In this document: in pieces, positions 1-64,000 of the stretch
Layout of the letters: the number at the start of each line of letters is the position of its first letter
Position numbering within the stretch: the first letter of the stretch is position 1
Virus record (IMG/VR): IMGVR_UViG_3300042259_000129
Length of the DNA: 64,000 nucleotides
Reading direction: 5' to 3' (one strand)
Source of the DNA: a virus
Taxonomy: Duplodnaviria; Heunggongvirae; Uroviricota; Caudoviricetes
The notes under the pieces: model-generated
The model's database searches: none
Told to the model about the DNA's origin: nothing
Seen by the model: the letters and a program-made list of their open reading frames with translations, nothing else
Position numbers and translations under genes: made by a program

Positions 1-2134
1 AATTATGAGAGATCCTTCAAATATCTGTGTCTAAAGTGGGTTCTTCTACATATGTAGAAGAATTTATTAAAACAAAAATTTGCTCGGGTTCATCCAAATA
101 CACTACTATATTATTTTCATCAACAATTTCAATTTCATCAGGAATTATAAGTTCATTAGTAGCATTATATACTTGGATATTAAATATAGATGAATTTAGA
201 TTATGATTTATAGCTAAAGATGATACCTCTCCTATAGAAGGAAAAACATTAATGTCATTTTTTTGAGTTATAACAGCGTATCCAGCAGTAGCCTCTCCAA
301 AATATACATTAGTTAAATAATTTTCAGGAACAGATATAATTTCACTTGGATATATTTTTTGAGAATTACTATCATAAAAAGAAATAAAAAAATTAGAACC
401 AAAAAAGTGATAGAATGTCCATAAGTTTGATGGTGTAGTTTGAAAATGCACCATAGTAAATTTAGTTTTTGCGACTTCTATATCAGTAGGTACTATAGAA
501 TAAGAATCCTCATCTATAACAGTGAATGTGTCCGGATTTTCAGCAAAATCGTCTTTGAAGAAATCAGAAATATAATATTTTGTATCGAATTCTTCAACAT
601 TTGTCTCAATAATTTTTCTAGCTGATGTTATAGATCTTTTAATAAAAGCAAATAAATTACCAATATAATTTAATTTAATTTTAATTCTATTAGAATCTAA
701 GATTGTAATAGCTTCGGGATTAATGAGGGAAAGTTCAAAACTATAACATTGAATAATTGGGGTATACGTATTTAAATTATGATTTATTATGTATTCATTA
801 GAAGAATTTATATTAAAATATTCTATATGAGTATCTGAAAAAGTAATATTTGTTGTAAAACTTTTTGAATTTAAAAATACTTCTTGACTTTTAGAATATA
901 GTGGAATATAATTAGTAGTTAAATCTGTTAAAGGAGATATAAAAATATTATAATCAGCAACTCGATTTAAGGGTCTAAAAAATTCTCAATATTCATATAC
1001 TTTATCTGCTAATGTCTTATTAAAAATCTCAGTTTTATGAATAGGTGCATTGGTTAGATCAATTTCAACCTTATATGCAGTAGATAAACATTTCGTATCT
1101 TGATTTACAGGATAATCAAAAGTGTTATATTTTTTAGTTCAAATATCATAATAAGAATTAGGTAATGGTTTGATAATATCATAGTATCCATACCAGGGAT
1201 GTTCTTCATATGATTCGTTAGGAATTTCCCCAATAATGGTCTTATCATGCCATTTTTCGTAAAAGTTGATTAAATTATTAGAGCCTTTAGTAAGCAATTT
1301 TCAAATAGATCTTAATGCGGTAAATGTTCCTTTTTTCTTTACAAGGTTAATAAGTTCAGCAACAAAGCTTCTTTTTGCTTGATCTTCAATATCTAAGTCA
1401 TCAACATTAATACCAAATACAGCAGACATTAATGCGAGATATTTATCGTCAATTTCATATGCATCATAAATACTTGGAATATTCTTTTCTAAACTATATA
1501 TTTCGTTAAATATATAATCAAAATTATAATATAAGAATTTAGTTAATTTATCTGTCCGTTGATGTTCAGGTATACAATTAATAATATAATCTGTTATTCC
1601 ATAATATTGAATGCTATACAAATCCTCTATATTAGATTTCTTGTAAATATTACCAAGGTAAATAAAGGGTTTATTTACATTAATATAATTTTCAATAATA
1701 AAATCTAGTGTTGTTTGGTCTTTAAAATAATCAGCTGCATTATTCGTAAGCCAAAGATAAAAAGGGCTATCCTTTCTAAAATAAAGTTGATCTCCTTCAA
1801 CCACTGATGTAGTACCAACTAGATCAAAAATTTTGAAATAATAATTTTCTCCAATAACTTCAGTAAAAGTTGTTGAAGGAACTGATGTTTGATCATTTTT
1901 AAAAATTGAAAATTCATTCCCATTGATCGAATCTATAGTTACCCAAATGGATCTATAACCAAAACTTTCATCCTTAACAAATAATTCCTGGACAGGAGCA
2001 CCCTTAGTTACTATTGAAGTCTTAGGGCCTATCAAAGATGTTGAGCTTGAAGGGGTCTGAGAATAGTACCCCTTCAAGATAGAAAAATATGTTGAAATTA
2101 GAAAATATGGTATATCTGAAAATTTACCTTGCAT
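1..2134 (-). CDS. Baseplate wedge protein, gp7-like by synteny (follows gp6). Partial: continues past the window start. Contains at least 4 in-frame TGA codons (at 17, 986, 1139, 1301).
   Basis: Frame-walk from 2134 down to position 2 finds no TAA/TAG in this frame, only TGA. Three fragmented ORFs in the track share this frame. It sits immediately downstream of the gp6-like gene. Confidence 0.5.
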
Positions 2135-2137
2135 AAT

Positions 2138-3946
2138 TTATCCTTCATTTAAATATTGACAAGCTTCATCTAATAAAATAGGAAATTGATTAAATCCAAG
2201 TTTAATAGGTCTTAAAAAGTTGTTATATGTAGAACTGAGTTCATCTATGGTATACTGAGGGAAATTCTTATCATAATTAGGTTCATAAATTACGGTCTGA
2301 ACTCCAGATAATGATGTTGTAAATGTGAAAATGTCTCTAATTACAAGATTTTCAATTCCTCTAACATTAGAAAACTTATCATCATCTGATACTTTAGATA
2401 TGTCTAAAATGTAATTGTGAATTTCCTTGAAGTCTATAATTTCATTGAAATTTCTATTAGCATCATCAAAATAATATTTTAGTTTGTTTTCAACATCTGT
2501 CTTAACATTGTTAAAATTATACATTCTTTTGACTTTGATTCCAATATCAAATCCGAAGTATACAAGATCTGGGATAACAAATGTTTCAAAGTTGTTTAAA
2601 TATCTTCTTGGTTCTAAATAAGATTTAAGAGTATTAACAAAATCGGTACTATATTCTTGAGGTAAATTAACCTCTGCAGTTAATCCTGGAGTAATAATCC
2701 AATCAATAGCAGATAATGAAATTGTACTAGTGTCCCAATGAGAAGGAATTAACGATAGATAAACTTTATTATATTCTCTAGTATCACCGGGATTAACCTC
2801 TTGTTCTCCCCATGCATTTGCTTTTACAACATCAGAATGAGTTTCTAGATGAGAAGTATAATCTGCACCAGTTACATTCCTATATTGTGATTCTAAAACA
2901 CCTAGTGTAGAATTAATAAGCTCTGTAATTGATTCAGGATTAGAAGCATTATAGGATTCAAATTCATTAGATATGCTAATAAGATCTTTTTCTACATTGT
3001 AATCCTTTGTAATATTTTTAATAAAATATGAATTGAAAGTATCAAAGGAATTTTCAACTAATATAGGAATTTCCTGAGTGTTTTCAAAATCACTAAAAGT
3101 AAATGCAGCAACAGAACCATCTTCACCCAATGTTTTAATAATAAAAATTCTAATTTGATCAGTTACAGCGGGAACATTATTAGCTGAAGAGAATCTAATA
3201 TTGTATTGACCAAACTTATTATAATCTAATCGGTAAATGTTATCATTTTCTTCAATATTAGAATAATCCTTAATGAAGTTATCAACTCTGGTTCATGGAG
3301 TTCCATTTACATATAGAACAATAGATGTATTGTCATCTGTGTATATACCATCATCAGAGATACCGTGATCAAAATTAAAGAAAGGAAGGAAAATTGTGTT
3401 ATTAATTACATCTTCCCCGGTATAGGAAAGTGTTTCAATACTGCCCTGAGTCAGTGTTAAATCAAATTCATATGATCCTACAGCAGACGGAGAAACTGTA
3501 ATAGTCGTGTCTTGAGTTGTTAAATAAACAATTTCTTCTCCTGTCGCATCATCTGTTAATCCAGTTGAAATTGGATATCAAGCAGGAATAAACAATTGAT
3601 CTCCAGGTTGAGGAATTCCTTCAACTCATGGATCTACAGTCACTTCAACTGTTAAATTAACTTTTGCTGAAGAATATCCTTTAGGGTAATATCCTCTAAG
3701 GTTTGCCATCATTGAAGCAGTTTCATAAACCTCAGTAGATTCTATGAACATATTTTTAGCAAGCTTATTTAGATAGTATACATTCATTTCAGAAAGATAT
3801 GAAAGTAACTCAATAAGCATTGTAATATTGGCACCTTCAAAATTATAATCTTTAAAAGTTTCTGAATTTTGAAGAATAGAAATAAGCTTTTGTTTTAATG
3901 TTAGAAAATCTGCTTCTAAATATGTGGGGGTAAGATCTATTGTCAT
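2138..3946 (-). CDS. gp6: Baseplate wedge protein gp6-like (Baseplate_J family). About 600 aa with several in-frame TGA.
   Basis: N-terminus MTIDLTPTYLEADFLTLKQKLISILQNSETFKDYNFEG...ANLRGYYP resembles the T4 gp6 N-terminus. ORFs 3626..3946 and 2138..3130 are in one frame, joined only by TGA codons. Confidence 0.7.
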
Positions 3947-3954
3947 GATTCTTC

Positions 3955-4329
3955 CTATAATTTATAAAGAATATTTGTATATTCTTGGATATTTAAGAAA
4001 TTTTTAATTTTATACTGCAAAGTTATATCATATGAATTATGATCATAATTAGGAGCAATTAGAAGATCTGTTATTTCGATTCTAGAGTCCCATGCAGTAA
4101 TAGATGAAAAAAGCTCATTACCTATTTCTAGTGCAGTAATTTCATCTAATGGTTCAAATAAATAATTATATATATTTATAGCAAAAAGAGGCATCATTCT
4201 TCTGGATCCTCTCATTGTTCTAAAAATATTATCCAGAGAATTTCTTACTGCATCTTCATTTGTCATATCATTTATATCACCATTATTTTTCTTATCTAAT
4301 GTGATATCTATATCTTTTCAAATTGCCAT
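3955..4329 (-). CDS. gp25: Baseplate wedge protein gp25-like (GPW/gp25 family).
   Basis: The motif TMRGSRRMMPLFAINIYNYLFEP...ITAWDSRIEI matches the T4 gp25 core (RKGSRPFDPEFG...LFE...VERNIESAVRNYEPRI). One TGA near the N-terminus. Confidence 0.75.
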
Positions 4330-4335
4330 AATTAC

Positions 4336-5037
4336 CTACCATTTAGAAATATCATAATATTTACTTACAGTCTTTAAAGACTGCTCAATAGTTTGTTTAC
4401 TTTCAGCAGCTAAAGAATCTGCAGCAGAATCTAAATCAAGAACATTTTGTTTTAAAACAGAATCAAAATCTGGAATATTATCTAATAGTTTTGAAATATC
4501 AAACATTCCAGTATCTCCTAGTCCATTTGTTTCCAAGGTCCCTGTAATAGAAGTTAAAATAGTTTCTATTTTATCAGTTGGGATACAATCATTATTATCT
4601 GCTAAACATCCTAAAGTTTTATCAATTTTCTCAAGAAGTTTAGGAATCCCTAGCCCATCAACCAAAGATTTAACATTACCTAAATTTTGCATTAAAGTGC
4701 TGACATTTGCTATCCCGTCTATTGACCCAAAAATATTTGAAGAATAAGAGGAAGCATCATTTAATACACCAAATGCAGAGCTCATTACAGAATCTAAACA
4801 AGAACCAGTCAAACTTGTTGCTGAATTTAAAACATTACCCAATTCAGAAGAAGATGTGTTTCTTGCACTATTAATCTTACTTTCTAAATCTGTAATACCA
4901 ACCTGGGTTTTCATAGTATCTAAAGTTTCATTTAAAGTATACACAGCAGTGTTTATTTTACCTGTAGATGTATTAAATTCTGACATTAAAGTATCTATTT
5001 TTGAATTTAATGATTCGCATGGAGATAATGTTGCCAT
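4336..5037 (-). CDS. Hypothetical virion protein, Ser/Thr/Asn-rich, lying between gp5 and gp25.
   Basis: Intact 233-aa ORF ending in a TAG stop. Function unknown. Confidence 0.55.
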   Translation of the reverse strand: MATLSPCESLNSKIDTLMSEFNTSTGKINTAVYTLNETLDTMKTQVGITDLESKINSARNTSSSELGNVLNSATSLTGSCLDSVMSSAFGVLNDASSYSSNIFGSIDGIANVSTLMQNLGNVKSLVDGLGIPKLLEKIDKTLGCLADNNDCIPTDKIETILTSITGTLETNGLGDTGMFDISKLLDNIPDFDSVLKQNVLDLDSAADSLAAESKQTIEQSLKTVSKYYDISKW

Positions 5038-5047
5038 ATATAATTCC

Positions 5048-6793
5048 TTAATTTAGATTAATAGTTTCAGCAGTTATATTACAGGTTCCTTTAACTTCGA
5101 TATCATAATTACCACCAATAACAATTTTCTTATTAGAACCGACTTGATCATATTGATTTGCTTTAACATATGAAGTTTTATTATTGTTAATAGTTTCGTT
5201 TTTATCTCGCTCAACTAATGAATAACTATTTTGTTCTGTTATTTCATATTTATTACCAGAGTTTCTAATAACCATATTACCTTCATAATCTATTTCTACA
5301 TAGGTATTGGAGGGATGAAAAATATGAAGTCTTTGTTTATTTGGTGTACTATCAATCTCAATAACAATCCCTGAGTGAGTTGCAATTACAGTGTTATGTG
5401 GATACTCTGGTGCATATGCTGGAGAAGGTTCATTTCAAGTTCCCTTGTTTTGAGCAAGCTCTATTCCAGTTTTTACATTTTCCTTTTTAATATCGAGAAT
5501 TGTATCAGACCCGTTTTCCCTAAAAAGTCTATGAGCAGAAGGTTCATTTAATCTTCTTACTGTAGGGTATTCTGCATTAGGATCTGTAAATCCAACATCT
5601 TCTTGTGAAGGGGGTTCATATCCTTCTTGAAATGATTTTTTAAAATCTGAATCAGATAAAGCAATATCTTTTTCAAAATCTTCAGCCGTTGCAGTAGCAA
5701 GCTCTTCTGGCATTTCTTCTTCAGCAGGGGGATTCGTAACATTAGCTTTTGCTAGTGCCATTCTATGTTCTGCTTGATATCTTTGAGTTACACTATTCTT
5801 TACTGCGGGACTTGAACTTTTAAAATACTTGTCTACATTTGATCTTTCACTATAACATCTATTAATAATTTCTTCATCTGACATATCATTTGTTACGCCA
5901 GCATTTTTCATTATTCTTTCTGCTCCAGCAGGTCCATGTTGAACACTCATAGACCAAATCATATCTTGTACACCAGCACTTCTTTCATTTGCATTAATTG
6001 AAGTTGACTGATTTATTTTATTAGCTGCAGTATCATAATAATTAGCTTTTACATATGCTTTTTCATAATTATGGAAATTATCTGCTCCTATTTGGTTTAC
6101 AGATTGTCTCCATGCTTCTGAATATTCAGGGGTACCTGGTGTTAATCCTTCAAAATTTGCTTGTACTTCAGGAGGTAACGTTGCTACGAAAGGTTCTACA
6201 GTTCCTCTATTAGATGCAAACTGATATGATCCATAAGAAACACCACCAGGATCACCTTGGCCACTTGAAACAGCATAAGGACCAGCAGATCCGGATTCTC
6301 ATCTTTTACTCAAAGATCCGAGTTCACTACTATTTTGGAATTCAATATCATCAGGATTATTTTGAACTCTATCATAGATCTTTTTTGAATTTTCCCGCAT
6401 TCGTGTTTTGTAATCTACAGAACCTTCTTTAGCATCAGAATCGAACTGTGGGCTTGTTGGCACACCAGGAATTGAAGCAAAAAATCTTGGTTTAAAAATA
6501 TGACCATTTTCAAAAAATAGAAATACTTGACTTCCTTGAACAGGAACACACCAAGACCCAAATCCAGATACACCGCCCTCCATTAATGAATATGCTGGTT
6601 CTGCTCATGGAAGTTCATCTGTAGGAATGCCTTCAAATTGAGTTTTTACTTTTACATCAGTATGAATACCAAAAATTCTAATTCGACATCTTCCCCGTTT
6701 TTCTGGGTCATTGTTATCCTCGATGACCCCTCTCCAAATTCCAGAAATCTTTTCTGAACTTGGTTGAAATTCCATTGGATCATTTCTAATCAT
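5048..6793 (-). CDS. gp5: Baseplate hub and cell-puncturing device gp5-like. N-terminal OB fold, a central putative cell-wall hydrolase domain that is not T4-lysozyme-like, and a C-terminal beta-helix needle. Three in-frame TGA.
   Basis: The N-terminus DNNDPEKRGRCRIRIFGIHT...GIPTDELP[TGA] aligns with T4 gp5 DPKRLGRVRVRVVGLHP...GIPTEKLPW. The C-terminus has VxGxxxV-type repeats typical of the needle. Confidence 0.85.
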
Positions 6794-6801
6794 AGTAACT
6801 C

Positions 6802-8031
6802 CTAATTTGAAACATTTTTATTAACAGCATCTAAAAGCTCTTTGACATCACTTTCTTCGTATCCATTTTTAATACACACCATCTTTTGGGTGAATGCAGG
6901 TCTACTATGTGGAACAAAATGATGTGTTATACTTTTAATAAGATATTTACCTTGTAAATTTTTATTATATATTTCATCGGCCCAAATACTAGGCCAGTTT
7001 ACTTCAATGATTTCTCCGCATTTTCTTTTTTCATGACCTTTAACAGTAAAAGATATACATTGTTGTGTACTATATTTTTTTATCCAAAAATCATTAAAAA
7101 TATTATCTACAATCTTTTGATCGTTCTCGTTTGTATGTAGATGAAAAGAATTTACATTAGATATATCATTAAATAGAGATTTATTTCCTAATATAGTATG
7201 ATTTTTTAAAATATCTCTATATAGATATTCCTTTTTAATGAATAACTTTTTAGAATCATTAAATCCAAATCTTGTGCCGCCTGAAAGAAATCTTAATGCA
7301 GAATTATCAATTCCCATCATAGACCAGTTTAGAATTTTATTATAAAGGAAAAGATTAGGATCTTCAAATGTATATATTCCATCGTCTTCAGAACTTATCT
7401 TCATTAGCTTGGTTTGCTCCAGAAGTGTATTCAGAGTGATCAAATTAGTTCCACTAGTATTATTATAAAAACAATATCCGGTTTTACCAGAGGTGACCCC
7501 TGAAGCCCGTTTCATTAACCATTTAATACAGGTACCTAGGTTTCAGTATGGAGAGTAAAACCCTTCAATATATTCATTCGATTTTTCAAACTTGTCTCAT
7601 GTAGTTACACCCAACATTTTTTCACCAATGTCCTTTACAACATCGGTAATTCTCATTGGTCCCCATGATTTTGAAAATTGAAGAAAATGAACGGGAAAAA
7701 ACATCTTATCAGTAAAGAATAATTCAATAACATTTTTTCCAGTAGGGTCAACATTTTCAAGTTTATCAACTTTAGATATACTATAGATTCTAAATTCTTT
7801 GTCTATTGTTTCTTCTTCACCGTATGAAAGAGCCAATGTTTCATTACCAGTAAGAGGAGCAAATTCAACTAATCCTCTATTATCCTTCATAATAAGCTTA
7901 CCAGTCATAGACATAGAGAATATATCTTCAATAAAATAAAATTGAATTATATCTGAAGAATCTATAGTTACTAAACCCCTTGCAGTATTAATAACTAATG
8001 TAAATGTTCTGACATCTTCTTGTGAATTCAT
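6802..8031 (-). CDS. Baseplate hub subunit, gp27-like. About 410 aa with 2 in-frame TGA.
   Basis: Immediately upstream of gp5 with an AGGAG ribosome-binding site. Weak N-terminal pattern similarity to T4 gp27. ORFs 7597..8031 and 6802..7515 share one frame and are joined only by TGA. Confidence 0.45.
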
Positions 8032-8402
8032 TATGCATTTCCTATATTTCTAATCTCTTTTAGAATATTATATATATAAGAATTTTTTAAAATACGGATA
8101 ACCTTACCAGGGTATAGCTCTTCAAATGGATTTGTAATATTATTAACAATGCAAATTACCCATCATAGTTGTGGGGTATTATAAAATTTATAACTTATAT
8201 TATCTAATCAATCATTATTATCTATCTCGTATAATTCATAAAAGGAATTATCATTTAAAGAAGATAAATTTGTTATGTATGTTCTAAATATATTAAGATA
8301 ATATGTGTTATTTGAGATATCATCTAAAATAGTAAAAAGTTTTAACTGTGATGAATTAGATAAATTTTGTTTAGTATATTCATTATATTGGGAAAGATCC
8401 AT
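8028..8402 (-). CDS. Hypothetical protein, about 125 aa, with 1 TGA.
   Basis: GAGG ribosome-binding site. Ends with TAA overlapping the next start (TAATG). Confidence 0.5.
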
Positions 8403-8405
8403 GAT

Positions 8406-9179
8406 TTACCTCGAAGTCCTTATAATTCCACCCTGACTAAAAGTAGACCTATACAAAGGTTCAATATCTCTAAAAATAATAGTCAAATCACATAAACTAT
8501 AATAATTATTAATGATTGGACCCTTTCATAATGGAGCAATGTTGATAATTGCTGCATTTTTAACATTTATAATTTCTGATCCTACTGTATATACTTGAAA
8601 TATATAGGGGAAATTAATTAAAATAGTATCATCAGCCATTTCAGGGCATGTTAATTTTTCAAGTTCTCTAATAGGTTTTACTAAATTATTATATGGGTCT
8701 CCAGTCATATCCATCATAGGGATAGTTAAAGAATATTCCAAACGAGTAGAATCCTTATAAACCATAGCTGTATCTACTCTATAAGAGGGAACATCTACTT
8801 TAGCAGATTCTTGAACAGCTGATGATACTACTCTTTTGATAGTTTCTGTTGATGCAAAACTCTGACCTTCGTTAGGTTTTAGGCCCCCATATCCACCACC
8901 AACCGCATTTTTAACGCCCTGAAAATCTGTAAGTGCTGTGTGAATTTCTCCTACTTTAGAAGAAAGTCTACTTGCAAGACTTTCATACGTTTCCCAGCTA
9001 TGGGATACGTTTTCCTGTAGTTCTTCTGGTGCACAAAAAGTTCATGTATTTCTATCAGATTCATCAACATTGAGCTGATTTGCTCCACGTGCATATGCGC
9101 GTTGTGAAGTCAATTTTTTAGATACAAATTTTATTTTTACTAGATTTGTAAATGGTACTGGGACTAAATCATATTCCAT
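8406..9179 (-). CDS. Hypothetical tail or baseplate protein, about 257 aa, with 2 TGA.
   Basis: A continuous frame from ATG 9179 to TAA 8406. The start overlaps the upstream stop (TAATG). Confidence 0.5.
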
Positions 9180-10828
9180 TATAACATTCCTCCCAGAGTT
9201 GTTTTATTTAAAAATATCATACCAAAGTTTTCAATTTCATCAGGAGCTTCAATAAAAGTTCCAGATCCTGAACCACCTCTTGAATTTTGTATTGATGAAA
9301 CATTTACTTGTTGGTTAACAGGTTTTTCTTTTTGAGATTCCTGTTCTCGTTTTCTTGCTTCCTGTTTTGCTCTTTCTTCCATTCTTGAAAGAGACTTAAG
9401 CATTTCAACATCTCTTGCTAATTCTCTAGCTTTATTAGAAGAATCAAGTTCATTAACTGTATTAGAAGGAGATTCTACATCTTTAGAAAATAAACCAGAT
9501 GCTCAATCTTTTGTGTCATTCCAAAGAGACTTAGCTCCTTCTACTGCTTTATCTTTTGTTCCGGTAATACCTTCTTTAATTGAACTAAAAGAGGGCAACA
9601 TTTCTTTAAGTGAATCAAATGAAGGGATTAATGACAAAATTCAATTCTTAATTGATGTAATAAGATTGTCAGCCATCTCTTTAATTGCTTCTCATGTCTC
9701 CAGAAATTTTTCTTTTACTGGGTAGTTCAATACCCAATCTTTAATTTCTAATAGAGAATTTCAAACATTAGATAGAATATTAGGTAAATGAACTGTAAAG
9801 ATATTAAAGAAACTGTCAATAAAACCTTTGAATGCAGTTTTTAGGGTGTTTGCTGTATCTCCCTCTATACCAAATAAACTTAGTACCCAATCTGAAATCC
9901 AACCAACAAATTCAAAGATAGGATCAAAAAATCCTGTCACCATGTTAGTAATACCGGCTTGCATCTTCTCAAAGAAGGAGCCCTCTTTTCCAAAAAAACC
10001 TTCAAAGAAATCAATTACAGCCATTACCCCAGTAATAAACCAACCAATGACTGGGATCTTTGAAAAAAGTTTCATAAACCCAACACCAAATCCCTTAAAG
10101 AACCCAGCAAAGATTCTAAATTTACCAAAAAAATTTGAAATTGCTAAAAGGGCATTATCTACTCAGCCTCCGAAAAAAGCTCTAATTTTACCAAAAAAAT
10201 TGGTAAATACTTCTACTATTGGAGACATCTTTAAAAAAGTTAATACGCTTCTGATTCCGGCATATACTACTTTAAAAGGAATTAGAAAATATTCTATGAC
10301 ACCACCAATTCCTGCAGCAATACCCCCAGTGATTGCACCAAGAGCCAAACCAAGAACAACTAGCGGTGTAAAGAATCCGTCATCTTTATCCTTCTTTTCT
10401 TTTGGCTTGAACATGTCTCTTTTGTTTCAATCTTTGAAAATTTTAAAAATATTACCCAGAGTTTTTGTTTGCTTCTTTTCCTGATCTAATTGATCTTCTT
10501 CAACATCAGAACCAAAGAAAGAAAATAATTTTGAAAAAGTACCAACAGCAATATCCTTGACTCCAGATGCCAATGACTTAATATCATTCAACATAGAATT
10601 CAATGCTGAACCCATGATCTCAGTAGTACTAGATTGAATTGTACTAGATACTTTAGAAAAACCATTTCTAAGTTCATCGGGTACATCTGTTATTCGATCA
10701 TATGCATTTCGAGAAGCATTTGAAACTGCTTCACCAATGCCCTGAACAAATTTCTTAAAGCTGAATGGAATTCTAGTTGAATCTTGTAAGTCTCGTCTTA
10801 CGTTATCTCTTAATGTATCATTTGCCAT
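9179..10828 (-). CDS. Tail tape-measure or hub protein, gp29-like. Gly/Phe-rich with repeated hydrophobic segments. About 550 aa with at least 5 TGA.
   Basis: Four ORF fragments (10427..10828, 10163..10414, 9761..10075, 9179..9403) share one frame and are separated only by TGA. Repeated FFGKxxxFxxGF motifs. Confidence 0.5.
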
Positions 10829-11106
10829 ATTATCTCCAAAATAAAAAAGGATCTAAAAAATGTTAGAAACACTCTTTAGATCCTTATAGAATCCTTTGGA
10901 ATTATTCCAAGTGAGCTAAAATTATTTATTCATTTTTAACAATTCGTTTTCTTTTTTCTTATCTCTAATCAACAATGAAAGATATGCAGATCTTTCAAAA
11001 TCAACTAGTTCGCCAGATTCCATAACACTTATATTAACATATTTAGCTAATTGGTATTGTTCTTCAATTATAGAATTTAAAGTGCAATCCAATGTGAACA
11101 ATTTAA

Positions 11107-11841
11107 TTATTGAAAAAAATTATTAAGTGGTAGTGAATGTTCATCAACATTGGAACAATATTGACATTTTGTTCTAATGACTAGATCGATTCCAAAATCA
11201 TTTTCATCAAACCAGTTTTTAAGAGTATCATAATCTACACCAGGTAGATCGCCAACAAACATCATTTTGTCCTTTACAGGAATATTTTCATCAATACCAG
11301 AAGGAGATTCAATAGAAACAATGGATTGAGCCAAATTAGCAATAATCATCTCTACTTGTTTTTCAGAAACTGATAGAGATGGATCAATGACATCGTATCC
11401 TTCTTCTTGAAGTTTTCTTGTGGGAAATTCAAGATTTAAGACTAGTGCTCCACCCATAACTTCAATTTGTTTATTAATATCCTCTTTTACAGTTTTGATC
11501 TTTAAGTCGTTAAGATCAATCTTCTGGATATTGGGGGATTTACATTTCTCACATGTATGAGAATATGTGTGTACAGATCCCTTTGTTAGTTTTCTAATCT
11601 CAATAAAAAGGAAATATCTATCCTGGAGAACAAGCTCTTTTACATCCTTATTAACTACGGAAAAATTTAGAATTTCATCTAAAATCTTTTCTCCAAAAAT
11701 TGGATCGGATTCATTCTCATAAACCAAAAGTTTCTTCATTTGGTTTGTGGTAATAGGTTTAATTTTAATTTTTTCCCCTGAAGAAGGGAGATCCACAATT
11801 TTTTCATATACATCTAAATGCTTTTGAAAATTATAACTCAC
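11107..11841 (-). CDS. Hypothetical zinc-binding protein next to the tail tube gene.
   Basis: Intact 244-aa ORF with CxxC...CxxC motifs (HTCEKCKSP...CQYCSN). Follows gp19. Confidence 0.55.
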   Translation of the reverse strand: MSYNFQKHLDVYEKIVDLPSSGEKIKIKPITTNQMKKLLVYENESDPIFGEKILDEILNFSVVNKDVKELVLQDRYFLFIEIRKLTKGSVHTYSHTCEKCKSPNIQKIDLNDLKIKTVKEDINKQIEVMGGALVLNLEFPTRKLQEEGYDVIDPSLSVSEKQVEMIIANLAQSIVSIESPSGIDENIPVKDKMMFVGDLPGVDYDTLKNWFDENDFGIDLVIRTKCQYCSNVDEHSLPLNNFFQ

Positions 11842-11854
11842 AAAATCTCCTTAA

Positions 11855-12370
11855 TTAACCGATTGTTTCATGTCTAATGTACTTAAATGTGCAATCGAAC
11901 GTTACAATATCACGCGCGCTGTAATCTAAAGTTAATTCCCCAATTGTAGTAGGCCAAGCACCAATTAGTTTCATTTTATGAACTGGGTTGCCTGAAGTAT
12001 CAAGCTGCCAAACTTCCTGATCTACCATATAAGTAGCAGGAGCAGCATGAATATTTGTACGTGGATTGTGAATAGCTTCATGCCATCTTAGAAAATCTTT
12101 ACGCACTTGAGCTTTTGCGTCACATTTGAAAGTTACTGTCCAGTCTTCGAAAGTATGGGTTGCAGCAAGGGGCATAATGTTTCCCTGCCAATGAGTTTCA
12201 ATAGGATCAATAGTAGATCCAGGCATACTTGACGCATTAACTAGATATTTTGTAGCTTCTGTTCCTAGAGTGCCAAACGGGTTATTCAAATGAATAACAA
12301 AAGTATATTGGCGTGCCAAATCAGCATAGTTGCTTCTAAAAGCATCAATGTCAAAACCATTAATTGTCAT
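11855..12370 (-). CDS. gp19: Tail tube protein gp19-like.
   Basis: FEDWTVTFKCDAKAQ and LIGAWPTTIGELTLDYSARDIVTF match the T4 gp19 motifs (FDDWTVTV / KGLWPTNVGELQLDWDS). Confidence 0.85.
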   Translation of the reverse strand: MTINGFDIDAFRSNYADLARQYTFVIHLNNPFGTLGTEATKYLVNASSMPGSTIDPIETHWQGNIMPLAATHTFEDWTVTFKCDAKAQVRKDFLRWHEAIHNPRTNIHAAPATYMVDQEVWQLDTSGNPVHKMKLIGAWPTTIGELTLDYSARDIVTFDCTFKYIRHETIG

Positions 12371-12405
12371 TTTAAATAGGTCTCCTTGAAAATAGTTTCA
12401 TATAA

Positions 12406-12588
12406 TTATTTATATAAACTATCTCGTTCCTCTGGAAATAATCCATCTTCATCTAAAACTTTAGAACATTCTGAGCAACAGTATTCCCCAAAACCCATTA
12501 AGGTAACTGGTCCATGTGTTTCATATTTATCACTTACACCATTTGAAGTAATTTGTCTTGCACAAACACAACAATATTTTTTACTCAT
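12406..12588 (-). CDS. Small zinc-ribbon protein.
   Basis: CCVCARQ...CCSEC motifs in a 60-aa ORF. Confidence 0.45.
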   Translation of the reverse strand: MSKKYCCVCARQITSNGVSDKYETHGPVTLMGFGEYCCSECSKVLDEDGLFPEERDSLYK

Positions 12589-13825
12589 CTTTTAACACCT
12601 TTGTTATAAATTCTGCTACACAGCCTTCGTTCTTATCGTAAACAATACCTAACGCGGATTTTACTCCTTTGACATATCCCTTTGAATAATGCCAAGCATC
12701 AGTACCACATAGAGAAGGAAGAACTCTAACTTGTACACCATTGTAAACATCTCCCGAAATATATTCAGTCATTTTCTTTCTATGCCAATGGCCAATTTGA
12801 TACTCATAAAATTCTGATTTTGCTCAATGTTCTTTTGCTTCTCTTGCCATAAGTAAGGGTAAATTAGCATGCTTCTCTTCAGATCCGTGGGACAACCCAA
12901 TTAATGTAGATCCGTAATTGTAATATTTTCTTAGTGCTGGAGAATTATCTACATTAACATGTTTGTCTAATCTATATCAAGCATATAAAAATTCACCAAG
13001 ATAGAAACATGTTGCTTTATCATGATTACCGGGAACAATAATAACATCTACATCAGCAATTGCTCTACAATAGTCAATTACTTCAATAAGAGTTTCAGAT
13101 ACTACTCTGAAAACTTTTGTCCAACGTGAATCAGAATCCTGGGGTGTACCAGCAGATGTTTCGTTTCTGATACCATCAAAGTTAAAAAGATCATTTCCAA
13201 TTGGCATTAGAATTTTTTCAATATTAAGATGAGAAGCTTTATTGAGAAGATCTTTAATTGCATTAAGATAATATTTTTTAGCAATCTTAATATCATAAGA
13301 ATCCCCTGTTTCCATGTCCCACGCTAATTTAGCAAAATGATGATCTGTAATAGCAATCTCATACATACAAGGGAAAGATTTCTTCTTTCTTTCAATTGGT
13401 TCATATTTCTTAGGAAGAAGTTTGTATTGCTCCCTAATAATATCTAATGTAATGTCTTTTAGAATTTTCTTAAAAATAACTTTAGATTGTTTGTTTGTAT
13501 GGGGAGTAACATTACCAAGATCATCTTTAATAGGAGTTTCCCATTCATTATGAGTAATTCTTTCAATTTGTCAGAAATTTGGATTTAAATTGAATTTTTC
13601 AAAAAGATCTTCTTCTGTTACTTCTTCTGAAAATTCTCCTACAAATTCATCATTTGAAAAAACAAGTTCATCTTCATCAGTATAACAAAATTTATTAAAA
13701 CCCAATTCAACTTTTTCTACATGTCTGCTAACAGTTCCTCAGTCAATACCAAGTTTCTTTGCTGTGGCGGTTTTGTTTTTGTTTTGTTCTATATATACCT
13801 TATAAATTTCTTCACTACTATACAT
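12581..13825 (-). CDS. Calcineurin-like metallophosphoesterase with an N-terminal HTH domain. About 415 aa with 3 TGA.
   Basis: GNHD (IIVPGNHDKA) and GHxH (IGHWHRK) phosphoesterase motifs. The N-terminus KTATAKKLGIDWGTVSRHV looks HTH-like. GGAG ribosome-binding site. Fragments 12977..13366 and 12581..12772 are in frame across TGA. Confidence 0.65.
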
Positions 13826-13833
13826 TTTTTCTC

Positions 13834-14478
13834 CTAATTAACAATTGAAAATAATCTTACTTCTTCTTTAGAAGCTAAATCTACCATTACTCCAGAACAT
13901 GTGATTGTAGTAGATTCTTTATTATTTAATTTAAAAGTTGTACCATGTTGTACAGATTCATAATCTAAGAAAATAGCGGGGAACTCTAATATAACTGGGT
14001 TATCTAAATCATTATTTACAATAATATGAAAATCAATATACATAAACTGGTTAAGACCTGTATTAAAAGCACTTTTAATATCGACATGTAATTGAGCTAA
14101 AGCACTCTTATTTAAATTAAGAAATAGTTCATTATCATTTTTCACAGTAAAATAATAGGGAGGGGCAACATCAGATCTCCTCTTAATAATTACTGTATCA
14201 ATATCAACTACAGCATAATCCTTTACATCCTTTCTAACATGTTTGATTGATTTAATATTTAAAAAATATTTTTCCAATGTTGCTTGCAGAAAATTAGAAG
14301 ATTTTACAAATTCCTTTTCTGAGGGCACTTCAAAAACTAGTCGACCTGGTAAAACTACGCCATCTTCTTGAGAAGAAAAATGTGTAACATTACTTAAGTT
14401 AACTCTTGTGAATGTACTCTGATCACAACCCATAAAAAATAGACCCATACAAATTAGACACATAATTTTCTTAAACAT
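13834..14478 (-). CDS. Putative lipoprotein.
   Basis: N-terminal signal peptide with a lipobox (LFFMGC). Confidence 0.55.
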   Translation of the reverse strand: MFKKIMCLICMGLFFMGCDQSTFTRVNLSNVTHFSSQEDGVVLPGRLVFEVPSEKEFVKSSNFLQATLEKYFLNIKSIKHVRKDVKDYAVVDIDTVIIKRRSDVAPPYYFTVKNDNELFLNLNKSALAQLHVDIKSAFNTGLNQFMYIDFHIIVNNDLDNPVILEFPAIFLDYESVQHGTTFKLNNKESTTITCSGVMVDLASKEEVRLFSIVN

Positions 14479-14493
14479 AATATTTCTCCTTTT

Positions 14494-15213
14494 TTATTCT
14501 AAACATATTCCACGATACTCACAATAATCACAAAGATTATTTTCTTTTCTTTCAAAATTTTCACATCTTTCAATCTGGTCCACTTGCCAAAGAATTTCTC
14601 TCCATGTTTCCATATGGTTAAAATTATTTAATGTATATTCATGTTCCAATTCTACATAAACATATTTCCCTTTAAGATATTTTGGATTAAAAAGTTTATG
14701 AGCAACATAGCCATAGACCTCTAATTGGAAATTTGACTTAGGAAATCTTTGTAGTTTCTCAACTGAATCTCCTCCAGTTTTCCAATCAATTACATGTGCC
14801 TCATGATCATTATATTGAAACAAATCAATATATCCCATAAAGAAATGTTTAAATCCTTTGACAAGATCAACATCTCCATTTTCAGTAATAGCAAAAGGCT
14901 GTTCAACTAATTGTTTAAATTGCATAATATCCTGAAGATAAGGAAGGAAAAAATCACCTTTAACAAATTTAACTGCTAAAGACAATTCTTTCAAATATTC
15001 CTGTTCAGTCATTTCCTTAAATTCTGGTTTTTGAAATTTAGTTTTATTTCGTTTAAGAACATGTTCAACAATTGAATGTCAAAGTTTTCCCTTTTCAAAG
15101 TGTTTTACTGAAATATTTACTTGAGGTTTAATGATATATCTTCATTCAAACTTCTTAGGGCACTGTTGAAAACATTCAATTTTAGATACTGAATATGGTA
15201 GGTATTTATACAT
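14494..15213 (-). CDS. Cas4-like / RecB-family PD-(D/E)XK nuclease with a Cys cluster. About 240 aa with 2 TGA.
   Basis: N-terminal YSVSKIECFQQCPKKFEW, a core VIDWKTG...YVELEHEY, and C-terminal CDYCEYRGIC. This pattern of an N-terminal Cys plus three C-terminal Cys is typical of Cas4/AddB-type Fe-S nucleases. Confidence 0.65.
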
Positions 15214-15373
15214 TTAGTTCCTCTCCAATAAAAACCCATTCCTTGTAGAAGACAGATTTTCTACAAAATTTCCCAGCTAAAAGACAAAGATGATCAAAAT
15301 CTTTTGCTGTAATTACAACCACATCATAATCATGAGTTCCAAATTTAAATGCTTTTATTTTGTATCTTTTCAT
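15206..15373 (-). CDS. Small hypothetical protein (55 aa).
   Basis: ATG-to-TAA ORF overlapping the downstream start (ATGTATAA). Confidence 0.35.
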   Translation of the reverse strand: MKRYKIKAFKFGTHDYDVVVITAKDFDHLCLLAGKFCRKSVFYKEWVFIGEELNV

Positions 15374-15375
15374 AA

Positions 15376-15615
15376 TTAAATTGCGGGGTTCTTAATTTCC
15401 ATCCAATGGGTGGGCCAATCTATATAATGTGAATTCTGTTCAGTATATTCTTTTCTTTTTCTTTCAAACGTATATGCTTTAAACACATCTGGTAAACGTT
15501 TATTTTCTTCTTTGTCTCGATCAATTAATAATATATTTTGAGAGCCGCCAAAATAAAGAAGAATATGCTTTACATTATCCCCTGGATAAAAATCTTTAAC
15601 ACTATGCCAAATCAT
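15376..15615 (-). CDS. Hypothetical protein.
   Basis: 79-aa ORF with a TAA stop. Confidence 0.45.
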   Translation of the reverse strand: MIWHSVKDFYPGDNVKHILLYFGGSQNILLIDRDKEENKRLPDVFKAYTFERKRKEYTEQNSHYIDWPTHWMEIKNPAI

Positions 15616-15836
15616 TTTCTTTCTCCTTTTTTAAATTTTATATTTTTTAAAATTTGAAATTCTGAACAATTAAGAGTAACTTCATCAATTAAAATAAGTT
15701 TAATATCATTTGTTGAATACATTTGATCATTACAAAACCTATCAAGCAATTTTCTAATTTCAATTCCTATCTCTTTAGAAATTTCAATAGCTTCGGGTGT
15801 ATAAGTCTCATACCTTTCATTAAACAAAGATTTCAT
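15612..15836 (-). CDS. Hypothetical protein. First gene of the leftward cluster, next to the TnpB element.
   Basis: AAGGAA ribosome-binding site before ATG 15836. The longer ORF-track version (to 15938) would run into the repeat and TnpB region. Confidence 0.4.
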   Translation of the reverse strand: MKSLFNERYETYTPEAIEISKEIGIEIRKLLDRFCNDQMYSTNDIKLILIDEVTLNCSEFQILKNIKFKKGERK

Positions 15837-15849
15837 TTTTCGTTCCTTA

Positions 15850-15857
15850 TATAAATA
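15850..15857 (+). promoter_or_regulatory. T4-type late promoter (TATAAATA) oriented into tnpB.
   Basis: Exact TATAAATA match. gp55, the late sigma factor, is encoded at 23961. Confidence 0.45.
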
Positions 15858-15873
15858 GTTAAAAAACCAAAAT

Positions 15874-17103
15874 TTGTTTTCTATAAAGAGATATATAATA
15901 TTAAAATTAGGTTGTAAACAAACGATTAGATCATCCAAACATATTTTGAAGTATCAGACTGGTTCCAAGACGAAAGTCTTGAACAAGTTGTTTGACGACT
16001 TCAGAACAGATCTGTCTTGGTATATTGATCTAATCATTTCAAGTCAGCTTCCACTAACCAAGTTTATGTCTTCTAAGGATCTTCCATCAGGAATCATTAC
16101 TCATTCCCAATGGAAACAAATTCTTTATAAGACGGCTTCTGAAATAGTCAGGTCTCAATACAAACAAGCCTCTAATAGAAGATTTAAACACTATAAGAAA
16201 TTGTTTCATAAGTGTATTAGTGCAAATAAACATTGTTCTTTCACTGACAAGAGATTTAGTGAACTAAACCTCAAGCCAATTCACCAATCTAAGTTCTTTA
16301 GTAAACCCGATTTGAAGAATTTCTCCATCACATTAGATTCAAGATTGATTGATTTTCAATATGGGCTTCATTTCGATGAATTTGTAAGAATCAAGACCCC
16401 ATTATTTCATGAATCTAAGAAACGAGCTATTACAATCAATGTCCCTATTAAACATCATAAGCACAGTCGAAAATTCGATTCTTGGGAACGAAAGAACTCA
16501 GTTCGATTAACACTAAAGAACAATATAATGAATCTTGAATTGATCTACGAGAAAGAAGCACCAGCACTAAAGACCAATGGTTCTGTTCTTGGAATCGATC
16601 AGGGCTATAAGAAACTAATGTCTTGTTCAGATGGAACATTTCTTGGTTCTGAGATGGAATCAATCTACAAATTCATTTCCAACAAGAAGCAAGGTTCCAA
16701 ATCCTTCAAGAGGGCACTGATCCATAGGACCAATGAAACCAATCGAATTTGTAATTCACTAGATCTTTCAGATGTCAAAGAACTTGTGGTCGAAGACCTA
16801 AAGAACCTAAAACACAAGACAAAATTGTCAACAAATTTTATGAACAAGATGCAGCGCTGGGTTTACCCAGCAGTACTAAGCAAACTTGAATCCTTGGCTG
16901 AAATGAACGGTGTTCATTTCACGAAAGTGAATCCTGCTTATACTTCACAGACTTGTTCTAATTGCGGATGTGTGGACCCTGAGTCTCGCCAAGGCGAAGA
17001 CTTCAAGTGTTTGCATTGTGACCATGAGATTGATGCAGATTGAAATGCATCGATCAATATTGCCCGTTTGGGAATTTATAGTTCCCAAAGTCCAAAAAGC
17101 TAA
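15874..17103 (+). CDS. tnpB: TnpB-like RNA-guided nuclease (IS200/IS605 OrfB family). One in-frame TGA inside RuvC-III. Start codon uncertain.
   Basis: LGIDQGYKKLM (RuvC-I Asp), VVEDLKNLK (RuvC-II Glu), zinc finger CSNCGC...CLHCDHE, and DAD[TGA]NASINIARLG (RuvC-III). TnpB proteins typically end ..DADxNAAxNI... Confidence 0.8.
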
Positions 17104-17154
17104 TTTCAATGATTTTAGTAACTATCTATCATTAAGTTCTTATTTTCCTCTTCA

Positions 17155-17162
17155 TATAAATA
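17155..17162 (+). promoter_or_regulatory. T4-type late promoter (TATAAATA) upstream of gene 17189.
   Basis: Exact TATAAATA 27 nt upstream of the ATG. Part of the 22-bp repeat. Confidence 0.5.
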
Positions 17163-17188
17163 GTTAAAAACCATGGAGTTTGACAAAA

Positions 17189-17626
17189 ATGTTAGATAAA
17201 TCGCTCTCACAGTGTTTTGATATTGATGCTGCAAAACAGGAACTTAATGATGTTAAAAATCAATTGGATGAAGATGTAAACAATCCTAATGAAATTCTTC
17301 GCTCAAATATTGAACGTGCAGAAAGATTATTGGATAAAATTGAAACCGAGTGAGATGTGGGCACCACAAATGCAACTATTAGACTTGTTGAAATAGCAGC
17401 CAAATTGATTGATTGTATAACCTCTGCTGCAAACAGTATGTTAGCTAATGATGTTAGTTTGGAAACTACAAATCAAAAACAGGAATATTTGGATCTTAAG
17501 AAATTAGAATTTGAATTAAAGAAGAATAAAGAAGATAAGGTGTTACCATCAGGAGATAATAACACCTATAATCAAAATAATATTATTTTAACATCAAGAG
17601 AAGACATTTTGAAGTTAATGAAATAA
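17189..17626 (+). CDS. Hypothetical protein, 146 aa, with 1 TGA.
   Basis: The ATG 17189 frame runs to 17626 across one TGA. The track shows only the distal part, 17357..17626. Confidence 0.5.
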
Positions 17627-17711
17627 ATAATTTATATAACACTTAAGGAGGTGAAATAGTTTTAGTTTAATTTCTCCAGATAATTATTTATTAAAATATA
17701 AGAGGTAAAAC

Positions 17712-18929
17712 TTGAAAAAAAAGTATATTTTGGATACGAATGTATTAATGGAAGATCATTTATCTATTGAAATTCTCAGGAACGGTGTTGAAAATGAAAT
17801 CTATATCCCTAAAACTGTATTAGATGAATTAGATGGTCTGAAAAAGAATGTTGCCAAGAGACAACAAGTTTTTAGAGTTCTTGATGAACTTGAAAAACAT
17901 AAAGATTATATTCAAATTTTAGATACTCTTAGTTACGAAGAAAGATCTGATAATAAAATTTTAAATGAAATTCAAAATCTTCAAGACAAAGAAAAATATA
18001 CATTTGTAACAAATGACAGATTATTCAGATTTAAAACAGAGAAAGCCGGAATTAATGTGGAAGAATATAAAGCCTCGAATCCCTTTATGGTGGATTCTGA
18101 GAAATATTCTGGATTCATTGAACTATATAATGAGAAAGGGAAAATAGAAGATTTTAATAAATGACCCAATTCATTTCATTTTTCTGAAACTGGAAAGTTA
18201 ATGTACTATTCTGGTAAAGAGAAAAAAGTGTTTGAGGTCCCTGAAACATTAGAAGTATGAAAAATTAAGGGATGAGATGTTTATCAAAGAGCTCTCATTC
18301 AATTGCTACTAGATGATGATGTTCTAGTAACCTCAGTAATGGGAAATGCTGGTTGTGGAAAAAGCTTGATCGCGATAGCATGTGCATTACACTTGGTTTT
18401 ACAGGAAAAGAAACATAAGAAAATTTATATCACAACTTCAAATGTGGAAGCCACTGAGGAACTTGGGTTCAGACCTGGTGATGTAGATGAAAAGTTTTCC
18501 CCACTGATTAGACACATGAAAGAACTGATTCTGAAGTTACACGAGATTAGACCTGCAAATAAACTTTTTGTGGATCCAAGTGTTCAGATCAATAATTTAG
18601 AATTTAACCCAAGAGTTATTGAGTTGATCCCGTTAAACTTTCTCCGCGGAGCAACCCTCGAAAATGCCGTCGTTATCGTCGATGAACTCCAGAATCTTTC
18701 AAAAACTGAACTTAGAACATTAACAAGCAGATGTGGTGAGAATGTGAAGTTTATCGCCACAGGTGATTTAAACCAGATTGATAATCATCATTTAACCAAA
18801 GAAAATAATGGACTAAATTGGATTGTAAAAGCTTTTCAGGGTGACAAGAGATATGGTCACCTAAAGATGAATGGAAAGAGAGCTAGGGGACCTATATGTG
18901 AAATGACGAATGAGAGGTTCCAAAATTAA
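17712..18929 (+). CDS. phoH: PIN-domain plus PhoH-like ATPase (YlaK-type). About 405 aa with 3 TGA.
   Basis: N-terminal PIN signature KKYILDTNVLM. Walker A GNAGCGKSLIA, plus DELQN and a PhoH C-terminal region. Track fragments 17712..18164 and 18303..18929 share a frame. Confidence 0.75.
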
Positions 18930-18971
18930 ATTTTTATAAATAATATAAAGATAGTTTTTAACGGAGAAGTT

Positions 18972-19502
18972 ATGAAATCACTATTAGAAAGAATTGAATT
19001 ATTTGTAGAGGAAAAAGATTCTGAATACCAAAAGTTCTTTAAGAAAAAACTTAAGGAATATGGTGTTGATGAGCCTGATGAATTAAGTAAAGAAGATAAG
19101 AAAAAGTTTTATTCTGAAATCGAAAAAGAATGAGATAAAGAAGACGATCATGTCGATGAGTCTGAAGACGAAGATAAAGAAGAGTCAGACGATGAAGAAG
19201 ACGATGAAGAAGACGATGAAGAAGACGATGAAGAAGACGATGAAGAAGACGATGACGATGATGACAATCTTGACGAAGCAGCTGATCCTCTTGTCAAATT
19301 AAATAAAAAGAAGGCTGCCCTAGAAAAGAAAATTGAAGCTAAAAAAGATGCCTTGAGTTTGGCTAGAGAACGTAGAAGAATGAAGGGTAACAGTAAAGGG
19401 GTCCAGGGGGATAGAGAAATTAAATTATCATCTGAGATTTCATCTTTGGGCCAAGAGCTTCATATGATTAATGCTGAAATTAAAAAATTAGAGGGCAAGT
19501 AA
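18972..19502 (+). CDS. Acidic protein with a (DDEE)n repeat tract and a C-terminal coiled coil.
   Basis: One TGA. Tandem gaagacgatgaagaa units at 19186-19262. GGAG ribosome-binding site. Confidence 0.55.
19186..19262 (+). repeat. In-frame 15-bp tandem repeat (gaagacgatgaagaa), 5 copies, encoding (EDDEE)n.
   Basis: Directly visible in the sequence. Confidence 0.8.
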
Positions 19503-19931
19503 ATGTTGTTTGAAGAATACTTAGATGAAGAAGAATATCTTGAGGAACTTAACGAACTTCTATTTGACTTTATAGATTCTTTAGATCTAGAGAGTCTTTC
19601 TGATGAACAAAATGAAAGACTCGATGACCTTCTTGAATTCATCACTGATATGGAAATTGAATATTCAGACGATGAAGAATCCGATGATGAGGAAGAAGAT
19701 CTAGAAGAAGCTGTAAAGAAAAGAGTTGTTCGAAAAGGAAAAATTATTCGCAAGCTTATTTGTAAAAAGGGGTTCAAAGCAATGGGCTCGAAATGCGTAC
19801 GTATGGCGGCCTCAGAAAGACGACTTCGTAAGAAAATGGCTAAAAGATCTGCTAAAAAAAGAAAAACCAAGAAATCAAGCATGCTTAGACACAGGGCTAG
19901 ATCAATGAGATTAGCCAGAAGAATTCATTAA
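19503..19931 (+). CDS. Protein with an acidic N-terminal half and a highly basic C-terminal tail. Possibly a DNA-binding or internal protein.
   Basis: 142-aa ORF. The C-terminus is RKGKIIRKL...KRSAKKRKTKK...RLARRIH. Confidence 0.55.
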   Translation: MLFEEYLDEEEYLEELNELLFDFIDSLDLESLSDEQNERLDDLLEFITDMEIEYSDDEESDDEEEDLEEAVKKRVVRKGKIIRKLICKKGFKAMGSKCVRMAASERRLRKKMAKRSAKKRKTKKSSMLRHRARSMRLARRIH

Positions 19932-19956
19932 CCATTAGCTAAATAATAAAATTTAA

Positions 19957-19986
19957 GAAGGTCTGTCGAAAGATGGACCTTTTTTG
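19957..19986 (+). terminator. Rho-independent terminator.
   Basis: AAGGTCTGTC-GAAA-GATGGACCTT hairpin (10-bp stem with 2 G-U pairs and a GAAA tetraloop) followed by TTTTTT. Confidence 0.65.
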
Positions 19987-20000
19987 CTATAAATAATTAT

Positions 20001-20468
20001 ATGAGTTACATGCATAATCAATTTAATCCAAATAAACATACTTTATATAATCCTGTAAACCCCCAAAAATATATGGGAGACGTTTCAAAGATTATAAGTA
20101 GATCTTCTTATGAATGAAACTTTTATAGATGATTGGATACTAATGAACAGGTTCTACAATGATGCTCTGAACCAATTGGATTACCTTATGTAGATTGAAC
20201 TGGAAAACAAAGAAAATATTTCCCTGATATTGTTTTTAAATGTAAGACACCAAGTGGACAGGAAAAGATCTATATGGTAGAAATTAAACCATTTAAGGAA
20301 ACGATTCCACCTGTTACCAACAGTAGAAAAAAAGCTAAAACCCTATTACATGAAAAACAGACCTGGGAAACTAATATTAGAAAATGGGAAGCTGCAAAAA
20401 GGTATTGTAAAGCTAAAGGATGAGAGTTCAAATTAATTACAGAAAAAGAATTAGGCATGGGAAGATAA
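20001..20468 (+). CDS. Hypothetical protein, 155 aa, with 4 TGA. Conserved Trp/Tyr-rich core, possibly a nuclease fold.
   Basis: Continuous frame only if TGA is read as sense. No ORF of 60 aa or more in the track, because of the TGA density. Confidence 0.45.
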
Positions 20469-20472
20469 TCTA

Positions 20473-21579
20473 ATGGCAATAAAAGATGATATAAAAAATA
20501 TATTATTTAATAAAGGAAATCAAATACATTATAAAAATATTAAAAAGCTTGATAATGAATATAAATGATTATTGGATCGAATTTTAGATAAAACAAAATT
20601 TTTAAATAATATAAATCCAACAATTAAACAGCGAATTTGATATATTTTAAATGAAGTATCTGAAGTTGTTATGTGTAAGAATTGTGGTAAAGTTCCTCCA
20701 AAATTTAGAGAACGAGGATTAATTCAAGAAGAATTTTGTTCAAGAAAATGTATAGGGAAATATCATCTTAGTGGGGAAAAACATTATTATTTTAAAAATA
20801 AAACTATACCATATGAAGCAACTTTAGAATATATACAAATACATGGATATGATAAAATAGAAGGGCTAGAATGAAAACTAAACCCTAATAACTCCCTATT
20901 AATTCTTATAAAATGTCACCAATGTGGGAAATGGTATACACCAAAGATATGGGAGTTTGTTAATAAAAGGGGTGTTTTTTGTTGTAGTGAAGAATGTAAA
21001 ATAAAAAATCCATTATTTTCTTTAAATGGAAAAGATGGTGTAACGTTTCCGCATAAATGAAAAGGAAGAAGAGAATGAGCTTGGTTTGATACATATTCTC
21101 CTAAAATTTCTTTTTGCGAAGAAACAAAAAAGGAAGAAGAAACTGGAGCGTTGCTAGTAAAATGTATTCAATGTAAAGAATGATTCAGACCTAGTTTTAT
21201 TCAAGTTCTGCAACGTTTAAATGGTTTAAATGTTGGCAAAGGATATTTTTATTGTAGCGATAATTGTAAAGAAGTATGCCCAACATTTGGAAAAAGAAAA
21301 TATACATTGGGACATGAACCATATGCCCAATTAAATATACAGAATGAAATAAAACAGATTGTTTTTGAAAGAGACAATTATACATGTCAAATATGTGGAA
21401 AAACAAAAGAAGAATTGGGAAATGTTCATTTATGCTGCCACCATATAGATCCAATAAAGAATAATCCAGTTGAAAGCGCGGATGTAGATAATTGTATTAG
21501 TGTATGTAGAACCTGTCATAATATGATACATAGTAATAATTGTAATTATGGATTTCTAAGTACTTGTAAAGAACAATGA
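20473..21579 (+). CDS. Free-standing HNH endonuclease with N-terminal zinc fingers. About 368 aa with about 5 TGA.
   Basis: C-terminal HNH: CQICGKTKEE...HLCCHHIDP...N...CISVCRTCHNMIH. Several CxxC...C motifs upstream. Confidence 0.7.
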
Positions 21580-21594
21580 TAAAGGAACAAAACT

Positions 21595-22062
21595 ATGGCA
21601 ATTAAAATATCGCTTACCCATAAACATGGCAATATTACAATGAGATCTGGTGAATTCTATACATTCAATTACACTGGATTCGCTCATGATCCTAGACCTC
21701 ATATTCTTTTTATTAACAAAATTTCAGGAATACATCCCAAGTCAAATCATGAGCATCACTATATACAGGGCATTAACCTGACATATATCCCTAGACAGGA
21801 CAGAAGAAAATTTGTAGATGATTGGATTAAGAATTATTCAAAATCAAAAAATTTAAATTTCACATGACAATTAATAAAAAGAAAATACCCTTATATTGCA
21901 TTTGGAATTAGAAGATATTTTTGGAAGCCCCCTTATTATATGTCAAAAATGGAACATTTAGATACTATTGAAAAAATAGAAAAGGTTATTGTGGGCAATT
22001 GGGCCAAAGATTTCAGTAAAAAACTTAGAATGAAAATTGCTCAAATTTTCAAAAGAAGATAA
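21595..22062 (+). CDS. Hypothetical protein, 155 aa, with 1 TGA.
   Basis: Continuous frame 21595..22062. Confidence 0.5.
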
Positions 22063-22074
22063 AGAGGATTTGCT

Positions 22075-23130
22075 ATGCGGCTGTGGAAATTGTTATTTAT
22101 AACTTTAATTTTTACGTTAGATCTTTTGTTGATTACTAAACCAGTATCAACATCGAATTTGAATAAGAGTCTTTTATTACCAGTATTAAAAATTGCTATA
22201 GTTAATTCATATGATATTGACCATGTTTGTGGAAGCCCACAAACACAAGGCATAATTTCACAGTTGACAAAATGAAAGAATGATTATCAATTTGATATTC
22301 AAGTATGATACATGAAAACTGGTTTGACTTTTACAACACCAGAAGAAATAGAATACATATCAAAAAAAGTTATATGGGATATTAAAGCATTCGCCCCAGA
22401 TTATATCTTTACTGTTGATGATACTGCATTTAAGAACATAGGAATACCTTTTTCTAAAACTCATAAAATATTTTTTACCGGGATTAATAAACCTATTTTA
22501 GATTATGTTAATTCAGATAATATAGAAATATCAAAATATAGTGGTATAGAAGAATATATTACTTTAGATAAATTTTTTAAAATGCTTTCGAAAATAGAAG
22601 TTTATCCATCGAAGTTTTGAATATTATCAGATTCCAGCACAACTTCTTTTTTTCTAGCTGATCAATATAAAGAACAGATTAAAAAGAATACCTCATTTGA
22701 TGTTAATGTAATAGTTATAAATACAATTTCAGGATTAAGAGAAACATTAAATAAATTGCAAAGAGAAAAACTTGGTGTAATAATATATGCTTTTCAAACA
22801 TTAACAGATACTGATTATAATGTTGTAAAATCCAAAAAATCAGTTTTAGATGATATGTTTAAATATAATAGAAAACATTTAGAACTATGTGAAAATTTTT
22901 ATTATTCACAAAAGGGGATAGCTATGACAATTTCACCAGATTTTTATAAAATGGGGTCAGATACAGCAATATTATTTCAAGAAGCATTATTAAATAATAA
23001 TTGAGAATCTAAAATTTTGAGCTCTCAAACTAAATTTTCAATAAATATTAAAAGACTTGAGGAACTTAACTTCGGTTGAATATATAGTAAAATAATTGAA
23101 GAGGTAGACGGGTCTTATGCAGTATATTAA
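22075..23130 (+). CDS. Hypothetical secreted or membrane-anchored protein, 352 aa, with about 4 TGA.
   Basis: N-terminal hydrophobic segment (LLFITLIFTLDLLLI). Fragments 22075, 22312 and 22756 share one frame. Confidence 0.45.
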
Positions 23131-23422
23131 AGGGAAGATAGGATTATTTTTACATAAAATATTATCTAATCTTCATTATATTTCAGCAATCATCATAGGT
23201 ATTTTGTTTATAACTAATATGCTGTTTTATAAGTCAGAGGAAGTCAACCTGGAGGATGTATTATTAGATAAAACTTTTGAAAATGTTGATGAAATATACA
23301 TTAATAATGAATTCGGGAAGTCAATAATTTTAAAAGTTCCACATAGATCAAGGATCATAGTTCATAAGAAAGAACTTAATGAAAACAATTCCTTCTTAAT
23401 ACGGGTTGATGTTTTAAAATAG
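23117..23422 (+). CDS. Small membrane protein.
   Basis: Predicted transmembrane helix (AIIIGILFITNMLF). Confidence 0.5.
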   Translation: MQYIKGKIGLFLHKILSNLHYISAIIIGILFITNMLFYKSEEVNLEDVLLDKTFENVDEIYINNEFGKSIILKVPHRSRIIVHKKELNENNSFLIRVDVLK

Positions 23423-23453
23423 GAGGTGATGTGTAAATAATAAGGAGAACGAT

Positions 23454-23891
23454 ATGGTAGAATTATTTTTAAGTTTGCCATTTAGTATAGAGGTTTGAAA
23501 AACAATATCCATTTTATTATTAGCAGCCATATTTTTTCTAGTTAGAATTTACAATAGATATTTTAAATTAGAAGATTTGGTTGAACAAGATATTAAAGAA
23601 TTAAAAGAAACTTCTAAAAAACTAAATTTACATATGGAAAAAATACAAGAACAACACGAAGAATTTTTAAAAATTGTAGATAAATTTATAGGTGTTGTTA
23701 CAACTACAGATGATATTAGCTCAAAACAGAAAGAACAAATAGCTCTTCTAAATAAAATAGTAGATAATTTTAATGCACATGATGTCTGTAAATTAAAAGA
23801 AAATATAAAAGAAGATAATAGTGAATCATTAAATCTGAAGAAGTTGTTAGAGATGATATGTGATGAATATGAATTACACAAAAAAGATTAA
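23454..23891 (+). CDS. Membrane-anchored coiled-coil protein, 145 aa, with 1 TGA.
   Basis: AAGGAG ribosome-binding site. N-terminal transmembrane segment followed by K/E-rich coiled coil. Confidence 0.5.
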
Positions 23892-23960
23892 TTGTATTGT
23901 TTACAATTTAATTCCCCTGTTTTAAATTTATATAAATTTGAAATGGGGGTATTTTTTATT

Positions 23961-24449
23961 ATGGAACCTAAAACAAAGGAAACTAAATGTAATTATTATG
24001 TAAAGAATAAAGATCTTATTATTGAGATTGAAAAGCTTAAGAGCACCAATGTCTTTTCTGATACTTTAGGGAAATATATTATTCAGATTGTAAATGGTCT
24101 TTCTCATAGACCAAACTTTAATGGTTACACATATTTGGAAGATATGAAGTCAGATGCTCATGTAGCAATCATCAAAGGTCTCAGAAATTTTGATTTAGAA
24201 AAATCTAATAATCCATTCGCTTACATCACTCAGATTGCTTGAAATGCATTTATCGCATTTATAGGCAATGAAAAGAAAAAATCCAAAACAAAGAAAAGAT
24301 TATTTGATCTTAAAGAAATCATTCAAGAAGACGATTCTATGAGTGCTATCAACTATTCATATTATTGTGAAATTGAAGTTTTTGAAATAGATGAAGAGAC
24401 ACCTAATTTGAACAATTGTAATTTAGAAATATGTGAGGATAAAGAATAA
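23961..24449 (+). CDS. gp55: Late-transcription sigma factor gp55-like.
   Basis: KCNYYVKNKDL...GLSHRPNFNGYTY...AIIKGLRNFD...NPFAYITQIA[TGA]NAF aligns with T4 gp55 (KYNYVNNKEL...GLSKRFNFSGYTQ...ASIKGLHNFD...NPHAYITQACFNAF). Confidence 0.8.
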
Positions 24450-25435
24450 TGAAACATGCTCTTTTTACAGACCTTCATGTGGGTCTAAACATTAATAATG
24501 AAGTATGAGAAAAACTTCCAATTAAAGCTGTGGATTTTTTAACCACAGAATCAAGAAGAAGAAACATTAAATCAATAATTTTTCTTGGTGATTTTTATCA
24601 TGACAAGAAAGAATTATCTGTTAAGGCTATTGATTCTGCTAGGATAATTTGTGAAATGTTGAATGATTTTTCCACCTATATTATTTGTGGAAATCATGAT
24701 GCTTATTTTAAGCATACAAATGAACTTAATTCACTTCAAACTATTGATAAGTATGATAATATTAAGATTGTAAATGAACCAACTGTTATTTATGATAAGA
24801 TTGGGCTTTGCCCATGATCAAATGAGTACAAATCTTTAAATACCAAAATTCTAATGGGGCATTTTGATATTAAAGATTTTAAGATGAATGATAACACAAC
24901 ATCATTTCATGGAGAAGAAATTTCTTCTTTTAAGGATTATGAAATTGTTCTATCAGGTCATTATCATACTCAATCCCAAAAAGATAACATCATTTATATT
25001 GGCAATATGTATGGGCATAATTTTAATGATATTAATGCAAAAAGAGGGTTCCATATTTTTGATGATGAAACATTAGAATTGGAATTTGTTGAATTTATTG
25101 ATGCACCAAAATTTATTCATGTTTTTGACATGAATCTTGATGAAACCCTAATTAAAGGGAACATTGTTAAAATTTATTTCACAAAAGAATATTCAGAAAT
25201 GGATATTTTAGATTTCTTGACAAAAATCAAATCCCTAGAACCTTTACAAGTTGATGTTGATTATTCAAGAATTGAAATTGAAGATGTCAAAATGGATATT
25301 CCTACTGAGGAATTTTCAACATTAGATGAGAAACAATTATTCTTGACTTACCTTGATAAAATTTCTATCCCAGATCATTTAAAATTGACAATGTGTAAAA
25401 AGATACTTGAAGATTTATTCAAGCCAACTGAATAG
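24449..25435 (+). CDS. gp47: Recombination endonuclease subunit gp47-like (Mre11/SbcD metallophosphoesterase), with 2 TGA.
   Basis: ALFTDLHVG (motif I), FLGDFYHD (motif II), ICGNHDAYF (motif III), SGHYHT (motif V). Same overall pattern as T4 gp47. Confidence 0.8.
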
Positions 25436-25506
25436 TCTTTCTAAATCCAATCCATTCAAAAGGTAATTAGATTTTTCTAGTTACCTTTTTTCATAATTAT
25501 TTCCTG

Positions 25507-25872
25507 TATTGTTTCACCAATCAATATAATTCTATATACTATACCCTCCGTACCAAGTTAATATATTAACTACCCTGCCGGGATTCAATTGTAAACAGGG
25601 AAAATGAGATCAGATGATAAAATATGCTCAATGAGGAAAATAAGTCCGGAAATCTCGAGATTTTCACACTTTTCCGGAAGCCTAATTATTTCAATAACTT
25701 AGAAATCCACCAAAATCTTAGTTTTCCTAATAATATCAATAACTTACGAGAAAACTGGGGAAAACTATGAAAAAAGGTGTATAAAACATTACGATTCCGA
25801 TGAGTTTTGAAAAAGCTAATAATTTCAATAATTTAGGATTCCACTTTTTAGTGTACTTCTTCTAAGAGATTG
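25507..25872 (+). repeat. Copy 1 of a ~370-bp noncoding repeat module, inside a 480-bp gene-free region.
   Basis: Shares a 63-bp block (tattgtttcaccaatcaatataattctatatactataccctccgtaccaagttaatatattaacta) and a 70-bp block (taattatttcaataacttagaaatccaccaaaatcttagttttcctaataatatcaataacttacgagaaa) with copy 2 (47765..48142). Confidence 0.8.
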
Positions 25873-25919
25873 GTTATTCTAAATTCATCTTAACCACACA
25901 AACCAAATCGGAGATTAAG

Positions 25920-26288
25920 ATGTTTGCTATTATTAATGATAACAATGAACGACTTGCAAATGCTTACACATTCAAATTTGTGGATGATTCTAAAAGATGT
26001 TGTCTTTGGAAGAATGAAGCTCCTGCTTTAAGGCTTATTGAAAAGTTGAAAAATGAAAATCTTGGAACCCTCAGGGTTATTGAAGTTTCTGAAATTCCTG
26101 TACCTGGAAAGAGAAGAAGGAAGTCCAAAGAAGAAACGAAAGTTCAGGAAGAAAACATTGAATTCGATGAGACTTCTTTCTTCGAATCTGGATATAATGA
26201 AAAGTGTCTTCGCTGTGAGGGTGACTGTAAGCAGTCTGCCCTGGCAAAAATCATTCGTTGCCCTAGTTTTAGAAAAATTAAAAAATAA
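25920..26288 (+). CDS. Hypothetical protein.
   Basis: Intact 122-aa ORF. Confidence 0.5.
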   Translation: MFAIINDNNERLANAYTFKFVDDSKRCCLWKNEAPALRLIEKLKNENLGTLRVIEVSEIPVPGKRRRKSKEETKVQEENIEFDETSFFESGYNEKCLRCEGDCKQSALAKIIRCPSFRKIKK

Positions 26289-26352
26289 GTTTACATTGTC
26301 GAAAGTTTTTGTTAAGTTCTTTTTATCAACACAATAACAATGGAGAAATCAA

Positions 26353-26628
26353 ATGAATTCTTATTTTGAAAAAGTCGAACCCATGGACGGTGAACAAATT
26401 GCCCAGGAACTCGGAACTACCCGTCAGTATGTTTGTAATACATTAAAATCTGCCCTTCGCAAAATCTACAAGTCCCTCAAGAAGAAAAATCCTGACATGA
26501 CCCCCTTTGAAATTGTAAATGCCATCCGGGAATTTTTTGGAATTGAAGATACCGATGAAATTCGAATTTTCTTCAATGCCTTCCCTCCTGATGTTCGCGA
26601 AGAAGTAGAAAATTTTATGAAAGTTTAA
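26353..26628 (+). CDS. Small HTH protein resembling sigma-70 region 4.
   Basis: IAQELGTTRQYVCNTLKSALRKI resembles sigma region 4.2 / LuxR-type HTH. Confidence 0.5.
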   Translation: MNSYFEKVEPMDGEQIAQELGTTRQYVCNTLKSALRKIYKSLKKKNPDMTPFEIVNAIREFFGIEDTDEIRIFFNAFPPDVREEVENFMKV

Positions 26629-26703
26629 AAAAACTGTTTACAAACTTTCAAAAATTTTATATTCTAATCTCAACACAACAACAAATAACACAGGAGATTA
26701 AAA

Positions 26704-27528
26704 ATGGCTACTCCCGCTACTACCACTTTCAATCCCTTCTTTGAAGTAGAACGTACCCCTGTTTTTGCAAAGTATGGGAACAAGGAAATTCAGTTGGCAA
26801 AGGATGTTCTTATCAATACTGAAACCGGACGCCCTGTGGGTATGGTTGGTAAGGATTATAAGGTTATTACTAATAATGAAGTCAACGAGCTTTTTGGAGA
26901 AGCCTTCTCGAAGTACAAGGTTAAGCAGACCATGGATTTCATTAAGAAGGGTGGGGAAACTTGGGTTCGTCGAATCGTCTTCGAAGATGATGAACTGACT
27001 TTCGAAGTTGCTAATGGCGATATTTCCCATGTTATGCTTGAAATTTATAACGGATTTAATACAACCATCCGATATGGATATAATCTCAGCCTTTTCAGGA
27101 GCATCTGTTCCAATGGAATGGTTTTTGGTAAAAAGAATCTCTTTGGATTAAATTTCACTCACAACTCAGATCAGCTCGAAACAATTCGATCCACATTTGA
27201 AATTGGTGCTAAGTCCATTGGCGAAGAAATTATCCCGATTTGGCAGAAGTGGACGAAGATCCCTCATACCATGAATGATATGGAAGTTTTCCTTGATTCT
27301 CGTGATTATGTCAATAATGACAAGATGAAGGAAAGAATCCTTGTAACTTATGAAGAAGTGATGAATCGTGAAAAACATGATGAAACCCGATTTGGTGCAT
27401 TCAATGCTATCACTGAAATCATGACTCACCAGACTTCTACTCGCCGCGAAGATACTTCTAACATTTTTGGAAATGCATATCGCAAGTATGAAAGACTTGC
27501 TATGGATATGTATGCCCTTCCTATGTAA
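26704..27528 (+). CDS. DUF932-like phage/plasmid-associated protein.
   Basis: 274 aa. The N-terminal pattern FNPFFEVERTPVF...GRPVGMVGKDYKVITNNEV resembles the DUF932 family. Confidence 0.4.
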   Translation: MATPATTTFNPFFEVERTPVFAKYGNKEIQLAKDVLINTETGRPVGMVGKDYKVITNNEVNELFGEAFSKYKVKQTMDFIKKGGETWVRRIVFEDDELTFEVANGDISHVMLEIYNGFNTTIRYGYNLSLFRSICSNGMVFGKKNLFGLNFTHNSDQLETIRSTFEIGAKSIGEEIIPIWQKWTKIPHTMNDMEVFLDSRDYVNNDKMKERILVTYEEVMNREKHDETRFGAFNAITEIMTHQTSTRREDTSNIFGNAYRKYERLAMDMYALPM

Positions 27529-27553
27529 ATAAAATTTTGGGAGAGATGAACGT

Positions 27554-27745
27554 ATGGACGTCATAGCAGACCTTGAATCTGCCCTGGAAGAATCCAGCTC
27601 TCCCAATCTTTCTCTTAAAATAAAATACATTAACCTTATCAGGGAGATTGAACATGAACAAGAATTAACTAAATTTAGGTGTTTACAATATGAAATTCAC
27701 AAATTAGAAAAAGAATTATTCAAACAATATACAGAAGGAGTTTAA
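27554..27745 (+). CDS. Small hypothetical protein.
   Basis: 63-aa ORF. Confidence 0.35.
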   Translation: MDVIADLESALEESSSPNLSLKIKYINLIREIEHEQELTKFRCLQYEIHKLEKELFKQYTEGV

Positions 27746-27746
27746 A

Positions 27747-28130
27747 ATGTCACATCTTATTGAATATGTTCGTAAAAAGGGTAGAATTGTTGGATTTGAT
27801 TATGATGAAGAGGGAATTGCTACTCCTTATAGAGAAAAGGGAACTCCTTATGGGTGTCTCTATGCAAAAACATTTTGCGATCTTAATGGAGAATGCAAGA
27901 TTATAGTAGGTTGGAGTCTTTGTAATAAGAAAGATGTATTTACAAAGGATGATGCAGTGTCTATTGCCGCTGAAAGGCCTTTTGATTATGAATTTGGTTC
28001 GAAGATGCCTATTCCATCTTCTCTTGAAAAACAATTTGTTAAGTTTTGTAAACGCGCAAAGAAGTTTTATAAGCTCAATAATTTTACCCATAAGTATGTT
28101 ATCTATAAGGAAGTACCTCTCGATGTTTAA
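27747..28130 (+). CDS. Hypothetical protein.
   Basis: 127-aa ORF. Confidence 0.5.
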   Translation: MSHLIEYVRKKGRIVGFDYDEEGIATPYREKGTPYGCLYAKTFCDLNGECKIIVGWSLCNKKDVFTKDDAVSIAAERPFDYEFGSKMPIPSSLEKQFVKFCKRAKKFYKLNNFTHKYVIYKEVPLDV

Positions 28131-28479
28131 AGTTGACAAGGAAGACGGTCTTTTTACTCTAAATTCCGTCTTCCTTGTTTTTAGAGATAAAAAGCTATTA
28201 TATTTTTTAACTTTTAGAGATTTGTCTGATACATCTAAAACATTTGATGTTTGGTATATTAATGACTTTGGTAGAGTTGACTATAGTTTAATTACTGACT
28301 TTGAAATTCCTTGGAAAAAAGGTAATGATTCATTAAGTGCCAAACACGTTTCAAGAGTCATTACACAAATTGAAAAATATGGATTTGATATTTGGTTTTG
28401 GCCTGAAACAATTAAGAATCAATCTATAAAAGATTTTTATTTACAAAAGGTTAAACCTAAATTAAAATTAACTTATTAA
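28123..28479 (+). CDS. Hypothetical protein.
   Basis: 118-aa ORF from the ATG at 28123, in frame with track ORF 27934..28479. Confidence 0.45.
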   Translation: MFKVDKEDGLFTLNSVFLVFRDKKLLYFLTFRDLSDTSKTFDVWYINDFGRVDYSLITDFEIPWKKGNDSLSAKHVSRVITQIEKYGFDIWFWPETIKNQSIKDFYLQKVKPKLKLTY

Positions 28480-28485
28480 CAACAT

Positions 28486-28563
28486 GGCCCTGTAACTCAG
28501 TTGGAATAGAGTACGATCCTTCTAAGTTCGATGTCACAAGTTCGATTCTTGTCAGGGTCACCA
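28486..28563 (+). tRNA. tRNA-Arg (anticodon UCU) with an encoded CCA end.
   Basis: Manual cloverleaf fold. Acceptor GGCCCTG/CAGGGTC, D-arm ACTC..GAGT, anticodon loop CTTCTAA, T-arm ACAAG-TTCGATT-CTTGT. Confidence 0.75.
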
Positions 28564-28566
28564 TTT

Positions 28567-28640
28567 ACCCCTATAGTTCAGTTGGTTAGAACCCCCGGCT
28601 CATAACCGGAATGTCCCAAGTTCAAATCTTGGTAGGGGTA
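28567..28640 (+). tRNA. tRNA-Met or Ile2 (anticodon CAU). No encoded CCA.
   Basis: Manual cloverleaf fold. Acceptor ACCCCTA/TAGGGGT, D-arm GTTC..GAAC, anticodon loop CTCATAA, T-arm CCAAG-TTCAAAT-CTTGG. Confidence 0.7.
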
Positions 28641-28661
28641 CAATCTTCAAAGGAAAACATT

Positions 28662-28883
28662 ATGATCAGAGAAAAACAGAACAAAGAAATGATTATTGAT
28701 TTGACTGGTCCTGAAGGTAATGCCTTTTGCCTATTAGGTTATGCAAAAAGTTTTGCTAAACATCTTTCATATTCAAAAGAAGAAATCGAAGAACTGATTA
28801 GTGATATGATGAATGGTGATTATGAACATCTAGTTACTGTGTTTGATAGTCATTTTGGTCATTTTGTAATTCTGGAACGATAA
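28662..28883 (+). CDS. Small hypothetical protein.
   Basis: ATG just downstream of the tRNA-Met gene. The track ORF 28611 start lies inside the tRNA. Confidence 0.45.
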   Translation: MIREKQNKEMIIDLTGPEGNAFCLLGYAKSFAKHLSYSKEEIEELISDMMNGDYEHLVTVFDSHFGHFVILER

Positions 28884-28899
28884 AAACAGGGGGATTATT

Positions 28900-29307
28900 A
28901 TGTCTTATCCAGACCTTGATTTAATTAAAGAATACACAGATTTGTTTCTATCAAAGTCTATCACCTCACTGAAAACAACTCAAATAGTTGATCTTATTAA
29001 TCATTTAAGAGAACATAATAATGAGCTTATTAAAGAAAACAAAAGTATGAAATTGAATCCCAACAAAAATAAAAACAAGTATATTAAAATTAGTAAAAAA
29101 TTTTATAAACCTAGTGAGCAGTTATGGAATAGAATTACATTTTATATTGATGAAGAAATATGGCTTAATCATAAACGTAGTGATGTTGTATCATCGACTT
29201 CTTATTATAGACTACTGTCCCTAGCTGATGTGGTTATTAAAAACGATCAAATAATTAAATATCGTTTTGCTGATCTTGAAGATATTTTTGATAATATCCT
29301 TCTATAA
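28900..29307 (+). CDS. Hypothetical protein.
   Basis: 135-aa ORF. Confidence 0.5.
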   Translation: MSYPDLDLIKEYTDLFLSKSITSLKTTQIVDLINHLREHNNELIKENKSMKLNPNKNKNKYIKISKKFYKPSEQLWNRITFYIDEEIWLNHKRSDVVSSTSYYRLLSLADVVIKNDQIIKYRFADLEDIFDNILL

Positions 29308-29318
29308 AGGTGAATAGC

Positions 29319-29843
29319 ATGAAAGAATTTTTAGAAGATAAGATTGATGATATTGTGTGGATTTGGAAGAAAATCCAGAACTTCTATTATGATATCAAAT
29401 ATGGTATTAAAAATCTTATCATTTGGTTCCCTATTATCTGGAAAGATAGAAGCTGGGATTATTCGTATATGTTTCCTATTTGGGAAAAGAAATTTGATTT
29501 GATGATTGAATCATTCAAGAGAGGAAGCAAGTATGTTTGTGGTTGTGAAAAACACATTAAAAGATTAAAAATTTGTAAAGAAATTTGTAGAAGACAGAAA
29601 GATGATTGGTGGTATCATGAAAATGGATTTATGTTTCATGATAAGAAATGGGGAACCCTCGATTGTTCTGTAGAAAACGGATTTTTTAAAACACATCGAG
29701 AAAATGTAAAGACTCCTGAAGATGAAAAAATTGAAACCCAACAATTTTTGAATATACATAAACTTGTTGAACAACATAAGAAAGAAGATATGAATATGCT
29801 TTTAAATTACATTAACAAGTATTGGCAAAGTTGGTGGTGGTAA
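29319..29843 (+). CDS. Hypothetical Trp/Cys-rich protein.
   Basis: 175-aa ORF using TGG for Trp many times (ends ...QSWWW). Confidence 0.5.
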   Translation: MKEFLEDKIDDIVWIWKKIQNFYYDIKYGIKNLIIWFPIIWKDRSWDYSYMFPIWEKKFDLMIESFKRGSKYVCGCEKHIKRLKICKEICRRQKDDWWYHENGFMFHDKKWGTLDCSVENGFFKTHRENVKTPEDEKIETQQFLNIHKLVEQHKKEDMNMLLNYINKYWQSWWW

Positions 29844-30076
29844 TGAAAGTCTTCTGTAAAGATTGCCGATATATTGATTGGATTCCGGTAGATGGACCTC
29901 GAATGGCTGAAGCTAGATGTAAAAGGATAAAAGAATATAAACAGAGAGATACTCCTCTCGAAGTTATAACAACACCAAGATATTGTAATCCATATTCCGA
30001 CAATCTATTAAACAAATGTCCTTATTTTGAAGAAAAACAATCACTTCTAAATTGTATTTTTAATTGGAGTTGATAG
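29843..30076 (+). CDS. Small Cys-rich protein.
   Basis: CKDCRY...CKRIK...C motifs. Ends ...NWS-TGA(W)-TAG. Confidence 0.45.
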
Positions 30077-30336
30077 ATGTTTACATTTTTTAAAGAAGAT
30101 TTTTAAAACAAAACAAACTTCTGATCCGTTTATTAAGAAAGATGATTTATTTTATTTGTCATATGGTGATGGAAATCCTTTCTTTGTAGACGAATATAGA
30201 TTTGTAACAATTAAAGATGTGAAAGATGGATGGGTTTTATATGCTATGCATCCTTTAGGAAAACATAGAATGTTTCAAAATGAAACAATGGAAATTAAAG
30301 AGTTTTTAAACATTTATAAAAAGGTGGAAAAGTAAA

Positions 30337-30789
30337 ATGACAATTCAGGAACAACTACAGAAAGCTATGATTGAGGCTCTAAAGGCTGGTAATTCAATTC
30401 GTAAGGATAATATTAAATTCCTAATTGGCCAGTTTCAGACAGCATCCAAGAACAAAGAAAAAACTGTTACTGACGAAGAAGCTATTAAGATTATCAAGAA
30501 TATTGTTAAATCTGTTAAGGAAGTAACTATCCCAAATCTTATTCAGAACCCTATACAGGGAATTGGGCTAGACACACCAAATCCAAAACTCACAGAAGCA
30601 TATGATTTTATTGAACTTTGTGAATCAATTCTACCTCAAATGGCAACAGAAGAAGAAATTAGAAATTTTCTAAAAACAGTTGACTTTTCTCAGTTTAAGA
30701 ATAAGATGCAAGCTATTGGTGTTGTTACAAAACACTTTAATGGCAATGTAGATGGAAATCTTGTGAAATCTATTGTAATGGAGATGTAA
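30337..30789 (+). CDS. GatB/YqeY-domain protein.
   Basis: MTIQEQLQKAMIEALKAGNSIRKDNIKFLIGQFQTASKN... follows the YqeY family pattern. Confidence 0.6.
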   Translation: MTIQEQLQKAMIEALKAGNSIRKDNIKFLIGQFQTASKNKEKTVTDEEAIKIIKNIVKSVKEVTIPNLIQNPIQGIGLDTPNPKLTEAYDFIELCESILPQMATEEEIRNFLKTVDFSQFKNKMQAIGVVTKHFNGNVDGNLVKSIVMEM

Positions 30790-30791
30790 AA

Positions 30792-30980
30792 ATGAGTAAG
30801 TATGCATTTACTTTTGGTTGTGGTCAAAAACACGCAAATTGTTATGTTGTGATTGAAGGGTCTTTTGATGAATCCCGAAAAAGAATGTTTGAAATGTATG
30901 GCCCTGAATGGTCTTTCCAGTATGAATATGATGATAACTTTTTAGAAATTGCTAATAAATGGCGATGGAGGGAAATCTAG
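30792..30980 (+). CDS. Small hypothetical protein.
   Basis: 62-aa ORF. Confidence 0.4.
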   Translation: MSKYAFTFGCGQKHANCYVVIEGSFDESRKRMFEMYGPEWSFQYEYDDNFLEIANKWRWREI

Positions 30981-30981
30981 A

Positions 30982-31344
30982 ATGACCATTGATAACATTG
31001 ATGAACTCTACGAGGAAATTAAAAAGTTAAAATTAAAGCAGAAAGAAATTTTTGATTATATTTCCGTATATATTAAAAACAAAAGCATTCCTATTAATGA
31101 GAGATGGGATATGTTTCGTAACAATGAAGATATGTTTCCTAAATCTGAGTGGATTATTCATTACAAAGAATTAGAAAGTAATAATATAAACTACTATGAC
31201 GATTTCAACTACGAGAGACATGAAACAGTTAATTTAGTAAATTTGGTTGAACGTGTAGAAGATTACGATCTTGATATTGATATTGACAAATTGAAGGAAG
31301 AGGTATTAGAACATGGATATTCCAACTTTAATTTTGATTGGTAA
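30982..31344 (+). CDS. Hypothetical acidic protein.
   Basis: GGAGGG ribosome-binding site, then ATG 30982. Confidence 0.5.
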   Translation: MTIDNIDELYEEIKKLKLKQKEIFDYISVYIKNKSIPINERWDMFRNNEDMFPKSEWIIHYKELESNNINYYDDFNYERHETVNLVNLVERVEDYDLDIDIDKLKEEVLEHGYSNFNFDW

Positions 31345-31364
31345 TGAGGATAATTATGAATGAC

Positions 31365-31571
31365 TATGTTAAGTTGTATGTATGGGGGGCTATTCTTTTG
31401 TGTGTGTTTGCTTTTTCGTTTGGGTATGCTGCGCCCTATCTAATTTCGGCTGCAAACACTGAACTTTTTTTCCTTGGGGTGTTTACAATTGCTGTATCCC
31501 CAATTATGATTGCTTTTATCATTATGAAGAAGATTTTACCTATTGTTAGAAAACTTAAATCAAAGGAGTAG
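31365..31571 (+). CDS. Small two-transmembrane-helix membrane protein. Possibly an NfeD-like partner of the SPFH protein.
   Basis: Two hydrophobic helices in a 68-aa ORF immediately upstream of the SPFH gene. Confidence 0.45.
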   Translation, partial: YVKLYVWGAILLCVFAFSFGYAAPYLISAANTELFFLGVFTIAVSPIMIAFIIMKKILPIVRKLKSKE

Positions 31572-31574
31572 TTT

Positions 31575-32432
31575 ATGAAAAATCTTGTTTATCTAATTCT
31601 GTTTATGGTGTTGACTTTTGGAAGTGTAGCTTGTACCAAAGTACCTTCTGGCAATGTTGGTGTGAAGGTTTATCTTCTTGGTGGAAATAAAGGGGTTGAC
31701 ACTGAAGAGCTTGGTGTTGGACGATATTGGATTGGTTGGAATGAAGAACTATATATTTTTCCAACATATACTCAGAATTATGTTTGGTCTGCAGATTCTC
31801 GTGAAGGTTCTCCTGATGATGAATCAATTACGTTTCAGACAAAGGAAGGTCTTTCTGTAAATGCTGATATTGGTATTGCGTATCACATTGATCCAAATAA
31901 GGTTAATGATATTTTCCAGAAGTATCGTAAGGGTGTAGAAGAAATTACTGACATTTATCTAAGGAATATTGTGCGAGATGCTTTTGTCGTAGCATCTTCA
32001 AATAAGCCTGTTGAATTTGTTTATGGTGAAGGTAAGGCTGCTCTTCGTGATGAAGTTGAATCAATTGTAAAGAGTAAGGTTGAACCTATTGGTATTATTA
32101 TTGAACAGATTTCCTTTGTTGGTGATCTTCGTCTTCCTGGATCCGTAATTACAGCACTTAACGCTAAAATTGAGGCCACGCAGACTGCACAAAGGGTTGA
32201 AAATCAAGTCCGCGAAGCTGAAGCCGAGGCCCGTAAGAAAATTGCTGCCGCACAAGGCGAGGCAGAATCTATTAAGCTTGTAGCTCTTGCACAGGCCGAA
32301 GCAAATAAAATCCTATCTAACTCAATTACTGCTACTCTTGTTGAATATAAACGAATTGAAAAGTGGAACGGAATTATGCCAACATATATGGCAGGAACAA
32401 TGCCGTCCCCGATGCTATCGATTAAAGAATAA
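31575..32432 (+). CDS. SPFH/band-7 (stomatin/prohibitin/HflK-C-like) protein with a lipoprotein-type signal.
   Basis: Signal peptide and lipobox (TFGSVAC), an SPFH core, and a C-terminal Ala/Glu-rich coiled coil (REAEAEARKKIAAAQGEAE). Confidence 0.65.
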   Translation: MKNLVYLILFMVLTFGSVACTKVPSGNVGVKVYLLGGNKGVDTEELGVGRYWIGWNEELYIFPTYTQNYVWSADSREGSPDDESITFQTKEGLSVNADIGIAYHIDPNKVNDIFQKYRKGVEEITDIYLRNIVRDAFVVASSNKPVEFVYGEGKAALRDEVESIVKSKVEPIGIIIEQISFVGDLRLPGSVITALNAKIEATQTAQRVENQVREAEAEARKKIAAAQGEAESIKLVALAQAEANKILSNSITATLVEYKRIEKWNGIMPTYMAGTMPSPMLSIKE

Positions 32433-32505
32433 AGAATTTTATTTACAATAGATAAGTGGCTTGATAGATTATTTTTATCAAGTCACTTTTAATATTGGAG
32501 TTCAT

Positions 32506-32898
32506 ATGTCTTATCAAATTAAAATTTATTATCGCGCCGGAGATTCTTTCTCAACATCTGATGAGACTTCTATTCTTGAGTATGAATGGAAGAATCTTGA
32601 TATTGCTAAAAAGAATCTAAAAAGAATCAAAGCACATTACGAATGGTTTACATATGCAACCCAACCTCCTCATGTAAATGAAGAGAAATGGTTAAAAAAT
32701 GTTCCTAAGTTTTGCGTTAAAGCAACTTTTTATAAAGCAACTTCAAGATATGATTATGCTATCAAATTACTTCATGATGATGGAGAAAGAGAATATCAAC
32801 TTTATCCATTTTGGTGTGGTTACTATGAACATTTATATGGTGCAAAAATTGTAATTGATTCAGAAGATAAAGATATGTCATTTGGTGATGTAAATTAA
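32506..32898 (+). CDS. Hypothetical protein.
   Basis: GGAG ribosome-binding site before ATG 32506. Confidence 0.45.
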   Translation: MSYQIKIYYRAGDSFSTSDETSILEYEWKNLDIAKKNLKRIKAHYEWFTYATQPPHVNEEKWLKNVPKFCVKATFYKATSRYDYAIKLLHDDGEREYQLYPFWCGYYEHLYGAKIVIDSEDKDMSFGDVN

Positions 32899-32911
32899 GG
32901 GGGTGTAAATT

Positions 32912-33205
32912 ATGGCAACATGGCATAATGGTGGCTGGGATTTTGTTGAGGTTGGAAAAAGATACCAATATAAAGAATCCGGTCTTATTGGTGAAATTGA
33001 AATATTAGAAGACAATTCCACGGATGATGAATATTCTTTTAAAGTTAAATTTGTAAAGGCTGTATGGGATTTTGGTGACACGCCTTTTTGTATTTCAGCA
33101 TCAAAATCCTTAAACGCATATTATAATGGTATGGTTAACATTTATGAGCATGAAGAATATTATATTCCAAATGGATATAAGTATAACTATGAGGAATTCA
33201 AATAA
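32912..33205 (+). CDS. Hypothetical protein.
   Basis: 97-aa ORF. Confidence 0.45.
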   Translation: MATWHNGGWDFVEVGKRYQYKESGLIGEIEILEDNSTDDEYSFKVKFVKAVWDFGDTPFCISASKSLNAYYNGMVNIYEHEEYYIPNGYKYNYEEFK

Positions 33206-33621
33206 TGATAATCAATGAAACTCAGGGAAACCTGTTCAATTTTGTTAAAAAAGATACTGTGGTTGCTCATTGTATTGCAGCAGATGCTGAAATGGGTGCT
33301 GGTATTGCGGTTGATTTTGTGAAAAATTATCCACAAATTAAAAGACTTCGAAATGAAGTTCTTGAAGTAGGGAAAACTTATTATGTTTCCCCAGTATTAA
33401 ATATTGTAACAAAAAGACGAAGTTCCGGTAAACCCTCTTATGAGTCTATGTGCTTTGCACTCCAAAATATGGCAGAGGTAATGAGAAATAACATCATTAC
33501 AGAAGTCTATATGCCTAAAATTGGTTGTGGGCTTGATAGGTTATCTTGGCCCGCAGTTAAGGAACAACTTAAATATGTATTTGGAGACAGTGAGGTAACT
33601 TTTAATGTCTACTATCTATAA
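33205..33621 (+). CDS. Macro-domain protein (ADP-ribose binding/hydrolase).
   Basis: QGNLFNF...DTVVAHCIAADAEMGAGIAVDF...KIGCGLDRLSW follows the Macro-domain signature (GNLx...D.IVNAAN..L..GGGV...I). Confidence 0.7.
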   Translation: MIINETQGNLFNFVKKDTVVAHCIAADAEMGAGIAVDFVKNYPQIKRLRNEVLEVGKTYYVSPVLNIVTKRRSSGKPSYESMCFALQNMAEVMRNNIITEVYMPKIGCGLDRLSWPAVKEQLKYVFGDSEVTFNVYYL

Positions 33622-34099
33622 TATATTTGATGAAAACAGTATTGAAACTTTTAGGGGAGAACATGTCTTTCTAAGTAATTTTTATTTTTCCTTTGTTCTA
33701 TATAATGATATTGTATGGAAAACTGCTGAACATGCTTATCAAGCATCCAAAACCCTTGATCCAAAAGAGAAAAAATGGATTATAGATTGCCCTACTCCCC
33801 ATCTTGTCAAAGAAATAGGGAAGAAATTGACATTAAGAGAAGATTGGAATAATGTAAAAGTTCAAATAATGAGAGACATTATATATGAAAAATTTGAATA
33901 TAATAAGAGTATTAAAGAAAAACTTATAGCAACACACCCCTATATATTAATCGAAGGAAACTTATGGCATGATAATTTTTGGGGTGTATGTAAATGTGAA
34001 AAATGTAAAAAAGTAAAAGTAAAACATAATCATCTAGGCTTTATTTTAATGGAATTAAGAAACCGTTATGTAAATGAAAATTTGTTTTTTAAGGAATAA
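33605..34099 (+). CDS. NADAR-domain protein (YbiA/DUF1768 family; ADP-ribose processing or reversal of DNA ADP-ribosylation).
   Basis: FRGEHVFLSNFY...WKTAEHAYQASK...LIEGNLWHDNFWGVC...HLGFILMELR matches the NADAR conserved pattern (F.G.Y.FLSNF...EH.YQA.K...W..K...GxN.LG.iLM.vR). Confidence 0.7.
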   Translation: MSTIYNIFDENSIETFRGEHVFLSNFYFSFVLYNDIVWKTAEHAYQASKTLDPKEKKWIIDCPTPHLVKEIGKKLTLREDWNNVKVQIMRDIIYEKFEYNKSIKEKLIATHPYILIEGNLWHDNFWGVCKCEKCKKVKVKHNHLGFILMELRNRYVNENLFFKE

Positions 34100-34102
34100 T
34101 AA

Positions 34103-36130
34103 ATGTCTATAATTCATTTAGAAGAAGTCAAGATAAAGAATTTTCTATCATATGGATCTAATGTTTCAACATTTAAAATTGACCACGGGCTGACTTTGAT
34201 CTCAGGGCAAAACAAGGATACTTCACGATCAAATGGAGCAGGGAAATCTGGTTTAAATGAAAGTATTGTTTGGGCATTGTTTGGCAAAACAATTAAAGAT
34301 ATTACTAAAGATCAAATAGTAAATTGGAAGAATAAGAAAAAATGCTTGGTAGAAATTTCATTCTCTATTGATGGGATTAAATATAGGATTGAACGAGGAA
34401 TCAAACCTAATGTTCTAAAAATTTACAAGGGCGATAAAGAACTTGATTCTTTAGCTTCTGTCACAGATTTTCAAAAATATCTCGAAGAAGAAATTTTGAA
34501 AATTGATTACAAAACCTTTATTTCCTTGTTCTATTATAATCCAAATAACTTCGTTTCAATCTTTGATATTCCTAAAGCTCAGAAAAGAAAATTTCTAGAG
34601 AACATTTTCAATCTTGAAGCATACTCAGATATAAAGAATAAGATTAATAAAAAAGTTTCTAATATTGATAGTGCAATATTAGAGAACAAAACTTCTGTTT
34701 CGAAAAATGAAGAGAGAATTTCTTCATTAGAAATAAATGTTTCAAAATACACTTCTGATATTCGAAGTATTGACATTTCAGATACTCACTTACAGTTACT
34801 TCAGGAACAACTCAACGATATCCCGGATGATCTTCCTTCAAAAGAAGATATTGAGAAATATGAACAAAAGATTAAAGATATTGAAGTAGTTAAAAATAAA
34901 GCTGAAATAGCTTTTTCAGAAAAGAATGCTCTTCTAAAGGGAATTAGTTATGACCCTAATGCTGCTGACAAGTTAGAAGAATGTAAGAAGAATTTTACTA
35001 GTGTAAACTACGATGAGGAACTTGAAAAGCTTCTTTATGATGAGTGTTTCGATTATAAGGTAAAGAAAGAATCCATCCTTTCAGATCTGAAAAAGGTCTC
35101 ACAAAAAGGGCAATATGAAGATCTTGATAATTGTCCTATTTGTGGATCTAAAATGAATAATGAATCTATTAGAGAACACAAAGCAAAAGAAAAAGATAGA
35201 TTAAACAAGGAGCTTACTGAAGTAGAAGAAAAGGAAAACCTCCTTATTTCTAAGCATAATGATATTAAAAAATCTAATATGGATTATAAGTATTATGAAT
35301 CTGAAATTGAAAGATTAACAAAAGTAATTGAAGAAAATAGTAAGTATTTAGAGATTATGGAATCTATTAAGACTCTAAAGGAAACAAAAGAAAAATTCTC
35401 TAATACTGTATTTAATTGCAATTCAAAATTGAAAGAAATGAAGGAAAGGGCCTCATTGTACAATAGAGATCTTCTTCTTTCTCAGATTGAAAATGAAAAA
35501 AATAGAATTGAAGAAAGAAAAGCTCAGATTGAGAAGCTTGAAGAATACAAAGCAAATGCTATTTCTGAACTGAGTCTTCTGAAGAGTGAAAATGTTGAAC
35601 TCAAAAAGAAGAATACTAATCTTAGTCTTTTGAAGGATTATTATTCCTTCCTGAAGAAGCTCTGTGGTGATGACCAGATTAAGCAATATGCCATTAGTAG
35701 TCTAGTACCTATCATTAACCAGAGAGCTAACCATTACCTCTCAGAGGCAGCCGTAGGGTTTTATATCAAGCTTGATGGATGGCTGGATTGTGAAATCAAG
35801 GGAGCTGGAATTTCTAATGCAACAGCCAGTAGTCTTTCCGGGGGAGAAAAGAAATCTTTAGAATTGGCTCTTCAATTTGCTCTTTATGACATTTCAAAAT
35901 TAAAATGCAAAAATCTCCCAAACATTCTTATTCTTGATGAAATTTTGGATTCTTCTGTAGATGTTAAAGGTATTGAAAATCTTATGAATATTGTAACTAT
36001 CAAACAACGTGAAGACAATCTTGCTACATTCATTGTTTCTCATAGAAAAGAAATTAGTTCGTTTACATTTGATCGTAGGTTTAATATTATTAAATCTAAT
36101 GGATATAGCTCTATTAAGGAGGAAGTATAA
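34103..36130 (+). CDS. gp46: Recombination-related ATPase gp46-like (Rad50/SbcC).
   Basis: Walker A GQNKDTSRSNGAGKSG, zinc hook CPICG, ABC signature LSGGEKKSLELAL, Walker B ILILDEILD. 675 aa with no TGA. Confidence 0.8.
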   Translation: MSIIHLEEVKIKNFLSYGSNVSTFKIDHGLTLISGQNKDTSRSNGAGKSGLNESIVWALFGKTIKDITKDQIVNWKNKKKCLVEISFSIDGIKYRIERGIKPNVLKIYKGDKELDSLASVTDFQKYLEEEILKIDYKTFISLFYYNPNNFVSIFDIPKAQKRKFLENIFNLEAYSDIKNKINKKVSNIDSAILENKTSVSKNEERISSLEINVSKYTSDIRSIDISDTHLQLLQEQLNDIPDDLPSKEDIEKYEQKIKDIEVVKNKAEIAFSEKNALLKGISYDPNAADKLEECKKNFTSVNYDEELEKLLYDECFDYKVKKESILSDLKKVSQKGQYEDLDNCPICGSKMNNESIREHKAKEKDRLNKELTEVEEKENLLISKHNDIKKSNMDYKYYESEIERLTKVIEENSKYLEIMESIKTLKETKEKFSNTVFNCNSKLKEMKERASLYNRDLLLSQIENEKNRIEERKAQIEKLEEYKANAISELSLLKSENVELKKKNTNLSLLKDYYSFLKKLCGDDQIKQYAISSLVPIINQRANHYLSEAAVGFYIKLDGWLDCEIKGAGISNATASSLSGGEKKSLELALQFALYDISKLKCKNLPNILILDEILDSSVDVKGIENLMNIVTIKQREDNLATFIVSHRKEISSFTFDRRFNIIKSNGYSSIKEEV

Positions 36131-36576
36131 TGGATGAATGGAAGCGGGGGTTATCAGATGTAGAAATTACAAAAAGAATTTGGGATATCGTTAAAGATGA
36201 TAAGTATCTAGGTAAAGAGCTTGCTTATTATAATGAGGAAAATGAAGTAATATCCCTTTTAGATGGAAATTTAACTTTAACTGTCTTTGAAAATGATATT
36301 ATTATTGGATTCTCTTGTGAATTAGATTCTGCTAAAAGAATTATTGCTATATATACTTATCTAAGTGGTCTTATACATATTAAAGATTTAAAAATTGTTG
36401 ATGAATATTACATTTCATTTGATGAAAATGATATGCCAGAAATGTTATATGGCCATGAAGCAAGAATGAAATTTTTACAAGATAAATGTTTTAATGTTTT
36501 TAAAAATTTATTAGAAAATAAAAATATGAAAGATTATTTAGAAGATCTTAATATTGAAGATATGTATAAATGTTAA
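36130..36576 (+). CDS. Hypothetical protein.
   Basis: 148-aa ORF overlapping the gp46 stop (TAATGG). Confidence 0.5.
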   Translation: MDEWKRGLSDVEITKRIWDIVKDDKYLGKELAYYNEENEVISLLDGNLTLTVFENDIIIGFSCELDSAKRIIAIYTYLSGLIHIKDLKIVDEYYISFDENDMPEMLYGHEARMKFLQDKCFNVFKNLLENKNMKDYLEDLNIEDMYKC

Positions 36577-36588
36577 GGAGAAAAAAAT

Positions 36589-37638
36589 ATGACAACATTA
36601 AAAGAATTGAAAGCTAAAATTAATAAAAAAGTTAAGGGTGTACATTGTGAAATTTTAAGTGATAGTGAAATCATGAATTGTGATTCTTGAATCAGTACCC
36701 CAAGTTATGATTTAAATAGAATTATTTCTGGGGATCTTTTTAAGGGGCTGCCTGTTAGATCTATGAATTTTTTAGCTGGCATGGAAGCATCTTTTAAATC
36801 TTCATTTGCATGTATCTGTGCAGCTAATTCACAAAAAGAAGGATATAAAGTAATTATCATAGATACTGAAGGGGGACTATCAGGGGAATTTGTAAAAAGA
36901 TGGGGTCTAGACCCTGATGAGATATTATATATTTATGAACCAATTGTAGATAATGTAAGCTCTATTTTTGGACAATTACTTGAAGAAGAAGATGAAAAAT
37001 TTTTAATTATTTTAGATTCTATTGGCGGTCTTGAATCAAATAAACTTCTATCAGATGCTTCAGATGGAAATGTTAAATCAGATCAAGGTGGCCTCGCAAG
37101 AAAAATTAAGCAAATGATGAAGTTATTCACCACAATCATTAAAAAGAAAAGTTCCATTGGTATTTATACCGGGCATACATACGGAAGTCCAAATGCTGGT
37201 CTTTATGCTACTGAAGAAGAAATAGGTGGTGGTAAAGCTTGTAAATATTTAGCCGATTGTATTATTATGCTCAAAAAGTCAAAGAAATATGATAAAGATA
37301 AAACAGTAATTGGAAATGTAGTTAAAGCATACACGTTAAAAAATAGATTTTACCCTGCATTTAATAGATGTGAGGTTGATATTGATTATGTACATGGTAT
37401 TAACAAAGTTCATGGTATGTTTGATTTAGCTGAAAAATTTGGATTTATTACTAAGGCAGGGGCTGGTTGATGTACAAATGTTATAACAGGTGAAAAAGTT
37501 CAGGGAATCGAAAAAACTATTCCATGATTTAACAGGGAAATGTTAGAAAAAATAAATAATGAACTTAAAGCTACTGGATATAGTACGATCGATGAAGAAC
37601 TTAAGGAATCACTAAAAGATGTTTCTTTAGAAGAATAA
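36589..37638 (+). CDS. uvsX: UvsX-like RecA-family recombinase, with 3 TGA.
   Basis: Walker-like FLAGMEASFKSSF, then ...FGFITKAGAG[TGA]CTNV aligning with T4 UvsX LGFVVKPKNGWYAREF. Confidence 0.8.
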
Positions 37639-37696
37639 TATCTGGCGCCAATTTTAAAAACTCCTTTTTATAAATAAAATAAAAGGGAGTTTTTTG

Positions 37697-39187
37697 ATGT
37701 CAATAATATGTCTTATATGCAATATAGAATGTAAATCTATGAAAGCACTTAAAACACATTTAACAAAAAAACATAATATATCTTTTAAATTTTATTATGA
37801 TAATAATCTTAAAGTAGATAATATGGACGGTATATGTAAGTTATGTAAAACAAATGAAACATATTTTATAAGTTCTTCTGGCAAATATAAACCATTGTGC
37901 GAAAAATGCGGCAAATCCAGGAGTATTCATGCACTAAAAATTTTATATGGAGAGGAAGAAGGAACTAGAAGATACAATGAAATCTGTGCTGGTTGTAGTA
38001 GAGACTTAGCATTCTTCACCAACAAATATGGAGAGGAAGAAGGAACTAGAAGATACAATGAATGAGTTAATAAAACAAAAAATAATAAACAAAATTTTAT
38101 AAAACGACACGGGGAAGAAGAAGGATTAAAGAAATATGACGAATATTGTTTATCAAAATCTTTATCTAAAGAAAAATTTATTTATAAGCATGGAGAGGAA
38201 GAAGGAACTAGAAGATACAATGAATGATCAAAATCACATCTTACATTAGAAGAATATATATCAAAGCATGGAGAGGAAGAAGGAACTAGAAGATACAATG
38301 AATGAGTAAATTCTGCTAAAAATTCCAAAGAAAACTTTATTATTAGATATGGAGAGGAAGAAGGATTAAAGAAATATAATGAATATTGTAATAAAGTTGG
38401 CTGTGGTTTAAACAATTTGATTAGAATATATGGAGAGGAAGAAGGAACTAGAAGATATAAAGAAGTTTGCAGTAACAAAAAAGGCATTGGCTCTTTAAAA
38501 TATTGTATTAATAGATACGGAAAGGAAGAAGGAGCTTCTTTTTATAATAGATGAAGTAAGTCTAGTGTGCCTACATTAGATAATATGATTAGAATATATG
38601 GAAAGGAAGAAGGAACTAGAAGACATACCATATTTAGAGAAAAATCAAAACAAAATTTACACAATTTTATAGATAGATATGGAGAAGATGAGGGCATAAA
38701 AAGATATAATTTGTTTTGTGAAAGATCATCAGGAAATACTAGGTCGGTTTCCAAAGAATCCTTAAAGTTATTTTATGAATTGATAGATTGATTATTTGAA
38801 GAGAATATTGCAGATTTTAAAGATATTAAATGTGGTATACCAGAAAGTTCTGAATTGTGTATAACATACAATAATAGAAAAAATAGATTTATGTTTGATT
38901 TTACATTATTTGATAAACTTATAATAGAATATAATGGCAATGGATCTCATGTAAGAGATACATGATCTATAGATAAAAAAGAACAATGAAGGCATGTTTG
39001 AGACAAAGAATGTGACTATATTAAAGCACTTGAAAGGGACGCCTTTAAAAATAATATCGCTATTAATGCTGGTTATAAAATTCTTACTGTATGAGCAGAA
39101 GATAAATTTGAAGAAAATTTAAAGTTATGTAAAAAATTTATATTGGAAGAAATGATTGATGAAGAAACTGGAGAAGTAATTCTCTAA
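37697..39187 (+). CDS. Zinc-finger protein with 11 tandem YGEEEGTRRYNEW-type repeats and a C-terminal Vsr/DUF559-like (PD-(D/E)XK) endonuclease-type domain. About 497 aa.
   Basis: N-terminal CLICNIEC...H..H and CKLCK...CEKCGK. Repeats xxYGEEEG(T/L)(R/K)(R/K)YNE(W/Y). C-terminal FDFTLFDKLIIEYNGNGSHV...ILTVWAED. Confidence 0.55.
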
Positions 39188-39196
39188 TTAGGAAAA

Positions 39197-39256
39197 ATGA
39201 CTAATAAGTTATACATATAACTCATTAAAGAGCTTAATGTATAACTTATTAGTCAA
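39197..39256. terminator. Long inverted repeat (stem about 20 bp) at a convergent transcription boundary. Probably a bidirectional terminator.
   Basis: ATGACTAATAAGTTATACAT ... ATGTATAACTTATTAGTCA are near-perfect reverse complements. Confidence 0.55.
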
Positions 39257-39257
39257 A

Positions 39258-39749
39258 TTACATTTTGTATTTGATTTGCAACTTCTTTAAAATTCTTTTT
39301 GTTCCAAAATGAATAGGCGCAGGAATATCTTTAAAAGATGTAATTCATTTATAAGCTGAATGTTCCCAATTTAACTTTGGTTCAAATATCTCATCCACAG
39401 TTATTATAAAGGTTGTAAAAGTAAAATCTCCATCCTCAAAAATATCAAATGGTTTTTCTGAAATTTTAAAGGTGCCATTATATCGCAGTTCTTCTTTAAA
39501 TTCTCTTTTGGCTGTTATTTTTGGTCATTTATCAGAATCATCAACTTTTCCCGAAACAACAATGCTTCAAGTTCCTGCCTCTTTGACTTTTTTCCATCCG
39601 TCTATAGTATCTTTTTGTCTTTGAAGAACTAGGAAGGCTTTTTCCTTTTTAGCATATACAATGGCACCAGCAGCCGCCTTTCCAAAATAGGACCTTTTAG
39701 AATCACCACTCTTTAGATCCATTCTCAAAAATTTAATAAATTGTGTCAT
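39258..39749 (-). CDS. NUDIX hydrolase-like protein, with 3 TGA.
   Basis: Nudix-box-like AKREFKEELRYNG downstream of GKAAAGAIVYAKK. Starts right after a terminator hairpin. Confidence 0.5.
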
Positions 39750-39756
39750 AATGAAA

Positions 39757-39772
39757 GGGAGCCGAAGCTCCC
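39757..39772 (-). terminator. Hairpin GGGAGC-CGAA-GCTCCC downstream of the giant ORF.
   Basis: 6-bp GC-rich stem with a tetraloop. The identical element recurs at 58915-58930. Confidence 0.5.
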
Positions 39773-39778
39773 GTCTCC

Positions 39779-42700
39779 TTAACCTTTACATTCATCAACT
39801 AACATCAGAAACTGAGAATATAAACCTTCGGGGTCATCTACCATAAACTCATCAGTAAATGGAACTCGAACTACACCATTAAGATCTTTATCCGTATGGA
39901 AGGTTATACCGATACCAAACTGATTTGAATCAACATACATCTTGTTAGATTTCTTAATAACTTTCTTTTCAAAATCTTCCCAAGGCATAATTTCTTTAGC
40001 AGTTGGTACTGTACACTGATGAAACACAAATGTAATAACATTTTTACTTTTAATCATTTCTTGCTCCTGAAGATAATCTGCAAATCGTTTAAAATACTTG
40101 TTTTCTTTTAAAGCATTAGGATATTTAGCTTTAAGTTCTTTAATTCTTTTCTTATTTGTGAACATTACTTTATGAGCTTTTACAATGTTAATTTGAGCTT
40201 GAGGTCAACAAATTGCTCATTCGGGAGAACGAATTGAGTCGTTTCCGGTACCTGCAACATGATGATGAAGTCCATAATCCCCTAGATTTACTTCACATTC
40301 ATAGATTGTCCCAACTGTTCCTTCTCTTCTTGAGTAACCATCATCTCCAAGATATTGAGCAGCCTTTTCAATAACATTAGTTACATAAATTCCACCAACA
40401 GTATCTATTGTTCTCCAATGATATAAATCTGTTGGATAATCACTATATGTAACTCGTTTACCAGATTCTCGTGATGATACAGGAAAATATCCATTTTCTA
40501 AATATTCAATATAATCATTAGACTCTTCAATAGCATCTCCATCACTTTTAGGTTTAACTAAAAGCATATTATGAATATCAAGCATTCTGCCAACAGTAGA
40601 AGAATCGTTTGCAGGAATAACAGTAAACCCAAATCTTAAAATAAAGTTTGATGCTGTTAATCCTGAAGCATGGAAAGCTGGAATAAGTTCACTAGCTCCA
40701 AATCTTGTTCTAAATTGATCAAATTCAGGATATTTCATATTAACATTAAAGGATTCAATAAATTCAACAGCAGAATTTCCATGTTTTCCATTATAATATT
40801 TAGAATATTCAACAGACTTTTCATTAAGCTGATCTTGAGTTTCCTCAATTTTTTCCAAATTGATATCTGGAATGAGAGCATCTCCCTTTAATACTTGTTC
40901 AACACGCACAAAGTAATCTGCCCATTTTTCTCTTGGCTTCTTTCTAAGCATTGCTCCCTTAAATTCAAAGTTATTATATTTCAATAATGTTTTGATTCTA
41001 GAAGGGGTTAATTTAATTGAGGGTTTTAAAGGGTTATCATCATTGAAAATATCTTTTAATAGTGGATAAATCAAAAGTTGATCTTTCAATGTATTAACTA
41101 ATGAATTAGCAATTTTATTAGGAAATGCATCTAATAGATCATCAAGTTTTTGAAGTTTATCTTTATCAGATAACATATCTAACATGATATATTCAAGACT
41201 ATTGGTCTTATTTAAAAGTCTTTTACCAGAACTAATTTTATCCCAAACCCCTTGAACATTATCATTCTTAAAATATTCTATTAGGGCATCTACTCCATAA
41301 TCGTCATATAACTTTCCAATCATGAAAGAATTTCGATCTAAATATTCCGCAATATTTTCAGTAGCTTCCTTAGATGTATAGTATCCTGCTCTATTAAGAT
41401 ATTTTAATCTTCAATCATTATCTTCATGATTTAATAAGAAATCATTTATTTTGTCTTTTGAATCGAAATATTCTAAGGCAAAAGATTTTTTTAATTCATC
41501 TTGTTCATATACCGGAAAGTTATATACATAATCATATACATTTTTTTTATATCTTTCATCGTCCATATTGTCTGCTAAAAATTGTTGAACAAAAGCTTTA
41601 TCTAAAAATCCTTTCGAAATTAAATAATTAAAATCTCTTAGAATATGAAGACCTGAAATCTTAATTTTATATTTTACATGTTCTAACCATATATCTTTAT
41701 ATGAATTAAAAGTTTTTAAATTAAACCTATAGTCTTTAACTGAAAAGAAACCATATGTACTATCATCATTCTCTTTAATTATAGTTTTAATGGCTGCGTC
41801 TATCTTTATGCTTTTTGATAAATCATAATCACTATTTTCAAAATATTTAATAAAATTCTGTAATCTGTATGCTACTATTTTATTTAAATCTATAAACAAA
41901 TCGGGGTTCTTAAATATAAAATCTGCTTCAATTCCCCAATTTTGCACCGTACTCATATCGAACTTATCATCTATTAATTTTGTTAATAGTGTATAAAAAA
42001 GTAGAAACTCAGGCATAGATGTATTAAGCTTCCTAAAAATATTTTTAATAACTTTAACTTCGCCAATAATATATTTGGGGTGATAATTGTTTTTTGAGTC
42101 TCTTTCTATAGTTTTGACCAAATACGCAAATTTGGTCCAGTTTCCTTTATATGCAAAATAATTCAAACAATAAAGTCCAACCAAACTAAATTCTTCTCGT
42201 TCACTAATATAAACATCTATCCATTTAAATCCTGGGCCAGTCTCAAGTGCAAGATCCTCAATCAAATATGAATGATCTGTTTGATATTCTTTATGTAAAA
42301 AAAATGCCAAAGTAAGATACTTTCTAAGATCATCATTACTTGATTTTACTCGTTCAATAAATTCAGAATATGGTAAATTATAGTGTTCAATATATTCTTT
42401 TAAAGTTCAATTATTATCTTTCAAATGTTTTAAATAAAATTCATGAAAGGAGGTTGGATTTGTTCTCTTCACTAACTCAGAATTAAGAATTTCATATGAT
42501 AATTTATCACCAATTTTGTCTTTAAGTGTCAACATTGAATCAGCTCATCTATATGCTGCACTTTTTTTATCATCTAATAAAATCCATTTTTTTGCTATTT
42601 CTTTTGATGATCTACTCTCAATAGAAATCACAACATTTATAGTATCCAAAGTCATATATTCAGCAAAATGCCCTAAATAATCTACAATTTCAATTTTTTG

Positions 42701-43984
42701 ATCCCCATAAATGCCATGAATAAGAGTCTCAAAATCGTTTCCCCGCAGCATAATAATTGCTCTAATTATATTTTTTTCATTCAAACAATCTGGGAATGTA
42801 GATTTAAGAATAGAATCTAATTCATCAATATATTTGTCAGGAACTTTAGAAGCAATTTTTAAAGAGCCTCTTCATTCTGAAAAATATTTTTTTAAATCTT
42901 CAATAAAAAAAGAAGAAAAAGTTGTATATAGATCTTTTATATTATCTTTCATCTGAAGAGTTCTAACCATATATCTAAAATCAAAAAGAAGTGAATCTTT
43001 AAATGCATATTCAATAAAATATGGAGACAATCTAGAAAAATCTCCTTTAATTGGGGTATATAATTTTTCGATTGTAGGGAATTGCTTTTTGATTTCATCT
43101 GGAATTTCGTCAAACAAAAACTGCTTCATTACTGTTCTTGAAGGAGTATATCTCATATAAAGACTTCTAACAATAGTTTGAATATCACTAGAAGATTTAC
43201 TATTAGAAACCAGATACATTAGAAGATAATATGTGCTTAATTCAAGATCTAGTTGATTTGCATTAGTATATAAAGTAATATCCTGCCAAGTTGGAGCAGG
43301 AATTTCTTTTGGCTCATCAGTAGGGATAACTTGAGTTTTAACAGGAATATTTGTAGTCTTAGGTTCGCCTGTTAATGCAGATTTGACTGACGAAACTTTT
43401 GGGACAACAGTATCAACAGTTACAGGTGCGTCTGTAGCATCCTGGGTACTATCTGAAGGACTTGAAAGCCTTTTATATAATACCCTAAATTCATGTGCTC
43501 TCTTATGCTGCATCGCTAAACTGTAGAGTTCTGGAAGCATATCAGATAAAGTTTTATTTCCTTTCTTAAAATCTTTAAGAAGAGCGGAAATTTGTGGATA
43601 TGGGTATAAAGATGAAACTTTTATTCTTTTGATAATTTCGTCTCTAAACATATTTTCGTCCAGCCCACCCAATGTTCCCATTTTAATTTTGGCGAGCATT
43701 TTGGTAATCTTGGTCATAGTCATGTCAGGTATAACTTTTTTGTCATCAATGACTTTCAAAATAACCATTAGATCAGAATCTGTATCAGTAACTTTGTCTA
43801 GTCTTACTGTAGACTGTTTAAAATATTGAATGAGTTTGTTCTCATCTTTATATTTTGCATACAGACCAAGAAAGCCAAGAAAATTAATCCAAAATTCATT
43901 TGTAATTTTCTTTTCTTTTGCAAGGAATTTATCTTTCCCTTCTTGATCTTTTCATATATGATTTTCTATTAAATAATCTCTCAT
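39779..43984 (-). CDS. Giant hypothetical protein, 1401 aa, with at least 8 in-frame TGA. Function unknown. The C-terminal third has a speculative R...STV...ExE arrangement reminiscent of ADP-ribosyltransferases.
   Basis: Five track ORFs (42872, 42545, 41411, 40217, 39779) share one frame and are joined only by TGA. ATG at 43984 with a GGAG ribosome-binding site, preceded by a TAA. Confidence 0.6.
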
Positions 43985-44019
43985 TTAAACTGACTCCTAC
44001 TAAAGCATATTTTAATTAT

Positions 44020-44304
44020 TTATTCAATTTCATCTTTTCCTTCTTTCTCTGAAGGAATTTCTTCTTTATCTAACATTTCTAAAAGGCCTTTAAATTCACC
44101 AATATGAACTTTTTCTTCTCGAGCAACATCAAGAAGAACTTCCTTTACTTTTTTGTTTTTTACTTTTCTAGCCATCAATTGATAAAGAACAATAGCATCC
44201 TGTTCAGCAACAATAGCCATTCTTAAAATTTCATCATCAGTTTTATCATTGAGATTCATCTCATTAGATAACATCTCATTAAGCATAAATTCTTTAAATT
44301 TCAT
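44020..44304 (-). CDS. Small ferritin-like (rubrerythrin-type diiron) protein.
   Basis: ILRMAIVAEQDAIVLYQLMA...VAREEKVHIGEF (ExxH motif). Confidence 0.4.
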   Translation of the reverse strand: MKFKEFMLNEMLSNEMNLNDKTDDEILRMAIVAEQDAIVLYQLMARKVKNKKVKEVLLDVAREEKVHIGEFKGLLEMLDKEEIPSEKEGKDEIE

Positions 44305-45722
44305 TAAGGTTCTTTTAACTCCTTCTCTATTACTTCAAACTTTTCTTTATCATAAAATCTTAATCTAATATCGCCGTATTTTGGGAACCATTTGTTATTA
44401 TGATCTACCAAATCGTATATAATAGCACCATTTTTTGATGCATGTTTACGTAAAACCCGGCCTATAGATTGGAGTATCCTGATTTTCGACTTATAGGGGG
44501 CAGCAAAAATAAGATGCCCTAAATTAGGTATATTGATCCCTGTACTAAACGTCCCGTATGTTGCGCAAATTATATATTTTTTATCGGGGTTTTGTATCAC
44601 TTTTTGTCTTCAGATCTCTCTATCTGATGTATCCATAGATCCAGAAATGAATACTATATTGTCTTCCTCACATAACCCGCGATCCAATAAAAATCGTTTA
44701 AGGAATTCACCTTCTGTTTCAACTTTACCAACTAAAAGTAAAACAGTTTTATTAATACTATTAAGAATATTACATATATTGTTTAATCTAAAAGAATTTC
44801 TAAATATCTCATCTTTTGCTTCATTATAGTCAGTAGAAAATTTTGTATTATATTTAATATGATACATTACAATTTTACTATCTGAGATGTATCCTAAGTC
44901 TGCAAGTTCTGATGCTGGTACTTCAACAACTATAGGACCCAAGTAACTTTTTACATTCATAGTTTCAAGTCTTGCTTCAGGCATTGTACCAGTACAGCCA
45001 ATTCGATAGTCTGCATTTGAAGCTTTTAAAATATCCCTAATAACTGTGGCTCTAGCGCCATGTACTTCATCAATAATTACACAATCAAAATTCTCTACTT
45101 GAGAAACATTATGTGATAAAGATTGTCAGGTTGAAATAACAATCTTCTTATCCCATTCTTTAAATTTTGAATATACACGGCCAAGATCTTCTTTATAAAA
45201 TCCATAGTCTAAGATATCTTTATAAAATTGCTCTACCAGTGAAGTAGTAGGGACAATTATCATAGCATTTGAAATTTTCTTGCTATGAAGAAGATTTTTG
45301 ATTATACCAGCAATAATATAGCTTTTTCCTGCAGAAGTTGCGGCCCTAATAATACATTTTTTATATTTTAATGCTTTACGAATACATTCTTCTTGGTATG
45401 GGCGATAATCCCAGGGCTCACATTTTTCTAATTCAATATTATCAAAACTTGAATCCTGTTTGAGAAACTCTTTTACTTCATCATCTATAATCAGTTGGGT
45501 TTTGGGATAATTCTTTTTGTAAAATGAAAGAAATTCAGTCAATAATCCATAAGGAAGAATCTTATCATAGATACTAAACAAATAAATTTTTCCATCTCAA
45601 TGTCCAACTTTAAACTTTGGACTAAAAGCATACCCAGGAGCATATTCAGAAAAATGATCTTTTAATTTTAATAAAATTTCTCTATCATCACAATCTACAA
45701 ATATATGTAATCTGTCATACAT
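44304..45722 (-). CDS. uvsW: UvsW-like SF2 DNA helicase, with 3 TGA.
   Basis: The N-terminus HIFVDCDDREILLKLKDHFSEYAPGYAFSPKFKVGH[TGA]DGKIYLF aligns with T4 UvsW VRIDCEESTFHELRDFFSFEADGYRFNPRFRYGNWDGRIRLL. Also AATSAGKS, DEVH, TGT and QSIGRVLR helicase motifs. Confidence 0.85.
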
Positions 45723-45736
45723 TTTTAAAGTAATCA

Positions 45737-46144
45737 TTAGATTCTCTTATTAGCAAATTCTTTCATACTCCAATACTGTCTATCAAGACCTTTTACACAG
45801 AGCTCAAAGAATGCTATACGAATTTTTTGTTTTCTCAAAATCTCTTTCATTTTAAGATATTTTGGATCTTTAGGCAAATAGTATTTTTCTATTTCCTTGT
45901 TTGAGAGTTCTTCTTCAGATTGAAATCGATACTTGTGATAAAGTTCACCAACAAGTTTTTCTTGAAGCTCTTCAAGTTCTTCATATCTGATTTTTTCTTT
46001 AAGTAATTGATCTTGAAATCTAATTACTTGATAAGGATTATCTTGTAGCTTTTGAGAAATATTCAATTCATCAAAAGCTACAAGTTCATATATTGGATAT
46101 TCTTTAAGTAGATCATCAACAATTTTATCTTTATCAATTGCCAC
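45737..46144 (-). CDS. uvsY: UvsY-like recombination mediator.
   Basis: Size (135 aa), position upstream of uvsW, and the C-terminal AFFELCVKGL..YW resembling T4 UvsY ILLDFCSGAL..YW. Confidence 0.55.
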   Translation of the reverse strand: MAIDKDKIVDDLLKEYPIYELVAFDELNISQKLQDNPYQVIRFQDQLLKEKIRYEELEELQEKLVGELYHKYRFQSEEELSNKEIEKYYLPKDPKYLKMKEILRKQKIRIAFFELCVKGLDRQYWSMKEFANKRI

Positions 46145-46160
46145 AAATTTTCTCCTAAAA

Positions 46161-46700
46161 CTATTTTAGATGGGGATATTTGTCAAAGAAACCCTCAGCC
46201 TTGAGATCATCTCAATCTCCGATAATATCTACGTCATATGGGGTCTTATTATTTGTAACTTCATTATCCATTCTTTTAATAATTATATCTCTTATTTGTT
46301 CAGTTTTAACATCAATTGATCTAGGAGCAAATCCTTCTGTCCAATCAAGAACATTCATGAAAAATGTATCAGCATCAATTTCTTTTCCTAAATTTGATGT
46401 GGCATATTCATATTCTTTGGCCTTTTTTTGATTGAAGGACCAAGCATTTAAAATTTGTTCTTCTTTTAAATCTTTTAGTGCAAATCCTTTATCACCTTTC
46501 TTTAGGTTGATAATTCCTTCAGGGAAAATGTGTTTAAAATTTTTAATGAAAAGAAAAATATAATCTTTAGCTCATTTATTTCTCAATTCAAAATTCTTTT
46601 TATGAAAAGCTTTAAATTCCTGCTTTGTCATATCTGAATAGAATTTTGTATTTACATTTTCATCAAGCATTAATTGTTTTAATTTATTTCTTATTTCCAT
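46161..46700 (-). CDS. Hypothetical protein, 179 aa, with 2 TGA.
   Basis: Continuous frame from ATG 46700 to TAG 46161. Partly overlaps plus-strand track ORF 46180..46431. Confidence 0.5.
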
Positions 46701-46714
46701 TTTAATAAAAACTC

Positions 46715-47689
46715 CTATGATAGTAAATAATGTTGAATTCTACCTTCAATAGAATTCTCAAATAATTTTAATTTTTTAGGTAGAACAACTATTGAAACAT
46801 CCCTATCCTTAACAACTCTTTCAAAAGAAGAATCACTAAAAGAACATTGTAAAGGAACAACATACATTGAAGAAGTTGGAGTTAATAGAACTATAGATGT
46901 CGAAATATAATCTGAGGGTTCTTCTCTAATAGGGCAAAATTTTGTATTTCTATCTAAATTTTTAGAAGTTAGATTTTTTAATGTTGTTAAAACTTCTAAT
47001 GGATGATTTGGTTCTTCTTTTTCTATAGCATCAATGACAGTATCTCTTCTCATTATAGAAGACTTATAACCTTCTCCATCTTCTTTAGTATAACCAGCAT
47101 CTTTTAAAAAAATTCCATGATTAGTTCTAACAACCAAATTATAGTCTTTAATTTCTTTAACTTTTACATTATAATCTTCAGGGACAATATGTTTAAGTAA
47201 GATTTTCTTTACATCTTCATCATCTTCAATTGGATCAATTTCTAAATTCCTTAAAATGGCTTCTTTGGTTTTATTATGAAGAAATATTTCTAAATAGAAA
47301 AGTTTTTCCCCATCTGAGACTATTGTATTACCTTCGAATCTTTCTTCAACCAAAGTATCAACAACATCTTTGATATTATCCATTTTAAGAACTTGTCTTA
47401 AGATAATCCCATTTCTATTAGTTTTTCTATTTTTAATAGATAGTCTAACTTTACCGTCTTTCTTATCTTCATGATTTTGCAAAGCAACAGAAACTAACAT
47501 TATGCCTTTTGAATTAATACCTTCAGTCCAATCATTATATTCATCAATTAGAAATGCTGATGAAATCCCATCATGAGAATAATATTTCAAGGAGTATTTT
47601 GGTTTATACGCTCTATCCCTAATTTTATAGAGGAATCATTGTTCCTTGTTATTTCTATTTTTTAATTTTAAGCCAATTGCTACACACAT
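46715..47689 (-). CDS. Hypothetical protein with an N-terminal Met-Cys. Possibly an Ntn-hydrolase-like protein. About 324 aa with 1 TGA.
   Basis: ATG at 47689 gives MCVAIGLKL.... Cys2 immediately after Met is typical of N-terminal-nucleophile hydrolases. This is speculative. Confidence 0.4.
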
Positions 47690-47764
47690 CTAGCTTTTAC
47701 CTCATCCAAATTAATATAGTTTATAAATTATTTATCAAAAATTCATAAGTACATATTACCAAAA

Positions 47765-48142
47765 TATTGTTTCACCAATCAATATAATTCTATATACTAT
47801 ACCCTCCGTACCAAGTTAATATATTAACTATCATATTTCTCCGGAGTTGTAAATAGAGAAAATTCAAGTTTATACCACATCTCGAATATTTTTTTATCAG
47901 AAAGTCTGGAAATTTTGAGATTTTTCATGTTTCCAGGAAGCTTAATTATTTCAATAACTTAGAAATCCACCAAAATCTTAGTTTTCCTAATAATATCAAT
48001 AACTTACGAGAAATCCACCAAAATCTATAGAAAAACGTAATGTTTTATACATCATTTTCTTAGGATTTCGAATAGTTAATAATTTTAATAATTTAGGATT
48101 TCTTAAAATCCTCTTTTTCTCCATTAGAAATTTCTATAAATA
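47765..48142 (+). repeat. Copy 2 of the ~370-bp noncoding repeat module, in a divergent intergenic region.
   Basis: Same blocks as 25507..25872. It also carries an internal duplication of aaatccaccaaaatct. Confidence 0.8.
48135..48142 (+). promoter_or_regulatory. T4-type late promoter (TATAAATA).
   Basis: 35 nt upstream of ATG 48177. Confidence 0.5.
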
Positions 48143-48176
48143 ATTAAAACACAATAAAGTTTTTTAGAGGAATAAT

Positions 48177-48980
48177 ATGACTAGAGCTGATTTAAGAGCA
48201 AGATTAAAAAGAGATTTGGGGTATCCATATAACAAAGTTGAAGTCACAGATGATCATCTAAATGATGCCATCGATGATGCTTTGGAAAAATGAGAAGAAT
48301 GAGCAGTAGGTAATTCTACAAAAGAATATTATTTTACTATGCCACTGTCTGCTGGTCAATATGAATATGTCCTACCAGCATATGTTACAGACGTACTGGG
48401 CTTCAAATCTGACACATGGAGTACAGGTATTAATACTCTCTTTACCATTGAGAATTTTTTATACACACAAGGATATATTGACCCCCAACAGTTTATGGGA
48501 TCTGGTGGACTAATTGGGTATCAGCTTGCTATGGATTATATTGAAACATTAGAAAGATATATGCCTGAGCAATATACATTTAAGTATGCTAGACACAAAA
48601 AGATTCTTAACTTGAGTCCTACTCCTGTTTTAAAAGATGTCAGAACTATTAATGGAACTGAATGGGATTTTGCTGGATATCTTTTAGTTAGATGTATGGC
48701 ATATGATGGATCCTTTGTTGATGGCTGAACCTATTTAGATTTTGAAGATCAAGCACTTAGTGAAGGTTGAGTTAAAAAATATGCATTAGCAAAACTAAAA
48801 ACAACATTAGGTCAAATTAGAAGAAAGTTTTCAAGTTATAATTCAATAGGAAATACTGGAATAACTTTGGATGGTGCTGAATTAATTTCTGAAGGCAAAG
48901 AAGAAATGGATAGACTAATAGAAGAAATTGATACTAACTATGCCTATGAAGGGTATGGTATTACAATGGGAGCAATATAA
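48177..48980 (+). CDS. Virion structural protein, possibly a neck or head-completion component. 267 aa with 3 TGA.
   Basis: Late promoter upstream. Frame continuous across TGA. Confidence 0.45.
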
Positions 48981-49273
48981 TGGAAAAGAAACTTGGGTGG
49001 ATTTGTCCTAAATGTGGAAAGTGTTTAAGTCCTTATGTAAACGAATGTGAATGTTATAAAGTAGTAATAAATAACAATCCTCATGTACCAATGGAGATTG
49101 AGAATCCTTTAAAAACTTTTAAATGGGTAAAAGATTGGCCTACGCCTTATGAGGATCAACCAAAGTTTAAATTTTATACAGCTGGATCAAGCGACAATCC
49201 TTGTGAAGGTTGTCTAAGTAAAGGAAAGCCTTTTTGTCATTGCACTATTGGTGGATCAAAAGTAACTTATTAA
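48980..49273 (+). CDS. Zinc-ribbon protein.
   Basis: CPKCGKC...CEC...CEGC...CHC motifs. Confidence 0.5.
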   Translation: MEKKLGWICPKCGKCLSPYVNECECYKVVINNNPHVPMEIENPLKTFKWVKDWPTPYEDQPKFKFYTAGSSDNPCEGCLSKGKPFCHCTIGGSKVTY

Positions 49274-49282
49274 GGATTTAAA

Positions 49283-49633
49283 ATGGAAAAAATAGAACTA
49301 CCTACACATATTTCTGGGGATTGGTGAAATGGTATGGGGCCTATTACTGTTAGGGTAAATGGCGATCCATTGGATTTAACATCCACAGAAATTAAAATGC
49401 AAATAAGAAGAGGAAGGAAACCTTCTGATGCCGTATTAGCAGAATGGTCAACAACAGATGGAACTATTCAAATCATAGATGGTTCTAATGGTGTTTTTAA
49501 TATTTCTGGTCGTGTTCTTACTCTTCCCGGAGGAAATTTATTTTCTGATGTGCAAGTTAAGACACAAGATGAAAGATACTTCACCATTATTCCAGAAATA
49601 GTTTGAAATGTTATAAATGATATAACAAGGTAA
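49283..49633 (+). CDS. Hypothetical structural protein, 116 aa, with 2 TGA.
   Basis: Continuous frame. Confidence 0.45.
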
Positions 49634-49637
49634 TATT

Positions 49638-49898
49638 ATGGGAAATGTATTTGATGTAAATATCGAAGGTATAAAAGATAATAAATATAGTATTGAGGTA
49701 GATCTTCTTTCTAATGATATTTCAGTAGAGGTTATAAAGGAAGAAAGATCATATGATATATCCATTGAAACAGCAAATTTTTCATCTTTGGTAAGCCCCA
49801 ATGATGGAAATAGATTATCAAGAACTGTTGAAGGTGGGTTATTTGTTCCAGAGATAGATTTTGATTTAACTTCCATTTATGAGGAAGCTAAAGTATAG
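49638..49898 (+). CDS. Hypothetical protein.
   Basis: 86-aa ORF. Confidence 0.45.
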   Translation: MGNVFDVNIEGIKDNKYSIEVDLLSNDISVEVIKEERSYDISIETANFSSLVSPNDGNRLSRTVEGGLFVPEIDFDLTSIYEEAKV

Positions 49899-49907
49899 GG
49901 GATTAAA

Positions 49908-50096
49908 ATGACAAGTGAAGAAACATTAGCGAACTTTGCAAATGCAGTTGGCACAGATATTAAACAATTAAGTGAAGCTATAAATATTTTTCAAATAGAA
50001 AATGTTAGTGATAGTGATTTATTACAATATTCAAGTTCTCTAGGAAAATGAAAAAATATTAAAAAGGAAACTATCTTAGATGGTGGTAATTTTTAA
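49908..50096 (+). CDS. Small hypothetical protein, with 1 TGA.
   Basis: 62 aa. Confidence 0.35.
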
Positions 50097-50107
50097 AGGA
50101 AACATAA

Positions 50108-51553
50108 ATGTCAAATACTATTAGAATTAAAAGACGCGCTATAGGTGGTGCCATAGGTGCCCCTTCTTCTCTTGAAAATGCAGAATTAGCATTTAATGAG
50201 GCAGATGATACTTTGTATTATGGTAAAGGAACAGGTGGTGTAGGGGGTTCTGCTACAACTATAGAACCTATTGGTGGTATAGGAGCCTTTGTTTCAAAAA
50301 ATAATATTGATCAAACTATAGACGGAGAAAAAACTTTTGTAGGTACAGTTATTGCTCCAACTCAGGATTCTACTGATGATTCAACAAAGGTAGCTACAAC
50401 AGCTTTTGTAAAATCAATAGGATATGTTCCTGCCCCTACTGGTGTAGTTACGGGAACATTTACAAAGGTTACTATAAATTCAAACGGATATGTTACGCTA
50501 GGTTCAACACTTAGTGCTTCTGATATCCCTTCATTAACAGCTTCCAAAATATCTGATTTTGATACCCAAGTAAGATTATCCGGTTTAGACCAAATGGCCG
50601 AACCAGAATCAAATGTATCATTTAATGATGTTAGAATTACAAATCTTGCAACACCTGTTAATGATAATGATGCTGCAAATAAATTATATGTTGATACTGC
50701 AATTCAGGGCATTAAACCAAAGAACTCTGTAAAGGCAGCGACAACAGGTAATATCACATTATCTGCAACACAAACAATTGATGATATTTCTGTTATAGAT
50801 GGGGATAGAGTATTAGTAAAAAACCAAACAACAAGTTCACAGAATGGTATTTATATTGTTTCTGGTAGTGCATGGACTCGCGCTGCGGATATGAATTCAT
50901 GGGATGAAGTTGTTTCAGCATTCGTATTTGTTGAGGAAGGTACTACAAACGCCGATACTGGTTGGTTATGTTCCGCAAATAGTGGTGGTACATTAGATAC
51001 AACGGCGATTACATGGGTTCAGTTTTCAAGCGCAGGATCAATAACTGCTGGGACGGGTTTATCAAAAGATGGCAATACACTTAATGTTGGTGCAGGAACG
51101 GGTATCACAGTTGGTGCTGATGATGTTGCTTTAACAGGACAGTCTTTAGCATTACATAATTTATCTACAAATGGGTTAATAACAAGAACTGGATCTGGAA
51201 CTGTTACTTCAAGAACTATTTCTACTTCAGGAACTGGCATATCCGTCGCAGATGGAAATGGCGTATCAGCTAACCCAACTATTTCATTGTCTACTGCATT
51301 GTCTACTGTTGGTACCTTAACCCCAGCAGCTGATAGAATTGCTTATTATACAAGTGCTTCTACTGCCTCCTTAACAGCATTAACATCTTTTGGTAGATCA
51401 TTAATTGATGATGATAATGCTTCAACTGCAAGAACTACTTTAGGATTAGGAACAATTGCTACTCAAGCAGCATCAAGCGTTGCAATTACTGGCGGCTCAA
51501 TTACAAACTTAACAACTTTTGATGGGATCACTATTGACGGTGGAACATTCTAA
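50108..51553 (+). CDS. Tail fibre-like protein.
   Basis: N-terminal anchor motif IRIKRRAIGGAIGAPSSLENAELAFNEADDTLYYGKG. The rest is Gly/Thr/Ser-rich and beta-rich. A TATAAATA lies at 49982. Confidence 0.6.
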   Translation: MSNTIRIKRRAIGGAIGAPSSLENAELAFNEADDTLYYGKGTGGVGGSATTIEPIGGIGAFVSKNNIDQTIDGEKTFVGTVIAPTQDSTDDSTKVATTAFVKSIGYVPAPTGVVTGTFTKVTINSNGYVTLGSTLSASDIPSLTASKISDFDTQVRLSGLDQMAEPESNVSFNDVRITNLATPVNDNDAANKLYVDTAIQGIKPKNSVKAATTGNITLSATQTIDDISVIDGDRVLVKNQTTSSQNGIYIVSGSAWTRAADMNSWDEVVSAFVFVEEGTTNADTGWLCSANSGGTLDTTAITWVQFSSAGSITAGTGLSKDGNTLNVGAGTGITVGADDVALTGQSLALHNLSTNGLITRTGSGTVTSRTISTSGTGISVADGNGVSANPTISLSTALSTVGTLTPAADRIAYYTSASTASLTALTSFGRSLIDDDNASTARTTLGLGTIATQAASSVAITGGSITNLTTFDGITIDGGTF

Positions 51554-51643
51554 ATAAATAAAAATAAGAAATATTTTATGGGGATATTTCTATATCCCCT
51601 TTTTTTATTCCTGCTTCTTTAAGCGTACAAGGAGTCCATCTTT

Positions 51644-52054
51644 ATGGCAAATACTATTATTCACAAAAAGTCTTCTGTGGCATCAAAATCTCCTCTTATT
51701 GGAGATTTGTCTCTTGGTGAAATAGCAATCAATACTTTTGATGGTGTACTTTATTTAAAAAAGAATAATGGAACAGAATCTATTATTCCAATTAAAGAAA
51801 TAACAAAATCTAATGTTGAAGCTGTTTTAACCGGTACAATATTTACACATACCCACTCATATGAACACACTCAAAGTTCTGCTTCCACAACATGAACAAT
51901 TAATCATAATTTAAATTCAAGATTAGTACAAATAATTGCTGCTGATTCTTCTTATCTCCAAATTTTCCCGGATTCTGTTTCTTTTACCTCTGTCAATCAG
52001 GTTGTTTTAACCTTCTCAGAAAGTGTTTCGGGTTATGCTAAGATTTCTCGATAA
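51644..52054 (+). CDS. Second tail fibre-like protein sharing the N-terminal anchor motif, with 1 TGA.
   Basis: KKSSVASKSPLIGDLSLGEIAINTFDGVLYLKK parallels the N-terminus of 50108. Confidence 0.5.
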
Positions 52055-52076
52055 ATAGTTATATGAGGAATACAAA

Positions 52077-52745
52077 ATGACTTTAGATGTAAATTTTAAA
52101 CCTGAATGAGAGCTTTTAGACTTTCAACAGGTAGAACAAGAATATGAATTGTTTGATTCAATTGCCTCGGAATTTAATGATGTTTCTGGTTTTGCAATTG
52201 AGTATTATGTATTAGATGCTCAAAATGGAAACATAGATCTTCTATATGGAGAAATTCCTAATATGAATTGGAATGGTCCATATAGAACAAAAATTATATA
52301 TGAACCTACAAATGAAACAGAAGTATTAAATTCTTTTGGGTTCTCATCTGATGATGTTATTACATCAATGATGATGACAAAATCAGTTTTTTCAAGAGAT
52401 ATTTCATATGATTTTATTCCTAAAGTTGGTGATGTTATTAAAACTTTATGAAATAACAAAATGTATGAAATTACTGATGTTGGTGCCGAATCTAAAATTT
52501 TTCAGGGCAAAAAAATGGTTTGAGATTTTATTTGTAAACCATTCAGACACAGTTCACAAAGTGCTTCAGCAGATGAGATTGTTTTCAATACACCGAATGA
52601 TATTGATTTCCCTGGAATCAACTTTGAATATATATCAAAACCTCTATCAGCATTCGGCGACAACGATACAGTAGAAGAAGAATCTGATGCTATTGACAAT
52701 AATAGTGTAGATTCTTCTTATTATGGATATGATACTTTAGATTAG
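52077..52745 (+). CDS. Neck protein, gp14-like by synteny (immediately before gp15). With 3 TGA.
   Basis: Position only. No strong motif match recognised. Confidence 0.35.
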
Positions 52746-52753
52746 GATAAACT

Positions 52754-53461
52754 ATGGATACATTTTTTCATTATCATACATTACGAAAAACAACTATTCA
52801 ATTTCTTAATATTTTTAACAATATTAAGATTGCTAAATATAATTCAGATGGATCAGTAAGGGAATTTGTAACTGTTCCTTTAAAGTATGCACCAAAAGAA
52901 AAGTTTTATTATTGATTATATGAAAGGAAACATGAAATAAAACTACCAATGATGAGTGCTTATATTACAAGTATTTCTCCTGCGATAAATGAACGAGGAA
53001 CAAATAAACATATGAAAGTCTTGTCTTGTGATAGACAGTTATATCATAAGACATTAGTTCCATATACTATTGAATATGAGCTTGCAATTTCTACATTGTT
53101 TCATAATGAAATAGATCAAATTTTTGAACAAATTATTCCTTATTTTACTCCATATGTAATTACAAGGGTATCAATTCCTGAAATAGATAATCATTTTGAT
53201 TGTAAAGTCATTTTAGAATCTATTTCCCCTGATATGGAAACAGATATCCCAGAAGATGATTATAGAATGATAAATTGAAAATTAAATTTTACTGTTCATA
53301 CATTTGCATTACAGCCAATAAGTGCTGGAAAATACATTGAGGAAATTTTTCTTGAAATGAGAAATAATGATTTAGTGTATGAAACTATGCATTTATCTGG
53401 ATATATGAATGATGATAATCAAGTAATAAGCTCATATGAACTTATTCCTGGAGACGCATAA
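52754..53461 (+). CDS. gp15: Tail sheath stabiliser / terminator gp15-like, with 2 TGA.
   Basis: LRKTTIQFLNIFNNIKI...EFVTVPLKYAPKEKF...YELAISTLFHNEIDQIFEQIIPYFTPYV...RMIN[TGA]KLNFTVH aligns with T4 gp15 FRRYATLMGDLFSNIQI...FIRVPITYASKEHF...YELSIFTRYEDDMFQIVEQILPYFQPHF...RRIEWSLTFEVNGW. Confidence 0.8.
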
Positions 53462-53958
53462 TGGGCTGCACTACTTTAAATATAGCTTCTGGAAATAACT
53501 TTCAATTATATTTCCCTGTTTTACCTTTTTCTACTGAATTACAAGACAGTAAGGAACTAACACTAAATCTGTTCAATGTTGTTATTCCTAGTATGTCATT
53601 TGACAGTACACCAATAAGTTGGCAGGGATGAGACACAAAAAGAGCAGATGGAACTTTACTTTTTGCAGACTTCACTTTTGATTTCATGATTGATGAAGAA
53701 TTCAAAAACTGACAAGTTCTTTTTGATTGAATGACAAACATCAACAACAATAAAGATGTATTAAGTAAGCACCCCAGAACTTATACTACAGATTCTTATA
53801 TTATGATTATGGATAATTTTGGAAAAAGTATTTTAAAATTAAAATTGATAAATTGTTTCCCTATGGATTTGGGAACAGTAACATTATCTTATAGAGAGGG
53901 TGAAACTTACATTGAATGTAATGCAACAATTTCTTATGATAGAATGGAAAGAGGATAA
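53461..53958 (+). CDS. Tail-tube-fold protein, paralogue of gp19 (gp3- or gp54-like), with 3 TGA.
   Basis: FADFTFDFMIDEEF...LINCFPMDLGTVTLSYREGE parallels the gp19 FEDWTVTF...LIGAWPTTIGELTLDY pattern. Confidence 0.55.
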
Positions 53959-53963
53959 AAATA

Positions 53964-53971
53964 TATAAATA
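53964..53971 (+). promoter_or_regulatory. T4-type late promoter (TATAAATA).
   Basis: About 50 nt upstream of the gp18 start. Confidence 0.5.
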
Positions 53972-54021
53972 TAATTATAATCTAATGATTCTTAGATTCT
54001 AATTTATGGAGGAAACAATAC

Positions 54022-55962
54022 ATGAGTTTCGGAATTTCGCCGGGCGTGGCGACGAGGGAAGTGGATCTAAGCACCACAATTCCTGCAGTAGCAACTTCTA
54101 TTGCTGTAAACGTCCTAAGAAAAACATACAAAGGCCCTGAATACGAACAGTATTTAGTAACAAATACAGATGAACTTATTGATGCATTTGGTAAACCTGC
54201 TGATAGTTCTTTTATTGATATTCTGTCTTCTGCAGGATATCTTAAATATGGAAGCATGCTCTATTGTACAAGGGTTATGCCTACTGATGCTACTTTTGCT
54301 GGTACAAAAATTTTAACTGGAACAAATTCTACCCAGGAAGCCACTGCTAACTTCACTTTTGAAGCTACTGGAACTGTTGAAGGAACTGAAGATGATGGTC
54401 CTTATACCTATACCTCATTAGGAACAACTGATATGAAGATGTTCCCTGAAATGGTAGACACTTTAATGGGTGAAGATGACCCACTTTGGGTACTTGCTAA
54501 ATATCGTGGTGAATTTGGAAACAATACTCGTTTACTTGTTTATGACAAGGCCACATATGATGCTGTTAAGTATTTTGATACACAGACTGAAACATTTGAT
54601 ATTCCTTCTGGCGTATCTTTAACTGCTTCAGCTACGGCAGCAGTATCTGGAATGTGGGTAGATTATGAAGCTAATCCCGATTTTGGAACTCCTGGTTACC
54701 AGGATGATCTTCCATTTGTTGTAATTCGTGATCTCGATACTCCTATGACTGATGAAAAACAATTCACAATCGTAGTCCAAGCTAAAGATCAGGGTTCAAC
54801 AATATGGGAAGACAAAGAGGTCTTCATTGTTTCTTCTGATGAAAATTCAATTGATGATTCCGGCGTTTCTAATTTTGTTGAGACTGTTGTAAATGAACAG
54901 TCAAAGTATATTAATGTAGCTTTGAATCCTGTCTTTAAAACAACTACAGAAATTGATTCGCCCGCGATTGGGGCCATTATGACTCGTATGGCCACCCTTT
55001 CTGGTGGAAAGAATGGTGTATTTGGAAGACATGAAGATGTAACTGTTCAGGCTGGTGAAGATGCTGCTTGTATTGAAGCATATAATCTTTATGCTAATCC
55101 TGAAGAAATTGATGTCAATCTCTTTATCGAATCAGATAAGGGTGTAACTGTAAAAACCTACCTTGTAGAGCTTTGTGAATCAATTCGTAGAGATTGTTTT
55201 GTTGTACTTGATGTTCTAAGATCCCATGTTCTAAACAACAAAGGTTCTGAAACATTAGATATGGTAAAATGGAGAAAAGGACAAGCTGGTTCTACATTTA
55301 ATCCTAATACTTCATATGCTGCTCTATATGGTAACTGGATCGAAGTATTTGATACTTGGAACAAAAAATATCGTTGGCTTCCTCTCTCCGGTCATATGGC
55401 TGGTCTATATGCTCATACAGATGATGTAGCTGATGCATGGTGAGCACCTGCTGGATTGAATAGAGCTATTCTAACTGGTGTTCGTAGACTTGCTTTTAAT
55501 CCTACTGAAGGAAATCGAGATGCAATGTATGTTGCAGGAATTAACCCTGTTGTTTCTTTTAGTGGTCAGGGCAAAGTAGTTTGAGGACAGAAGACCCTAT
55601 TAGATAAACAGAGTGCATTTAATAGAATTAATGTTCGCAGGTTGTTCCTCATATTGGAAAAAGCCATCGCAAAAAGTGCCAAATACTTTTTATTCGAGAT
55701 GAACGATGAAATTACTTGGATGTTAATGACCAATATGATTGAGCCTTTCCTTCGTGATATTCAGGGCCGCCGTGGCATTTATGCCTTCAAGGTCCAGATT
55801 GATGAAACAACTAATACCCCAGAAAGAATTGATCGTAACGAGCTAGTTGGGAATATATGGATCCAGCCCGCCAGAGCAGTCGAGTTTATCCGGCTTAACT
55901 TTATCGCAACAAAAACTGGGGCTAACTTCGATGAACTAATTGGAGCAGGTGCGGTTTCTTAA
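54022..55962 (+). CDS. gp18: Tail sheath protein gp18-like, 646 aa, with 2 TGA.
   Basis: The C-terminal 200 aa align closely with T4 gp18 (RWLPLSGHMAGLYAHTDDV...INVRRLF...IDRNELVGNIWIQPARAVEFIRLNFIATKTGANFDEL versus RWVPLAADIAGLCARTDNV...INVRRLF...IDRNEFVATFYIQPARSINYITLNFVATATGADFDEL). Confidence 0.9.
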
Positions 55963-55976
55963 TTTTTTATTTACAA

Positions 55977-55984
55977 TATAAATA
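55977..55984 (+). promoter_or_regulatory. T4-type late promoter (TATAAATA).
   Basis: Exact match just after the gp18 stop. Confidence 0.4.
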
Positions 55985-56098
55985 AAATATCTTATCTTTA
56001 AATTTAATGGAGAAGGACAACACCGGCCAGTGCTGAGGGTTGCTCCCACATCCCTCTAACTTCTCTTTAAATTTCAAATTCTATGGGAGTAGACTATC

Positions 56099-58051
56099 AT
56101 GATTATTTGTTGAGACAATCTAGAAAAACATAATATTAAATTAAGCAATAGAGGAAATTTTAGAGGTAATGATGGTACATATTATTATCATGATTTATGT
56201 CTAGAATGTGGTGAGCCTTTTTTAAGTAAAGGAAAACATAATATACAATATTGTTCATATGAATGTATGACTAAGTCTCAAATATATAGAGAAAAAATTG
56301 GAAATGAAAAAGCACTTCTTAATGAATCTACTGATATTATATTAACAAAAGAGGAAATTTTAGAATTAAGAGTTAAATACCCCAAAAGATATATTAAAAT
56401 ATTAAAAAACAAATATCCAAAAACAATACAACAAATAGAATTGTTTTTTAATGACATTAAATCCAATATTACTAACAGTATATTATCTCAAAAAATATTC
56501 CATTATGTTTTTAATTTAAAAAATATTCCTGTATGCCCTCTTTGTGGAAATATATTACCATTTAACACATTATTAGAGTCATGGGGATATAGAAAATTTT
56601 GTTCAAGAATATGTGCTATAAATAATCCAGATTTAATAAGAAAACGTGATCCTAACCAAGATGTTAAAAAGGAAAGAAATAATAGAGGAATTAAAATTTT
56701 AAAATCTTCAGATATTAAAGTTTATTCATTAGAAAGAACCAATAAAATTTTTCTTTTATTTTTAGCTAAATTCAATTATGATTTTCAAAATGTTGCCATA
56801 AAAATTCTTAACAAGTCCCCAAAATTATATAAAAGTATAAACATCTATTATGCGGATTTTACTCATAGAGAAATATATTACCTTATTCTAAATAATAATC
56901 CAAAAGAAAGAATATGTTATATTTGTAAAAAAGAGAAAACACCATTATTAAGAAATGGTTATAGAAGCTATTGTACTAATTGTGGAAATAAACATAGTAA
57001 TATTATTGCGAGATTTAAAAAATATCCATTAATATATAATTATTGTAAAGATAATGATTATGAAATGATAGCATCTAGATATGAATTTGCTCTTAGTCCT
57101 CTAAAAACGACCGATGTTAAATGTTTAAGATGTAAAAATATCAGACCATTATCTATAGAATTAATAAATAAAGGAGTTTCTTGTTCCTGTAGAGTTAAGG
57201 GAGGAACTAGTAAGGCAGAAAACGAAATAGCAAAATTTTTGAATATTAATCATCGCAGGGGAAATAAAGAAATTTTAGATGGTCTTGAGATAGATATCTT
57301 TATTCCAAATTCCAATTTGGGGATTGAATATGATGGTATATATTATCATTCTGAAATTTCAGGAAATAAAAATAAAAAATATCATATAAATAAGACAGAT
57401 ATTTGTGATGAAAATAATATTCAACTTATTCATATATTTGAAACGGAATGGAAAGATAAACAATCTATAGTTAAATCTGCACTTCTTTCTAAGTTGGGTA
57501 TTTTTGAAAATAGAATATATGCTAGAAAATGCGAAATAAGATCTCTTACTTTTGAAGAATCTAATATCTTTCTTCTTCAAAATCACCTCCAAGGATATTG
57601 TAATTCGTCTATTAGATATGGGCTTTTTTATAATGATGAACTTGTTTCATGTATGACTTTTGGTAAGAGAAAAATAACAGGAAAAACTAAACTTGAGCTT
57701 TTAAGATTTTGTAATAAACTTAATACACAAGTCATTGGGGGAGCAAGTAAATTATTTAAACACTTTGTTAGAAACAATGAATTTGAAGAAATAATTTCCT
57801 ATGCAGATCGTAGATGGTCTAATGGTAATTTATATGAACAACTTGGGTTTGAATTTAGTCATAAGAGTGCTCCGTCCTATTGGTACATTATTAATGGGAA
57901 GTTGGTACATAGATCCGTTTATATGAAACATAAATTACCAAGTTTATTAAAGGATTTTGATCCTAATCTTACTGAATGGGAAAATATGCAAATGAATGGA
58001 TTTGATAGAATTTGGGATTGTGGGTGTTTAGTTTATAGGTATGCAAGGTAG
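56099..58051 (+). CDS. Multi-zinc-finger protein with a Vsr/DUF559-like (PD-(D/E)XK) endonuclease-type domain. About 650 aa with 1 TGA.
   Basis: At least six CxxCG...C knuckles (CLECGEPF..CSYEC, CPLCGNILPF..CSRIC, CYICKKE..CTNCGNK, CLRCKN...). The core LEIDIFIPNSNLGIEYDGIYYHSE...IQLIHIFETEW is the same domain family as the C-terminus of 37697..39187. ATG 56099 is upstream of track ORF 56267, in frame across one TGA. Confidence 0.55.
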
Positions 58052-58058
58052 AAATATT

Positions 58059-58208
58059 ATGAAAATAGAGAATATAGATGATTATAAAAAAGCTATAGAT
58101 GAATTATTTAGGATTGAACTTGTTGGCTATGAAAATCATGAAGAAGAATATATTAATAAACTTATTAAAAAAATACAAAAATTTGAAAATGAAAAATTAA
58201 AAGAATAA
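58059..58208 (+). CDS. Small hypothetical protein (49 aa).
   Basis: ATG-to-TAA, followed by a terminator. Confidence 0.35.
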   Translation: MKIENIDDYKKAIDELFRIELVGYENHEEEYINKLIKKIQKFENEKLKE

Positions 58209-58211
58209 AAA

Positions 58212-58237
58212 GGAGCCCAAAGGCTCCTTTTTATTTT
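58212..58237 (+). terminator. Rho-independent terminator.
   Basis: GGAGCC-CAAA-GGCTCC followed by TTTTTATTTT. Confidence 0.7.
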
Positions 58238-58282
58238 ATAATATTTTTATCTAATTCTAAAATAAACCTAATTCACACTCAT

Positions 58283-58663
58283 TTATTCCTCCACTTTAAA
58301 TCTATTAATTAAGTCATATGAATCCTTTCCAGAGATACCCCATCCATAAAGAAAATAATCAATATCATACATTCCATAGGGGGACTCCTCAGCTTCCATC
58401 AAAATCTCAAACGCTCTCTTCCAAGAACAATTACATGTTTTTCTCACTTCAGAGATTTTTTCTTCAAACTTTGCCAAATCTGCTTTTTCTTGAGCTTCCT
58501 GTTCTTCAATCTGGCGAGAGATCTCATCATCCAGGGATTTTATGGCATTCAGAAATTCTTCCATTGTGTTGAAGGGGAAATATCGGGGGCGAAAACCATG
58601 AGCATCCCTGTGCATATCAGAATAGAGCTGCCAATCTTCAGGGGTAAAAATCTTGAGGTTCAT
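58283..58663 (-). CDS. Hypothetical protein.
   Basis: 126-aa ORF. Confidence 0.5.
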   Translation of the reverse strand: MNLKIFTPEDWQLYSDMHRDAHGFRPRYFPFNTMEEFLNAIKSLDDEISRQIEEQEAQEKADLAKFEEKISEVRKTCNCSWKRAFEILMEAEESPYGMYDIDYFLYGWGISGKDSYDLINRFKVEE

Positions 58664-58665
58664 GA

Positions 58666-58809
58666 TTATTCCTCCTTTCCTATATTAAAAAGGTAATTAA
58701 GAAATTGATCCCCAGATTCAAACTCCATTTCAAATTCAGGTTCCTTTCCATATTGAGCAATAAACTTTTCCTTGTAGAGAGCAATTTCACATTCAGTTGG
58801 GATATACAT
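58666..58809 (-). CDS. Small hypothetical protein (47 aa).
   Basis: ATG-to-TAA ORF with a GGAGG ribosome-binding site for the next gene inside its 3' end. Confidence 0.3.
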   Translation of the reverse strand: MYIPTECEIALYKEKFIAQYGKEPEFEMEFESGDQFLNYLFNIGKEE

Positions 58810-58909
58810 TTTGATCTCCTGGGTTATTTGTTGTTGTGTTAAGATTAGAATATAAAAGTTTTGAAAGTTTGTAAACAGTTTTAAGAAAAAATTTCAAAAT
58901 ATGTAAACA

Positions 58910-58935
58910 AAAAAGGGAGCCGAAGCTCCCTTTTA
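58910..58935 (-). terminator. Terminator hairpin GGGAGC-CGAA-GCTCCC plus a T-run, downstream of gp23.
   Basis: On the minus strand the stem is followed by TTTTTTG. Same hairpin sequence as at 39757. Confidence 0.65.
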
Positions 58936-58957
58936 ATTGTTAATAAAAAACAATATT

Positions 58958-60199
58958 TTACGGCATTTCCGTAATAACGCTACGGATATAGTAATTTTCG
59001 GCGCCAAAGATATTGCTATGAAGGGCATATCGGCTCATTAGACCTATTGTGGGGTTGAATGAGTTCTCAAAAGTTGCTCTGCTTAATAGAAGTTGAATAA
59101 ATGGGCAATAAATTATTCCGGCATCCATACCTGAGCCGCCAGCACCCTTGTAACCAACAGTTAGTTCGTCTACAGTAGCGAAAGTATCACGGATAACTTT
59201 CATACGACCGTCTAGTGTACCAATGATTTCAACAGAGGTATTAGCAGTGTTTACATTACCAGATACAGGAGCAATTGTGAAACTGGAAGTTCCTTCAAGA
59301 GCTGCGCATACAGTAGGATTAGCAACTACGAAGTTACCAGCACCACGACGGGTTGTGATAGCAATGCGGTTAGCCATACGAACGGTACGATTGTAAAGGT
59401 TACGATATTTTTCATGTTCCCAGCGGCCATCAAAATGAGCAGAAGAAGCCCAAGATAGAGTGCCGAGCTGACCATCTACATAAGAGTAAGCATTGGTATT
59501 AGCAGCAGTTTTTACAGCATCAATGATTTCACGGTCAATTTCAGCCTGAATTTCATAACCAAGGATATCAAGCATTTCAGATTCGATGTCAAGACCATGC
59601 ATAGCATTAAGATCCTGAGCAACTTCTAAGGACCAGCGGCTGCGTAGCTTACGGGTCTTAGCTTCAATCTGAGCTTTTTCGATGGTTAGGTTAACTTCCT
59701 TGATCTGATCGCCAGTACCAATACCTAGACCAACAGCAGGAGAAGTACTAGAACCTAGAATTTCACCAGCAGAAGTAACCATAGAGCCAGTGTATGACTT
59801 ATCTACAGTGTTGTAACCAAGTTCAGTGTTAGAACCAGAGTTGTAAGTCTGACCAGCGCGGAAACGAAGAGCGAAAGCTAGACCAACAGGGGAGGTCATA
59901 GGCTGAACACCAACGGTTTCGTGAGCAATTAGATTAGGGAAAGTTCTACGAACCATGGGAATAGCAATCTTGTGGAATTCACCAGAAGTTGCATAGTTAG
60001 AGCCAAAAGAACCATCTGTATAAGATGCTTCATTAACCATATTCTGTTCTTTTAGATAATTGAACTCATTCTCAAGCATAATAGCTGTCATGGTTTCAAT
60101 TTTATTATCTTTAATCTTGCCTACCTTGGCAACGACTTTTTCCTCGTTGATAAGTGGATTCCACTTTTCTACTAGCTGATTAACGTTAATTTTAGACAT
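58958..60199 (-). CDS. gp23: Major capsid protein gp23-like.
   Basis: LVEKWNPLI, MVRRTFPNLIAHETVGVQPMTSPVGLAFALR and TVGYKGAGGSGMDAGIIYCPF match the T4 gp23 hallmark segments. 413 aa with no TGA. Confidence 0.9.
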   Translation of the reverse strand: MSKINVNQLVEKWNPLINEEKVVAKVGKIKDNKIETMTAIMLENEFNYLKEQNMVNEASYTDGSFGSNYATSGEFHKIAIPMVRRTFPNLIAHETVGVQPMTSPVGLAFALRFRAGQTYNSGSNTELGYNTVDKSYTGSMVTSAGEILGSSTSPAVGLGIGTGDQIKEVNLTIEKAQIEAKTRKLRSRWSLEVAQDLNAMHGLDIESEMLDILGYEIQAEIDREIIDAVKTAANTNAYSYVDGQLGTLSWASSAHFDGRWEHEKYRNLYNRTVRMANRIAITTRRGAGNFVVANPTVCAALEGTSSFTIAPVSGNVNTANTSVEIIGTLDGRMKVIRDTFATVDELTVGYKGAGGSGMDAGIIYCPFIQLLLSRATFENSFNPTIGLMSRYALHSNIFGAENYYIRSVITEMP

Positions 60200-60237
60200 T
60201 TTATTAAATTCCTCCTAAGAATTGTTCCTTATAAATT

Positions 60238-60245
60238 TATTTATA
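60238..60245 (-). promoter_or_regulatory. Late promoter (TATAAATA on the minus strand) for gp23. Part of a 45-bp promoter-plus-RBS cassette duplicated at 61438.
   Basis: AAATTCCTCCTAAGAATTGTTCCTTATAAATTTATTTATA is present upstream of both gp23 and gp22. Confidence 0.6.
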
Positions 60246-60430
60246 GTTTCTAATTTTCAATTTAGAAATTAGATTTTTGGCTTTGGTAACTATAAATTGC
60301 CAAATAGATTTTTTAAAATCAAATAATGCCTAGTATTGATTATACATAATTTTAATAATATTTTTAAAAGAATACCATTCTTTTAAAGTTTATTATGTAT
60401 ATATCTATTTATATTTTTTCGTTTTAAGTT

Positions 60431-61399
60431 TTAGATAAAGTTAAGATATTTAGAAACGAAAGAGTTATCCTCTTCCTTTTCTTCTGTGATTAGGGGTGTT
60501 GCAACACCATCGCCTTCAGCTTCAACTAGATCAGGATATTCTTTCTTAAGTTCTTTTCTATCCCAACCACCATCTTTAAGTAGCCATTCTACAGCAGTCT
60601 TTTTGTCTTTTGCATCAAAAGATACTTCAGACTCAGATACTGCTTTAGCAGATACACCAGCTTTCTTTAATTCGGAAACTGCCTTTTTAGGATCAACTAC
60701 TTTTACTGTTACCATCTTTTCAGTAATAACTTCTTCCTCTGTTAGAGTATCAACAATGATATCAAACTTCTTGTCAATAACTTCTTTATCAGTGATACCT
60801 TCAAGGATGGAGAAAACTTTTTCCTTCTGGGATTCAGTTAGACCTTCACACTTCTCATAAATATAAAGGGTGACTGAAGCTTCATGAAGTAGCTGCTTTC
60901 CGTTTAAGAATTTTTCTGTTAAATGATTCTTTTCATCACGGAGTTTTAGAATTTCATCTTTAGCTTCGGAAAGAAGAGACTTAGCTTCTTCATTGACTAG
61001 ACCTTCATCAATACCAAGACGAACCTTAAACTGCTCAATTAGATCGGAGTATAGTTCACCCTTACGAGCAAATTCCTTGATGTTTTCGGGGATCTGAAGT
61101 TTTTCAGCAAGAATATCATCTACGAAAAGAGAAAACTTTTCAGCAAGAGTGTCCTTATAAGTTTCAAACTTCTCTTCATATTCCTGTACAAGCTCTTCCT
61201 TTAAAGAAGTTTTTTCTTCTTCAAGAGCAGCCTCAACCATTTCTTTGGCTAGAACCTCAGCCTTTTCCCTGGAAAGCTCTTCGACTTTCTCATCTACTTT
61301 AGTATTGATAAGATCAGAGATCTTTGTTTCTACTTCGGTAACTACAGACTCATCAAGAGCTTCAACACCAAGTAGTTTGGTAATGTCCTTAATATTCAT
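60431..61399 (-). CDS. gp22: Prohead core scaffold protein gp22-like.
   Basis: Highly acidic E/K-rich coiled-coil protein lying between gp21 and gp23. Confidence 0.7.
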   Translation of the reverse strand: MNIKDITKLLGVEALDESVVTEVETKISDLINTKVDEKVEELSREKAEVLAKEMVEAALEEEKTSLKEELVQEYEEKFETYKDTLAEKFSLFVDDILAEKLQIPENIKEFARKGELYSDLIEQFKVRLGIDEGLVNEEAKSLLSEAKDEILKLRDEKNHLTEKFLNGKQLLHEASVTLYIYEKCEGLTESQKEKVFSILEGITDKEVIDKKFDIIVDTLTEEEVITEKMVTVKVVDPKKAVSELKKAGVSAKAVSESEVSFDAKDKKTAVEWLLKDGGWDRKELKKEYPDLVEAEGDGVATPLITEEKEEDNSFVSKYLNFI

Positions 61400-61437
61400 T
61401 AGTATAAATTCCTCCTAAGAATTGTTCCTTATAAATT

Positions 61438-61445
61438 TATTTATA
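61438..61445 (-). promoter_or_regulatory. Late promoter (TATAAATA on the minus strand) for gp22.
   Basis: Same cassette as at 60238. Confidence 0.6.
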
Positions 61446-61460
61446 ATTTTTAAATTCAAA

Positions 61461-61697
61461 TTATTCGTAATCTTGATCTTTTAAATAGTTTTTGGCATCT
61501 TTAAGAGTTTCAAAAGTAGGTTTTGAACCTCCAGCTTTAAAAACAATATAAAAATCTTGATATTTTCCTTTTGGTCCATATGGCTCAGTTTTCATAAGGG
61601 TCCAATCTTTCCCCTTTTCTACAACAGAATCTGTTTTAGGATTCCTAGCTATAGACCCTTCGTTCAAATATTCATCAATTTTTTCAATTAGTTTCAT
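61461..61697 (-). CDS. Small hypothetical protein inserted between gp21 and gp22.
   Basis: 78-aa ORF. Confidence 0.45.
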   Translation of the reverse strand: MKLIEKIDEYLNEGSIARNPKTDSVVEKGKDWTLMKTEPYGPKGKYQDFYIVFKAGGSKPTFETLKDAKNYLKDQDYE

Positions 61698-61705
61698 TTT
61701 TTCCC

Positions 61706-62293
61706 CTAGATGTTTTTAGAAATCTGATCGATTACTTGAAAAATCCTCTTTCTATATTCTTGTTTAGCTTGTTCAATAAGCTTTTCTTGATTAGAAGTAC
61801 CAAAATCTACACCCTCTAACACGCCATTAACCCAGCTCCCCAAGTTGGATGGTTGGCTAACAATGTCCCAACAAATTAGATTAAAGTCTTCATTAACATG
61901 ATTTGTTTTTTCGTTTACAGTTCCAAGACCACGAGAGCTAATACCAATTCGAGCACCATCTTCAATTAGATTTTTTACAATCTGGCCACATGGAGTTGAA
62001 AGAACTTTTGCTTTTCCCATGACATGATTTCCCTCTCAAACAAGGTCCTCAATTAAAATAGCAGCACGCTCAAGGGTAATTGTATTTGAAGAGGGGTGTT
62101 CAAGTTCACCTAAAGCAGATTTATTTGAAATATTTTCTCTAAGCTTATCTACTTCTCTTTCAAGAATTCGCTTTGGGTAAATTCGGCCGTTGCGATTTCT
62201 TTCTTCAGCAGTTGAAAAAATTCCCTCAATAAAAAGAGACTTTTCGCTCTTCTTTGTTGAAATATTATATGTTGTTTCCGTAATAAGTTTCAC
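61706..62293 (-). CDS. gp21: Prohead core protease gp21-like, with 1 TGA and a GTG start.
   Basis: ERNRNGRIYP, GELEHP and IGISSRGLGTV match T4 gp21 (ERNRNGRVY, YLDHP, LGISSRGLGSV). GGAGG ribosome-binding site before the GTG. Confidence 0.85.
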
Positions 62294-62298
62294 GGTGT

Positions 62299-62466
62299 CT
62301 ATTCCTCCGGTTTTTCTAAAGTAAATACATCATTTTGAAGTTCAAGTTCTCTCTTAAAATAATCATTAATTGAGGAATCTAATTCCTTTGAAAGGACTTC
62401 TTTTGATGTTTCATAATCATCTTCTGCAAATGCATTGAAAGCCTTAATAAAATTTTCCTTATTCAT
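62299..62466 (-). CDS. Small acidic protein, possibly a gp68-like prohead core component.
   Basis: 55 aa. Late promoter at 62483-62490. Confidence 0.35.
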   Translation of the reverse strand: MNKENFIKAFNAFAEDDYETSKEVLSKELDSSINDYFKRELELQNDVFTLEKPEE

Positions 62467-62482
62467 AACAAGCTCCTATAAT

Positions 62483-62490
62483 TATTTATA
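62483..62490 (-). promoter_or_regulatory. Late promoter (TATAAATA on the minus strand).
   Basis: Exact match about 15 nt upstream of the 62466 start. Confidence 0.45.
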
Positions 62491-62614
62491 CAATTTATAA
62501 TGCAAATAATGCTATTAGAGATCCAAATGAAATTAAATACAGGCCACTCTGATAAAAGAAAGAGGTTTTTTGGTGTTCTCATTTCTCATATCTATAGTTA
62601 TTTTCTGCATTCAC

Positions 62615-63004
62615 TCAAAGTTCTCTATATTGGAGAGATTTTTGTCTTTCTAGTTCCAAAAATTCCTTTAGTGCATTAATAGTATTTATATGAAGATTAA
62701 CTAATGTTTCCTGTTCCAATGCTACTTTCTTGTATGTAATAGCAATTTCTAAAAGGGCCCCTATTTTGGCATATTCCTGAGGACTAAGTAAAATGAATTT
62801 TGCTTGCTCAATAGGTACTTCTTTAAATCTATCATCCAAATAAATTGGATTTATCTTGTCTGGCTTCTTAATAGGTGATAAATCCAATTTATATTCAGTG
62901 GTCTTTTCAAATTTAATTTCGGGGGGCTGAAAGGGTTCAAAATGCTTTGGAGCACACCCAACAAAAAATAAAATTAAACAAATAAACAAAATTACTTTTT
63001 TCAT
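62615..63004 (-). CDS. Putative lipoprotein.
   Basis: MKKVILFICLILFFVGC lipobox. Confidence 0.5.
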   Translation of the reverse strand: MKKVILFICLILFFVGCAPKHFEPFQPPEIKFEKTTEYKLDLSPIKKPDKINPIYLDDRFKEVPIEQAKFILLSPQEYAKIGALLEIAITYKKVALEQETLVNLHINTINALKEFLELERQKSLQYREL

Positions 63005-63006
63005 TA

Positions 63007-63321
63007 TAGTTCGTCTCATCCTGTATCTATTCTGTCTTGGACTGTTTTAATGTCTGAATCTTTTTTTGCAGCTTTAACTTTCTCCGCTCCATCCTTAATG
63101 ACTGTATTAACATTTTGCGTTTGATAGTCTGCTGCCTCCTCTTCTTTTGAAATATTAGGATGCACATATTCATCTTCAGAGACCTTGTCTAAAATCGGTT
63201 TAGAAGGAATATTGACTTTACCTTCTGGCCTCTTAGAGAATAAAGATCTAAGGAAGATTGCCCCTATAGCAAGTATTACTGTTCATACAGCAACAAAAAA
63301 CGGTTTGATTTCAAATTTCAT
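63007..63321 (-). CDS. Small membrane protein with 2 TGA. Possibly a gp67-like prohead core protein.
   Basis: Transmembrane segment TVILAIGAIFL. Starts at the portal stop (TAATG). Confidence 0.4.
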
Positions 63322-64000
63322 TACATATCCTCCTCTTCTCCAATGCCAAATAATTCTTTATCAAGTTTAAATCCTTCGGCATTCGCCTTTAGATCATCAT
63401 CATCCATATCAAGATATTTTTTCATAAGATATGATTTTGAAAATTCTGCATTTGAAACAAGAGAATTATAGTTGTTAAATCTTGTTTCTCTTCCTTTCTG
63501 CTCAATTTGATCTTTATATGAATTTGGGCAATTCATAGTAATAGCAAATGAGTATTCATCTAATCCATATTGTTTTAATAATCCTTTGAATTCAAGATGA
63601 ATTAAAAATGTTTTTAGAAGCATCCTACAAAATTTGTCCTGTTGATTTTCCAAAAACACAGATCATTTGATTTCATCTCTAGGGATTTCCCCAAAATTTG
63701 ATCCACCACCAAATAGATTATCGCCACTTCTATTGTCCTGAGTATTCTGAACTCGGGTGATAGGATATTTTAGTGCTTTGTATAGTTTCTTTTGAAAGTA
63801 ATAAATATCACCCAATTCAGCAAATCCTGAAGGGTTACCCCCTACTGTAGAAACCGAACTTGCTCTACCTGAGCTAGATGTAGGTAAGAAAAAATTCTCA
63901 CTAATTGACATTACATTTGTTGCTTTTTTCAATAGCCCAGTTTCAGGATCAAATGATTCTTTTGTTGAAAGCTTTTGTTTCATTTTTTCAACAAACTGCA
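63321..64000 (-). CDS. gp20: Portal protein gp20-like, C-terminal part only (partial at the window edge). With 1 TGA.
   Basis: Position immediately upstream of the gp67/68-21-22-23 module. Track ORFs 63663..63983 and 63321..63659 are in frame across a TGA. Confidence 0.6.

What the first reader, a model, noticed from the sequence alone, without database searches (positions are those of the whole stretch)
1..64000. T4-like phage that reads TGA as tryptophan (genetic code 4)
TGA is a sense codon here, not a stop. Most large genes carry in-frame TGA while TAA and TAG cleanly end genes. In four independent orthologue alignments the TGA falls exactly on a Trp of the T4 protein. These are gp5 (PTDELP-TGA versus PTEKLPW), UvsX (AGAG-TGA-CTNV versus KNGWYARE), UvsW (VGH-TGA-DGKIY versus YGNWDGRI) and gp15 (RMIN-TGA-KLNF versus RIEWSLTF). 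This favours Trp (code 4) over Gly (code 25). TGG is also used for Trp. Every recognised T4 core gene spanned by a TGA is intact only under this reading. A free-standing HNH endonuclease and the TnpB gene also carry in-frame TGA, so they have adapted to this code. A T4-like myovirus using code 4 implies either a code-4 host (Mollicutes-like) or a phage that recodes TGA with its own suppressor tRNA. No tRNA-Trp(UCA) lies in this window. Standard-code gene callers will badly fragment this genome.
Basis: partly seen in the sequence, partly recalled or inferred. Interest (0 to 1): 0.9.

Follow-up and report, generated by a model that had tools for sequence, protein, structure and literature searches.

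The report
T4-like phage reading TGA as tryptophan
This 64-kb piece of an uncultured T4-like phage uses the stop codon TGA as a tryptophan codon, mostly in its late genes, a kind of recoding already described in gut phages; no suppressor tRNA that could explain it was found.

Summary
Treating TGA as sense raises non-overlapping ORF coverage of the window from 75% to 93%. TAG-sense and TAA-sense controls give 78% and 82%. About half of the genes (43 of 85) carry in-frame TGA, 114 codons in all, and every gene ends in TAA or TAG.

TGA means Trp, not Gly. It aligns with Trp in standard-code relatives, in T4, and in 98-100% of distant terminase homologues and 91-98% of UvsW homologues at conserved sites. 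It interchanges mainly with TGG in close relatives.

The phage is a distant T4 relative, at most 46% sheath identity to any cultured phage. I extended it to 143 kb from identical public contigs. TGA supplies 46% of Trp codons in late and structural blocks but 11% in replication and early blocks (2% in window block 25.9-36.6 kb). That matches published recoded gut phages.

No tRNA(UCA), RF1 or TrpRS was found in the 143 kb or in recoded relatives covering the rest of the genome circle. Peptidoglycan hydrolases argue against a Mollicutes host.

The most likely reading is recoding driven by the phage in a standard-code host, by an unidentified agent. This is a new member of a known kind.

The parts
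1..64000 (.). Whole window: part of a T4-like phage genome of about 160-165 kb in which TGA is a sense (Trp) codon and only TAA and TAG terminate genes
   Evidence: ORF coverage is 75% under table 11 and 93% with TGA as sense. 43 of 85 genes carry in-frame TGA. The window is 100% identical to public contigs.
2138..3946 (-). gp6-like baseplate wedge protein, 3 in-frame TGA
   Evidence: tblastn hit to T4 gene 6. Pfam Gp6-like_1st.
3955..4329 (-). gp25-like baseplate protein, 1 TGA
   Evidence: tblastn hit to T4 gene 25. Pfam GPW_gp25.
5048..6793 (-). gp5-like central spike with a VgrG3-like peptidoglycan-hydrolase middle domain, 3 TGA
   Evidence: TGA codon 63 aligns with W of T4 gp5 (PTEKLPW). 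Residues 157-344 match VgrG3 structures 4noo and 4nso.
9179..10828 (-). 549-aa glycine- and phenylalanine-rich baseplate-module protein, function not assigned, 6 TGA and 5 TGG
   Evidence: Gene list. Called whole only when TGA is read as sense (L055).
15874..17103 (+). TnpB (IS200/IS605-type) with 1 in-frame TGA inside the DAD-X-NASINIA motif
   Evidence: Pfam Cas12f1-like_TNB on copies in relatives. A second copy lies in the same genome (L078:5977-7158). The X column is W/TGA or L in the other copies.
20001..20468 (+). gp4-like head completion protein, 5 TGA
   Evidence: tblastn hit to T4 gene 4. Two TGA align with W of T4, and three align with W in a standard-code relative. TATAAATA motif directly upstream.
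20473..21582 (+). Free-standing HNH endonuclease, 7 TGA and 3 TGG
   Evidence: Pfam HNH. TGA codon 237 aligns with W in 7 of 7 standard-code homologues.
23892..25435 (+). gp55-like late sigma factor (23892-24449, 1 TGA) and gp47-like nuclease subunit (24449-25435, 2 TGA); neither uses TGG
   Evidence: tblastn hits to T4 genes 55 and 47. gp47 TGA codon 123 aligns with W of T4 and of the relatives.
25920..36576 (+). TGA-poor block: about 21 small genes, two tRNAs and gp46 (34103-36130). It has 1 TGA against 52 TGG and no late-promoter motif
   Evidence: Block E. No TATAAATA between 22724 and 37160. gp46 hit to T4.
28486..28641 (+). tRNA-Arg(TCT) at 28486-28563 and tRNA-Met(CAT) at 28567-28641, the only tRNAs in the window
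   Evidence: ARAGORN. Rfam at gathering threshold and at E<=1.
36589..37638 (+). UvsX recombinase, 3 TGA
   Evidence: PDB hits to UvsX and RecA. TGA codon 294 sits opposite W289 of T4 UvsX.
37694..39187 (+). 497-aa repeat-rich endonuclease-like protein in which all 9 Trp codons are TGA (0 TGG)
   Evidence: Gene list and translation. TATAAATA motif directly upstream.
39779..43984 (-). 1401-aa protein of unknown function, 7 TGA and 11 TGG; the longest ORF appears only when TGA is read as sense
44304..45737 (-). UvsW helicase, 3 TGA
   Evidence: Among the best 150 cluster representatives, TGA codon 47 is W in 135 of 138 and codon 204 is W in 139 of 148. Codon 376 is variable (I 71, W 28, V 22). 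T4 alignment.
48177..48980 (+). gp13-like neck protein, 4 TGA
   Evidence: Pfam Phage_T4_gp13. Three TGA columns are mostly W in standard-code relatives.
52077..53958 (+). Neck and tail module: 222-aa protein (3 TGA), gp15 (52754-53461, 2 TGA) and gp19-like tube protein (53461-53958, 3 TGA)
   Evidence: Pfam T4-gp15_tss and Phage_TTP_2. Five TGA columns are W in 5-6 of 5-6 standard-code relatives, and one tube column is G in 5 of 5. gp15 against T4.
54022..55962 (+). gp18 tail sheath, 2 TGA and 10 TGG
   Evidence: tblastn against cultured phages and T4. Pfam Phage_sheath_1.
56099..58051 (+). 650-aa zinc-finger-rich protein with a C-terminal segment like that of the 37694-39187 protein; inferred from sequence to be a homing endonuclease; 1 TGA
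   Evidence: Translation. No Pfam hit.
58958..61399 (-). gp23 major capsid protein (58958-60199) and gp22-like scaffold (60431-61399); both are late and highly expressed, yet have no TGA
   Evidence: Pfam Gp23 and T4_CASP. T4 hits. TATAAATA upstream of both.
61706..62293 (-). gp21 prohead protease, 1 TGA
   Evidence: The TGA codon aligns with W in 22 of 22 standard-code relatives and in T4.
63321..64000 (-). gp20 portal protein (continues beyond the window end to 64874), 1 TGA
   Evidence: The TGA codon aligns with W in 21 of 21 standard-code relatives. Pfam Portal_T4.

Best explanation
**What is shown.** The window belongs to an uncultured, distant T4-like myovirus. Its genome is about 160-165 kb at 31% G+C. 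I reconstructed 143 kb of it. In this genome TGA is translated as tryptophan and only TAA and TAG stop translation.

The recoding is uneven. TGA supplies about 46% of Trp codons in the late, structural and lysis blocks and in homing endonucleases. It supplies about 11% in the replication and early blocks. It is absent from the most highly expressed head genes, gp23 and gp22.

**What is inferred.** The host most likely uses the standard code and has a peptidoglycan wall. The infected cell is probably switched to reading UGA as Trp during infection, as proposed for recoded gut phages. Genes that avoid TGA can then be expressed before or independently of the switch.

**What is unknown.** The agent of the switch was not identified. 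No tRNA(UCA), RF1 or TrpRS was found. Candidates are:
- a tRNA in the roughly 17-20 kb of this phage not seen;
- a non-canonical tRNA;
- host or phage tRNA-Trp(CCA) read-through combined with interference with RF2.

**Separate confidences.** TGA = Trp in a T4-like phage: about 0.97. Recoding driven by the phage in a standard-code host: about 0.55-0.6.
For: **TGA is a sense codon.**
- ORF coverage rises from 75% to 93%.
- 114 in-frame TGA lie in 43 of 85 window genes; no gene needs TGA as its stop.
- The base after in-frame TGA looks like that after sense codons (T 23%). After true stops T is 43% and C 2.5%.

**TGA means Trp.**
- Against standard-code relatives: W in 120 of 189 cells, G in 6. 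Seventeen positions are mostly W and two are G. The TGG baseline is 189 of 234 W.
- Terminase C-terminal part: TGA 188 aligns with W in 100 of 100 homologues below 60% identity, and TGA 439 in 98 of 98.
- UvsW: W in 135 of 138 and 139 of 148 representatives.
- Against T4: W at 8 of 19 TGA positions, G at none.
- Codon level against close recoded relatives: own TGA pairs with TGA 80, TGG 32, other 17. Relatives' TGA pairs with own TGG 46 and other codons 4.

**The phage is T4-like.** tblastn hits to T4, Pfam families and gp43, gp41, gp44, gp45 and topoisomerase in the left arm.

**Recoding is uneven.**
- Early-like blocks have 32 TGA and 253 TGG; late-like blocks have 154 and 179 (Fisher p = 2e-22).
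- The T4 late-promoter motif TATAAATA is enriched (24 against 14.8 expected). It sits in front of TGA-bearing late genes and is absent from the TGA-free block.
- The endolysin and its membrane-protein neighbour lie inside the early region yet carry 5 TGA against 2 TGG.
- The TGA share of 33% is far below the 69-83% A-ending share of other two-fold codons.

**The host has a wall.** GH108 + PG_binding_3 endolysin and a VgrG3-like hydrolase domain in gp5.

**Precedent.** Borges et al. (10.1101/2021.08.26.457843) report the same pattern. Only 35% of their code-4 phages had a detectable suppressor tRNA, and the predicted hosts use the standard code.
Against: **No code-change machinery was found.**
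- No tRNA(UCA) in the 143 kb: ARAGORN at default and relaxed settings, and Rfam at E<=1.
- None in recoded relatives covering the unseen arc, L084, L100, L103, L113 and L114.
- No RF1, RF2 or TrpRS was recognised: Pfam was run on 17 selected proteins of the window and left arm, the other genes were only read by eye from their translations, and the one release-factor-related hit is a GGQ-only RF-1 domain protein.

**Some genes needed early or mid-infection contain internal TGA.** These are gp41 helicase, gp55 late sigma factor, gp47 and UvsX. A strict late-only switch therefore does not fit.

**No sign of competition with RF2.** TGA shows no avoidance of the strong-termination +4 U context.

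**Walled bacteria with UGA = Trp now exist in the literature.** The family JAKLIH01 in Patescibacteriota is one (PMC13092985). The relatives come from a landfill, so such a host is conceivable.

**The host was not identified.**
Confidence: 0.6

Rival explanations
1. The host itself reads UGA as Trp (a code-4 bacterium). The phage simply follows its host and needs no suppressor machinery.
For: - No tRNA(UCA), RF1 or TrpRS was found in the phage or its recoded relatives.
- Internal TGA occurs in gp41, gp55, gp47 and UvsX.
- The +4 context of TGA is like that of sense codons.
- Other recoded relatives have TGA as 76-94% of Trp codons, near mutational equilibrium.
- A walled code-4 lineage, JAKLIH01 in Patescibacteriota, has been described (PMC13092985).
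Against: - The early-versus-late asymmetry is strong: 11% against 46%, p = 2e-22, and 2% in window block E.
- gp23 and gp22 have no TGA.
- The overall TGA share is 33% where 69-83% is expected from A/G bias.
- Peptidoglycan hydrolases exclude wall-less Mollicutes.
- A 165-kb T4-like myovirus in an ultra-small CPR cell would be unprecedented (own knowledge).
- The MAG labels (Shapirobacteria and others) rest on contigs that are themselves phage-like.
Confidence: 0.25
2. TGA encodes glycine (code 25), as in phages of Gracilibacteria and Absconditabacteria.
For: Two TGA columns align with Gly in relatives: tube protein codon 57 (5 of 5) and gp4 codon 66 (1 of 1). GGA-to-TGA is a single substitution.
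Against: - G accounts for only 6 of 189 cells against standard-code relatives and 0 of 19 against T4.
- Invariant Trp columns in terminase and UvsW are encoded by TGA.
- TGA interchanges with TGG 78 times and with GGN 2 times.
Confidence: 0.01
3. TGA is a genuine stop. The apparent long genes are pseudogenes, or result from frameshifts, assembly errors or programmed read-through at a few sites.
For: None specific. A few TGA lie within the last 5% of an ORF and could be real stops followed by a nearby TAA or TAG, for example 29822-30076.
Against: - 114 in-frame TGA lie in 43 genes without any change of frame.
- The identical sequence appears in about 20 independent contigs from several samples.
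- TGA columns are conserved as TGA or TGG across relatives.
- Homology continues directly across the TGA.
Confidence: 0.01
4. UGA is decoded by tRNA-Trp with the normal CCA anticodon rather than by a tRNA(UCA). This could be a phage-encoded or host tRNA made permissive, for example by a D-arm variant, a modification or C34-to-U editing, together with weakening of RF2. This is one sub-mechanism of the best explanation.
For: - The recoded relative L114 carries 14 tRNAs including tRNA-Trp(CCA), with a U11-A24 pair and no tRNA(UCA).
- G24A is the Hirsh change that lets E. coli tRNA-Trp(CCA) read UGA (PMC13092985).
- The phage group encodes tRNA-processing and repair enzymes: a CCA-adding enzyme in relatives, RNA ligases (named by eye from their translations, not tested) and RlaP.
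Against: - The closest relatives' tRNA clusters (L100, L113) have no tRNA-Trp at all.
- A24 is common in natural tRNA-Trp (PMC13092985).
- No RF2 antagonist was identified.
- Nothing was tested functionally.
Confidence: 0.2

Closest known systems
TGA-to-Trp (code 4) recoded gut phages: the 'Agate' and 'Jade' clades of Borges et al. (bioRxiv 10.1101/2021.08.26.457843; published 2022)
   Same: - In-frame TGA aligns with Trp.
- The genome is large (Agate about 127-154 kb) and low in G+C.
- Structural and lysis genes are recoded while the replication machinery is mostly standard.
- A homing endonuclease is preferentially rich in TGA.
- Close standard-code relatives exist.
- The suppressor tRNA is often undetectable (35% of code-4 genomes had one).
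   Different: - The one relative sample that could be traced is a municipal landfill biofilm, not an animal gut; the window's own samples were not identified.
- This phage is explicitly T4-like. Whether Agate phages are T4-like could not be checked because no sequences were available to me.
- Some early and middle genes (gp41, gp55, gp47) also carry TGA.
Phage T4 and distant T4-like myoviruses (Pelagibacter phage HTVC008M, Methylophilales phage Melnitz, cyanomyoviruses)
   Same: - Shared core genes: gp23, gp20, gp18, gp19, gp5, gp6, gp25, gp13, gp15, gp21, gp22, gp4, gp2, gp17, gp43, gp41, gp44/45, gp46/47, UvsX, UvsW and gp55.
- The TATAAATA late-promoter motif.
- Many homing endonucleases.
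   Different: - All cultured members use the standard code.
- Sheath identity is at most 46%.
- gp5 carries a VgrG3-like hydrolase instead of T4 lysozyme.
TAG-to-Gln (code 15) recoded crAss-like and Lak phages, validated by metaproteomics (Peters et al., PMC9523058)
   Same: A stop codon is reassigned in late genes of phages whose hosts use the standard code.
   Different: - A different codon and amino acid.
- A different phage lineage.
- Those phages commonly carry suppressor tRNAs.
Bacteria with UGA = Trp (Mycoplasmatales, insect endosymbionts, Patescibacteriota family JAKLIH01; PMC13092985) and their phages
   Same: TGA is read as Trp and is not used as a stop.
   Different: - In those genomes the reassignment is genome-wide and RF2 is lost. 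Here TGA is concentrated in late genes and is under-used overall.
- Mollicutes lack the peptidoglycan that this phage's hydrolases target.
Code-25 (TGA = Gly) phages predicted on Absconditabacteria (Borges et al.)
   Same: TGA is a sense codon in phage genes.
   Different: TGA columns here are Trp, not Gly.

Membership tests
Stop-codon-recoded phage using TGA = Trp (code 4) | In-frame TGA in conserved genes, and coding density restored when TGA is read as sense | tested here: met
   Coverage rises from 75% to 93%, while the TAG-sense and TAA-sense controls give 78% and 82%. 43 of 85 genes carry TGA. Table-11 calls fragment the genes.
Stop-codon-recoded phage using TGA = Trp (code 4) | TGA columns align with Trp in homologues that use the standard code | tested here: met
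   Examples: terminase 100 of 100 and 98 of 98; UvsW 135 of 138 and 139 of 148.
Stop-codon-recoded phage using TGA = Trp (code 4) | TGA is not used as a terminator | tested here: inconclusive
   All 204 genes can end in TAA (156) or TAG (48). About 20 TGA lie in the last 5% of an ORF. Several of these are shown to be sense by homology, but a few, such as 29822-30076, could be real stops.
Stop-codon-recoded phage using TGA = Trp (code 4) | Phage-encoded suppressor tRNA(UCA) or other code-change gene (RF1, TrpRS); frequent in the family but not universal | tested here: not met
   None was found in the 143 kb of this phage or in relatives covering the rest of the circle. About 17-20 kb of this phage itself was not seen.
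Stop-codon-recoded phage using TGA = Trp (code 4) | Recoded codon enriched in late, structural and lysis genes | tested here: met
   46% against 11% of Trp codons, p = 2e-22. Late-promoter motif distribution. The lysis pair is recoded inside the early region.
T4-like myovirus (T4 core gene set) | T4-type head, neck, tail and baseplate genes | tested here: met
   tblastn hits to T4 genes 2, 4, 5, 6, 15, 18, 19, 20, 21, 23 and 25. Pfam Gp23, Portal_T4, T4_CASP, Peptidase_S77, T4-gp15_tss, Phage_T4_gp13 and T4_baseplate.
T4-like myovirus (T4 core gene set) | T4-type replication, recombination and late-transcription genes | tested here: met
   gp46, gp47, gp55 and UvsW; UvsX. Family-B DNA polymerase is supported by precomputed Pfam on the orthologues of relatives. 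gp41, clamp, clamp loader and topoisomerase in the left arm were named by eye from their translations. gp32 was seen only in relatives.
T4-like myovirus (T4 core gene set) | Placement in an ICTV family such as Straboviridae by genome-wide relatedness | not testable with these tools
   The best cultured-phage sheath match is at most 46% identical. No phylogeny was made.
Phage of a wall-less code-4 host (Mollicutes) | Uniform TGA use, and no need for peptidoglycan-degrading enzymes | tested here: not met
   TGA use is uneven. The phage has a GH108 + PG_binding_3 endolysin and a VgrG3-like hydrolase in gp5.
Code-25 phage (TGA = Gly) | TGA columns align with Gly | tested here: not met
   G in 6 of 189 cells and 0 of 19.
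'Agate' clade of Borges et al. | Terminase phylogeny or ANI grouping with the Agate genomes | not tested
   Agate sequences are not in the collections I could query. The resemblance is in genome size, recoding pattern and the TGA-rich endonuclease only.

The most novel reading that the evidence does not exclude
This T4-like lineage, found in landfill-type samples, reads UGA as Trp without any phage-encoded tRNA(UCA).

That would leave two possibilities:
- The phage reprograms decoding by a route not yet described for phages. Examples are making a tRNA-Trp(CCA) permissive (a Hirsh-type D-arm, a modification or C34 editing) while disabling RF2.
- The phage infects an as yet unrecognised walled bacterium with a native UGA = Trp code, possibly among the Patescibacteriota.
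Probability: 0.3. Interest if true: 0.8.

Novelty: new member of a known kind. Interest (0 to 1): 0.45.

Why it matters
**Practical consequences.**
- Standard annotation pipelines shred this genome and its relatives. The JGI calls do exactly that.
- Proteins, host-range genes and taxonomy for this whole group of environmental T4-like phages are therefore wrong in public databases.
- Some contigs are even filed as CPR or archaeal MAGs.

**Biological consequences.**
- The finding extends TGA-to-Trp recoding from gut phage clades to a T4-like lineage with relatives in a landfill biofilm.
- Related lineages range from standard code through about 50% to about 90% TGA. That graded series is useful for studying how a stop codon is captured.
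- The well-known T4 early/middle/late programme gives a framework for testing whether recoding times late and lysis gene expression.
- The apparent absence of a suppressor tRNA sharpens an open question: how do most code-4 phages make the cell read UGA?

Tried and rejected
1. **Suppressor tRNA search.**
   - I walked from the window along identical IMG/VR contigs, using all 8 viral scans, to build a 143-kb composite.
   - I then used the metagenome scans, two homologue searches and contig look-ups to view the remaining arc in four recoded relatives.
   - ARAGORN (default, relaxed, and with introns) and Rfam at E<=1 found only tRNA-Arg(TCT) and tRNA-Met(CAT) in this phage.
   - The relatives have Ala, Leu, Tyr, Thr, Pro or Glu tRNAs; L114 has a 14-tRNA set including Trp(CCA). 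None has anticodon UCA.
   - Relaxed ARAGORN hits were all inside coding regions with other anticodons and were discarded.

2. **This phage's own missing 17-20 kb.** The exact proteins at its edges are not on record, so I could not reach it.

3. **Host prediction from TnpB.**
   - A single-protein scan of GTDB genomes found nothing.
   - An alignment scan found 49-58% hits only in MAG contigs that look like mis-binned T4-like phage.
   - I rejected these as host evidence.

4. **Code-change proteins.** Pfam on 17 selected proteins of the window and left arm gave no RF1, RF2 or TrpRS, and translations of the other genes read by eye showed none. The only release-factor-related hit is a 116-aa GGQ (RF-1 domain) protein next to RlaP and two genes that look like RNA ligases. 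I read that as an RNA or ribosome repair module, not a code-change factor.

5. **+4 context of TGA.** I looked for selection against RF2 recognition and found no signal.

6. **Spurious ORFs in my first list.** The greedy longest-ORF list contained antisense shadow ORFs: 30306-30833(-), 58697-58897(-), 19109-19882(-), 15538-15804, 25624-25836 and 27679-27906. A codon-usage-scored set replaced them.

7. **Other readings of TGA.** Selenocysteine, Gly and frameshift or pseudogene readings were considered and rejected on the alignments.

8. **Origin of the window's samples.** The JGI sample numbers of the window's own contigs (33000422xx) could not be traced in the literature. Only the relative's sample, 3300028601, was traced, to a landfill biofilm.

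Full report

The window is 64 kb at 30.6% G+C. I chose ORFs greedily, longest first and without overlap. They cover 75% of the window under table 11 and 93% when TGA is read as sense. The controls are much lower: 78% with TAG as sense and 82% with TAA as sense (the same pattern with a different cut-off).

Under the TGA-sense reading the genes are tightly packed in long same-strand runs, and every one ends in TAA or TAG. My first ORF list held some antisense shadow ORFs, so I replaced it with a gene set scored on codon usage. That set gives 85 genes overlapping the window. Of these, 43 contain in-frame TGA: 114 TGA against 175 TGG.

The same DNA exists at 100% identity in about 20 public contigs from several samples. 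JGI's table-11 gene calls break gp5, sheath, portal, protease and others into pieces. The Logan calls on the same sequence give whole proteins: a 581-aa gp5, a 646-aa sheath and a 235-aa gp15. Sequencing error, frameshifts and pseudogenes are therefore excluded.

**2. Which amino acid does TGA encode?**

Five independent comparisons all point to Trp.

- **Standard-code relatives.** The capsid protein pulled 46 related IMG/VR loci. Some are recoded and many use the standard code. Against the standard-code ones, window TGA codons align with W in 120 of 189 cells and with G in 6. Seventeen positions are mostly W and two are G. Ordinary TGG codons align with W in 189 of 234 cells.
- **Phage T4.** W is found at 8 of 19 TGA positions and G at none.
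- **Terminase.** This gene lies just beyond the window's right end in the same phage. TGA 188 and TGA 439 align with W in 100 of 100 and 98 of 98 homologues below 60% identity.
- **UvsW.** Among the 150 best cluster representatives from an exhaustive HMMER search, TGA 47 is W in 135 of 138 and TGA 204 is W in 139 of 148. The third site is variable: I 71, W 28, V 22.
- **Codon-level comparison with close recoded relatives.** This phage's TGA pairs with TGA 80 times, TGG 32 times and anything else 17 times. The relatives' TGA pairs with this phage's TGG 46 times and with other codons 4 times.

Two further points fit. The base following in-frame TGA has the composition seen after sense codons (T 23%), whereas true stops are followed by T in 43% of cases and by C in 2.5%. 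Counting TGA as Trp also brings the Trp content from 0.96% to 1.42%.

Gly (code 25), selenocysteine and read-through of a few special sites are not tenable.

**3. What is the element?**

It is a distant T4-like myovirus.

- tblastn against T4 finds genes 2, 4, 5, 6, 15, 18, 19, 20, 21, 23, 25, 46, 47, 55 and uvsW.
- UvsX is found through solved structures.
- Pfam families fit the same picture.
- The sheath is at most 46% identical to any cultured phage. The best matches are Pelagibacter, Methylophilales, Stenotrophomonas, Vibrio and cyanobacterial T4-likes.

I walked along public contigs identical to the window and built a 143,288-bp composite. The window occupies positions 73090-137089, and every overlap is 100% identical. 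The left arm holds:

- clamp, clamp loader, topoisomerase and gp41-type helicase, named by eye from their translations, and genes that by eye look like primase, NAD-dependent ligase, ThyX, dUTPase and two RNA ligases;
- a family-B DNA polymerase, supported by precomputed Pfam on the relatives' orthologues;
- a β-glucosyltransferase homologue (Pfam);
- many small genes.

A closely related contig of 164,754 bp, with a capsid protein 89% identical, comes from JGI sample 3300028601. That sample is a municipal landfill biofilm. The window's own samples could not be traced.

**4. The anatomy of the recoding**

TGA use is very uneven. In blocks rich in replication and small early-type genes, TGA supplies 32 of 285 Trp codons (11%). 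In window block 25.9-36.6 kb, which holds the two tRNAs and gp46, it supplies 1 of 53. In the fibre, baseplate, neck, tail, head and terminase blocks and in a six-gene sugar-enzyme cluster, it supplies 154 of 333 (46%). Fisher's test gives p = 2e-22.

- **Late promoters.** The T4 late-promoter motif TATAAATA occurs 24 times against 14.8 expected. It sits directly upstream of gp23, gp22, sheath, gp13, gp4 and others. It is absent between 22.7 and 37.2 kb.
- **Lysis genes.** A GH108 + PG_binding_3 endolysin and the membrane protein next to it lie inside the otherwise TGA-free early region. They carry 5 TGA against 2 TGG.
- **Homing endonucleases.** These are the most TGA-rich genes: 7 TGA in the HNH gene, 9 TGA and no TGG in 37694-39187, and 10 TGA against 1 TGG in the terminase part that carries an intein and a GIY-YIG domain.
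- **Exceptions in both directions.** gp23 and gp22 have no TGA, while gp41, gp55, gp47 and UvsX do carry internal TGA.
- **Distance from equilibrium.** Overall TGA is 33% of Trp codons, whereas A-ending codons make up 69-83% of other two-fold A/G pairs. The reassignment is thus either young or selected against.
- **Relatives.** Other recoded relatives range from 48% to 94% TGA. Standard-code relatives use TGA for only about 14% of their stops.

**5. How does it work?**

This pattern is the one described by Borges et al. for recoded gut phages (10.1101/2021.08.26.457843):

- Late and lysis genes are recoded while the replication genes stay standard.
- A homing endonuclease is preferentially rich in TGA.
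- Close standard-code relatives are depleted in TGA stops.
- The predicted hosts use the standard code.
- A suppressor tRNA is detectable in only 35% of code-4 genomes.

I therefore favour the same model: a standard-code host whose translation is switched during infection.

*Evidence about the host.* The host has a peptidoglycan wall. Besides the endolysin, gp5 carries a VgrG3-like peptidoglycan hydrolase domain. That argues against Mollicutes.

*The weak point.* I could not find the agent of the switch.

- ARAGORN (default, relaxed and intron modes) and Rfam at E<=1 over the whole composite find only tRNA-Arg(TCT) and tRNA-Met(CAT).
- The arc I could not reach in this phage runs from gp32 through a tRNA cluster and NrdD/NrdG to the terminase. 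I examined it in four recoded relatives.
- Three of them carry tRNA clusters. L100 and L113 have Ala, Leu, Tyr and Thr plus Pro or Glu. L114 has 14 tRNAs including Trp(CCA). L103 has none. No relative has a tRNA(UCA).
- No RF1, RF2 or TrpRS was recognised. Pfam was run on 17 selected proteins only. The single release-factor-related hit is a 116-aa GGQ domain protein next to RlaP and two genes that look like RNA ligases, probably an RNA or ribosome repair module.

*The rival.* A host that natively reads UGA as Trp stays alive as an explanation, at about 0.25. It accounts for the missing machinery, the TGA in early genes and the ordinary +4 context. A walled UGA = Trp lineage in Patescibacteriota has also just been described (PMC13092985). 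It does not account for the early-versus-late asymmetry, the TGA-free major head genes or the low overall TGA share.

*A lead worth testing.* The tRNA-Trp(CCA) of relative L114 has a U11-A24 pair. This is the pair created by the Hirsh G24A mutation, which lets E. coli tRNA-Trp read UGA (PMC13092985). But A24 is common in nature, and the closest relatives lack any tRNA-Trp.

**6. Comparison with what is known, and verdict**

It is a new member of a known kind, not a new kind. Stop-codon recoding in phages, including TGA-to-Trp with a late-gene bias, is published. TAG-to-Gln recoding has been validated by proteomics (PMC9523058).

What is new here:

- The lineage is T4-like. My full-text search for a T4-like phage with an alternative code found only the Borges paper, which mentions T4 in another context.
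- The one relative sample that could be traced is not a gut sample.
- The search for a suppressor tRNA was unusually thorough and came back negative.

Whether the phage belongs to the 'Agate' clade could not be tested.

Interest is moderate at 0.45. It would be high if the absence of a suppressor tRNA is confirmed and a new decoding mechanism or a new code-4 host lineage lies behind it.

Noticed in passing
window 15874-17103 (+); second copy at L078:5977-7158 (-); relatives L100:1193-2374 and L103:1946-3124 and 7351-8532: A TnpB-only IS200/IS605-type element is present in at least two roughly 95%-identical copies in this phage genome and in several copies in relatives. It is therefore actively spreading within T4-like phage genomes. 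The nearest 'bacterial' homologues (49-58%) sit in MAG contigs labelled Shapirobacteria, Peribacteria or Woesearchaeota. Those contigs look like mis-binned T4-like phage; one 95-kb contig also encodes a T4-like terminase.
   Followed up: partly
L048:69-3538 (-), equivalent to window coordinates about 66.7-70.1 kb, just right of the window: The large terminase gene is split into two overlapping ORFs (701 and 461 aa). It is interrupted by Hint/intein segments and a GIY-YIG/NUMOD3 endonuclease, which may form a split intein. It has 15 TGA against 6 TGG, the heaviest recoding seen.
   Followed up: no
window 37694-39187 (+) and 56099-58051 (+): Two large free-standing endonuclease-like genes share a C-terminal segment. 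The first contains about ten tandem 'YGEEEGTRRYNEW'-type repeats and encodes every Trp with TGA (9 TGA, 0 TGG). Neither has a significant Pfam domain.
   Followed up: partly
L078:2457-2807 (+), about 60.5 kb left of the window in the same phage: A 116-aa protein consists of a release-factor GGQ (RF-1) domain only, like ArfB or PrfH. It lies directly upstream of an RlaP RNA-repair nucleotidyltransferase, near two genes that look like RNA ligases. This looks like a phage RNA or ribosome repair module. It has no TGA.
   Followed up: partly
L114:988-4442 (Logan SRR32971145_5545), a recoded relative: A cluster of 14 tRNAs includes tRNA-Trp(CCA) at 2751-2826 with a U11-A24 D-stem pair, the Hirsh-suppressor configuration, and no tRNA(UCA). 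Closer relatives (L100, L113) have only five tRNAs at this position and no tRNA-Trp.
   Followed up: partly
L100:2949-5774 (contig Ga0265295_1000108) and L113:2168-3496: Relatives encode a CCA-adding tRNA nucleotidyltransferase. In L100 it is split by a NUMOD3 homing endonuclease. L103 retains only a remnant.
   Followed up: no
L103:12486-13382 (GCA_029972165.1, JARKUL010001232.1): A 900-nt stretch with no ORF lies between the terminase module and the NrdG/NrdD genes. Its central 600 nt are richer in G+C. It has no Rfam match at E<=1 and no homologue in the other loci. It may be a structured RNA.
   Followed up: partly
window 5048-6793 (-): The gp5 spike protein keeps the T4 OB-fold and β-helix parts, but in place of the T4 lysozyme domain it has a VgrG3-like type VI effector peptidoglycan hydrolase (PDB 4noo and 4nso, E about 5e-21).
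   Followed up: partly
window 22724-37160: No TATAAATA (T4 late-promoter motif) occurs in this 14-kb stretch. There are 24 in the whole window against 14.8 expected, many of them directly upstream of late genes.
   Followed up: partly
loci L024, L029, L032, L036 and L039 (IMG/VR samples 33000350xx-33000369xx): A second group of relatives has capsid proteins 54-57% identical and 24-28% G+C. It is much more deeply recoded: TGA is 61-94% of Trp codons around the head genes, and table-11 ORF coverage is only 54-71%. That sits near mutational equilibrium, so it is either an older reassignment or a true code-4 host.
   Followed up: partly
L076:5400-7900, about 46-48 kb left of the window: A stretch of about 2.5 kb has only poor, low-scoring ORFs and locally higher G+C (up to 41%). 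No tRNA or Rfam family was detected. It is unexplained.
   Followed up: partly

Follow-up and report, generated by a model that had tools for sequence, protein, structure and literature searches.

The 64,000-nucleotide stretch of Caudoviricetes DNA analyzed here (IMG/VR record IMGVR_UViG_3300042259_000129; hereinafter, the window) carries a gene for a TnpB-like nuclease at the point where leftward and rightward phage genes diverge, bracketed by two copies of a repeat that contains a late promoter. The question raised by this locus is how such a gene came to be held between two phage promoters and whether the repeat is the mark of its transposition. TnpB is known to be common in phages; to our knowledge, its way of life in them has hardly been described. 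The features of the locus are listed in Table 1.

Table 1. Position, strand, and basis of assignment of the features of the tnpB locus and of related features elsewhere in the window.
Feature	Position	Strand	Basis
Leftward native phage gene, 74 aa	15612–15836	-	ORF list, translation; empty-site relatives L014 and L015 have homologues in this position
Left copy of the duplicated native divergent-promoter segment	15815–15870 (exact core 15849–15865)	.	Similar to the one native copy of L014 and of L015
P1, perfect TATAAATA, native-type late promoter now facing tnpB	15850–15857	+	Native counterpart in L014 and L015
Element 5' leader, including its own late promoter P2	15871–15921	+	Alignment of copies
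tnpB ORF	15874–17103	+	ORF list, Pfam profile, family alignment, AlphaFold/Foldseek
Omega-RNA-like 3' module	17062–17125	+	Covariation; covariance model; boundary from 13 other copies; folds
Predicted guide segment	17126–17145	+	Position inferred from family architecture
Right copy of the duplicated native segment	17126–17172	.	92.9% identity to L014 over 42 nt
Rightward native gene, 146 aa	17189–17626	+	In relatives, directly after the single promoter copy
gp55-like late sigma factor	23892–24449	+	phrog_234 'late sigma transcription factor', E = 6e-32
tnpB-less second remnant of the same element	60243–60413	-	Covariance model, sequence, relatives without the insert

The tnpB Gene and Its Product

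The tnpB ORF was intact over 393 codons, and its product matched the Pfam profile PF07282 above the gathering score (2.9e-20). The codons of the RuvC triad were located at 16597–16599 (D), 16792–16794 (E), and 17038–17040 (D); the residues D226, E291, and D373 were invariant in the family alignment of 34 sequences, and both CxxC pairs of the zinc finger were kept in the window protein (motifs CSNC and CLHC). The ORF, the profile match, and the invariant residues thus bear out the initial annotation of a full-length TnpB-like gene with a RuvC D/E/D triad and a zinc finger. A PDB sequence search with the window protein returned Cas12f and TnpB. The AlphaFold model of P0001, a protein 95% identical to the window TnpB, had a pLDDT of 88.4 and matched, over its full length in Foldseek, AsCas12f (7e-17), ISFba1 TnpB (1.4e-13), and ISDra2 TnpB (2.8e-12); according to this model, the window protein has the overall WED/REC/RuvC fold of TnpB and Cas12f.

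Under the standard code, tnpB stops at a TGA (17041–17043) directly after the third catalytic Asp, and it runs at full length to the TAA at 17101–17103 only because TGA is a sense codon in this phage. The window genome is that of a T4-like phage decoding TGA as tryptophan: the coding density was 88% with TGA as a sense codon versus 69% under code 11, and TGA of the window stood against TGG of the relatives in 28 aligned cases, with the reverse found in 34. Code 25, in which TGA encodes Gly, was rejected, since TGA was exchanged with TGG and not with GGN. The 146-aa gene that follows the element likewise has an in-frame TGA (17351–17353). At the family start position (15922–15924), the window copy had ACG, while ATG was present in all relatives; the sole in-frame start candidate upstream was TTG at 15874, which had no obvious Shine–Dalgarno sequence. 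Translation of tnpB may therefore be poor, which counts against the explanation preferred below.

The tnpB DNA was 88% identical where the phage backbone was about 75% identical, and a 95%-identical gene occupied a different locus in L001 and L008. A search of phage GenBank records revealed a weak C-terminal tnpB match in two Desulfovibrio phage records and no relative of the backbone. The TnpB clade was found largely on phage or viral contigs. No TnpA was detected by tblastn with the IS608 and ISDra2 TnpA queries in the window, as had been read from the sequence at the outset, or in the phage-clade loci L001–L102 with 1.5–10 kb of flank on each side; as a positive control, the same queries found TnpA beside distant bacterial TnpBs. 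Repeat and tandem-repeat searches revealed no CRISPR array in the window, and a CRISPR association of TnpB was rejected on this ground.

The dN/dS values of the window tnpB versus six copies were 0.05–0.07, and its private changes (17 synonymous and 4 non-synonymous) were no worse than those of the sister copies. Diverged paralogous copies within one genome (dS of 0.5–0.6) gave dN/dS values of 0.05–0.07. Judged by the pattern of substitutions, the window tnpB is under strong purifying selection.

Divergent Junction and Duplicated Promoter Segment

The ORFs up to 15836 were on the minus strand and those from 17189 onward on the plus strand, with the cumulative GC-skew minimum at the junction, which agrees with the divergent position first ascribed to tnpB. 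The direct repeat around the gene also proved to be real. The exact 17-mer ATATAAATAGTTAAAAA occurred within the window only at 15849–15865 and 17154–17170, and the repeat extended to 34 nt at 79% identity (repeat family D15). In the relatives L014 and L015, the locus had no tnpB, and the repeat occurred once. Against this native copy in L014, the right copy of the window was 92.9% identical over 42 nt (E = 5e-12) and the left copy 82.9% identical over 35 nt (E = 7e-6), a sequence similarity that exceeds chance. The leftward gene begins within the left copy, which contained its ribosome-binding site, its start codon, and about 8 initial codons; in the right copy, vestiges of this start and ribosome-binding site remained, followed by TATAAATA at 17155–17162. 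A native segment, consisting of the leftward-gene start and TATAAATAGTTAAAAACC, was present on both sides of the insert. The whole arrangement was 100% identical in independent assemblies (JGI samples 3300042272 and 3300042277).

The TATAAATA motif occurred 24 times in the window versus 14.8 expected, with at least 10 occurrences no more than 60 nt upstream of a same-strand ORF, and the gp55-like sigma factor is the factor expected to read these promoters. This enrichment and the presence of the factor uphold the proposal that each repeat copy holds a T4-type late promoter, one directed toward tnpB and the other toward the next gene. Within the element itself, P2 was degenerate in the window copy (TATAAAGA at 15883–15890), whereas TATAAATA was found at this place in 9 of the 13 other copies, a further point against the preferred explanation.

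Ends of the Element in the Window and in Relatives

The right end was defined by 13 other copies in eleven right-flank contexts (L001 and L006 have a common flank, and L003–L005 a common locus), all of which ended in AACTAT (AATTAT in L002 copy 2). The equivalent position in the window is 17125, 29 nt short of where the exact 17-mer core begins in the right repeat copy, so that the repeat, initially taken to delimit the element, is not its boundary. The same left end was common to eight canonical insertion sites (ten copies). In the sister copies, a left end of ~150 nt with small hairpins is followed by TATAAATA about 30 nt before the ATG, by tnpB, and by a 3' module with one stem-loop formed by the last codons, another at the stop codon, and AACTAT; the flanking DNA directly behind it would supply the guide. 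The window copy is without about 100 nt of the left end, including its hairpins, and without 10 nt of the right-end hairpin. Folding of the canonical ends as single-stranded DNA gave z values of −4.2 (right) and −2.5 (left), versus 0.18 and −0.16 for the window ends. As both end hairpins are lost or truncated, TnpA-type single-strand transposition is not available to the window copy. The assignment to a TnpB-only element of the IS200/IS605 kind stands; the end hairpins that would go with it are absent or truncated in the window copy, and the repeat does not represent its ends.

It follows from the right end at 17125 and from the empty locus in L014 and L015 that the repeat is a duplication (~47–55 bp) of the native divergent late-promoter region, and that in the left copy, native phage sequence runs directly into the interior of an element without left-end hairpins. 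The origin supported, of those considered when the repeat was first noticed, is a non-canonical event and not transposition. Related phages carrying the same gene at the same locus with no repeat had been named at the outset as what would speak against that reading and for an old domesticated gene. The comparison gave no such refutation: in the phages compared, the locus was empty with one repeat copy, and tnpB was found at other loci.

Left ends were also missing in L300 and L301, and the left breakpoint in L301 fell at the same A-rich motif as in the window copy. The canonical copies had TATT[A/C] at their left flanks (eight flanks) and no duplication, in contrast to the window copy. A TAM of about TATT[A/C] is put forward only tentatively, because a junction-pattern scan for the empty site of the L006 copy yielded no precise filled/empty pair for a canonical copy. 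A scan of viral contigs for TATAAATAGTTAAAAA gave more than 100 unrelated AT-rich matches, the sole relative among them being one already known. Solo left-end remnants elsewhere in the window were dismissed, as the weak matches fell in coding sequence. Beside the junction, the left-end interior of the element and the native promoter were alike at about 17 of 21 nt, and a longer stretch was not statistically robust. Since the searches were unspecific beyond about 21 nt, only this short homology was retained, and the notion that the left-end interior was captured from the promoter region of the window, or is broadly homologous to it, was rejected.

Guide-RNA Module

An omega-RNA-like structure, predicted initially for the 3' end of tnpB, was present as a covarying module of two hairpins. 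The first, SL1 (17067–17089), showed compensatory changes in 6 of its 7 pairs. The second, SL2, was a remnant in which the base CTAA (17100–17103) pairs with TTAG (17115–17118) and 10 nt of the 3' arm are deleted; it is followed by the terminal motif AACTAT (17120–17125), the right end of the element. Among 54 distinct sequences of the module, 89.9% of cells were paired versus 67.4% in shuffles, and double-change cells numbered 193 versus 58; slid controls were 40–54% paired. The covariance-model match of the window module was 63.6 bits (E = 1e-11), down from about 100 bits, which again counts against the preferred explanation. The SL2 deletion was private to the window copy within its lineage, and some natural family members have little or no SL2. 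An Rfam search of 15700–17400 gave nothing meaningful.

With the end of the module at 17125, the guide is predicted to be CTATCATTAAGTTCTTATTT and not the sequence beginning with catggagtttgac (17173 onwards), from which it was originally thought to derive. Its sequence is a degenerate remnant of the leftward gene, from the 5' coding end. It had no other match in the window, and the empty alleles L014 and L015 matched it poorly; consequently, no target was found for the guide, which is likewise unfavorable to the preferred explanation. The copy also bears lesions that were not apparent at first reading, namely ACG at the start position, mutations in its internal promoter, and a shortened terminal hairpin.

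Second Remnant at the gp23 Promoter

In the second remnant, the 5' end carried a P2-like ATATAAATAGATATATA, and SL1, SL2, and AACTAT formed an omega-RNA-like arrangement at 60243–60309 (covariance-model match of 47 bits, E = 9e-8). It lay inside the gp23 late-promoter region, was flanked by TATAAATA(G/A)AT repeats, and had no left end. The insert of ~167 nt was absent from the gp23 promoter of L010 and L002, and the remnant was identical in an independent assembly.

Proposed History and Role of the Locus

The explanation we prefer, with a probability of roughly 60%, is that the locus is a late-expressed cassette of TnpB and omega RNA (IS200/IS605, tnpB-only, IS1341-like) fixed in place by recombination at promoter homology. 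The element would initially have inserted within the opening codons of the leftward gene, on the 3' side of an ATATT-like motif. A second step, recombination through promoter-like homology with a genome that had no such interruption, would have restored the leftward gene, removed the left end, and duplicated the promoter; the left junction falls in an A-rich stretch that is similar in the interior of the element and in the native promoter region. This history is a model and not a demonstration. Campbell-type integration of an excised circle was rejected, since the interval from the right end to the right repeat should then hold left-end hairpins, and it holds none. In the resulting arrangement, the left promoter copy would drive tnpB late in infection and the right copy the 146-aa gene. 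By analogy with its family, TnpB would take up the RNA made from the 3' end of its own gene and cleave DNA under the guidance of that RNA; as with a free-standing homing endonuclease, the inheritance of the cassette would be biased or the genomes of related phages would be excluded.

An unlikely alternative is that the locus is a decaying relic that has lost its ends, promoter, start codon, and part of its scaffold, with an inactive nuclease and a repeat that is a rearrangement scar. Such decay is what ACG in place of ATG, TATAAAGA in place of an intact P2, the SL2 deletion with its lowered covariance-model score, the failure of either end to fold, and a guide for which no target was found would suggest, and the window does hold an outright remnant of the same element with tnpB deleted. 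The gene nevertheless retains all 393 codons, low dN/dS values, and private changes no worse than those of its sisters; upstream of it are P1, a late promoter without mismatches, and a TTG in frame, and a reduced or missing SL2 occurs in natural family members. If the copy were inactive, the locus would be merely a well-documented transposon relic.

Placed behind decay, and also improbable, is domestication, in which the fixed TnpB and its guide serve the phage and not the transposon, for instance as a nuclease directed at relatives that infect the same cell (marker exclusion) or at some other target. Such a role is in line with purifying selection that has acted over the long term on several diverged paralogues of one genome, with a clade that occurs mostly on viral contigs and never with tnpA nearby, with the recurrence of left-end-less copies (the window, L300, and L301), and with expression tied to the late program of the phage and to its TGA-as-Trp code. 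However, eight insertion sites keep complete ends that are precisely conserved, which would be expected of a mobile element still active, and the guide is the vestige of a gene, unmatched in the relatives available. Finally, although two near-identical copies bracket the gene, it is very improbable that the repeat marks the element ends as a duplicated target site or as the direct trace of a transposition or homing event, because IS200/IS605 transposition creates no duplication, the canonical copies have none, the 13 other copies end at the equivalent of 17125, 29 nt short of the right core, and the left repeat adjoins the element interior, with about 100 nt of the left end missing.

Comparison with Known Systems and Significance

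The cassette that we regard as probably fixed by promoter-homology recombination resembles IS200/IS605 TnpB with its omega RNA or reRNA (ISDra2, ISFba1, and the IS1341 group), with which it has in common the fold, the RuvC D/E/D triad, the zinc-finger TNB domain, a scaffold overlapping the gene 3' end and the right end, a putative guide from flanking DNA, and, in the sister copies, left- and right-end hairpins with apparent insertion beside a short conserved motif. In contrast to those elements, no TnpA was found in the window or in the phage-clade loci searched, the clade is largely phage-borne, a T4-type late promoter lies in the left end, TGA must be read as Trp, the N-terminal half is not recognized by Pfam OrfB_IS605, and the window copy lies without intact end hairpins between duplicated phage promoter copies. 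The best sequence and structure matches were to Cas12f (type V-F; AsCas12f and OsCas12f), which is of similar architecture and size (about 400 aa); unlike Cas12f, the window protein has no CRISPR array in the window, and its guide would come from the right-end scaffold of a transposon. TldR proteins, nuclease-dead repressors derived from TnpB and guided by RNA, are likewise immobilized TnpB relatives with a fixed guide and no transposase; the window TnpB is not of this class, because its D/E/D triad is intact.

Among phage genes, those of the free-standing homing endonucleases Seg and Mob of T-even phages similarly lie between conserved phage genes, use phage promoters, and occur at varying loci with local rearrangements, and, by functional analogy, the expected result would likewise be biased inheritance in co-infection. 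Seg and Mob belong to an unrelated protein family, however, and choose their targets by protein, whereas here the choice would be made by an RNA guide and a TAM. In the PeSL cassettes of T4-type phages, mobile regulatory cassettes associated with promoters and reportedly described by Arbiol et al. in 2010, short promoter repeats are said to flank small gene cassettes and to be apparent sites of recombination and shuffling; those promoters are early ones with stem-loops, whereas late promoters flank a transposon-derived nuclease cassette here.

The locus offers a concrete, testable case of a nuclease cassette wired to the late program and to an alternative code. Its scaffold is mapped and its guide predicted; filled and empty alleles occur naturally, and purifying selection acts on several diverged copies. 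A compact AT-rich TnpB with a minimal 3' scaffold of roughly 65–75 nt could also be of interest for genome editing. It is conceivable, although we would advance it only as a tentative proposal, that the phage-restricted, TnpA-less TnpB clade is the RNA-guided counterpart of Seg and Mob in T4-like phages, consisting of late-promoter/tnpB/guide cassettes that would be timed by gp55, gated by TGA-as-Trp decoding, spread and reshuffled by recombination of late promoters and guide-RNA modules, and kept, in left-end-less copies, for excluding co-infecting genomes. The locus suggests that elements in lytic phages persist and move by recombination and homing and not by TnpA transposition, and that in doing so they reshape promoter regions and gene order.

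Host Phage and Decoding of TGA

The phage of the window is T4-like; a related contig alignable with the window carries genes annotated as Gp23, T4 capsid-assembly protein, S77 prohead protease and T4 portal, and the window itself codes for baseplate hub, tail tube and head closure proteins. The late-promoter octamer TATAAATA occurred 24 times in the window (14.8 expected), at least 10 of these preceding a same-strand ORF by no more than 60 nt. When TGA was treated as a sense codon, the non-overlapping coding density of the whole window rose from 69% (standard code) to 88%. In alignments with related phage DNA, TGA of the window was aligned to TGG 28 times and TGG of the window to TGA 34 times, and glycine codons showed no comparable exchange with TGA. 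Because of the TGA/TGG exchange and the rise in coding density, TGA is concluded to be read as tryptophan by this phage. The window contained no suppressor tRNA, its only tRNAs being tRNA-Arg(TCT) and tRNA-Met(CAT) (28486–28641). The use of in-frame TGA was uneven across positions 1–64000: some ORFs contained up to nine such codons, and most ORFs at ~25.9–36.6 kb, gp23, the capsid-assembly gene and the 481-aa ORF at 50108–51553 contained none.

Several repeats and rearrangements were also observed. The ORF at 37694–39187 contained ten tandem repeats of 81 nt (27 aa, motif YGEEEGTRRYNEW...) with nine in-frame TGA codons, and the ORF downstream of PhoH contained long acidic (D/E) codon repeat runs (19110–19300 and 19647–19723). 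The GC-rich hairpin AAAGGGAGCCGAAGCTCCC, found at the ends of two gene blocks (39738–39772 and 58896–58930), is probably a shared terminator. An intergenic segment of ~330 bp was duplicated at 25507–25840 and 47765–48100 (22,260 bp apart; identical over 66 nt and 85% identical elsewhere), and a related segment was located ~1.3 kb upstream of the tnpB copy L007. In a related 164.7-kb phage (loci L009 and L010), the block homologous to window positions ~53957–60892 was inverted and lay directly upstream of PhoH; one gene-order breakpoint relative to the 164.7-kb phage was at ~17621, the end of the gene after the tnpB locus.

Features of the TnpB locus and associated elements in the window
Feature	Position (nt)	Strand	Remarks
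tnpB ORF	15874–17103		~400 codons
Guide-RNA module, first stem	17067–17089		
Guide-RNA module, second stem			only 4–5 bp base left after a 10-nt deletion
Guide-RNA module, terminal motif	17120–17125		
Right repeat copy	17126–17172		vestigial ribosome-binding site and mutated start of leftward gene, then promoter
gp55-like late sigma factor	23892–24449		
Second remnant of the same element	60243–60413	minus	~167 nt, no tnpB; within gp23 late-promoter region

TnpB Protein and Its Clade

The initial annotation had described a full-length TnpB without a tnpA partner, which was borne out by both the ORF and the TnpA search. Under the standard code, the tnpB ORF would end at the TGA at 17041–17043, directly after the third catalytic Asp; past this codon, the frame runs through the conserved ...NASINIA motif to the TAA at 17101–17103. 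The C-terminal part of the ORF is a Cas12f1-like TNB domain (PF07282, 2.9e-20), and the nearest solved structures by sequence were Cas12f and TnpB proteins. More than 1100 TnpB homologues were found, the closest being proteins P0001 (95% identical) and P0002 (74%); the AlphaFold model of P0001 (pLDDT 88.4) matched AsCas12f, ISFba1 TnpB and ISDra2 TnpB over the full length. Across an alignment of 34 family members, the RuvC D/E/D triad was invariant, as were three zinc-finger cysteines, and the fourth cysteine was nearly so; the window copy carries every one of these residues. No TnpA was found in the window or beside clade members in the fetched loci; as a positive control, the same queries detected TnpA beside distant bacterial TnpBs. 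No CRISPR array was present in the window.

The clade is mainly viral and largely phage-borne, with dozens of full-length relatives in the viral collection and five among 185,579 species (one genome each), one of these five being a 95,161-bp contig also listed as viral by IMG/VR. Among 36 more distant members of the clade, 7 had a built-in late promoter upstream (about one expected). TnpB is described as frequent in phages in a passage of PMC12607003 that cites Al-Shayeb et al. 2022, and a recent review that places TnpB among homing endonucleases discusses phage homing only for protein-guided enzymes (PMC13565253). Our literature search found no published link between TnpB and T4-like phages.

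Ends and Mobility of the Element

The window copy was compared with 13 others (L001, two in L002, L003–L005, L006–L008 and L300–L304), L006–L008 being three copies within one 164.7-kb phage genome; the copy L305, interrupted by the contig end, gave the left end only. All 13 ended in ...GCTAA-TTTCATTG-loop-CATTGAAATTAG-(T/C)AACTAT (AATTAT in the second L002 copy) and diverged immediately afterwards, which places the right end of the element in the window at 17125. These copies represented eleven distinct right-flank contexts, L001 and L006 having a common right flank and L003–L005 the same locus. The canonical left end lies ~150 nt before the ATG, starts with TATTTAGATTC... and continues with small hairpins, after which a perfect TATAAATA occurs ~30 nt upstream of the ATG; it was preceded by ...TATT[A/C] or a close variant at eight different insertion sites (ten copies). 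The canonical left ends of L003, L006, L007 and L001/L008 also contained an outward-facing ribosome-binding site and an ATG, with which a 17-codon ORF (MKNSLKHQ[C/Y]SSLENESK) overlapping the second hairpin begins; in three contexts the element was found 15–35 nt upstream of a phage gene on the leftward strand.

A gene with 95% protein identity follows a Band_7 gene in L001 and L008, at a locus other than that of the window, and the DNA of the element is more alike (~88%) than the phage backbone (~75%); the element is thus mobile, or was so recently. In L001, the left flank and the gene match those of L008 (99.9% identical) and the right flank is that of L006, the switch point lying within the 74-nt 3′ module common to the copies. 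This suggests that tnpB copies recombine with each other and, hence, that phage strains differ by a large deletion or rearrangement.

Duplicated Promoter and Its Possible Origin

The late-promoter octamer reported within the repeat was recovered, and the promoter region and a gp55-like sigma factor are present in the window. The two flanking genes, the 74-aa leftward ORF (15612–15836, minus) and the 146-aa rightward gene (17189–17626, plus), have homologues in two related phages, L014 and L015, the latter from the 164.7-kb genome. In both, a single ...CATATTTTCCTCTTTGTATAAATAGTTAAAAACC comes directly after the leftward gene and leads into ATGGAGTTTGACAAAAATG..., which precedes the 146-aa gene, and no tnpB lies between the two genes. 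Because these phages have one copy and no tnpB, the repeat is native phage sequence; it comprises the divergent promoter region together with the first part of the leftward gene, and the window has it twice. It does not represent a target-site duplication. Of the two copies, the left one is the working copy and is joined to the interior of the element at the junction of AAAAAACC and AAAATTTG, and the right one was 92.9% identical to L014 over 42 nt. The window copy has no equivalent of ~100 nt of the canonical left end, hairpins included, and neither window end, as single-stranded DNA, folds into the canonical-end structures, which makes transposition by the TnpA route impossible for this copy. 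The empty locus was found in related phages, with a single repeat, and the repeat does not mark the ends of the element; the initial observation was confirmed and its interpretation supported in part.

With moderate confidence, the arrangement may be attributed to insertion followed by crossover. An ordinary insertion after CATATT would have split the leftward gene: the right flank CTATCATTAAG... aligns with the leftward-gene codons that follow CATATT in L014 and L015, and CATATT is the same kind of motif as that before canonical left ends, which fits such an insertion. Just left of the window junction, the canonical element resembles the native promoter (e.g., ATTATAAAATTAGTCAAAAAC vs. TATATAAATAGTTAAAAAACC), and a crossover with an uninterrupted genome in this short promoter-like homology would restore the leftward gene, eliminate the left end and place a copy of the promoter region on either side, the predicted product being the arrangement seen in the window. 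It should be noted that the homology is short and, over longer stretches, statistically unspecific. The crossover model is supported by two parallels, namely, L301, which likewise lacks the left end and breaks at the same A-rich motif, and the second remnant in the window.

At the start of the second remnant, the promoter sequence of the element itself is fused to native ...AAAAAATATAAATAGAT; about 80 nt of other sequence and the guide-RNA module follow, and the AACTAT of the module is joined to AAATAAATTTATAAGG, so that TATAAATA is re-formed before gp23; the ~167-nt insert was absent in relatives. Its would-be guide, AAATAAATTTATAAGGAACAATTC, is identical to a paralogous promoter at ~61420–61443 (minus), upstream of the capsid-assembly gene. 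Breaks in tnpB or the gp23 promoter occur in several independent short-read assemblies, as expected for sequences that are multi-copy in the population: L313 and L314 both end at 15972, inside tnpB, and L308–L310 begin 35 nt upstream of gp23, at its repeated promoter.

Guide-RNA Module and State of the Window Copy

An omega-RNA-like structure, as anticipated at the 3′ end, was located in the form of a clade-wide module, the first stem-loop of which is formed by the last tnpB codons. Stem 1 pairs the codon of residue x with the one six positions on, the two being reverse complements (TTG...CAA, AGA...TCT, ATG...CAT, CAGG...CCTG), a pattern for which protein constraints do not account. A ~9-nt linker, a second, longer stem-loop (SL2) around the stop codon and (T/C)AACTAT follow. 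Seven sequences served to build a covariance model, with which the module was identified in 50-odd loci; paired cells amounted to 89.9% (67.4% in shuffles and 40–54% with partners slid) and double-change cells to 193 (58 in shuffles), these counts coming from an alignment fitted to the model itself. For the first stem, an independent MAFFT/RNAalifold result agreed with this alignment. The window copy scored 63.6 bits, vs. about 100 for canonical copies. The guide predicted from the analogy to characterised TnpB systems, the 16–20 nt after 17125 (CTATCATTAAGTTCTTATTT), had no second match in the window and matched the empty alleles poorly. In the features tested, the window protein and RNA are those of a TnpB with an omega RNA.

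The window copy might be regarded as a dead relic, given ACG instead of ATG at the family start position, an internal promoter that reads TATAAAGA, the truncated SL2 and the loss of both transposon ends. Independent assemblies from two JGI samples matched the tnpB locus at 100% identity, so these lesions are not sequencing or assembly errors. However, the ORF is intact, dN/dS was 0.05–0.07 against six copies, private substitutions were 17 synonymous to 4 non-synonymous (sister copies being no better), an in-frame TTG is preceded at a distance of 16 nt by a perfect late promoter, and SL2 is naturally missing in some family members. Judging from these sequence features, a functional, late-expressed nuclease is considered more likely than a dead relic.

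In comparison with the definition of an IS transposon, two features, TnpA and the end hairpins, are absent from the window copy, for which "immobilised, IS1341-like TnpB cassette" is the most fitting description. Its variant features are a built-in late promoter, dependence on the decoding of TGA as Trp, membership of a TnpA-less, largely phage-borne clade, and fixation between duplicated native promoters.

What the first reader, a model, noticed from the sequence alone, without database searches (positions are those of the whole stretch)
25440..25920. Duplicated ~370-bp noncoding module (copy 1) inside a 480-bp gene-free gap
In a genome that is otherwise packed end to end, two gene-free regions share long identical blocks in the same orientation, 22 kb apart. 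They are 25507..25872 and 47765..48142, sharing blocks of 63 bp and 70 bp plus shorter ones. The module contains short internal iterated motifs: atttcaataactta, aatatcaataacttacgag, taatttcaataatttagga and ccaccaaaatct. These resemble arrays of protein-binding sites or a structured RNA. Candidates are a replication origin, a regulatory hub, an ncRNA gene, a packaging site, or a recombination hot-spot that organises the genome.
Basis: seen in the sequence. Interest (0 to 1): 0.65.

Follow-up and report, generated by a model that had tools for sequence, protein, structure and literature searches.

The report
Repeated noncoding cassette in recoded phage
The two gene-free gaps really do share a conserved non-coding cassette, which occurs about five times per genome in a small group of T4-like phages that read TGA as tryptophan; it is a real, selected, strand-oriented regulatory element at gene-block boundaries, but its mechanism is still unproven.

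Summary
Confirmed. Window 25507-25840 and 47765-48100 are direct copies, with exact blocks of 66 and 71 nt (chance maximum 16-19). I found 12 distinct copies plus solitary units at one locus shared by two phages. They occur only in 3-4 related code-4 T4-like phages, five per 165-kb genome, in syntenic slots, always pointing the same way as the downstream gene.

It is not a gene. Substitutions are spread evenly over codon positions, 7 of 11 copies lack an ATG, none has a visible Shine-Dalgarno sequence by eye, and there are no protein relatives. It matches no Rfam family and has no stable global fold (z -0.7 to -2.0).

Anatomy: an optional promoter-like head; then a core with three 21-nt 'A units' on a fixed lattice (45 nt in 12/12 copies, 89 nt in 6); weak conserved inverted repeats that place the invariant A1 unit in a loop (6 compensated pairs; 4/500 shuffles reach this); and a dyad hairpin, H4, whose apex is inverted between paralogs. 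The sense strand is C-rich and G-poor. The head and core evolve in concert within a genome.

Best reading (about 0.35): a transcribed boundary cassette whose A units are recognition sites that control read-through, comparable to lambda nut sites. Rivals: a family of replication origins, sibling sRNAs, a PeSL-type cassette. Copy 1 sits exactly where TGA-containing genes give way to a 10.6-kb TGA-free block.

The parts
25458..25491 (+). Intrinsic (bidirectional-type) terminator ending the gp55-like/SbcD operon, just before copy 1
   Evidence: Hairpin of -16 kcal/mol, z = -7.75, followed by a U run. The orthologous hairpin in phage C is called as a terminator on both strands.
25507..25572 (+). 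Copy 1 head (P block + H1): 66 nt identical to copy 2. Contains sigma70-like TTCACC-16-TATACT (25513-25540), ACCCTCCGTAC (25543-25553) and the 16-nt palindrome AGTTAATATATTAACT (25556-25571).
   Evidence: It resembles this phage's other early-type promoter, GTTTAC-16-TATATT. It is not called as a promoter in the phage C copies, so the promoter role is inferred.
25573..25644 (+). Copy 1 H2 stem around the conserved TGTAAAC (25573-25600), then a slot-specific variable stretch
   Evidence: The stem sequence differs between copies (CCCTG/CAGGG, TTTCTC/GAGAAA, CCTA/TAGG); this was seen by eye. The variable part follows orthology, not genome (W2-C2 72%, W1-W2 43%).
25645..25678 (+). Copy 1 H3: TCCGGAAA...TTTCCGGA hairpin. 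Its 5' half is also the left arm of the long-range inverted repeat around A1.
   Evidence: -10 kcal/mol, z = -1.6. One compensated C-G to T-A change in copy 2. Long-range helices tested.
25682..25702 (+). Copy 1 A1 unit, CTAATTATTTCAATAACTTAG: the most conserved element of the family
   Evidence: Nineteen of its bases match AATWATWTCAATAACTTAG in 11 of 12 copies; R1 has one substitution. It lies in the loop of the covarying three-helix stem.
25703..25726 (+). Copy 1 spacer AAATCCACCAAAATCTTAGTTTTC (C-rich, G-poor); right arm of the inverted repeat around A1
25727..25747 (+). Copy 1 A2 unit, CTAATAATATCAATAACTTAC, exactly 45 nt after A1
   Evidence: 45-nt spacing in 12/12 copies
25750..25809 (+). 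Copy 1 H4 dyad region. The apex 16-mer GTGTATAAAACATTAC (25777-25792) is inverted relative to copy 2.
   Evidence: I20. A long imperfect hairpin forms in 10/11 copies and is equally stable on both strands.
25816..25836 (+). Copy 1 A3 unit, CTAATAATTTCAATAATTTAG, 89 nt after A2
25851..25922 (+). Own promoter-like sequence (GTGTAC-N18-TATTCT), CA-rich leader, SD and ATG of the first TGA-free gene (25920-26288). Not part of the repeat.
   Evidence: Conserved in the slot A orthologs and similar after copy C5. By eye it resembles the promoter+leader repeat.
47765..47830 (+). Copy 2 head (P block + H1), identical to copy 1. Lies in a divergent intergenic region.
47836..47904 (+). Copy 2 H2 stem (TTTCTC...GAGAAA around TGTAAAT) and variable stretch
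47905..47938 (+). Copy 2 H3 hairpin (CTGGAAA...TTTCCAG)
47942..48007 (+). Copy 2 A1 (47942-47962), spacer, and A2 (47987-48007); 45-nt spacing
48010..48069 (+). Copy 2 H4 hairpin, base GAAATCC/GGATTTC. Apex GTAATGTTTTATACAT (48037-48052) is the reverse complement of the copy 1 apex.
48076..48096 (+). Copy 2 A3 unit, followed by a small hairpin with a U-rich tail (48096-48120)
48135..48142 (+). T4-type late promoter motif TATAAATA for the head-tail adaptor gene (48177-48980). Outside the repeat.
   Evidence: adaptor identified

Best explanation
The module is a conserved, non-coding, strand-oriented cis-regulatory cassette that marks boundaries between transcription units in a small clade of TGA=Trp T4-like phages.

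Shown: it is under purifying selection as nucleotide sequence. It is not translated. It always points the same way as the downstream gene. Its sense strand is unusually C-rich and G-poor. It consists of (i) an optional 66-nt head that looks like an early promoter followed by a small palindrome, and (ii) a core in which three 21-nt A units sit on a fixed 45/89-nt lattice among weak but conserved inverted repeats (A1 in a loop) and a dyad hairpin, H4.

Inferred: the core has to be transcribed. The head is present only where no co-directional transcription can enter: in divergent regions, or after a strong terminator. It is absent where the core directly follows the stop codon of a co-directional gene.

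Most likely mechanism (inferred, about 0.35): the A units, read in the nascent RNA and displayed by the weak stems, are recognition sites for a phage- or host-encoded factor. That factor decides whether RNA polymerase stops at the adjacent hairpins (H4, or the PeSL-type stem-loop after the solitary unit) or reads on into the next gene block. The logic matches that of lambda nutL (just after a promoter) and nutR (between a stop codon and a terminator). The C-rich, G-poor, unstructured stretch would act as a Rho-loading-type segment. Co-evolution with the factor, helped by gene conversion, would explain why all copies in one genome share lineage-specific changes.
For: - Real and selected. Exact blocks of 66 and 71 nt against 16-19 by chance. 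The A1 motif matches in 11/12 copies (one substitution in R1) across 3-4 phages, while the variable stretch about 100 nt upstream is only 43-58% identical.
- Family and synteny. Five copies in a 164.7-kb relative at about 3.8, 27.6, 52.7, 100.4 and 120.5 kb. Slots are shared between lineages. No copies turned up elsewhere in the viral, metagenome or genome collections.
- Orientation. 12/12 copies, and the solitary units in both phages, point the same way as the downstream gene.
- Head distribution. Present in slots A, B and C; absent in R1, R2 and C5, which begin at an upstream stop codon. A terminator precedes slot A.
- Sense-strand composition. C/G is 1.3-3.1 in 11/11 copies, against a genome sense-strand skew of +0.14; the core is at the 1st-3rd percentile.
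- Lattice. 45 nt in 12/12 copies; 89 nt in 6.
- Inverted repeats around A1. 86.8% of cells paired; 6 pairs compensated against 2.4 +/- 1.2 (4/500 shuffles reach 6); all slid registers are worse; 16 G.U cells against 8 A.C.
- A unit next to hairpins. The solitary A unit lies between a stop codon and a stem-loop plus promoter. H4 is very stable in R2 (-22.8 kcal/mol, z = -7.9).
- Concerted evolution. The head is 99-100% identical within W/R, 88-96% within C, and 78-82% between them.
- Context. 8 of 9 relative copies lie in TGA-poor, early-type gene blocks, and W1 heads a TGA-free block.
Against: - No transcript data exist, so transcription of the module is inferred only.
- The consensus scanner calls the head as a promoter only in the W-type copies, at 9/12 matches, with hit counts no higher than in shuffles. 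It does not call it in phage C. A leftward promoter-like match also lies in the same block.
- H4 is not called as a terminator, and a good U tract follows it in only 2-3 copies.
- Structural signals are weak and as strong on the antisense strand: z -1.61/-1.64 for the A1 segment and -2.11/-2.36 for the core. That fits DNA-level dyads equally well.
- Downstream genes appear to have their own promoters, so read-through control is not obviously needed.
- No candidate antiterminator or RNA-binding protein was identified, and the host (and so whether it has Rho) is unknown.
- Copy 2 precedes late, TGA-rich genes, unlike the other slots.
Confidence: 0.35

Rival explanations
1. A sequence-related family of replication origins. 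Each module would be a promoter (or read-through transcription) feeding into an A+T-rich region with evenly spaced iteron-like A units and an AT-rich dyad (H4) that unwinds. Initiation would be through an R-loop or an iteron-binding initiator, as proposed for T4 oriF/oriG and oriE.
For: - About five copies per 165-kb genome. [quoted passage not shown]
- Three of the five slots are divergent intergenic regions.
- Direct repeats at fixed spacing.
- The dyads are equally stable on both strands, and the H4 apex is inverted between paralogs, both typical of DNA-level palindromes.
- One slot is next to the DnaB-like helicase gene and one next to SbcD.
Against: - T4 origins share no sequence motif, and R-loop formation there is not sequence-specific. 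Here about 200 nt are conserved.
- Core-only copies and the solitary A units lie in 3' UTR-like positions directly after stop codons, which is odd for an origin.
- GC skew does not change polarity at W1; it simply follows gene direction.
- The 45- and 89-bp spacings are not whole numbers of helical turns.
- No initiator gene was identified.
Confidence: 0.2
2. A PeSL-type mobile regulatory cassette: promoter and stem-loop signals flanking a short former ORF-sized insert, copied to several intergenic sites by recombination and kept uniform by gene conversion. It would have no function beyond supplying promoters and terminators and acting as a recombination substrate.
For: - In slot A, a terminator hairpin is followed about 20 nt later by a T4-early-like promoter-like sequence. 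That matches the PeSL definition and the TTTACW-N17-TAYWAT consensus given for the PST/T4 pair (PMC4122927).
- H4 followed by a downstream promoter-like sequence repeats the stem-loop-plus-promoter order.
- The solitary A unit abuts a classic PeSL.
- Concerted evolution shows the copies recombine.
- Slot A heads a variable region of small accessory genes.
- One frame stays open for 36-72 codons in all copies.
Against: - PeSLs are small composite promoter-terminator motifs present as a series per genome (PMC2839356, PMC4122927). This is a 200-340-nt unit at only about five syntenic sites.
- Gene conversion alone cannot explain conservation between genomes: the A1 motif is kept across lineages (one substitution, in R1) and the 45-nt lattice is fixed, while the adjacent variable stretch has decayed to 43-58% identity.
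- The A units and the compensated inverted repeats are not part of any PeSL description.
Confidence: 0.15
3. A family of five sibling small RNAs. Each would be made either from its own early promoter or as the 3' UTR of the upstream mRNA, and would end at H4. They would act in trans through their conserved single-stranded C-rich motifs (ACCCUCC, AUCCUCC/AUCCACC, A1), for example as anti-Shine-Dalgarno regulators or as a sponge for a host RNA-binding protein.
For: - The head is present only where there is no incoming transcription, and the core otherwise sits directly after a stop codon.
- The body is C-rich, G-poor and largely unstructured, with invariant motifs.
- CCUCC-type motifs are complementary to the phage's GGAG-type ribosome-binding sites (seen).
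- H4 is strongly hairpin-like with a U tract in R2 and C5.
- Downstream genes have their own promoters, so the module is a self-contained unit.
Against: - In most copies H4 is a weak hairpin without a U tract, and the scanner does not call it a terminator.
- A3, which is conserved in most full-length copies, lies beyond H4.
- A 250-300-nt RNA without a stable fold would be unusual for a trans-acting sRNA. There is no Rfam match.
- No target complementarity beyond short SD-like motifs was found, and the A-unit sequence has no complement elsewhere in the window.
Confidence: 0.12
4. A double-stranded DNA array of binding sites for a nucleoid-type or phage-encoded DNA-binding protein: an IHF-like bender, a small HTH or zinc-finger regulator encoded just downstream of slot A, or a site-specific nickase or clamp-loading site. 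It would build a nucleoprotein complex at gene-block boundaries without any need for transcription of the module.
For: - The A units are 21-bp sites that are partly dyad-symmetric and directly repeated at fixed distances.
- Several match the IHF consensus WATCAANNNNTTR with an upstream A/T tract. That consensus is from my memory and is a lead only.
- The dyads are strand-symmetric.
- Concerted evolution fits co-evolution with one protein.
- A 91-aa HTH/sigma-region-4-like protein and a basic Cys-rich 122-aa protein are encoded right after copy 1.
Against: - Strict co-orientation with transcription, the pattern of head presence and absence, and the sense-strand C>G bias are not expected for a pure dsDNA site.
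- The distance from A3 or the solitary A unit to the next promoter-like sequence varies by roughly 18-35 bp (measured by eye), so it is not a phased activator site.
- Compensated changes in the inverted repeats point to base pairing in a single strand.
- The host is unknown, so whether it has IHF is unknown.
Confidence: 0.12
5. A decayed or unrecognised small protein-coding gene (59-70 codons) whose 15-codon peptide repeat produces the 45-nt DNA periodicity.
For: - One frame is open through the core in 11/11 copies (36-72 codons) and is the longest of the six frames.
- The slot A copies and C5 have an in-frame ATG.
- The 45-nt spacing is a multiple of three.
- A gene caller predicted a 56-aa protein for copy C5 (P0001).
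Against: - Substitutions are spread evenly over codon positions: 218/190/192, 62/67/77, 173/191/173.
- By my rough count, amino-acid identity between orthologous copies (about 50%) is well below nucleotide identity (about 74%).
- 7 of 11 copies have no ATG, and by eye none has a Shine-Dalgarno sequence.
- A3 is out of frame (89 nt).
- No Pfam hit. The only hit among 5.8 billion proteins is the same element in phage C.
Confidence: 0.03

Closest known systems
PeSLs (promoter-early stem-loops) of T4-type phages (Arbiol et al. 2010, PMC2839356; Comeau et al. 2014, PMC4122927)
   Same: Repeated intergenic regulatory cassettes in T4-like genomes that combine a stem-loop terminator with a sigma70-like early promoter. 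They are concentrated at the edges of variable early-gene regions and act as substrates for recombination between copies. The start of the slot A copies (terminator + TTCACC/TTTACC-N16-17-TAxxxT) and the element after the solitary A unit fit this description.
   Different: PeSLs are small promoter-terminator composites present as a series per genome. This module is 200-340 nt, occurs about five times at syntenic slots, and its most conserved parts have no PeSL counterpart: the A units on a 45/89-nt lattice, the inverted repeats around A1, and the H4 dyad. Three copies have no promoter-like head at all.
Lambda nutL/nutR and HK022 putL/putR antitermination sites (recalled from my own knowledge, not tested here)
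   Same: Short cis elements repeated within one phage genome, oriented with transcription. They are placed either just downstream of an early promoter or between the stop codon of the first gene and a terminator. They are read in the nascent RNA, lie next to C-rich Rho-loading sequences (lambda tR1), and co-vary with the specificity of the phage's factor.
   Different: No boxA/boxB or put-type two-stem structure is present. The module is much longer and occurs five times rather than twice. No N-, Q- or put-type system is known in T4-like phages. No antiterminator gene was identified, and transcription of the module is unproven.
T4 replication origins oriE, oriF and oriG (Kreuzer & Brister 2010, PMC3016281)
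   Same: Several origins per genome (at least 5 in T4). They tend to lie at points of transcriptional divergence. Their architecture is a promoter followed by an A+T-rich unwinding region (oriF/oriG), or evenly spaced direct repeats with an early-mode promoter (oriE).
   Different: T4 origins share no sequence motif with one another, and their unwinding elements are not sequence-specific. Here all copies are homologous over about 200 nt. The oriE repeats are 12-nt units in a cluster, not 21-nt units 45 and 89 nt apart. No replication data exist for this phage.
Protein-dependent RNA antiterminator targets next to terminators (BglG/LicT RAT sites, TRAP/HutP triplet arrays) (recalled from my own knowledge)
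   Same: A conserved, intrinsically weak imperfect hairpin or repeated short motif lying immediately upstream of a terminator-like hairpin. It becomes functional only when a protein binds it.
   Different: The A unit does not overlap the 5' arm of the following hairpin, so the two structures are not obviously mutually exclusive. No CAT/PRD, TRAP or HutP homologue was looked for or found.

Membership tests
PeSL (T4-type promoter-early stem-loop cassette) | Stem-loop terminator immediately followed by a sigma70-like early promoter | tested here: inconclusive
   Met at the 5' edge of slot A: terminator 25458-25491 (z = -7.75), then TTCACC-16-TATACT 25513-25540. Also met after the solitary A unit. 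Slots B and C have a head but no stem-loop, and R1, R2 and C5 have no promoter-like head. The scanner does not call the head as a promoter in phage C.
PeSL (T4-type promoter-early stem-loop cassette) | Small composite motif present as a series of copies, mostly in hyperplastic regions and associated with indels between close relatives | tested here: not met
   The unit is 200-340 nt, with five copies in a 164.7-kb genome at syntenic slots shared between lineages. Most of the conserved sequence (A units, H3, H4) lies outside any promoter or terminator.
Structured non-coding RNA (any Rfam family, or a new one) | Match to a curated covariance model | tested here: not met
   Only two tRNAs reach gathering score in the window, and only two tRNAs in five loci of phage C.
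Structured non-coding RNA (any Rfam family, or a new one) | Thermodynamically stable fold, conserved and specific to the sense strand | tested here: not met
   RNAalifold gives -1.56 and -1.43 kcal/mol. Single-sequence z-scores are -0.70 and -2.04 (sense) against +0.07 and -0.83 (antisense). Mean z for the core is -2.11 (sense) against -2.36 (antisense).
Structured non-coding RNA (any Rfam family, or a new one) | Base pairs supported by compensatory changes | tested here: inconclusive
   For the 16-pair fold around A1: 86.8% of cells paired, 6 pairs with changes on both sides against 2.4 +/- 1.2 (4/500 shuffles), and all slid registers worse. The sample is only 11 related sequences, the fold was derived from the same alignment, and the G.U over A.C excess is small (16 against 8).
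Protein-coding gene or pseudogene (code 4) | Open frame with a start signal, codon-periodic substitution, and protein relatives | tested here: not met
   The frame is open for 36-72 codons, but 7 of 11 copies lack an ATG and by eye none has an SD. Substitutions are spread evenly over codon positions. No Pfam hit. No relatives other than the same element in phage C.
T4-type R-loop origin (oriF/oriG) | [quoted passage not shown] | not testable with these tools
   The sequence layout is compatible: a promoter-like head, then about 70% A+T sequence. Replication activity cannot be assessed. GC skew shows no origin-type switch at W1. The definition is from PMC3016281.
Iteron-type origin (T4 oriE-like, plasmid-like) | Cluster of evenly spaced direct repeats bound by an initiator protein encoded by the replicon | tested here: inconclusive
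   Three direct 21-nt repeats with conserved 45/89-nt spacing. No initiator-like gene was recognised among the flanking genes. The repeats are also found singly, after a stop codon.
Lambda nut / HK022 put antitermination sites | boxA + boxB hairpin, or the two-stem put RNA, acting on RNA polymerase | not tested
   No such motifs were seen by eye. The resemblance is positional only: after a promoter, or between a stop codon and a hairpin. The family features are recalled from memory, and no model was available to run.
IS200/IS605-derived miniature element (PATE/MITE) | Defined ends with subterminal hairpins related to a resident IS, and variable insertion sites | tested here: not met
   A TnpB-type IS is present (15831-17116) but shares no sequence with the module. 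Module copies have ragged 5' ends (full against core-only) and occupy syntenic slots.

The most novel reading that the evidence does not exclude
The modules are the cis sites of a read-through (antitermination-type) control system in a T4-like phage. A dedicated factor would recognise the A units in nascent RNA at about five places per genome and license RNA polymerase to pass from immediate-early units, which the host's standard code can read, into the following gene blocks. That includes the blocks needing TGA=Trp decoding: copy 1 sits exactly on such a code boundary. An alternative of similar novelty is that they are the first sequence-defined family of homologous origins in a T4-like phage.
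Probability: 0.2. Interest if true: 0.7.

Novelty: new variant of a known kind. Interest (0 to 1): 0.45.

Why it matters
T4-type phages are the reference system for phage transcription timing and for replication from multiple origins. Their known repeated intergenic signals are short (PeSLs, promoters), and their origins share no motif. Here a 200-340-nt homologous unit, with an invariant 19-20-nt site, a fixed lattice and compensated stems, recurs about five times per genome. That gives a defined handle for experiments: one factor-binding assay, or one transcript or replication-start map, would reveal either a new layer of read-through control or a family of related origins. The link to genetic-code recoding adds interest. 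Copy 1 marks the exact point where TGA-containing genes give way to a 10.6-kb TGA-free block, so the cassette may help explain how a recoded phage orders expression of genes that can and cannot be read by the host's standard code. If it proves to be only a promoter-terminator cassette kept uniform by gene conversion, it is still a clear example of concerted evolution of non-coding DNA within a phage genome.

Tried and rejected
1. **Known RNA family.** Rfam gathering search of the window and of five loci of phage C found only tRNAs.
2. **Global RNA fold.** RNAalifold and MFE z-scores on both strands were weak and strand-symmetric.
3. **Protein-coding gene or pseudogene under code 4.** Rejected on frame analysis, codon-position statistics, Pfam and a search of 5.8 billion proteins.
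4. **Wider distribution.**
   - INPHARED phages by blastn: no match.
   - The metagenome and GTDB genome scans with the 20-mer gave only 21-27-nt chance matches.
   - nhmmer profiles of the core and of the head found no further copies among the window and the 140 loci then held, none in the more distant relative L130, and one new copy (D3) among the 40 loci fetched later.
5. **Recent horizontal transfer of the module between unrelated phages.** I suspected this after and then dropped it. The 'R' contigs come from the same sample series as the window's own phage and share slots with phage C.
6. **Link to the TnpB IS element.** No shared sequence.
7. **MotA-box middle promoters.** By eye, the A units are not 12 +/- 1 bp from any -10-like hexamer (definition).
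8. **The A unit as a stable RNA hairpin.** 0 to -3.9 kcal/mol.
9. **The A-unit motif as a general promoter element.** Outside the modules the 12-mer occurs at chance level.
10. **GC-skew evidence for an origin.** None; skew follows gene direction.
11. **Suppressor tRNA near the modules.** None found in 18 loci.
12. **Population-level inversion of the H4 apex.** Six strain contigs are identical across copy 1.
13. **H4 as a canonical intrinsic terminator, and the head as a canonical promoter in phage C.** The scanner calls neither.
Full report
**1. The observation**

The two gene-free gaps share a direct repeat at an offset of 22258-22260 nt (families D4, D6 and D9). The exact blocks are 25507-25572 = 47765-47830 (66 nt), 25683-25753 = 47943-48013 (71 nt) and 25827-25840 = 48087-48100 (14 nt). 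Five shuffles of the window give a longest exact repeat of 16-19 nt. Homology spans about 25507-25840 against 47765-48100; mean column identity is 82% over the aligned gaps.

The 19-mer TAATWATWTCAATAAYTTA occurs three times in each copy and nowhere else in the window: 6 matches against 0.30 expected.

The genome reads TGA as a sense codon. Table 4 gives 23,201 aa of ORFs of 80 aa or more (longest 1401 aa), against 14,062 aa (longest 675 aa) for table 11. TGA alternates with TGG 35 times among orthologs and never with Gly codons, so it encodes Trp. With that code the genome is tightly packed, and these are its two largest real gaps.

**2. Context**

- Copy 1 (W1) follows a gp55-like late sigma gene and a gp47/SbcD-like gene, and a strong terminator at 25458-25491 (z = -7.75). 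It precedes a 122-aa gene of unknown function.
- Copy 2 (W2) lies in a divergent gap between an unknown minus-strand gene and the head-tail adaptor gene. That gene has its own TATAAATA late-promoter motif at 48135.

**3. The family**

Pattern scans, BLAST and nhmmer found 12 distinct module copies, plus solitary A units at one locus shared by phages R and C. All are in a few IMG/VR and JGI contigs of related T4-like code-4 phages. Nothing was found in GenBank phages. The metagenome and genome scans gave only chance matches.

A 164.7-kb relative, 'phage C', is about 75-79% identical to the window in genes. It carries five copies at about 3.8 (-), 27.6 (+), 52.7 (+), 100.4 (+) and 120.5 (-) kb, two of them syntenic with W1 and W2.

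The window's own phage occurs in JGI samples 3300042267-77. That is the same sample series as the 'phage R' contigs, which carry three further copies. W and R are therefore probably one genome with five modules and one solitary unit, as in phage C. Slots are shared between lineages:
- after SbcD: W1, C1, D1
- before the adaptor gene: W2, C2
- before a DnaB-like helicase gene: R3, C4
- before a PNK-like ATPase gene: R2, C5
- before a 213-aa gene: C3, D3

. A more distant relative whose SbcD is 48% identical has no module after SbcD.

**4. Anatomy**

Full-length copies have a 66-nt head: a sigma70-like TTCACC-16-TATACT, then ACCCTCCGTAC, then a 16-nt palindrome (H1). After it come a stem around the conserved TGTAAAC (H2) and a variable stretch.

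All copies then share a core: H3; A1; a C-rich spacer; A2; the dyad region H4; and A3, which is degenerate in R1, R2 and C5.
- A1 to A2 is 45 nt in 12/12 copies. A2 to A3 is 89 nt in six copies and 99 nt in D1.
- The A1 motif (19 nt) is the only stretch conserved even in the most diverged copies; R1 has one substitution.
- Copies R1, R2 and C5 lack the head and begin at or inside the stop codon of a co-directional upstream gene.
- The head is present where the upstream gene is divergent (slots B and C) or where a terminator intervenes (slot A).
- All copies point the same way as the downstream gene.

**5. Not coding**

One frame stays open for 36-72 codons in all 11 copies tested. The test came out against coding:
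- Substitutions are spread evenly over codon positions: 218/190/192, 62/67/77, 173/191/173.
- Seven copies have no ATG, and by eye none has a ribosome-binding site.
- A3 is out of frame.
- Pfam finds nothing.
- The only hit among 5.8 billion proteins is a gene call on copy C5 itself.

**6. RNA structure**

There is no Rfam family. Consensus fold energies are -1.56 and -1.43 kcal/mol. MFE z-scores are -0.70 and -2.04 for the sense strand and +0.07 and -0.83 for the antisense strand.

The single fold RNAalifold proposes does have support, however. Three short helices pair the 5' half of H3 with the spacer after A1, which leaves A1 in a 27-nt loop. For that fold:
- 86.8% of cells pair.
- Six of 16 pairs show changes on both sides, against 2.4 +/- 1.2 in shuffles; 4 of 500 shuffles reach six.
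- Every slid register is worse.
- G.U cells outnumber A.C cells 16 to 8.

Against this, strand-matched z-scores are equal: -1.61/-1.64 for that segment and -2.11/-2.36 for the core.

H4 forms the same long imperfect hairpin in 10/11 copies (base GAAATCC/GGATTTC). It is as stable on the antisense strand as on the sense strand. Its apex 16-mer is inverted between paralogs, with no polymorphism among six strain contigs.

So the module contains conserved dyads that display the A units, but it is not a stably folded RNA, and the strand that folds is not settled.

**7. Evidence for selection and for strand-specific function**

- Between genomes, the head (78-82% identity) and core (about 74-78%) are conserved about as well as the coding genes (73-79%). 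The variable stretch has decayed to 43-58%.
- Within a genome, the head and core are more alike than orthologs are: head 99-100% in W/R and 88-96% in C. The variable stretch instead follows orthology (W2-C2 72%, W1-W2 43%). This is concerted evolution confined to the functional blocks.
- The sense strand of the core has C/G of 1.3-3.1 in 11/11 copies, highest in the most diverged copy. The genome-wide sense-strand skew is +0.14, which puts the core at the 1st-3rd percentile and the head below the 0.5th.

**8. The solitary A unit**

At a syntenic locus of phages R and C, one A unit stands alone. It lies directly after a stop codon and directly before a GC-rich stem-loop whose 3' arm runs into an ATTTAC-N16/17-TATTTT/TATATT promoter. 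That stem-loop plus promoter is a classic PeSL (PeSL definition from PMC4122927). The A unit on its own is not a stable hairpin: 0 to -3.9 kcal/mol.

**9. Promoters and terminators: caveats**

- The head resembles this phage's other early-type promoter, seen in a second repeat family: GTTTAC-16-TATATT plus leader plus SD, at 26630-26703 and 58809-58882. But the scanner calls the head only in W-type copies, with hit counts no higher than in shuffles. It does not call it in phage C.
- H4 is not called as a terminator, although in R2 it reaches -22.8 kcal/mol (z = -7.9) and is followed by a U tract.
- Downstream genes seem to have their own promoter-like sequences.

**10. Genetic-code context**

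The roughly 24 genes from 25920 to 36576, starting with the first gene after W1, contain essentially no in-frame TGA and use TGG instead. Genes just upstream are TGA-rich, and TGA resumes at 36589. Eight of nine relative copies lie in TGA-poor blocks; only slot B is flanked by TGA-rich late genes.

This fits the published suggestion that recoding regulates late lytic genes (PMC11210395, citing Borges et al. 2022). It places most modules in early-type regions.

**11. Interpretation**

What is shown: a selected, non-coding, strand-oriented cassette with recognition-type repeats on a fixed lattice, displayed by weak conserved dyads, at transcription-unit boundaries.

What is inferred: the core must be transcribed, from the pattern of head presence and absence.

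I think the most likely mechanism (about 0.35) is factor-dependent control of read-through at the adjacent hairpins. The positional logic matches lambda nutL and nutR, which I recall from memory.

A family of homologous replication origins is the main rival (0.2). The count, the divergent locations and the promoter-plus-AT-rich-repeat layout parallel T4's origins (PMC3016281). But T4 origins share no motif, the copies in 3' UTR-like positions fit an origin poorly, and GC skew gives no support.

The other rivals are a PeSL-type recombination cassette (0.15), sibling sRNAs (0.12) and a dsDNA binding array (0.12). The coding or pseudogene reading is essentially excluded (0.03).

**12. Verdict**

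It is related to the PeSL cassettes of T4-type phages but differs in size, copy number and its most conserved parts, so I class it as a new variant of a known kind. Interest is moderate (0.45). The mechanism is open, but it could be settled with one transcript map, one replication map or one binding assay.

Noticed in passing
window 25920-36576: A contiguous block of about 24 plus-strand genes with essentially no in-frame TGA; TGG is used instead (for example 13 TGG in 29319-29843). It starts at the first gene after module copy 1. The genes upstream (17189-25435) and downstream (36589-39187, one with 9 TGA and 0 TGG) are TGA-rich. The block looks like a standard-code-readable early region in a code-4 phage.
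   Followed up: partly
window 15831-17116 (ORF 16066-17103): A TnpB-like (Cas12f1-like TNB domain) IS element in a divergent gap. It is flanked by 34-nt direct repeats containing TATAAATA (15832-15865 and 17137-17170). It is 88% identical in nucleotides and 96% in amino acids to a copy in L001. A TnpB gene also lies upstream of module copy C3 in phage C, in L137.
   Followed up: partly
window 26630-26703 (+) and 58809-58882 (-): A second duplicated non-coding element: 74 nt, 95% identical, inverted, each oriented with its gene. It reads as GTTTAC-16-TATATT, a CA-rich leader, GGAGAT and ATG. It appears to be a shared early promoter plus leader for the DUF932 gene and a small minus-strand gene.
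   Followed up: partly
L177 399-417 (-); L150 1100-1118 (+) = L158 = L170: A solitary A unit (CTAATTATTTCAATAACTTAGAATAA) at a syntenic locus of phages C and R. It lies between a stop codon and a PeSL-type stem-loop plus promoter, close to a tRNA gene cluster.
   Followed up: partly
window 25777-25792 vs 48037-48052: The 16-nt apex of the H4 dyad is reverse-complemented between the two window copies. More widely, W1 and R1 have one orientation and W2, R2 and R3 the other. This suggests inversion by recombination or template switching between the hairpin arms. No polymorphism was seen among six strain contigs.
   Followed up: yes
window 37927-38724 (gene 37697-39187): Ten tandem 81-nt (27-aa) repeats with the motif YGEEEGTRRYNEW, inside a 496-aa protein that starts with a zinc-finger-like sequence. 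The gene uses TGA nine times and TGG never.
   Followed up: no
window 19110-19285 and 19647-19723: Runs of 9- and 12-nt periodic acidic repeats (GAT GAA GAA GAC ...) encoding long Asp/Glu tracts in the genes at 18972-19931.
   Followed up: no
window 60205-60262 and 61405-61462 (also 60373-60430): A 58-nt repeat, 91% identical, upstream of minus-strand genes. On the minus strand it reads as TATAAATA late promoter, leader and AGGAGG. It is a duplicated late-promoter cassette in front of probable capsid-region genes.
   Followed up: no
window 39738-39772 and 58896-58930: A shared GC-rich hairpin, AAAGGGAGCCGAAGCTCCC, at two convergent gene ends. It is probably a repeated intrinsic terminator.
   Followed up: no
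window 28486-28641; L129 14832-14985; L128 14678-14755: tRNA-Arg (TCT, or CCT in phage C) and tRNA-Met genes lie inside the TGA-free block. No TGA-suppressor tRNA (anticodon TCA) was found in the window or in 18 related loci, so how TGA is decoded remains open.
   Followed up: partly
L137 about 3990-4640: About 650 nt between module copy C3 and the TnpB gene of phage C are noticeably GC-richer than the rest of the phage, have no long ORF and match no Rfam family.
   Followed up: no
L137 3875-3925 (copy C3): Copy C3 carries a 13-nt tandem duplication inside H3 (CTCAAGATTCTTGAT CAAGATTCTTGATGA). In slot E (C3 and D3), the A3 unit ends in TTAGGAG and so supplies the Shine-Dalgarno sequence of the downstream gene.
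   Followed up: no

What the first reader, a model, noticed from the sequence alone, without database searches (positions are those of the whole stretch)
33205..34099. Adjacent Macro-domain and NADAR-domain genes: candidate counter-defence module reversing DNA ADP-ribosylation
Two small, overlapping genes encode a Macro domain (33205..33621) and a NADAR/YbiA domain (33605..34099). Macro domains (DarG-type) remove ADP-ribose from thymidine, and NADAR domains from guanine. Both marks are laid down by DarT-family toxins used in antiphage defence. A phage carrying both erasers back to back would be a broad anti-DarT, or ADP-ribose-detoxifying, cassette.
Basis: partly seen in the sequence, partly recalled or inferred. 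Interest (0 to 1): 0.7.

Follow-up and report, generated by a model that had tools for sequence, protein, structure and literature searches.

The report
Phage Macro–NADAR ADP-ribose eraser pair
A distant T4-like phage carries two small back-to-back genes for enzymes that strip ADP-ribose off molecules (a TARG1-type macrodomain and a YbiA-type NADAR), most likely to undo host ADP-ribosylation of its DNA; this is plausible but untested here, and phage T4 is already known to carry one eraser of each type.

Summary
ORFs 33205..33621 (138 aa) and 33605..34099 (164 aa) overlap by 17 nt, each has a Shine-Dalgarno motif, and they sit directly upstream of a gp46/SbcC-like gene.

ORF1 fails Pfam Macro (17 bits against a cutoff of 22) but is a full-length TARG1/OARD1-type macrodomain: E 1.4e-23, TM 0.91, with the catalytic Lys and Asp invariant. 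DarG macrodomains are the next-best structural match. ORF2 is a clear NADAR (92 bits) of the YbiA type, with all catalytic residues present. It is neither the DarT1-linked type nor the T4 gp30.3 type.

The anti-DarT reading is plausible but not new. T4 needs tk.4 (macro, AdfM) against DarTG2 and 30.3 (NADAR, AdfN) against DarTG1. Macro/NADAR co-occurrence in DNA viruses was reported in 2022.

The tight pairing is specific to this lineage: only 2 of 79 other viral macro loci have a NADAR nearby. Within the clade the slot is a mosaic. Macro is conserved, three NADAR alleles (40–47% identical) have been swapped in, one relative lacks NADAR, and one has Macro cut by a TnpB element. A rival role in soluble ADP-ribose or NAD metabolism is not excluded.

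Verdict: new member of a known kind, modest interest. The phage also reads TGA as Trp.

The parts
33205..33621 (+). TARG1/OARD1-type macrodomain gene (138 aa). Predicted ADP-ribosyl hydrolase with catalytic Lys70 (aligned to TARG1 K84 and DarG K80) and Asp111 (aligned to TARG1 D125).
   Evidence: ORF. phmmer against PDB finds TARG1 at E 1.4e-23 over residues 6-137. Pfam Macro scores only 17 bits against a cutoff of 22. phrog_335 E 3e-24. K70, D111 and G107/G109 are invariant in 61 homologues. AF2 pLDDT 95.2. Foldseek: TARG1 TM 0.91, DarG macrodomains TM 0.81-0.82. dN/dS 0.07 against L087.
33605..34099 (+). YbiA-type NADAR gene (164 aa). Predicted N-glycosidase or ADP-ribosyl hydrolase with E42, K49, E117, D123 and W126, plus a subfamily-specific CxCxxC motif (C129, C131, C134).
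33605..33621 (+). 17-nt overlap between the end of Macro and the start of NADAR. A GAGG Shine-Dalgarno motif for NADAR lies at 33592-33595, inside Macro. This suggests co-transcription and possibly coupled translation.
   Evidence: Read directly from the sequence. The same overlap is present in relative L001. In L087 and L252 the genes are separated by 11-13 nt.
32912..33205 (+). orf97, a small upstream gene of unknown function whose stop overlaps the Macro start by 1 nt. It is conserved upstream of Macro in relatives.
   Evidence: No Pfam or PHROG hit. tblastn shows homologues upstream of Macro in L087, L251 and L252 at 53-80% identity.
34103..36130 (+). gp46/SbcC-like recombination nuclease subunit, starting 3 nt after the NADAR stop. 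It marks the conserved right border of the variable slot.
   Evidence: phrog_77 E 2e-103; Pfam AAA_23 and SMC_N. 65-85% identical in relatives.
32454..32488 (+). 15-pair hairpin (terminator-like) directly after the SPFH/Band-7 gene. It lies just upstream of the co-directional gene string containing orf97, Macro, NADAR, gp46 and orf148; it overlaps the listed TTG start of orf145 (32461).
   Evidence: Promoter-like matches in the region were not above the shuffled expectation (39 found against a mean of 44.4), so no promoter is claimed.

Best explanation
These are two independent, co-transcribed ADP-ribose erasers in an accessory slot of a T4-like phage, between the SPFH gene and gp46.

The TARG1-type macrodomain would use its conserved Lys70/Asp111 site to remove ADP-ribose from thymine in single-stranded DNA (the DarT2-type mark). 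It may also act on phosphate-end ADP-ribose. The YbiA-type NADAR would cleave the N-glycosidic link of ADP-ribose to guanine (the DarT1-type mark, and pierisin/ScARP-like marks), and possibly to cytosine.

Expressed together with the recombination and replication genes (gp46, UvsX, UvsW), they would clear host-inflicted ADP-ribose from replicating phage DNA so that replication can proceed.

What is shown here: the domain identities, the intact catalytic residues, purifying selection, the operon-like packing, and the turnover of the locus among relatives. What is inferred: the substrates, the timing of expression, and the counter-defence role.
For: 1. The Macro is 36-37% identical to TARG1 over its full length, TM 0.91, with DarG macrodomains as the next structural neighbours.
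2. TARG1 removes thymidine-ADPr and rescues E. coli from DarT in a K84-dependent way (PMC8501950). The equivalent K70 is invariant in the family.
3. The NADAR keeps the residues equivalent to PnNADAR E43, K50, E125, D130 and W133.
4. Every NADAR subtype tested, including YbiA and T4 gp30.3, hydrolyses guanosine-ADPr in vitro (PMC11125620). YbiA-type enzymes also remove cytidine-ADPr (PMC12945103).
5. Three phylogenetically distinct phage NADARs restore plaquing on DarTG1 hosts (PMC11825919).
6. T4 needs tk.4 (macro) against DarTG2 and 30.3 (NADAR) against DarTG1 (bioRxiv 10.1101/2025.11.20.689424). The window Macro is a distant homologue of the Tk.4 family (30% identity, E 4e-11).
7. The locus behaves like an accessory counter-defence slot. 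Three NADAR alleles only 40-47% identical sit between a Macro that is 75-85% identical and a gp46 that is 81-85% identical in those same relatives. One relative has no NADAR, and one has a TnpB-truncated Macro.
8. An independent linkage of a TARG1-like macro with a NADAR and a PARG exists in Bacillales operons.
9. The genes lie in a block free of TGA codons (0 TGA against 38 TGG; p 1e-9), so it can be translated under the standard code as well as code 4. This is compatible with early expression.
Against: No biochemical or genetic test was possible.

The NADAR is YbiA-type, and E. coli YbiA did not protect cells from DarT1 despite its in vitro activity (PMC11125620). NCBIfam would name it a riboflavin-intermediate N-glycosidase.

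Homologues of both genes occur in other phages next to NAD-salvage genes: L131 has NADAR after PncB-like and NadE-like genes, and L254 has Macro near NAMPT. The Bacillales operon is linked to an NrtR-type regulator. These contexts fit soluble ADPr/NAD metabolism as well.

The host is unknown, so it is unknown whether it carries DarT-like systems.

Macro and NADAR are not linked in 77 of 79 other viral macro loci.

The L001 NADAR carries two TGA codons, so the TGA-free status is not a fixed property of the gene.
Confidence: 0.5

Rival explanations
1. Soluble ADP-ribose or NAD metabolite processing. The pair degrades or recycles low-molecular-weight ADPr derivatives made during infection. These could be immune signals or toxins, or they could feed NAD+ restoration. 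Candidates are O-acetyl-ADPr, ADPr-1''-phosphate, cyclic ADPr isomers from TIR/Thoeris-type defences, or products of NADase defences. The target would not be DNA adducts.
For: Iyer et al. 2022 argued this for most phage Macro and NADAR domains. They noted NADAR in NAD-salvage neighbourhoods and Macro/NADAR/SLOG/Nudix co-occurrence (PMC9503650). TARG1 is also the O-acetyl-ADP-ribose deacetylase OARD1, as named in the PDB. phrog_335 is annotated 'phosphatase'. L131 has NADAR directly after what look, by eye, like PncB and NadE genes. L254 has a Macro homologue (57% identical) about 2 kb from NAMPT. The Bacillales operon starts with an NrtR-type Nudix regulator. L087 has a Nudix gene about 4 kb downstream.
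Against: No NAD-salvage, Nudix or SLOG gene lies within 10 kb of the pair in the window. The neighbours are DNA recombination and replication genes. The experimentally established in vivo roles of phage NADAR and phage macro proteins so far are DNA de-ADP-ribosylation.
Confidence: 0.25
2. A partner for the phage's own ADP-ribosyltransferase. The erasers would limit, reverse or time modifications made by a phage-encoded ART (Alt/Mod-like or PARP-like), or protect the phage from it.
For: In L035 a TARG1-like macro gene is immediately followed by a protein that looks, by eye, like WGR plus a PARP-like domain. In Streptomyces phages the macro match lies under genes annotated as ADP-ribosyltransferase. 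Iyer et al. 2022 note NADARs expressed with ARTs in T4-like phages.
Against: No ART domain was found in the window by Pfam, either in the ten genes around the pair or in the ten largest ORFs. An H-Y-E-like motif that I saw by eye in the 1401-aa ORF has no support from Pfam, PHROG annotation or PDB sequences. In T4 the NADAR and macro phenotypes are explained by host DarTG, not by Alt/Mod. Only 64 kb of a roughly 137-165 kb genome was available, so absence is not proven.
Confidence: 0.08
3. Chance neighbours. These are two unrelated accessory genes that happen to sit side by side in a hypervariable slot, with no shared selective reason. This includes the possibility that the NADAR is a YbiA-like metabolic damage-control N-glycosidase acting on riboflavin intermediates.
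For: Only 2 of 79 viral macro loci and 3 of 80 viral NADAR loci have the partner within 6 kb. My rough estimate of the chance rate for a 12-kb window in large myoviruses is similar, using the 27% NADAR prevalence in Iyer 2022. Each gene is lost independently in relatives. The NADAR passes the TIGR02464 cutoff.
Against: Three different NADAR alleles were retained or re-acquired at the same position next to the conserved Macro. There is an independent Macro-NADAR(-PARG) operon in about four Bacillales lineages. Macro-NADAR fusions and non-random co-occurrence have been published. There are no riboflavin genes nearby.
Confidence: 0.12

Closest known systems
Phage T4 AdfM (Tk.4, macrodomain, anti-DarTG2) together with AdfN (gp30.3, NADAR, anti-DarTG1)
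   Same: One T4-type phage carries one macrodomain eraser and one NADAR eraser, both small single-domain orphan proteins. The window Macro is a distant homologue of the Tk.4 family (30% identity, E 4e-11).
   Different: In T4 the two genes are at separate loci: 30.3 is at about 128 kb, and the macro lies between vs and tk as seen in a Mosigvirus. Here they overlap. The Tk.4-like protein lacks the TARG1 Lys and Asp at the aligned positions. The window NADAR is only 20% identical to gp30.3 (E 0.89) and has Glu where T4-type NADARs have His.
Human TARG1/OARD1 (C6orf130)
   Same: Best sequence and structure match: 36-37% identity and TM 0.91, with K84 and D125 conserved as K70 and D111. TARG1 reverses DarT thymidine-ADPr.
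   Different: It is a eukaryotic DNA-repair and protein de-ADP-ribosylation enzyme. The phage protein's substrates are untested.
DarG / DarG2 antitoxin macrodomain (T. aquaticus, M. tuberculosis) and PhiKZ AdfM (gp104)
   Same: Same macrodomain clade: TM 0.81-0.82, and the only NCBIfam hit is the DarG model.
   Different: 18-23% identity. The NCBIfam score is 42.9 against a cutoff of 250. There is no C-terminal DarT-binding domain and no adjacent DarT. There is only a 16-residue local match to PhiKZ gp104.
E. coli YbiA and the myxobacterial YbiA-YarT antitoxin pair
   Different: It is phage-encoded. It carries a CxCxxC insertion that YbiA lacks. YbiA did not rescue DarT1 toxicity in cells.
Viral Macro/NADAR(/SLOG/Nudix) neighbourhoods and tandem Macro-NADAR fusion proteins (Iyer, Burroughs, Aravind et al. 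2022)
   Same: The same two domain families, linked in DNA-virus genomes, standalone and thought to be deployed early.
   Different: Here they are two separate overlapping genes with no SLOG or Nudix gene adjacent. That survey favoured soluble ADPr-derivative substrates.
Bacillales NrtR-NADAR-PARG-Macro operon
   Same: A TARG1-like macro (about 42% identical) is co-oriented and near or adjacent to a NADAR.
   Different: It is chromosomal, includes a PARG and an NrtR-type regulator, and its NADAR belongs to a more distant subgroup (A2 HMM about 50 bits). I did not find it described in the papers I read.

Membership tests
Macro domain (Pfam PF01661) | Score at or above the Pfam gathering threshold | tested here: not met
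   17 bits against a cutoff of 22, covering only residues 64-119. Many homologues in the family do pass PF01661.
Macro domain (fold level) | Macrodomain alpha/beta fold with an ADP-ribose binding cleft | tested here: met
   AF2 pLDDT 95.2. 202 PDB macrodomain-type matches at E<=0.001, the top ones being TARG1, DarG, Poa1p and viral macrodomains.
TARG1/OARD1-type macrodomain | Full-length sequence and structural similarity to TARG1 | tested here: met
   phmmer E 1.4e-23 over residues 6-137. 36-37% identity and TM 0.91.
TARG1/OARD1-type macrodomain | Catalytic lysine (TARG1 K84, equivalent to DarG K80) | tested here: met
   K70 in 'IVTKRRS' aligns with 'ITKKRAS' and is invariant in 61 homologues. 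The role of K84/K80 is taken from PMC8501950.
TARG1/OARD1-type macrodomain | Catalytic aspartate (TARG1 D125, from my own knowledge of Sharifi et al. 2013) in the GCGLD loop | tested here: met
   D111 in 'IGCGLDRLSW' is identical to the TARG1 'IGCGLDRLQW' motif and is invariant.
TARG1/OARD1-type macrodomain | ADP-ribosyl hydrolase activity on Glu-, thymidine- or phosphate-linked ADPr, or on O-acetyl-ADPr | not testable with these tools
   Requires an enzyme assay.
DarG (DarTG2 antitoxin) | NCBIfam equivalog NF048014 at or above its cutoff | tested here: not met
   42.9 bits against a cutoff of 250. Only the macro part of the model (positions 1-146 of 338) is matched.
DarG (DarTG2 antitoxin) | C-terminal DarT-binding domain and an adjacent DarT toxin gene | tested here: not met
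   The protein is a single 138-aa domain. No ART or DarT family appears among the neighbouring genes.
AdfM (phage anti-DarT2 macrodomain) | Homology to PhiKZ gp104 or T4 Tk.4, and protection from DarTG2 | tested here: inconclusive
   30% identity and E 4e-11 to a Tk.4-like Mosigvirus protein. Only a 16-residue match to gp104. Protection cannot be tested here.
NADAR (Pfam PF08719) | Score at or above the gathering threshold, and the NADAR fold | tested here: met
NADAR (catalytic core) | Residues equivalent to PnNADAR E43 and K50 (E. coli C7 E88/K95; T4 AdfN E36/K43) | tested here: met
   E42 and K49 correspond by the alignment to 8bau and are invariant in 59 homologues. Their roles are taken from PMC11543638 and PMC11825919.
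YbiA family of NADAR | Glutamate at the PnNADAR E125 position (Asp in the BC4488/DarT1-linked family, His in T4-type phage NADARs), and a core fold without an N-terminal extension | tested here: met
   E117 aligns to that Glu and is nearly invariant. TIGR02464 scores 83.8 against 73.7. The best sequence and structure match is YbiA. The criterion is from PMC11543638.
DarG1 (DarT1-linked NADAR antitoxin) | Asp at the catalytic position, a basic N-terminal extension, and an adjacent DarT1 gene | tested here: not met
AdfN, T4 type (gp30.3, Pfam PF08010) | Sequence membership of the gp30.3 family | tested here: not met
   20% identity and pairwise E 0.89 to T4 gp30.3. There is no PF08010 hit.
AdfN in the functional sense (any phage NADAR that counters DarTG1) | Removes G-ADPr from DNA and restores plaquing on DarTG1 hosts | not testable with these tools
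   Requires plaque and dot-blot assays like those in PMC11825919.

The most novel reading that the evidence does not exclude
The slot upstream of gp46 is an arms-race hot spot. A conserved TARG1-type macrodomain is kept while the neighbouring NADAR is repeatedly exchanged for divergent alleles. At least three alleles, 40-47% identical, sit in phages whose flanking genes are 75-85% identical. The exchanges would track diverse host guanine- or cytosine-directed ADP-ribosyltransferases. Together the pair would form a broad-spectrum repair module for nucleic-acid ADP-ribosylation (T, G, C, and possibly phosphate ends). It would be a phage counterpart of the Bacillales NrtR-NADAR-PARG-Macro operon, placed in the code-neutral (TGA-free) gene block of a TGA-recoded T4-like phage.
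Probability: 0.2. Interest if true: 0.55.

Novelty: new member of a known kind. Interest (0 to 1): 0.35.

Why it matters
If the pair is active on ADP-ribosylated DNA, two things follow. Phage anti-DarT erasers would not be limited to the DarG2-like (PhiKZ) and Tk.4 macro types or to the T4, Bas32 and Bas60 NADAR types. Phages could also bundle both base specificities into one transcription unit.

The TARG1-type and YbiA-type enzymes are compact (138 and 164 aa), and they could be tested as tools or as probes of which host ARTs act on phage DNA.

The allele turnover at the NADAR position offers a natural experiment on specificity. This could help with a known puzzle: some NADARs, such as YbiA and T4 AdfN, work in vitro but not as antitoxins in uninfected cells.

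The concept itself is already established, so the gain is incremental.

Tried and rejected
- Megablast of the locus against 50,697 phage records gave no match. The phage is only distantly T4-like; its gp46 is at most about 29% identical to cyanophage homologues.
- The promoter scan was not above the shuffled expectation, so no promoter is claimed.
- I tested whether Macro-NADAR adjacency is a general viral module. It is not: 2 of 79 and 3 of 80 loci have the partner within 6 kb, and none are adjacent.
- The L001 NADAR first looked like a pseudogene because of two in-frame stops. I rejected that: both stops are TGA at conserved Trp codons, and the clade uses code 4.
- I suspected an H-Y-E ADP-ribosyltransferase motif at the C-terminus of the 1401-aa ORF. 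Pfam, PHROG annotation and PDB sequence searches give no support.
- I tried to identify the small ORF (orfX) that relatives carry between NADAR and gp46. There is no significant Pfam, PHROG or PDB hit.
- I looked for published descriptions of the Bacillales NrtR-NADAR-PARG-Macro operon in PMC11833690 and found none.
- I considered a fission of a Macro-NADAR fusion protein. No fused homologues appeared among the close hits.
Full report
**Observation.** ORF1 is 33205..33621 (138 aa) and ORF2 is 33605..34099 (164 aa), both on the + strand. The second ATG lies 17 nt inside the first gene. Each start has a GAGG motif 9 nt upstream. The upstream orf97 stop overlaps the Macro ATG by 1 nt, and a gp46/SbcC-like gene starts 3 nt after the NADAR stop. 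From orf97 onward the genes therefore form a tightly packed co-directional string, just downstream of a strong hairpin that follows the SPFH gene. Promoter-like matches were not above chance, so I claim none.

**Domain assignments: NADAR.** The NADAR call is unambiguous. Pfam PF08719 gives 92 bits against a cutoff of 35.1.

**Domain assignments: Macro.** The Macro call fails the Pfam threshold, at 17 bits against 22, but it is still correct. The protein aligns end to end with human TARG1/OARD1 (E 1.4e-23). It matches phrog_335 (E 3e-24). Its AlphaFold2 model (pLDDT 95.2) superposes on TARG1 with TM 0.91. The DarG macrodomains of T. aquaticus and M. tuberculosis are the next neighbours at TM 0.81-0.82. 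In an alignment of 61 homologues, K70 and D111 are invariant. They align with TARG1 K84 and D125. K84 is the residue needed for TARG1 to reverse DarT thymidine-ADPr, and it is equivalent to DarG K80 (PMC8501950).

**Which kind of Macro.** It is not DarG itself. The only NCBIfam hit is the DarG model, but at 42.9 bits against a cutoff of 250, covering only the macro part. There is no DarT-binding domain and no DarT nearby. It shares only a 16-residue local match with PhiKZ AdfM. It is 30% identical to a T4-group Tk.4-like macro that lacks the TARG1 Lys and Asp at the aligned positions.

**What is already known.** DarT2 marks thymine and is reversed by DarG and TARG1-type macrodomains. DarT1 marks guanine and is reversed by NADARs. 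All NADAR subtypes tested, including YbiA and T4 gp30.3, remove G-ADPr in vitro and none removes T-ADPr. However, YbiA and gp30.3 did not rescue cells from DarT1 (PMC11125620). YbiA-type enzymes also remove cytidine-ADPr. T4 gp30.3 (AdfN) and two unrelated phage NADARs (Bas32, Bas60) counter DarTG1 during infection (PMC11825919). PhiKZ gp104 (AdfM) counters DarTG2 (PMC13309987). A transposon screen showed that T4 tk.4, a macrodomain, is needed against DarTG2, while 30.3 is needed against DarTG1 (bioRxiv 10.1101/2025.11.20.689424). So one phage with both erasers is an established situation. Iyer et al. 2022 had also already reported non-random co-occurrence, conserved neighbourhoods and even fusions of Macro and NADAR in DNA viruses. 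They proposed mostly soluble ADPr-derivative substrates.

**Is the adjacency a module?** Across viruses in general it is not. Of 79 independent IMG/VR loci with a TARG1-like macro, 2 have a NADAR within 6 kb. Of 80 NADAR loci, 3 have a macro. None are adjacent.

**The slot within this phage clade.** The slot between the SPFH gene and gp46 is a mosaic:

| Locus | Content of the slot |
|---|---|
| Window | Macro + NADAR allele A |
| L001 | Macro cut to residues 65-138 with a TnpB element directly upstream, intact NADAR-A, extra small ORF (orfX) |
| L087 | Macro (85% identical) + NADAR-B (only 40% identical) + orfX |
| L252 | Macro (75% identical) + NADAR-C (45% to A, 47% to B) |
| L251 | Macro (79% identical) followed directly by gp46, with no NADAR |

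At the nucleotide level, window/L087 similarity runs through Macro into the first ~80 nt of NADAR. It then vanishes, and resumes at the first base of gp46. NADAR has therefore been replaced in place at least twice and lost once, while Macro (dN/dS 0.07) and gp46 stay conserved. This pattern argues that a NADAR is repeatedly favoured at this position. It also shows that the two enzymes are not obligate partners, and that the locus turns over like accessory counter-defence genes.

**An independent bacterial linkage.** In bacterial genomes, 20 of 78 TARG1-like macro loci have a co-oriented NADAR within about 1.3 kb. All are Bacillales, representing about four lineages. They form operons of the type NrtR-like regulator, NADAR, PARG, Macro.

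**Mechanism.** I think the most likely reading (about 0.5) is that these are two independent erasers of base-linked ADP-ribose on phage nucleic acid. They would be made together with the recombination and replication proteins. Macro would act on thymine (DarT2-type) marks and NADAR on guanine or cytosine (DarT1-, ScARP- or YarT-type) marks.

**Main rival.** The main rival (about 0.25) is processing of soluble ADPr or NAD derivatives. Several observations support it. Homologues sit next to NAD-salvage genes in other phages (L131, L254). The Bacillales operon has an NrtR-type regulator. TARG1 also has an O-acetyl-ADPr deacetylase activity. NCBIfam names the NADAR a riboflavin-intermediate N-glycosidase.

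**Other rivals.** A writer-eraser relation with a phage ART is possible but unsupported. No ART was found in the parts of the window I scanned, although a macro/PARP-like pair exists in another phage (L035). Pure chance juxtaposition is made less likely by the allele replacements and the Bacillales operons.

**Side finding: genetic code.** This phage lineage reads TGA as Trp. UvsX in the window and in L087 carry reciprocal TGA/TGG codons at conserved Trp positions. The L001 NADAR and the L252 NADAR have TGA at invariant Trp positions. The TnpB ORFs read through a TGA into the canonical DAD-x-NAxINI motif. A 1401-codon frame with 7 in-frame TGAs matches one PHROG of 1214 positions at both ends. 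No gene in my set ends in TGA. The ten-gene block 26.7-36.6 kb that contains Macro, NADAR and gp46 has 0 TGA against 38 TGG, compared with 79 against 90 elsewhere (p 1e-9). No suppressor tRNA lies in the window.

**Verdict.** This is a new member of a known kind: phage orphan ADP-ribose erasers, and Macro/NADAR linkage. It involves different enzyme subtypes and an unusually tight arrangement. Interest is modest (0.35).

Noticed in passing
Whole window, for example 36589..37638 (+) UvsX, 39779..43984 (-), 37697..39187 (+); relatives L001, L087, L252: The phage lineage uses TGA as a Trp codon (code 4). Homologues show reciprocal TGA/TGG at conserved Trp positions. 79 in-frame TGAs occur in 41 genes and none serves as a stop. 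No suppressor tRNA lies in the window; only tRNA-Arg(TCT) and tRNA-Met are present, at 28486..28641.
   Followed up: yes
window 26704..36576 (+): A ten-gene block including Macro, NADAR and gp46 has 0 TGA against 38 TGG Trp codons, compared with 79 against 90 in the rest of the window (Fisher p 1e-9). This block can be translated under the standard code as well, as reported for early genes of recoded phages. The property is not fixed, because the L001 and L252 NADAR alleles do contain TGA.
   Followed up: partly
L087:5431-5907, L252:3382-3839, L251:3501-3940 (relatives of window 33605..34099): The NADAR position between a conserved Macro and a conserved gp46 holds three alleles only 40-47% identical to each other. 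It is empty in one relative. This indicates replacement in place and loss.
   Followed up: yes
window 16066..17103 (+) and L001:4791-5972: A TnpB (Cas12f1-like TNB domain) element is present in the window. A near-identical copy lies directly upstream of the 5'-truncated Macro gene in relative L001; orf145 and most of orf97 are also missing there. The element therefore appears to be mobile within this phage lineage.
   Followed up: partly
window 39779..43984 (-): A 1401-codon ORF with 7 in-frame TGAs was called as 4-5 genes under code 11. It matches phrog_18612 (unknown function) at both ends and has no Pfam hit. By eye, a C-terminal 'FHASG…GGIYVTN…IYECEV' pattern looked like an H-Y-E ADP-ribosyltransferase, but no search supported this.
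   Followed up: partly
L001:6707-7027, L087:5895-6233, L254:4670-4750: A conserved ORF of about 110 aa (orfX, 'KVITLCGSTKFRKEFE…') sits between NADAR and gp46 in two relatives and is absent from the window. A fragment of a homologue lies directly after a NAMPT gene in another phage contig. It has no Pfam, PHROG or PDB match.
   Followed up: partly
L174:3232-6423, L180:4160-6933, L191:5299-6423 (Paenibacillus, Brevibacillus): Bacillales chromosomes carry an operon with an NrtR-type Nudix/wHTH regulator, a NADAR, a microbial PARG and a TARG1-like macro. That is three different ADP-ribose erasers together. In Brevibacillus it is followed by a protein with a CdiA-CT RNase A-like toxin domain. I did not find this described in the papers I read.
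   Followed up: partly
L035:6001-7583; L131:3930-6441; L254:838-4652: Other phage contexts of the same families differ. One has a TARG1-like macro directly followed by what looks, by eye, like a WGR plus PARP-like protein. One has a NADAR directly after what look, by eye, like PncB and NadE genes. One has a macro about 2 kb from NAMPT (Pfam annotation).
   Followed up: no
L089:4533-5417: A Macro homologue 60% identical to the window protein lies next to an SSB gene in a conjugative-element-like locus (DotD, TraI, T2SSE and LPD7 domains). This would fit protection of transferred single-stranded DNA.
   Followed up: no
window 37697..39187 (+): This 496-aa ORF has 9 TGA codons and about ten repeats of a 'YGEEEGTRRYNEW'-like motif. 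It ends in '…DEETGEVIL', the same tail that ends UvsX in relative L087 but not UvsX in the window. This suggests an insertion at the 3' end of uvsX that duplicated its C-terminal tail.
   Followed up: no
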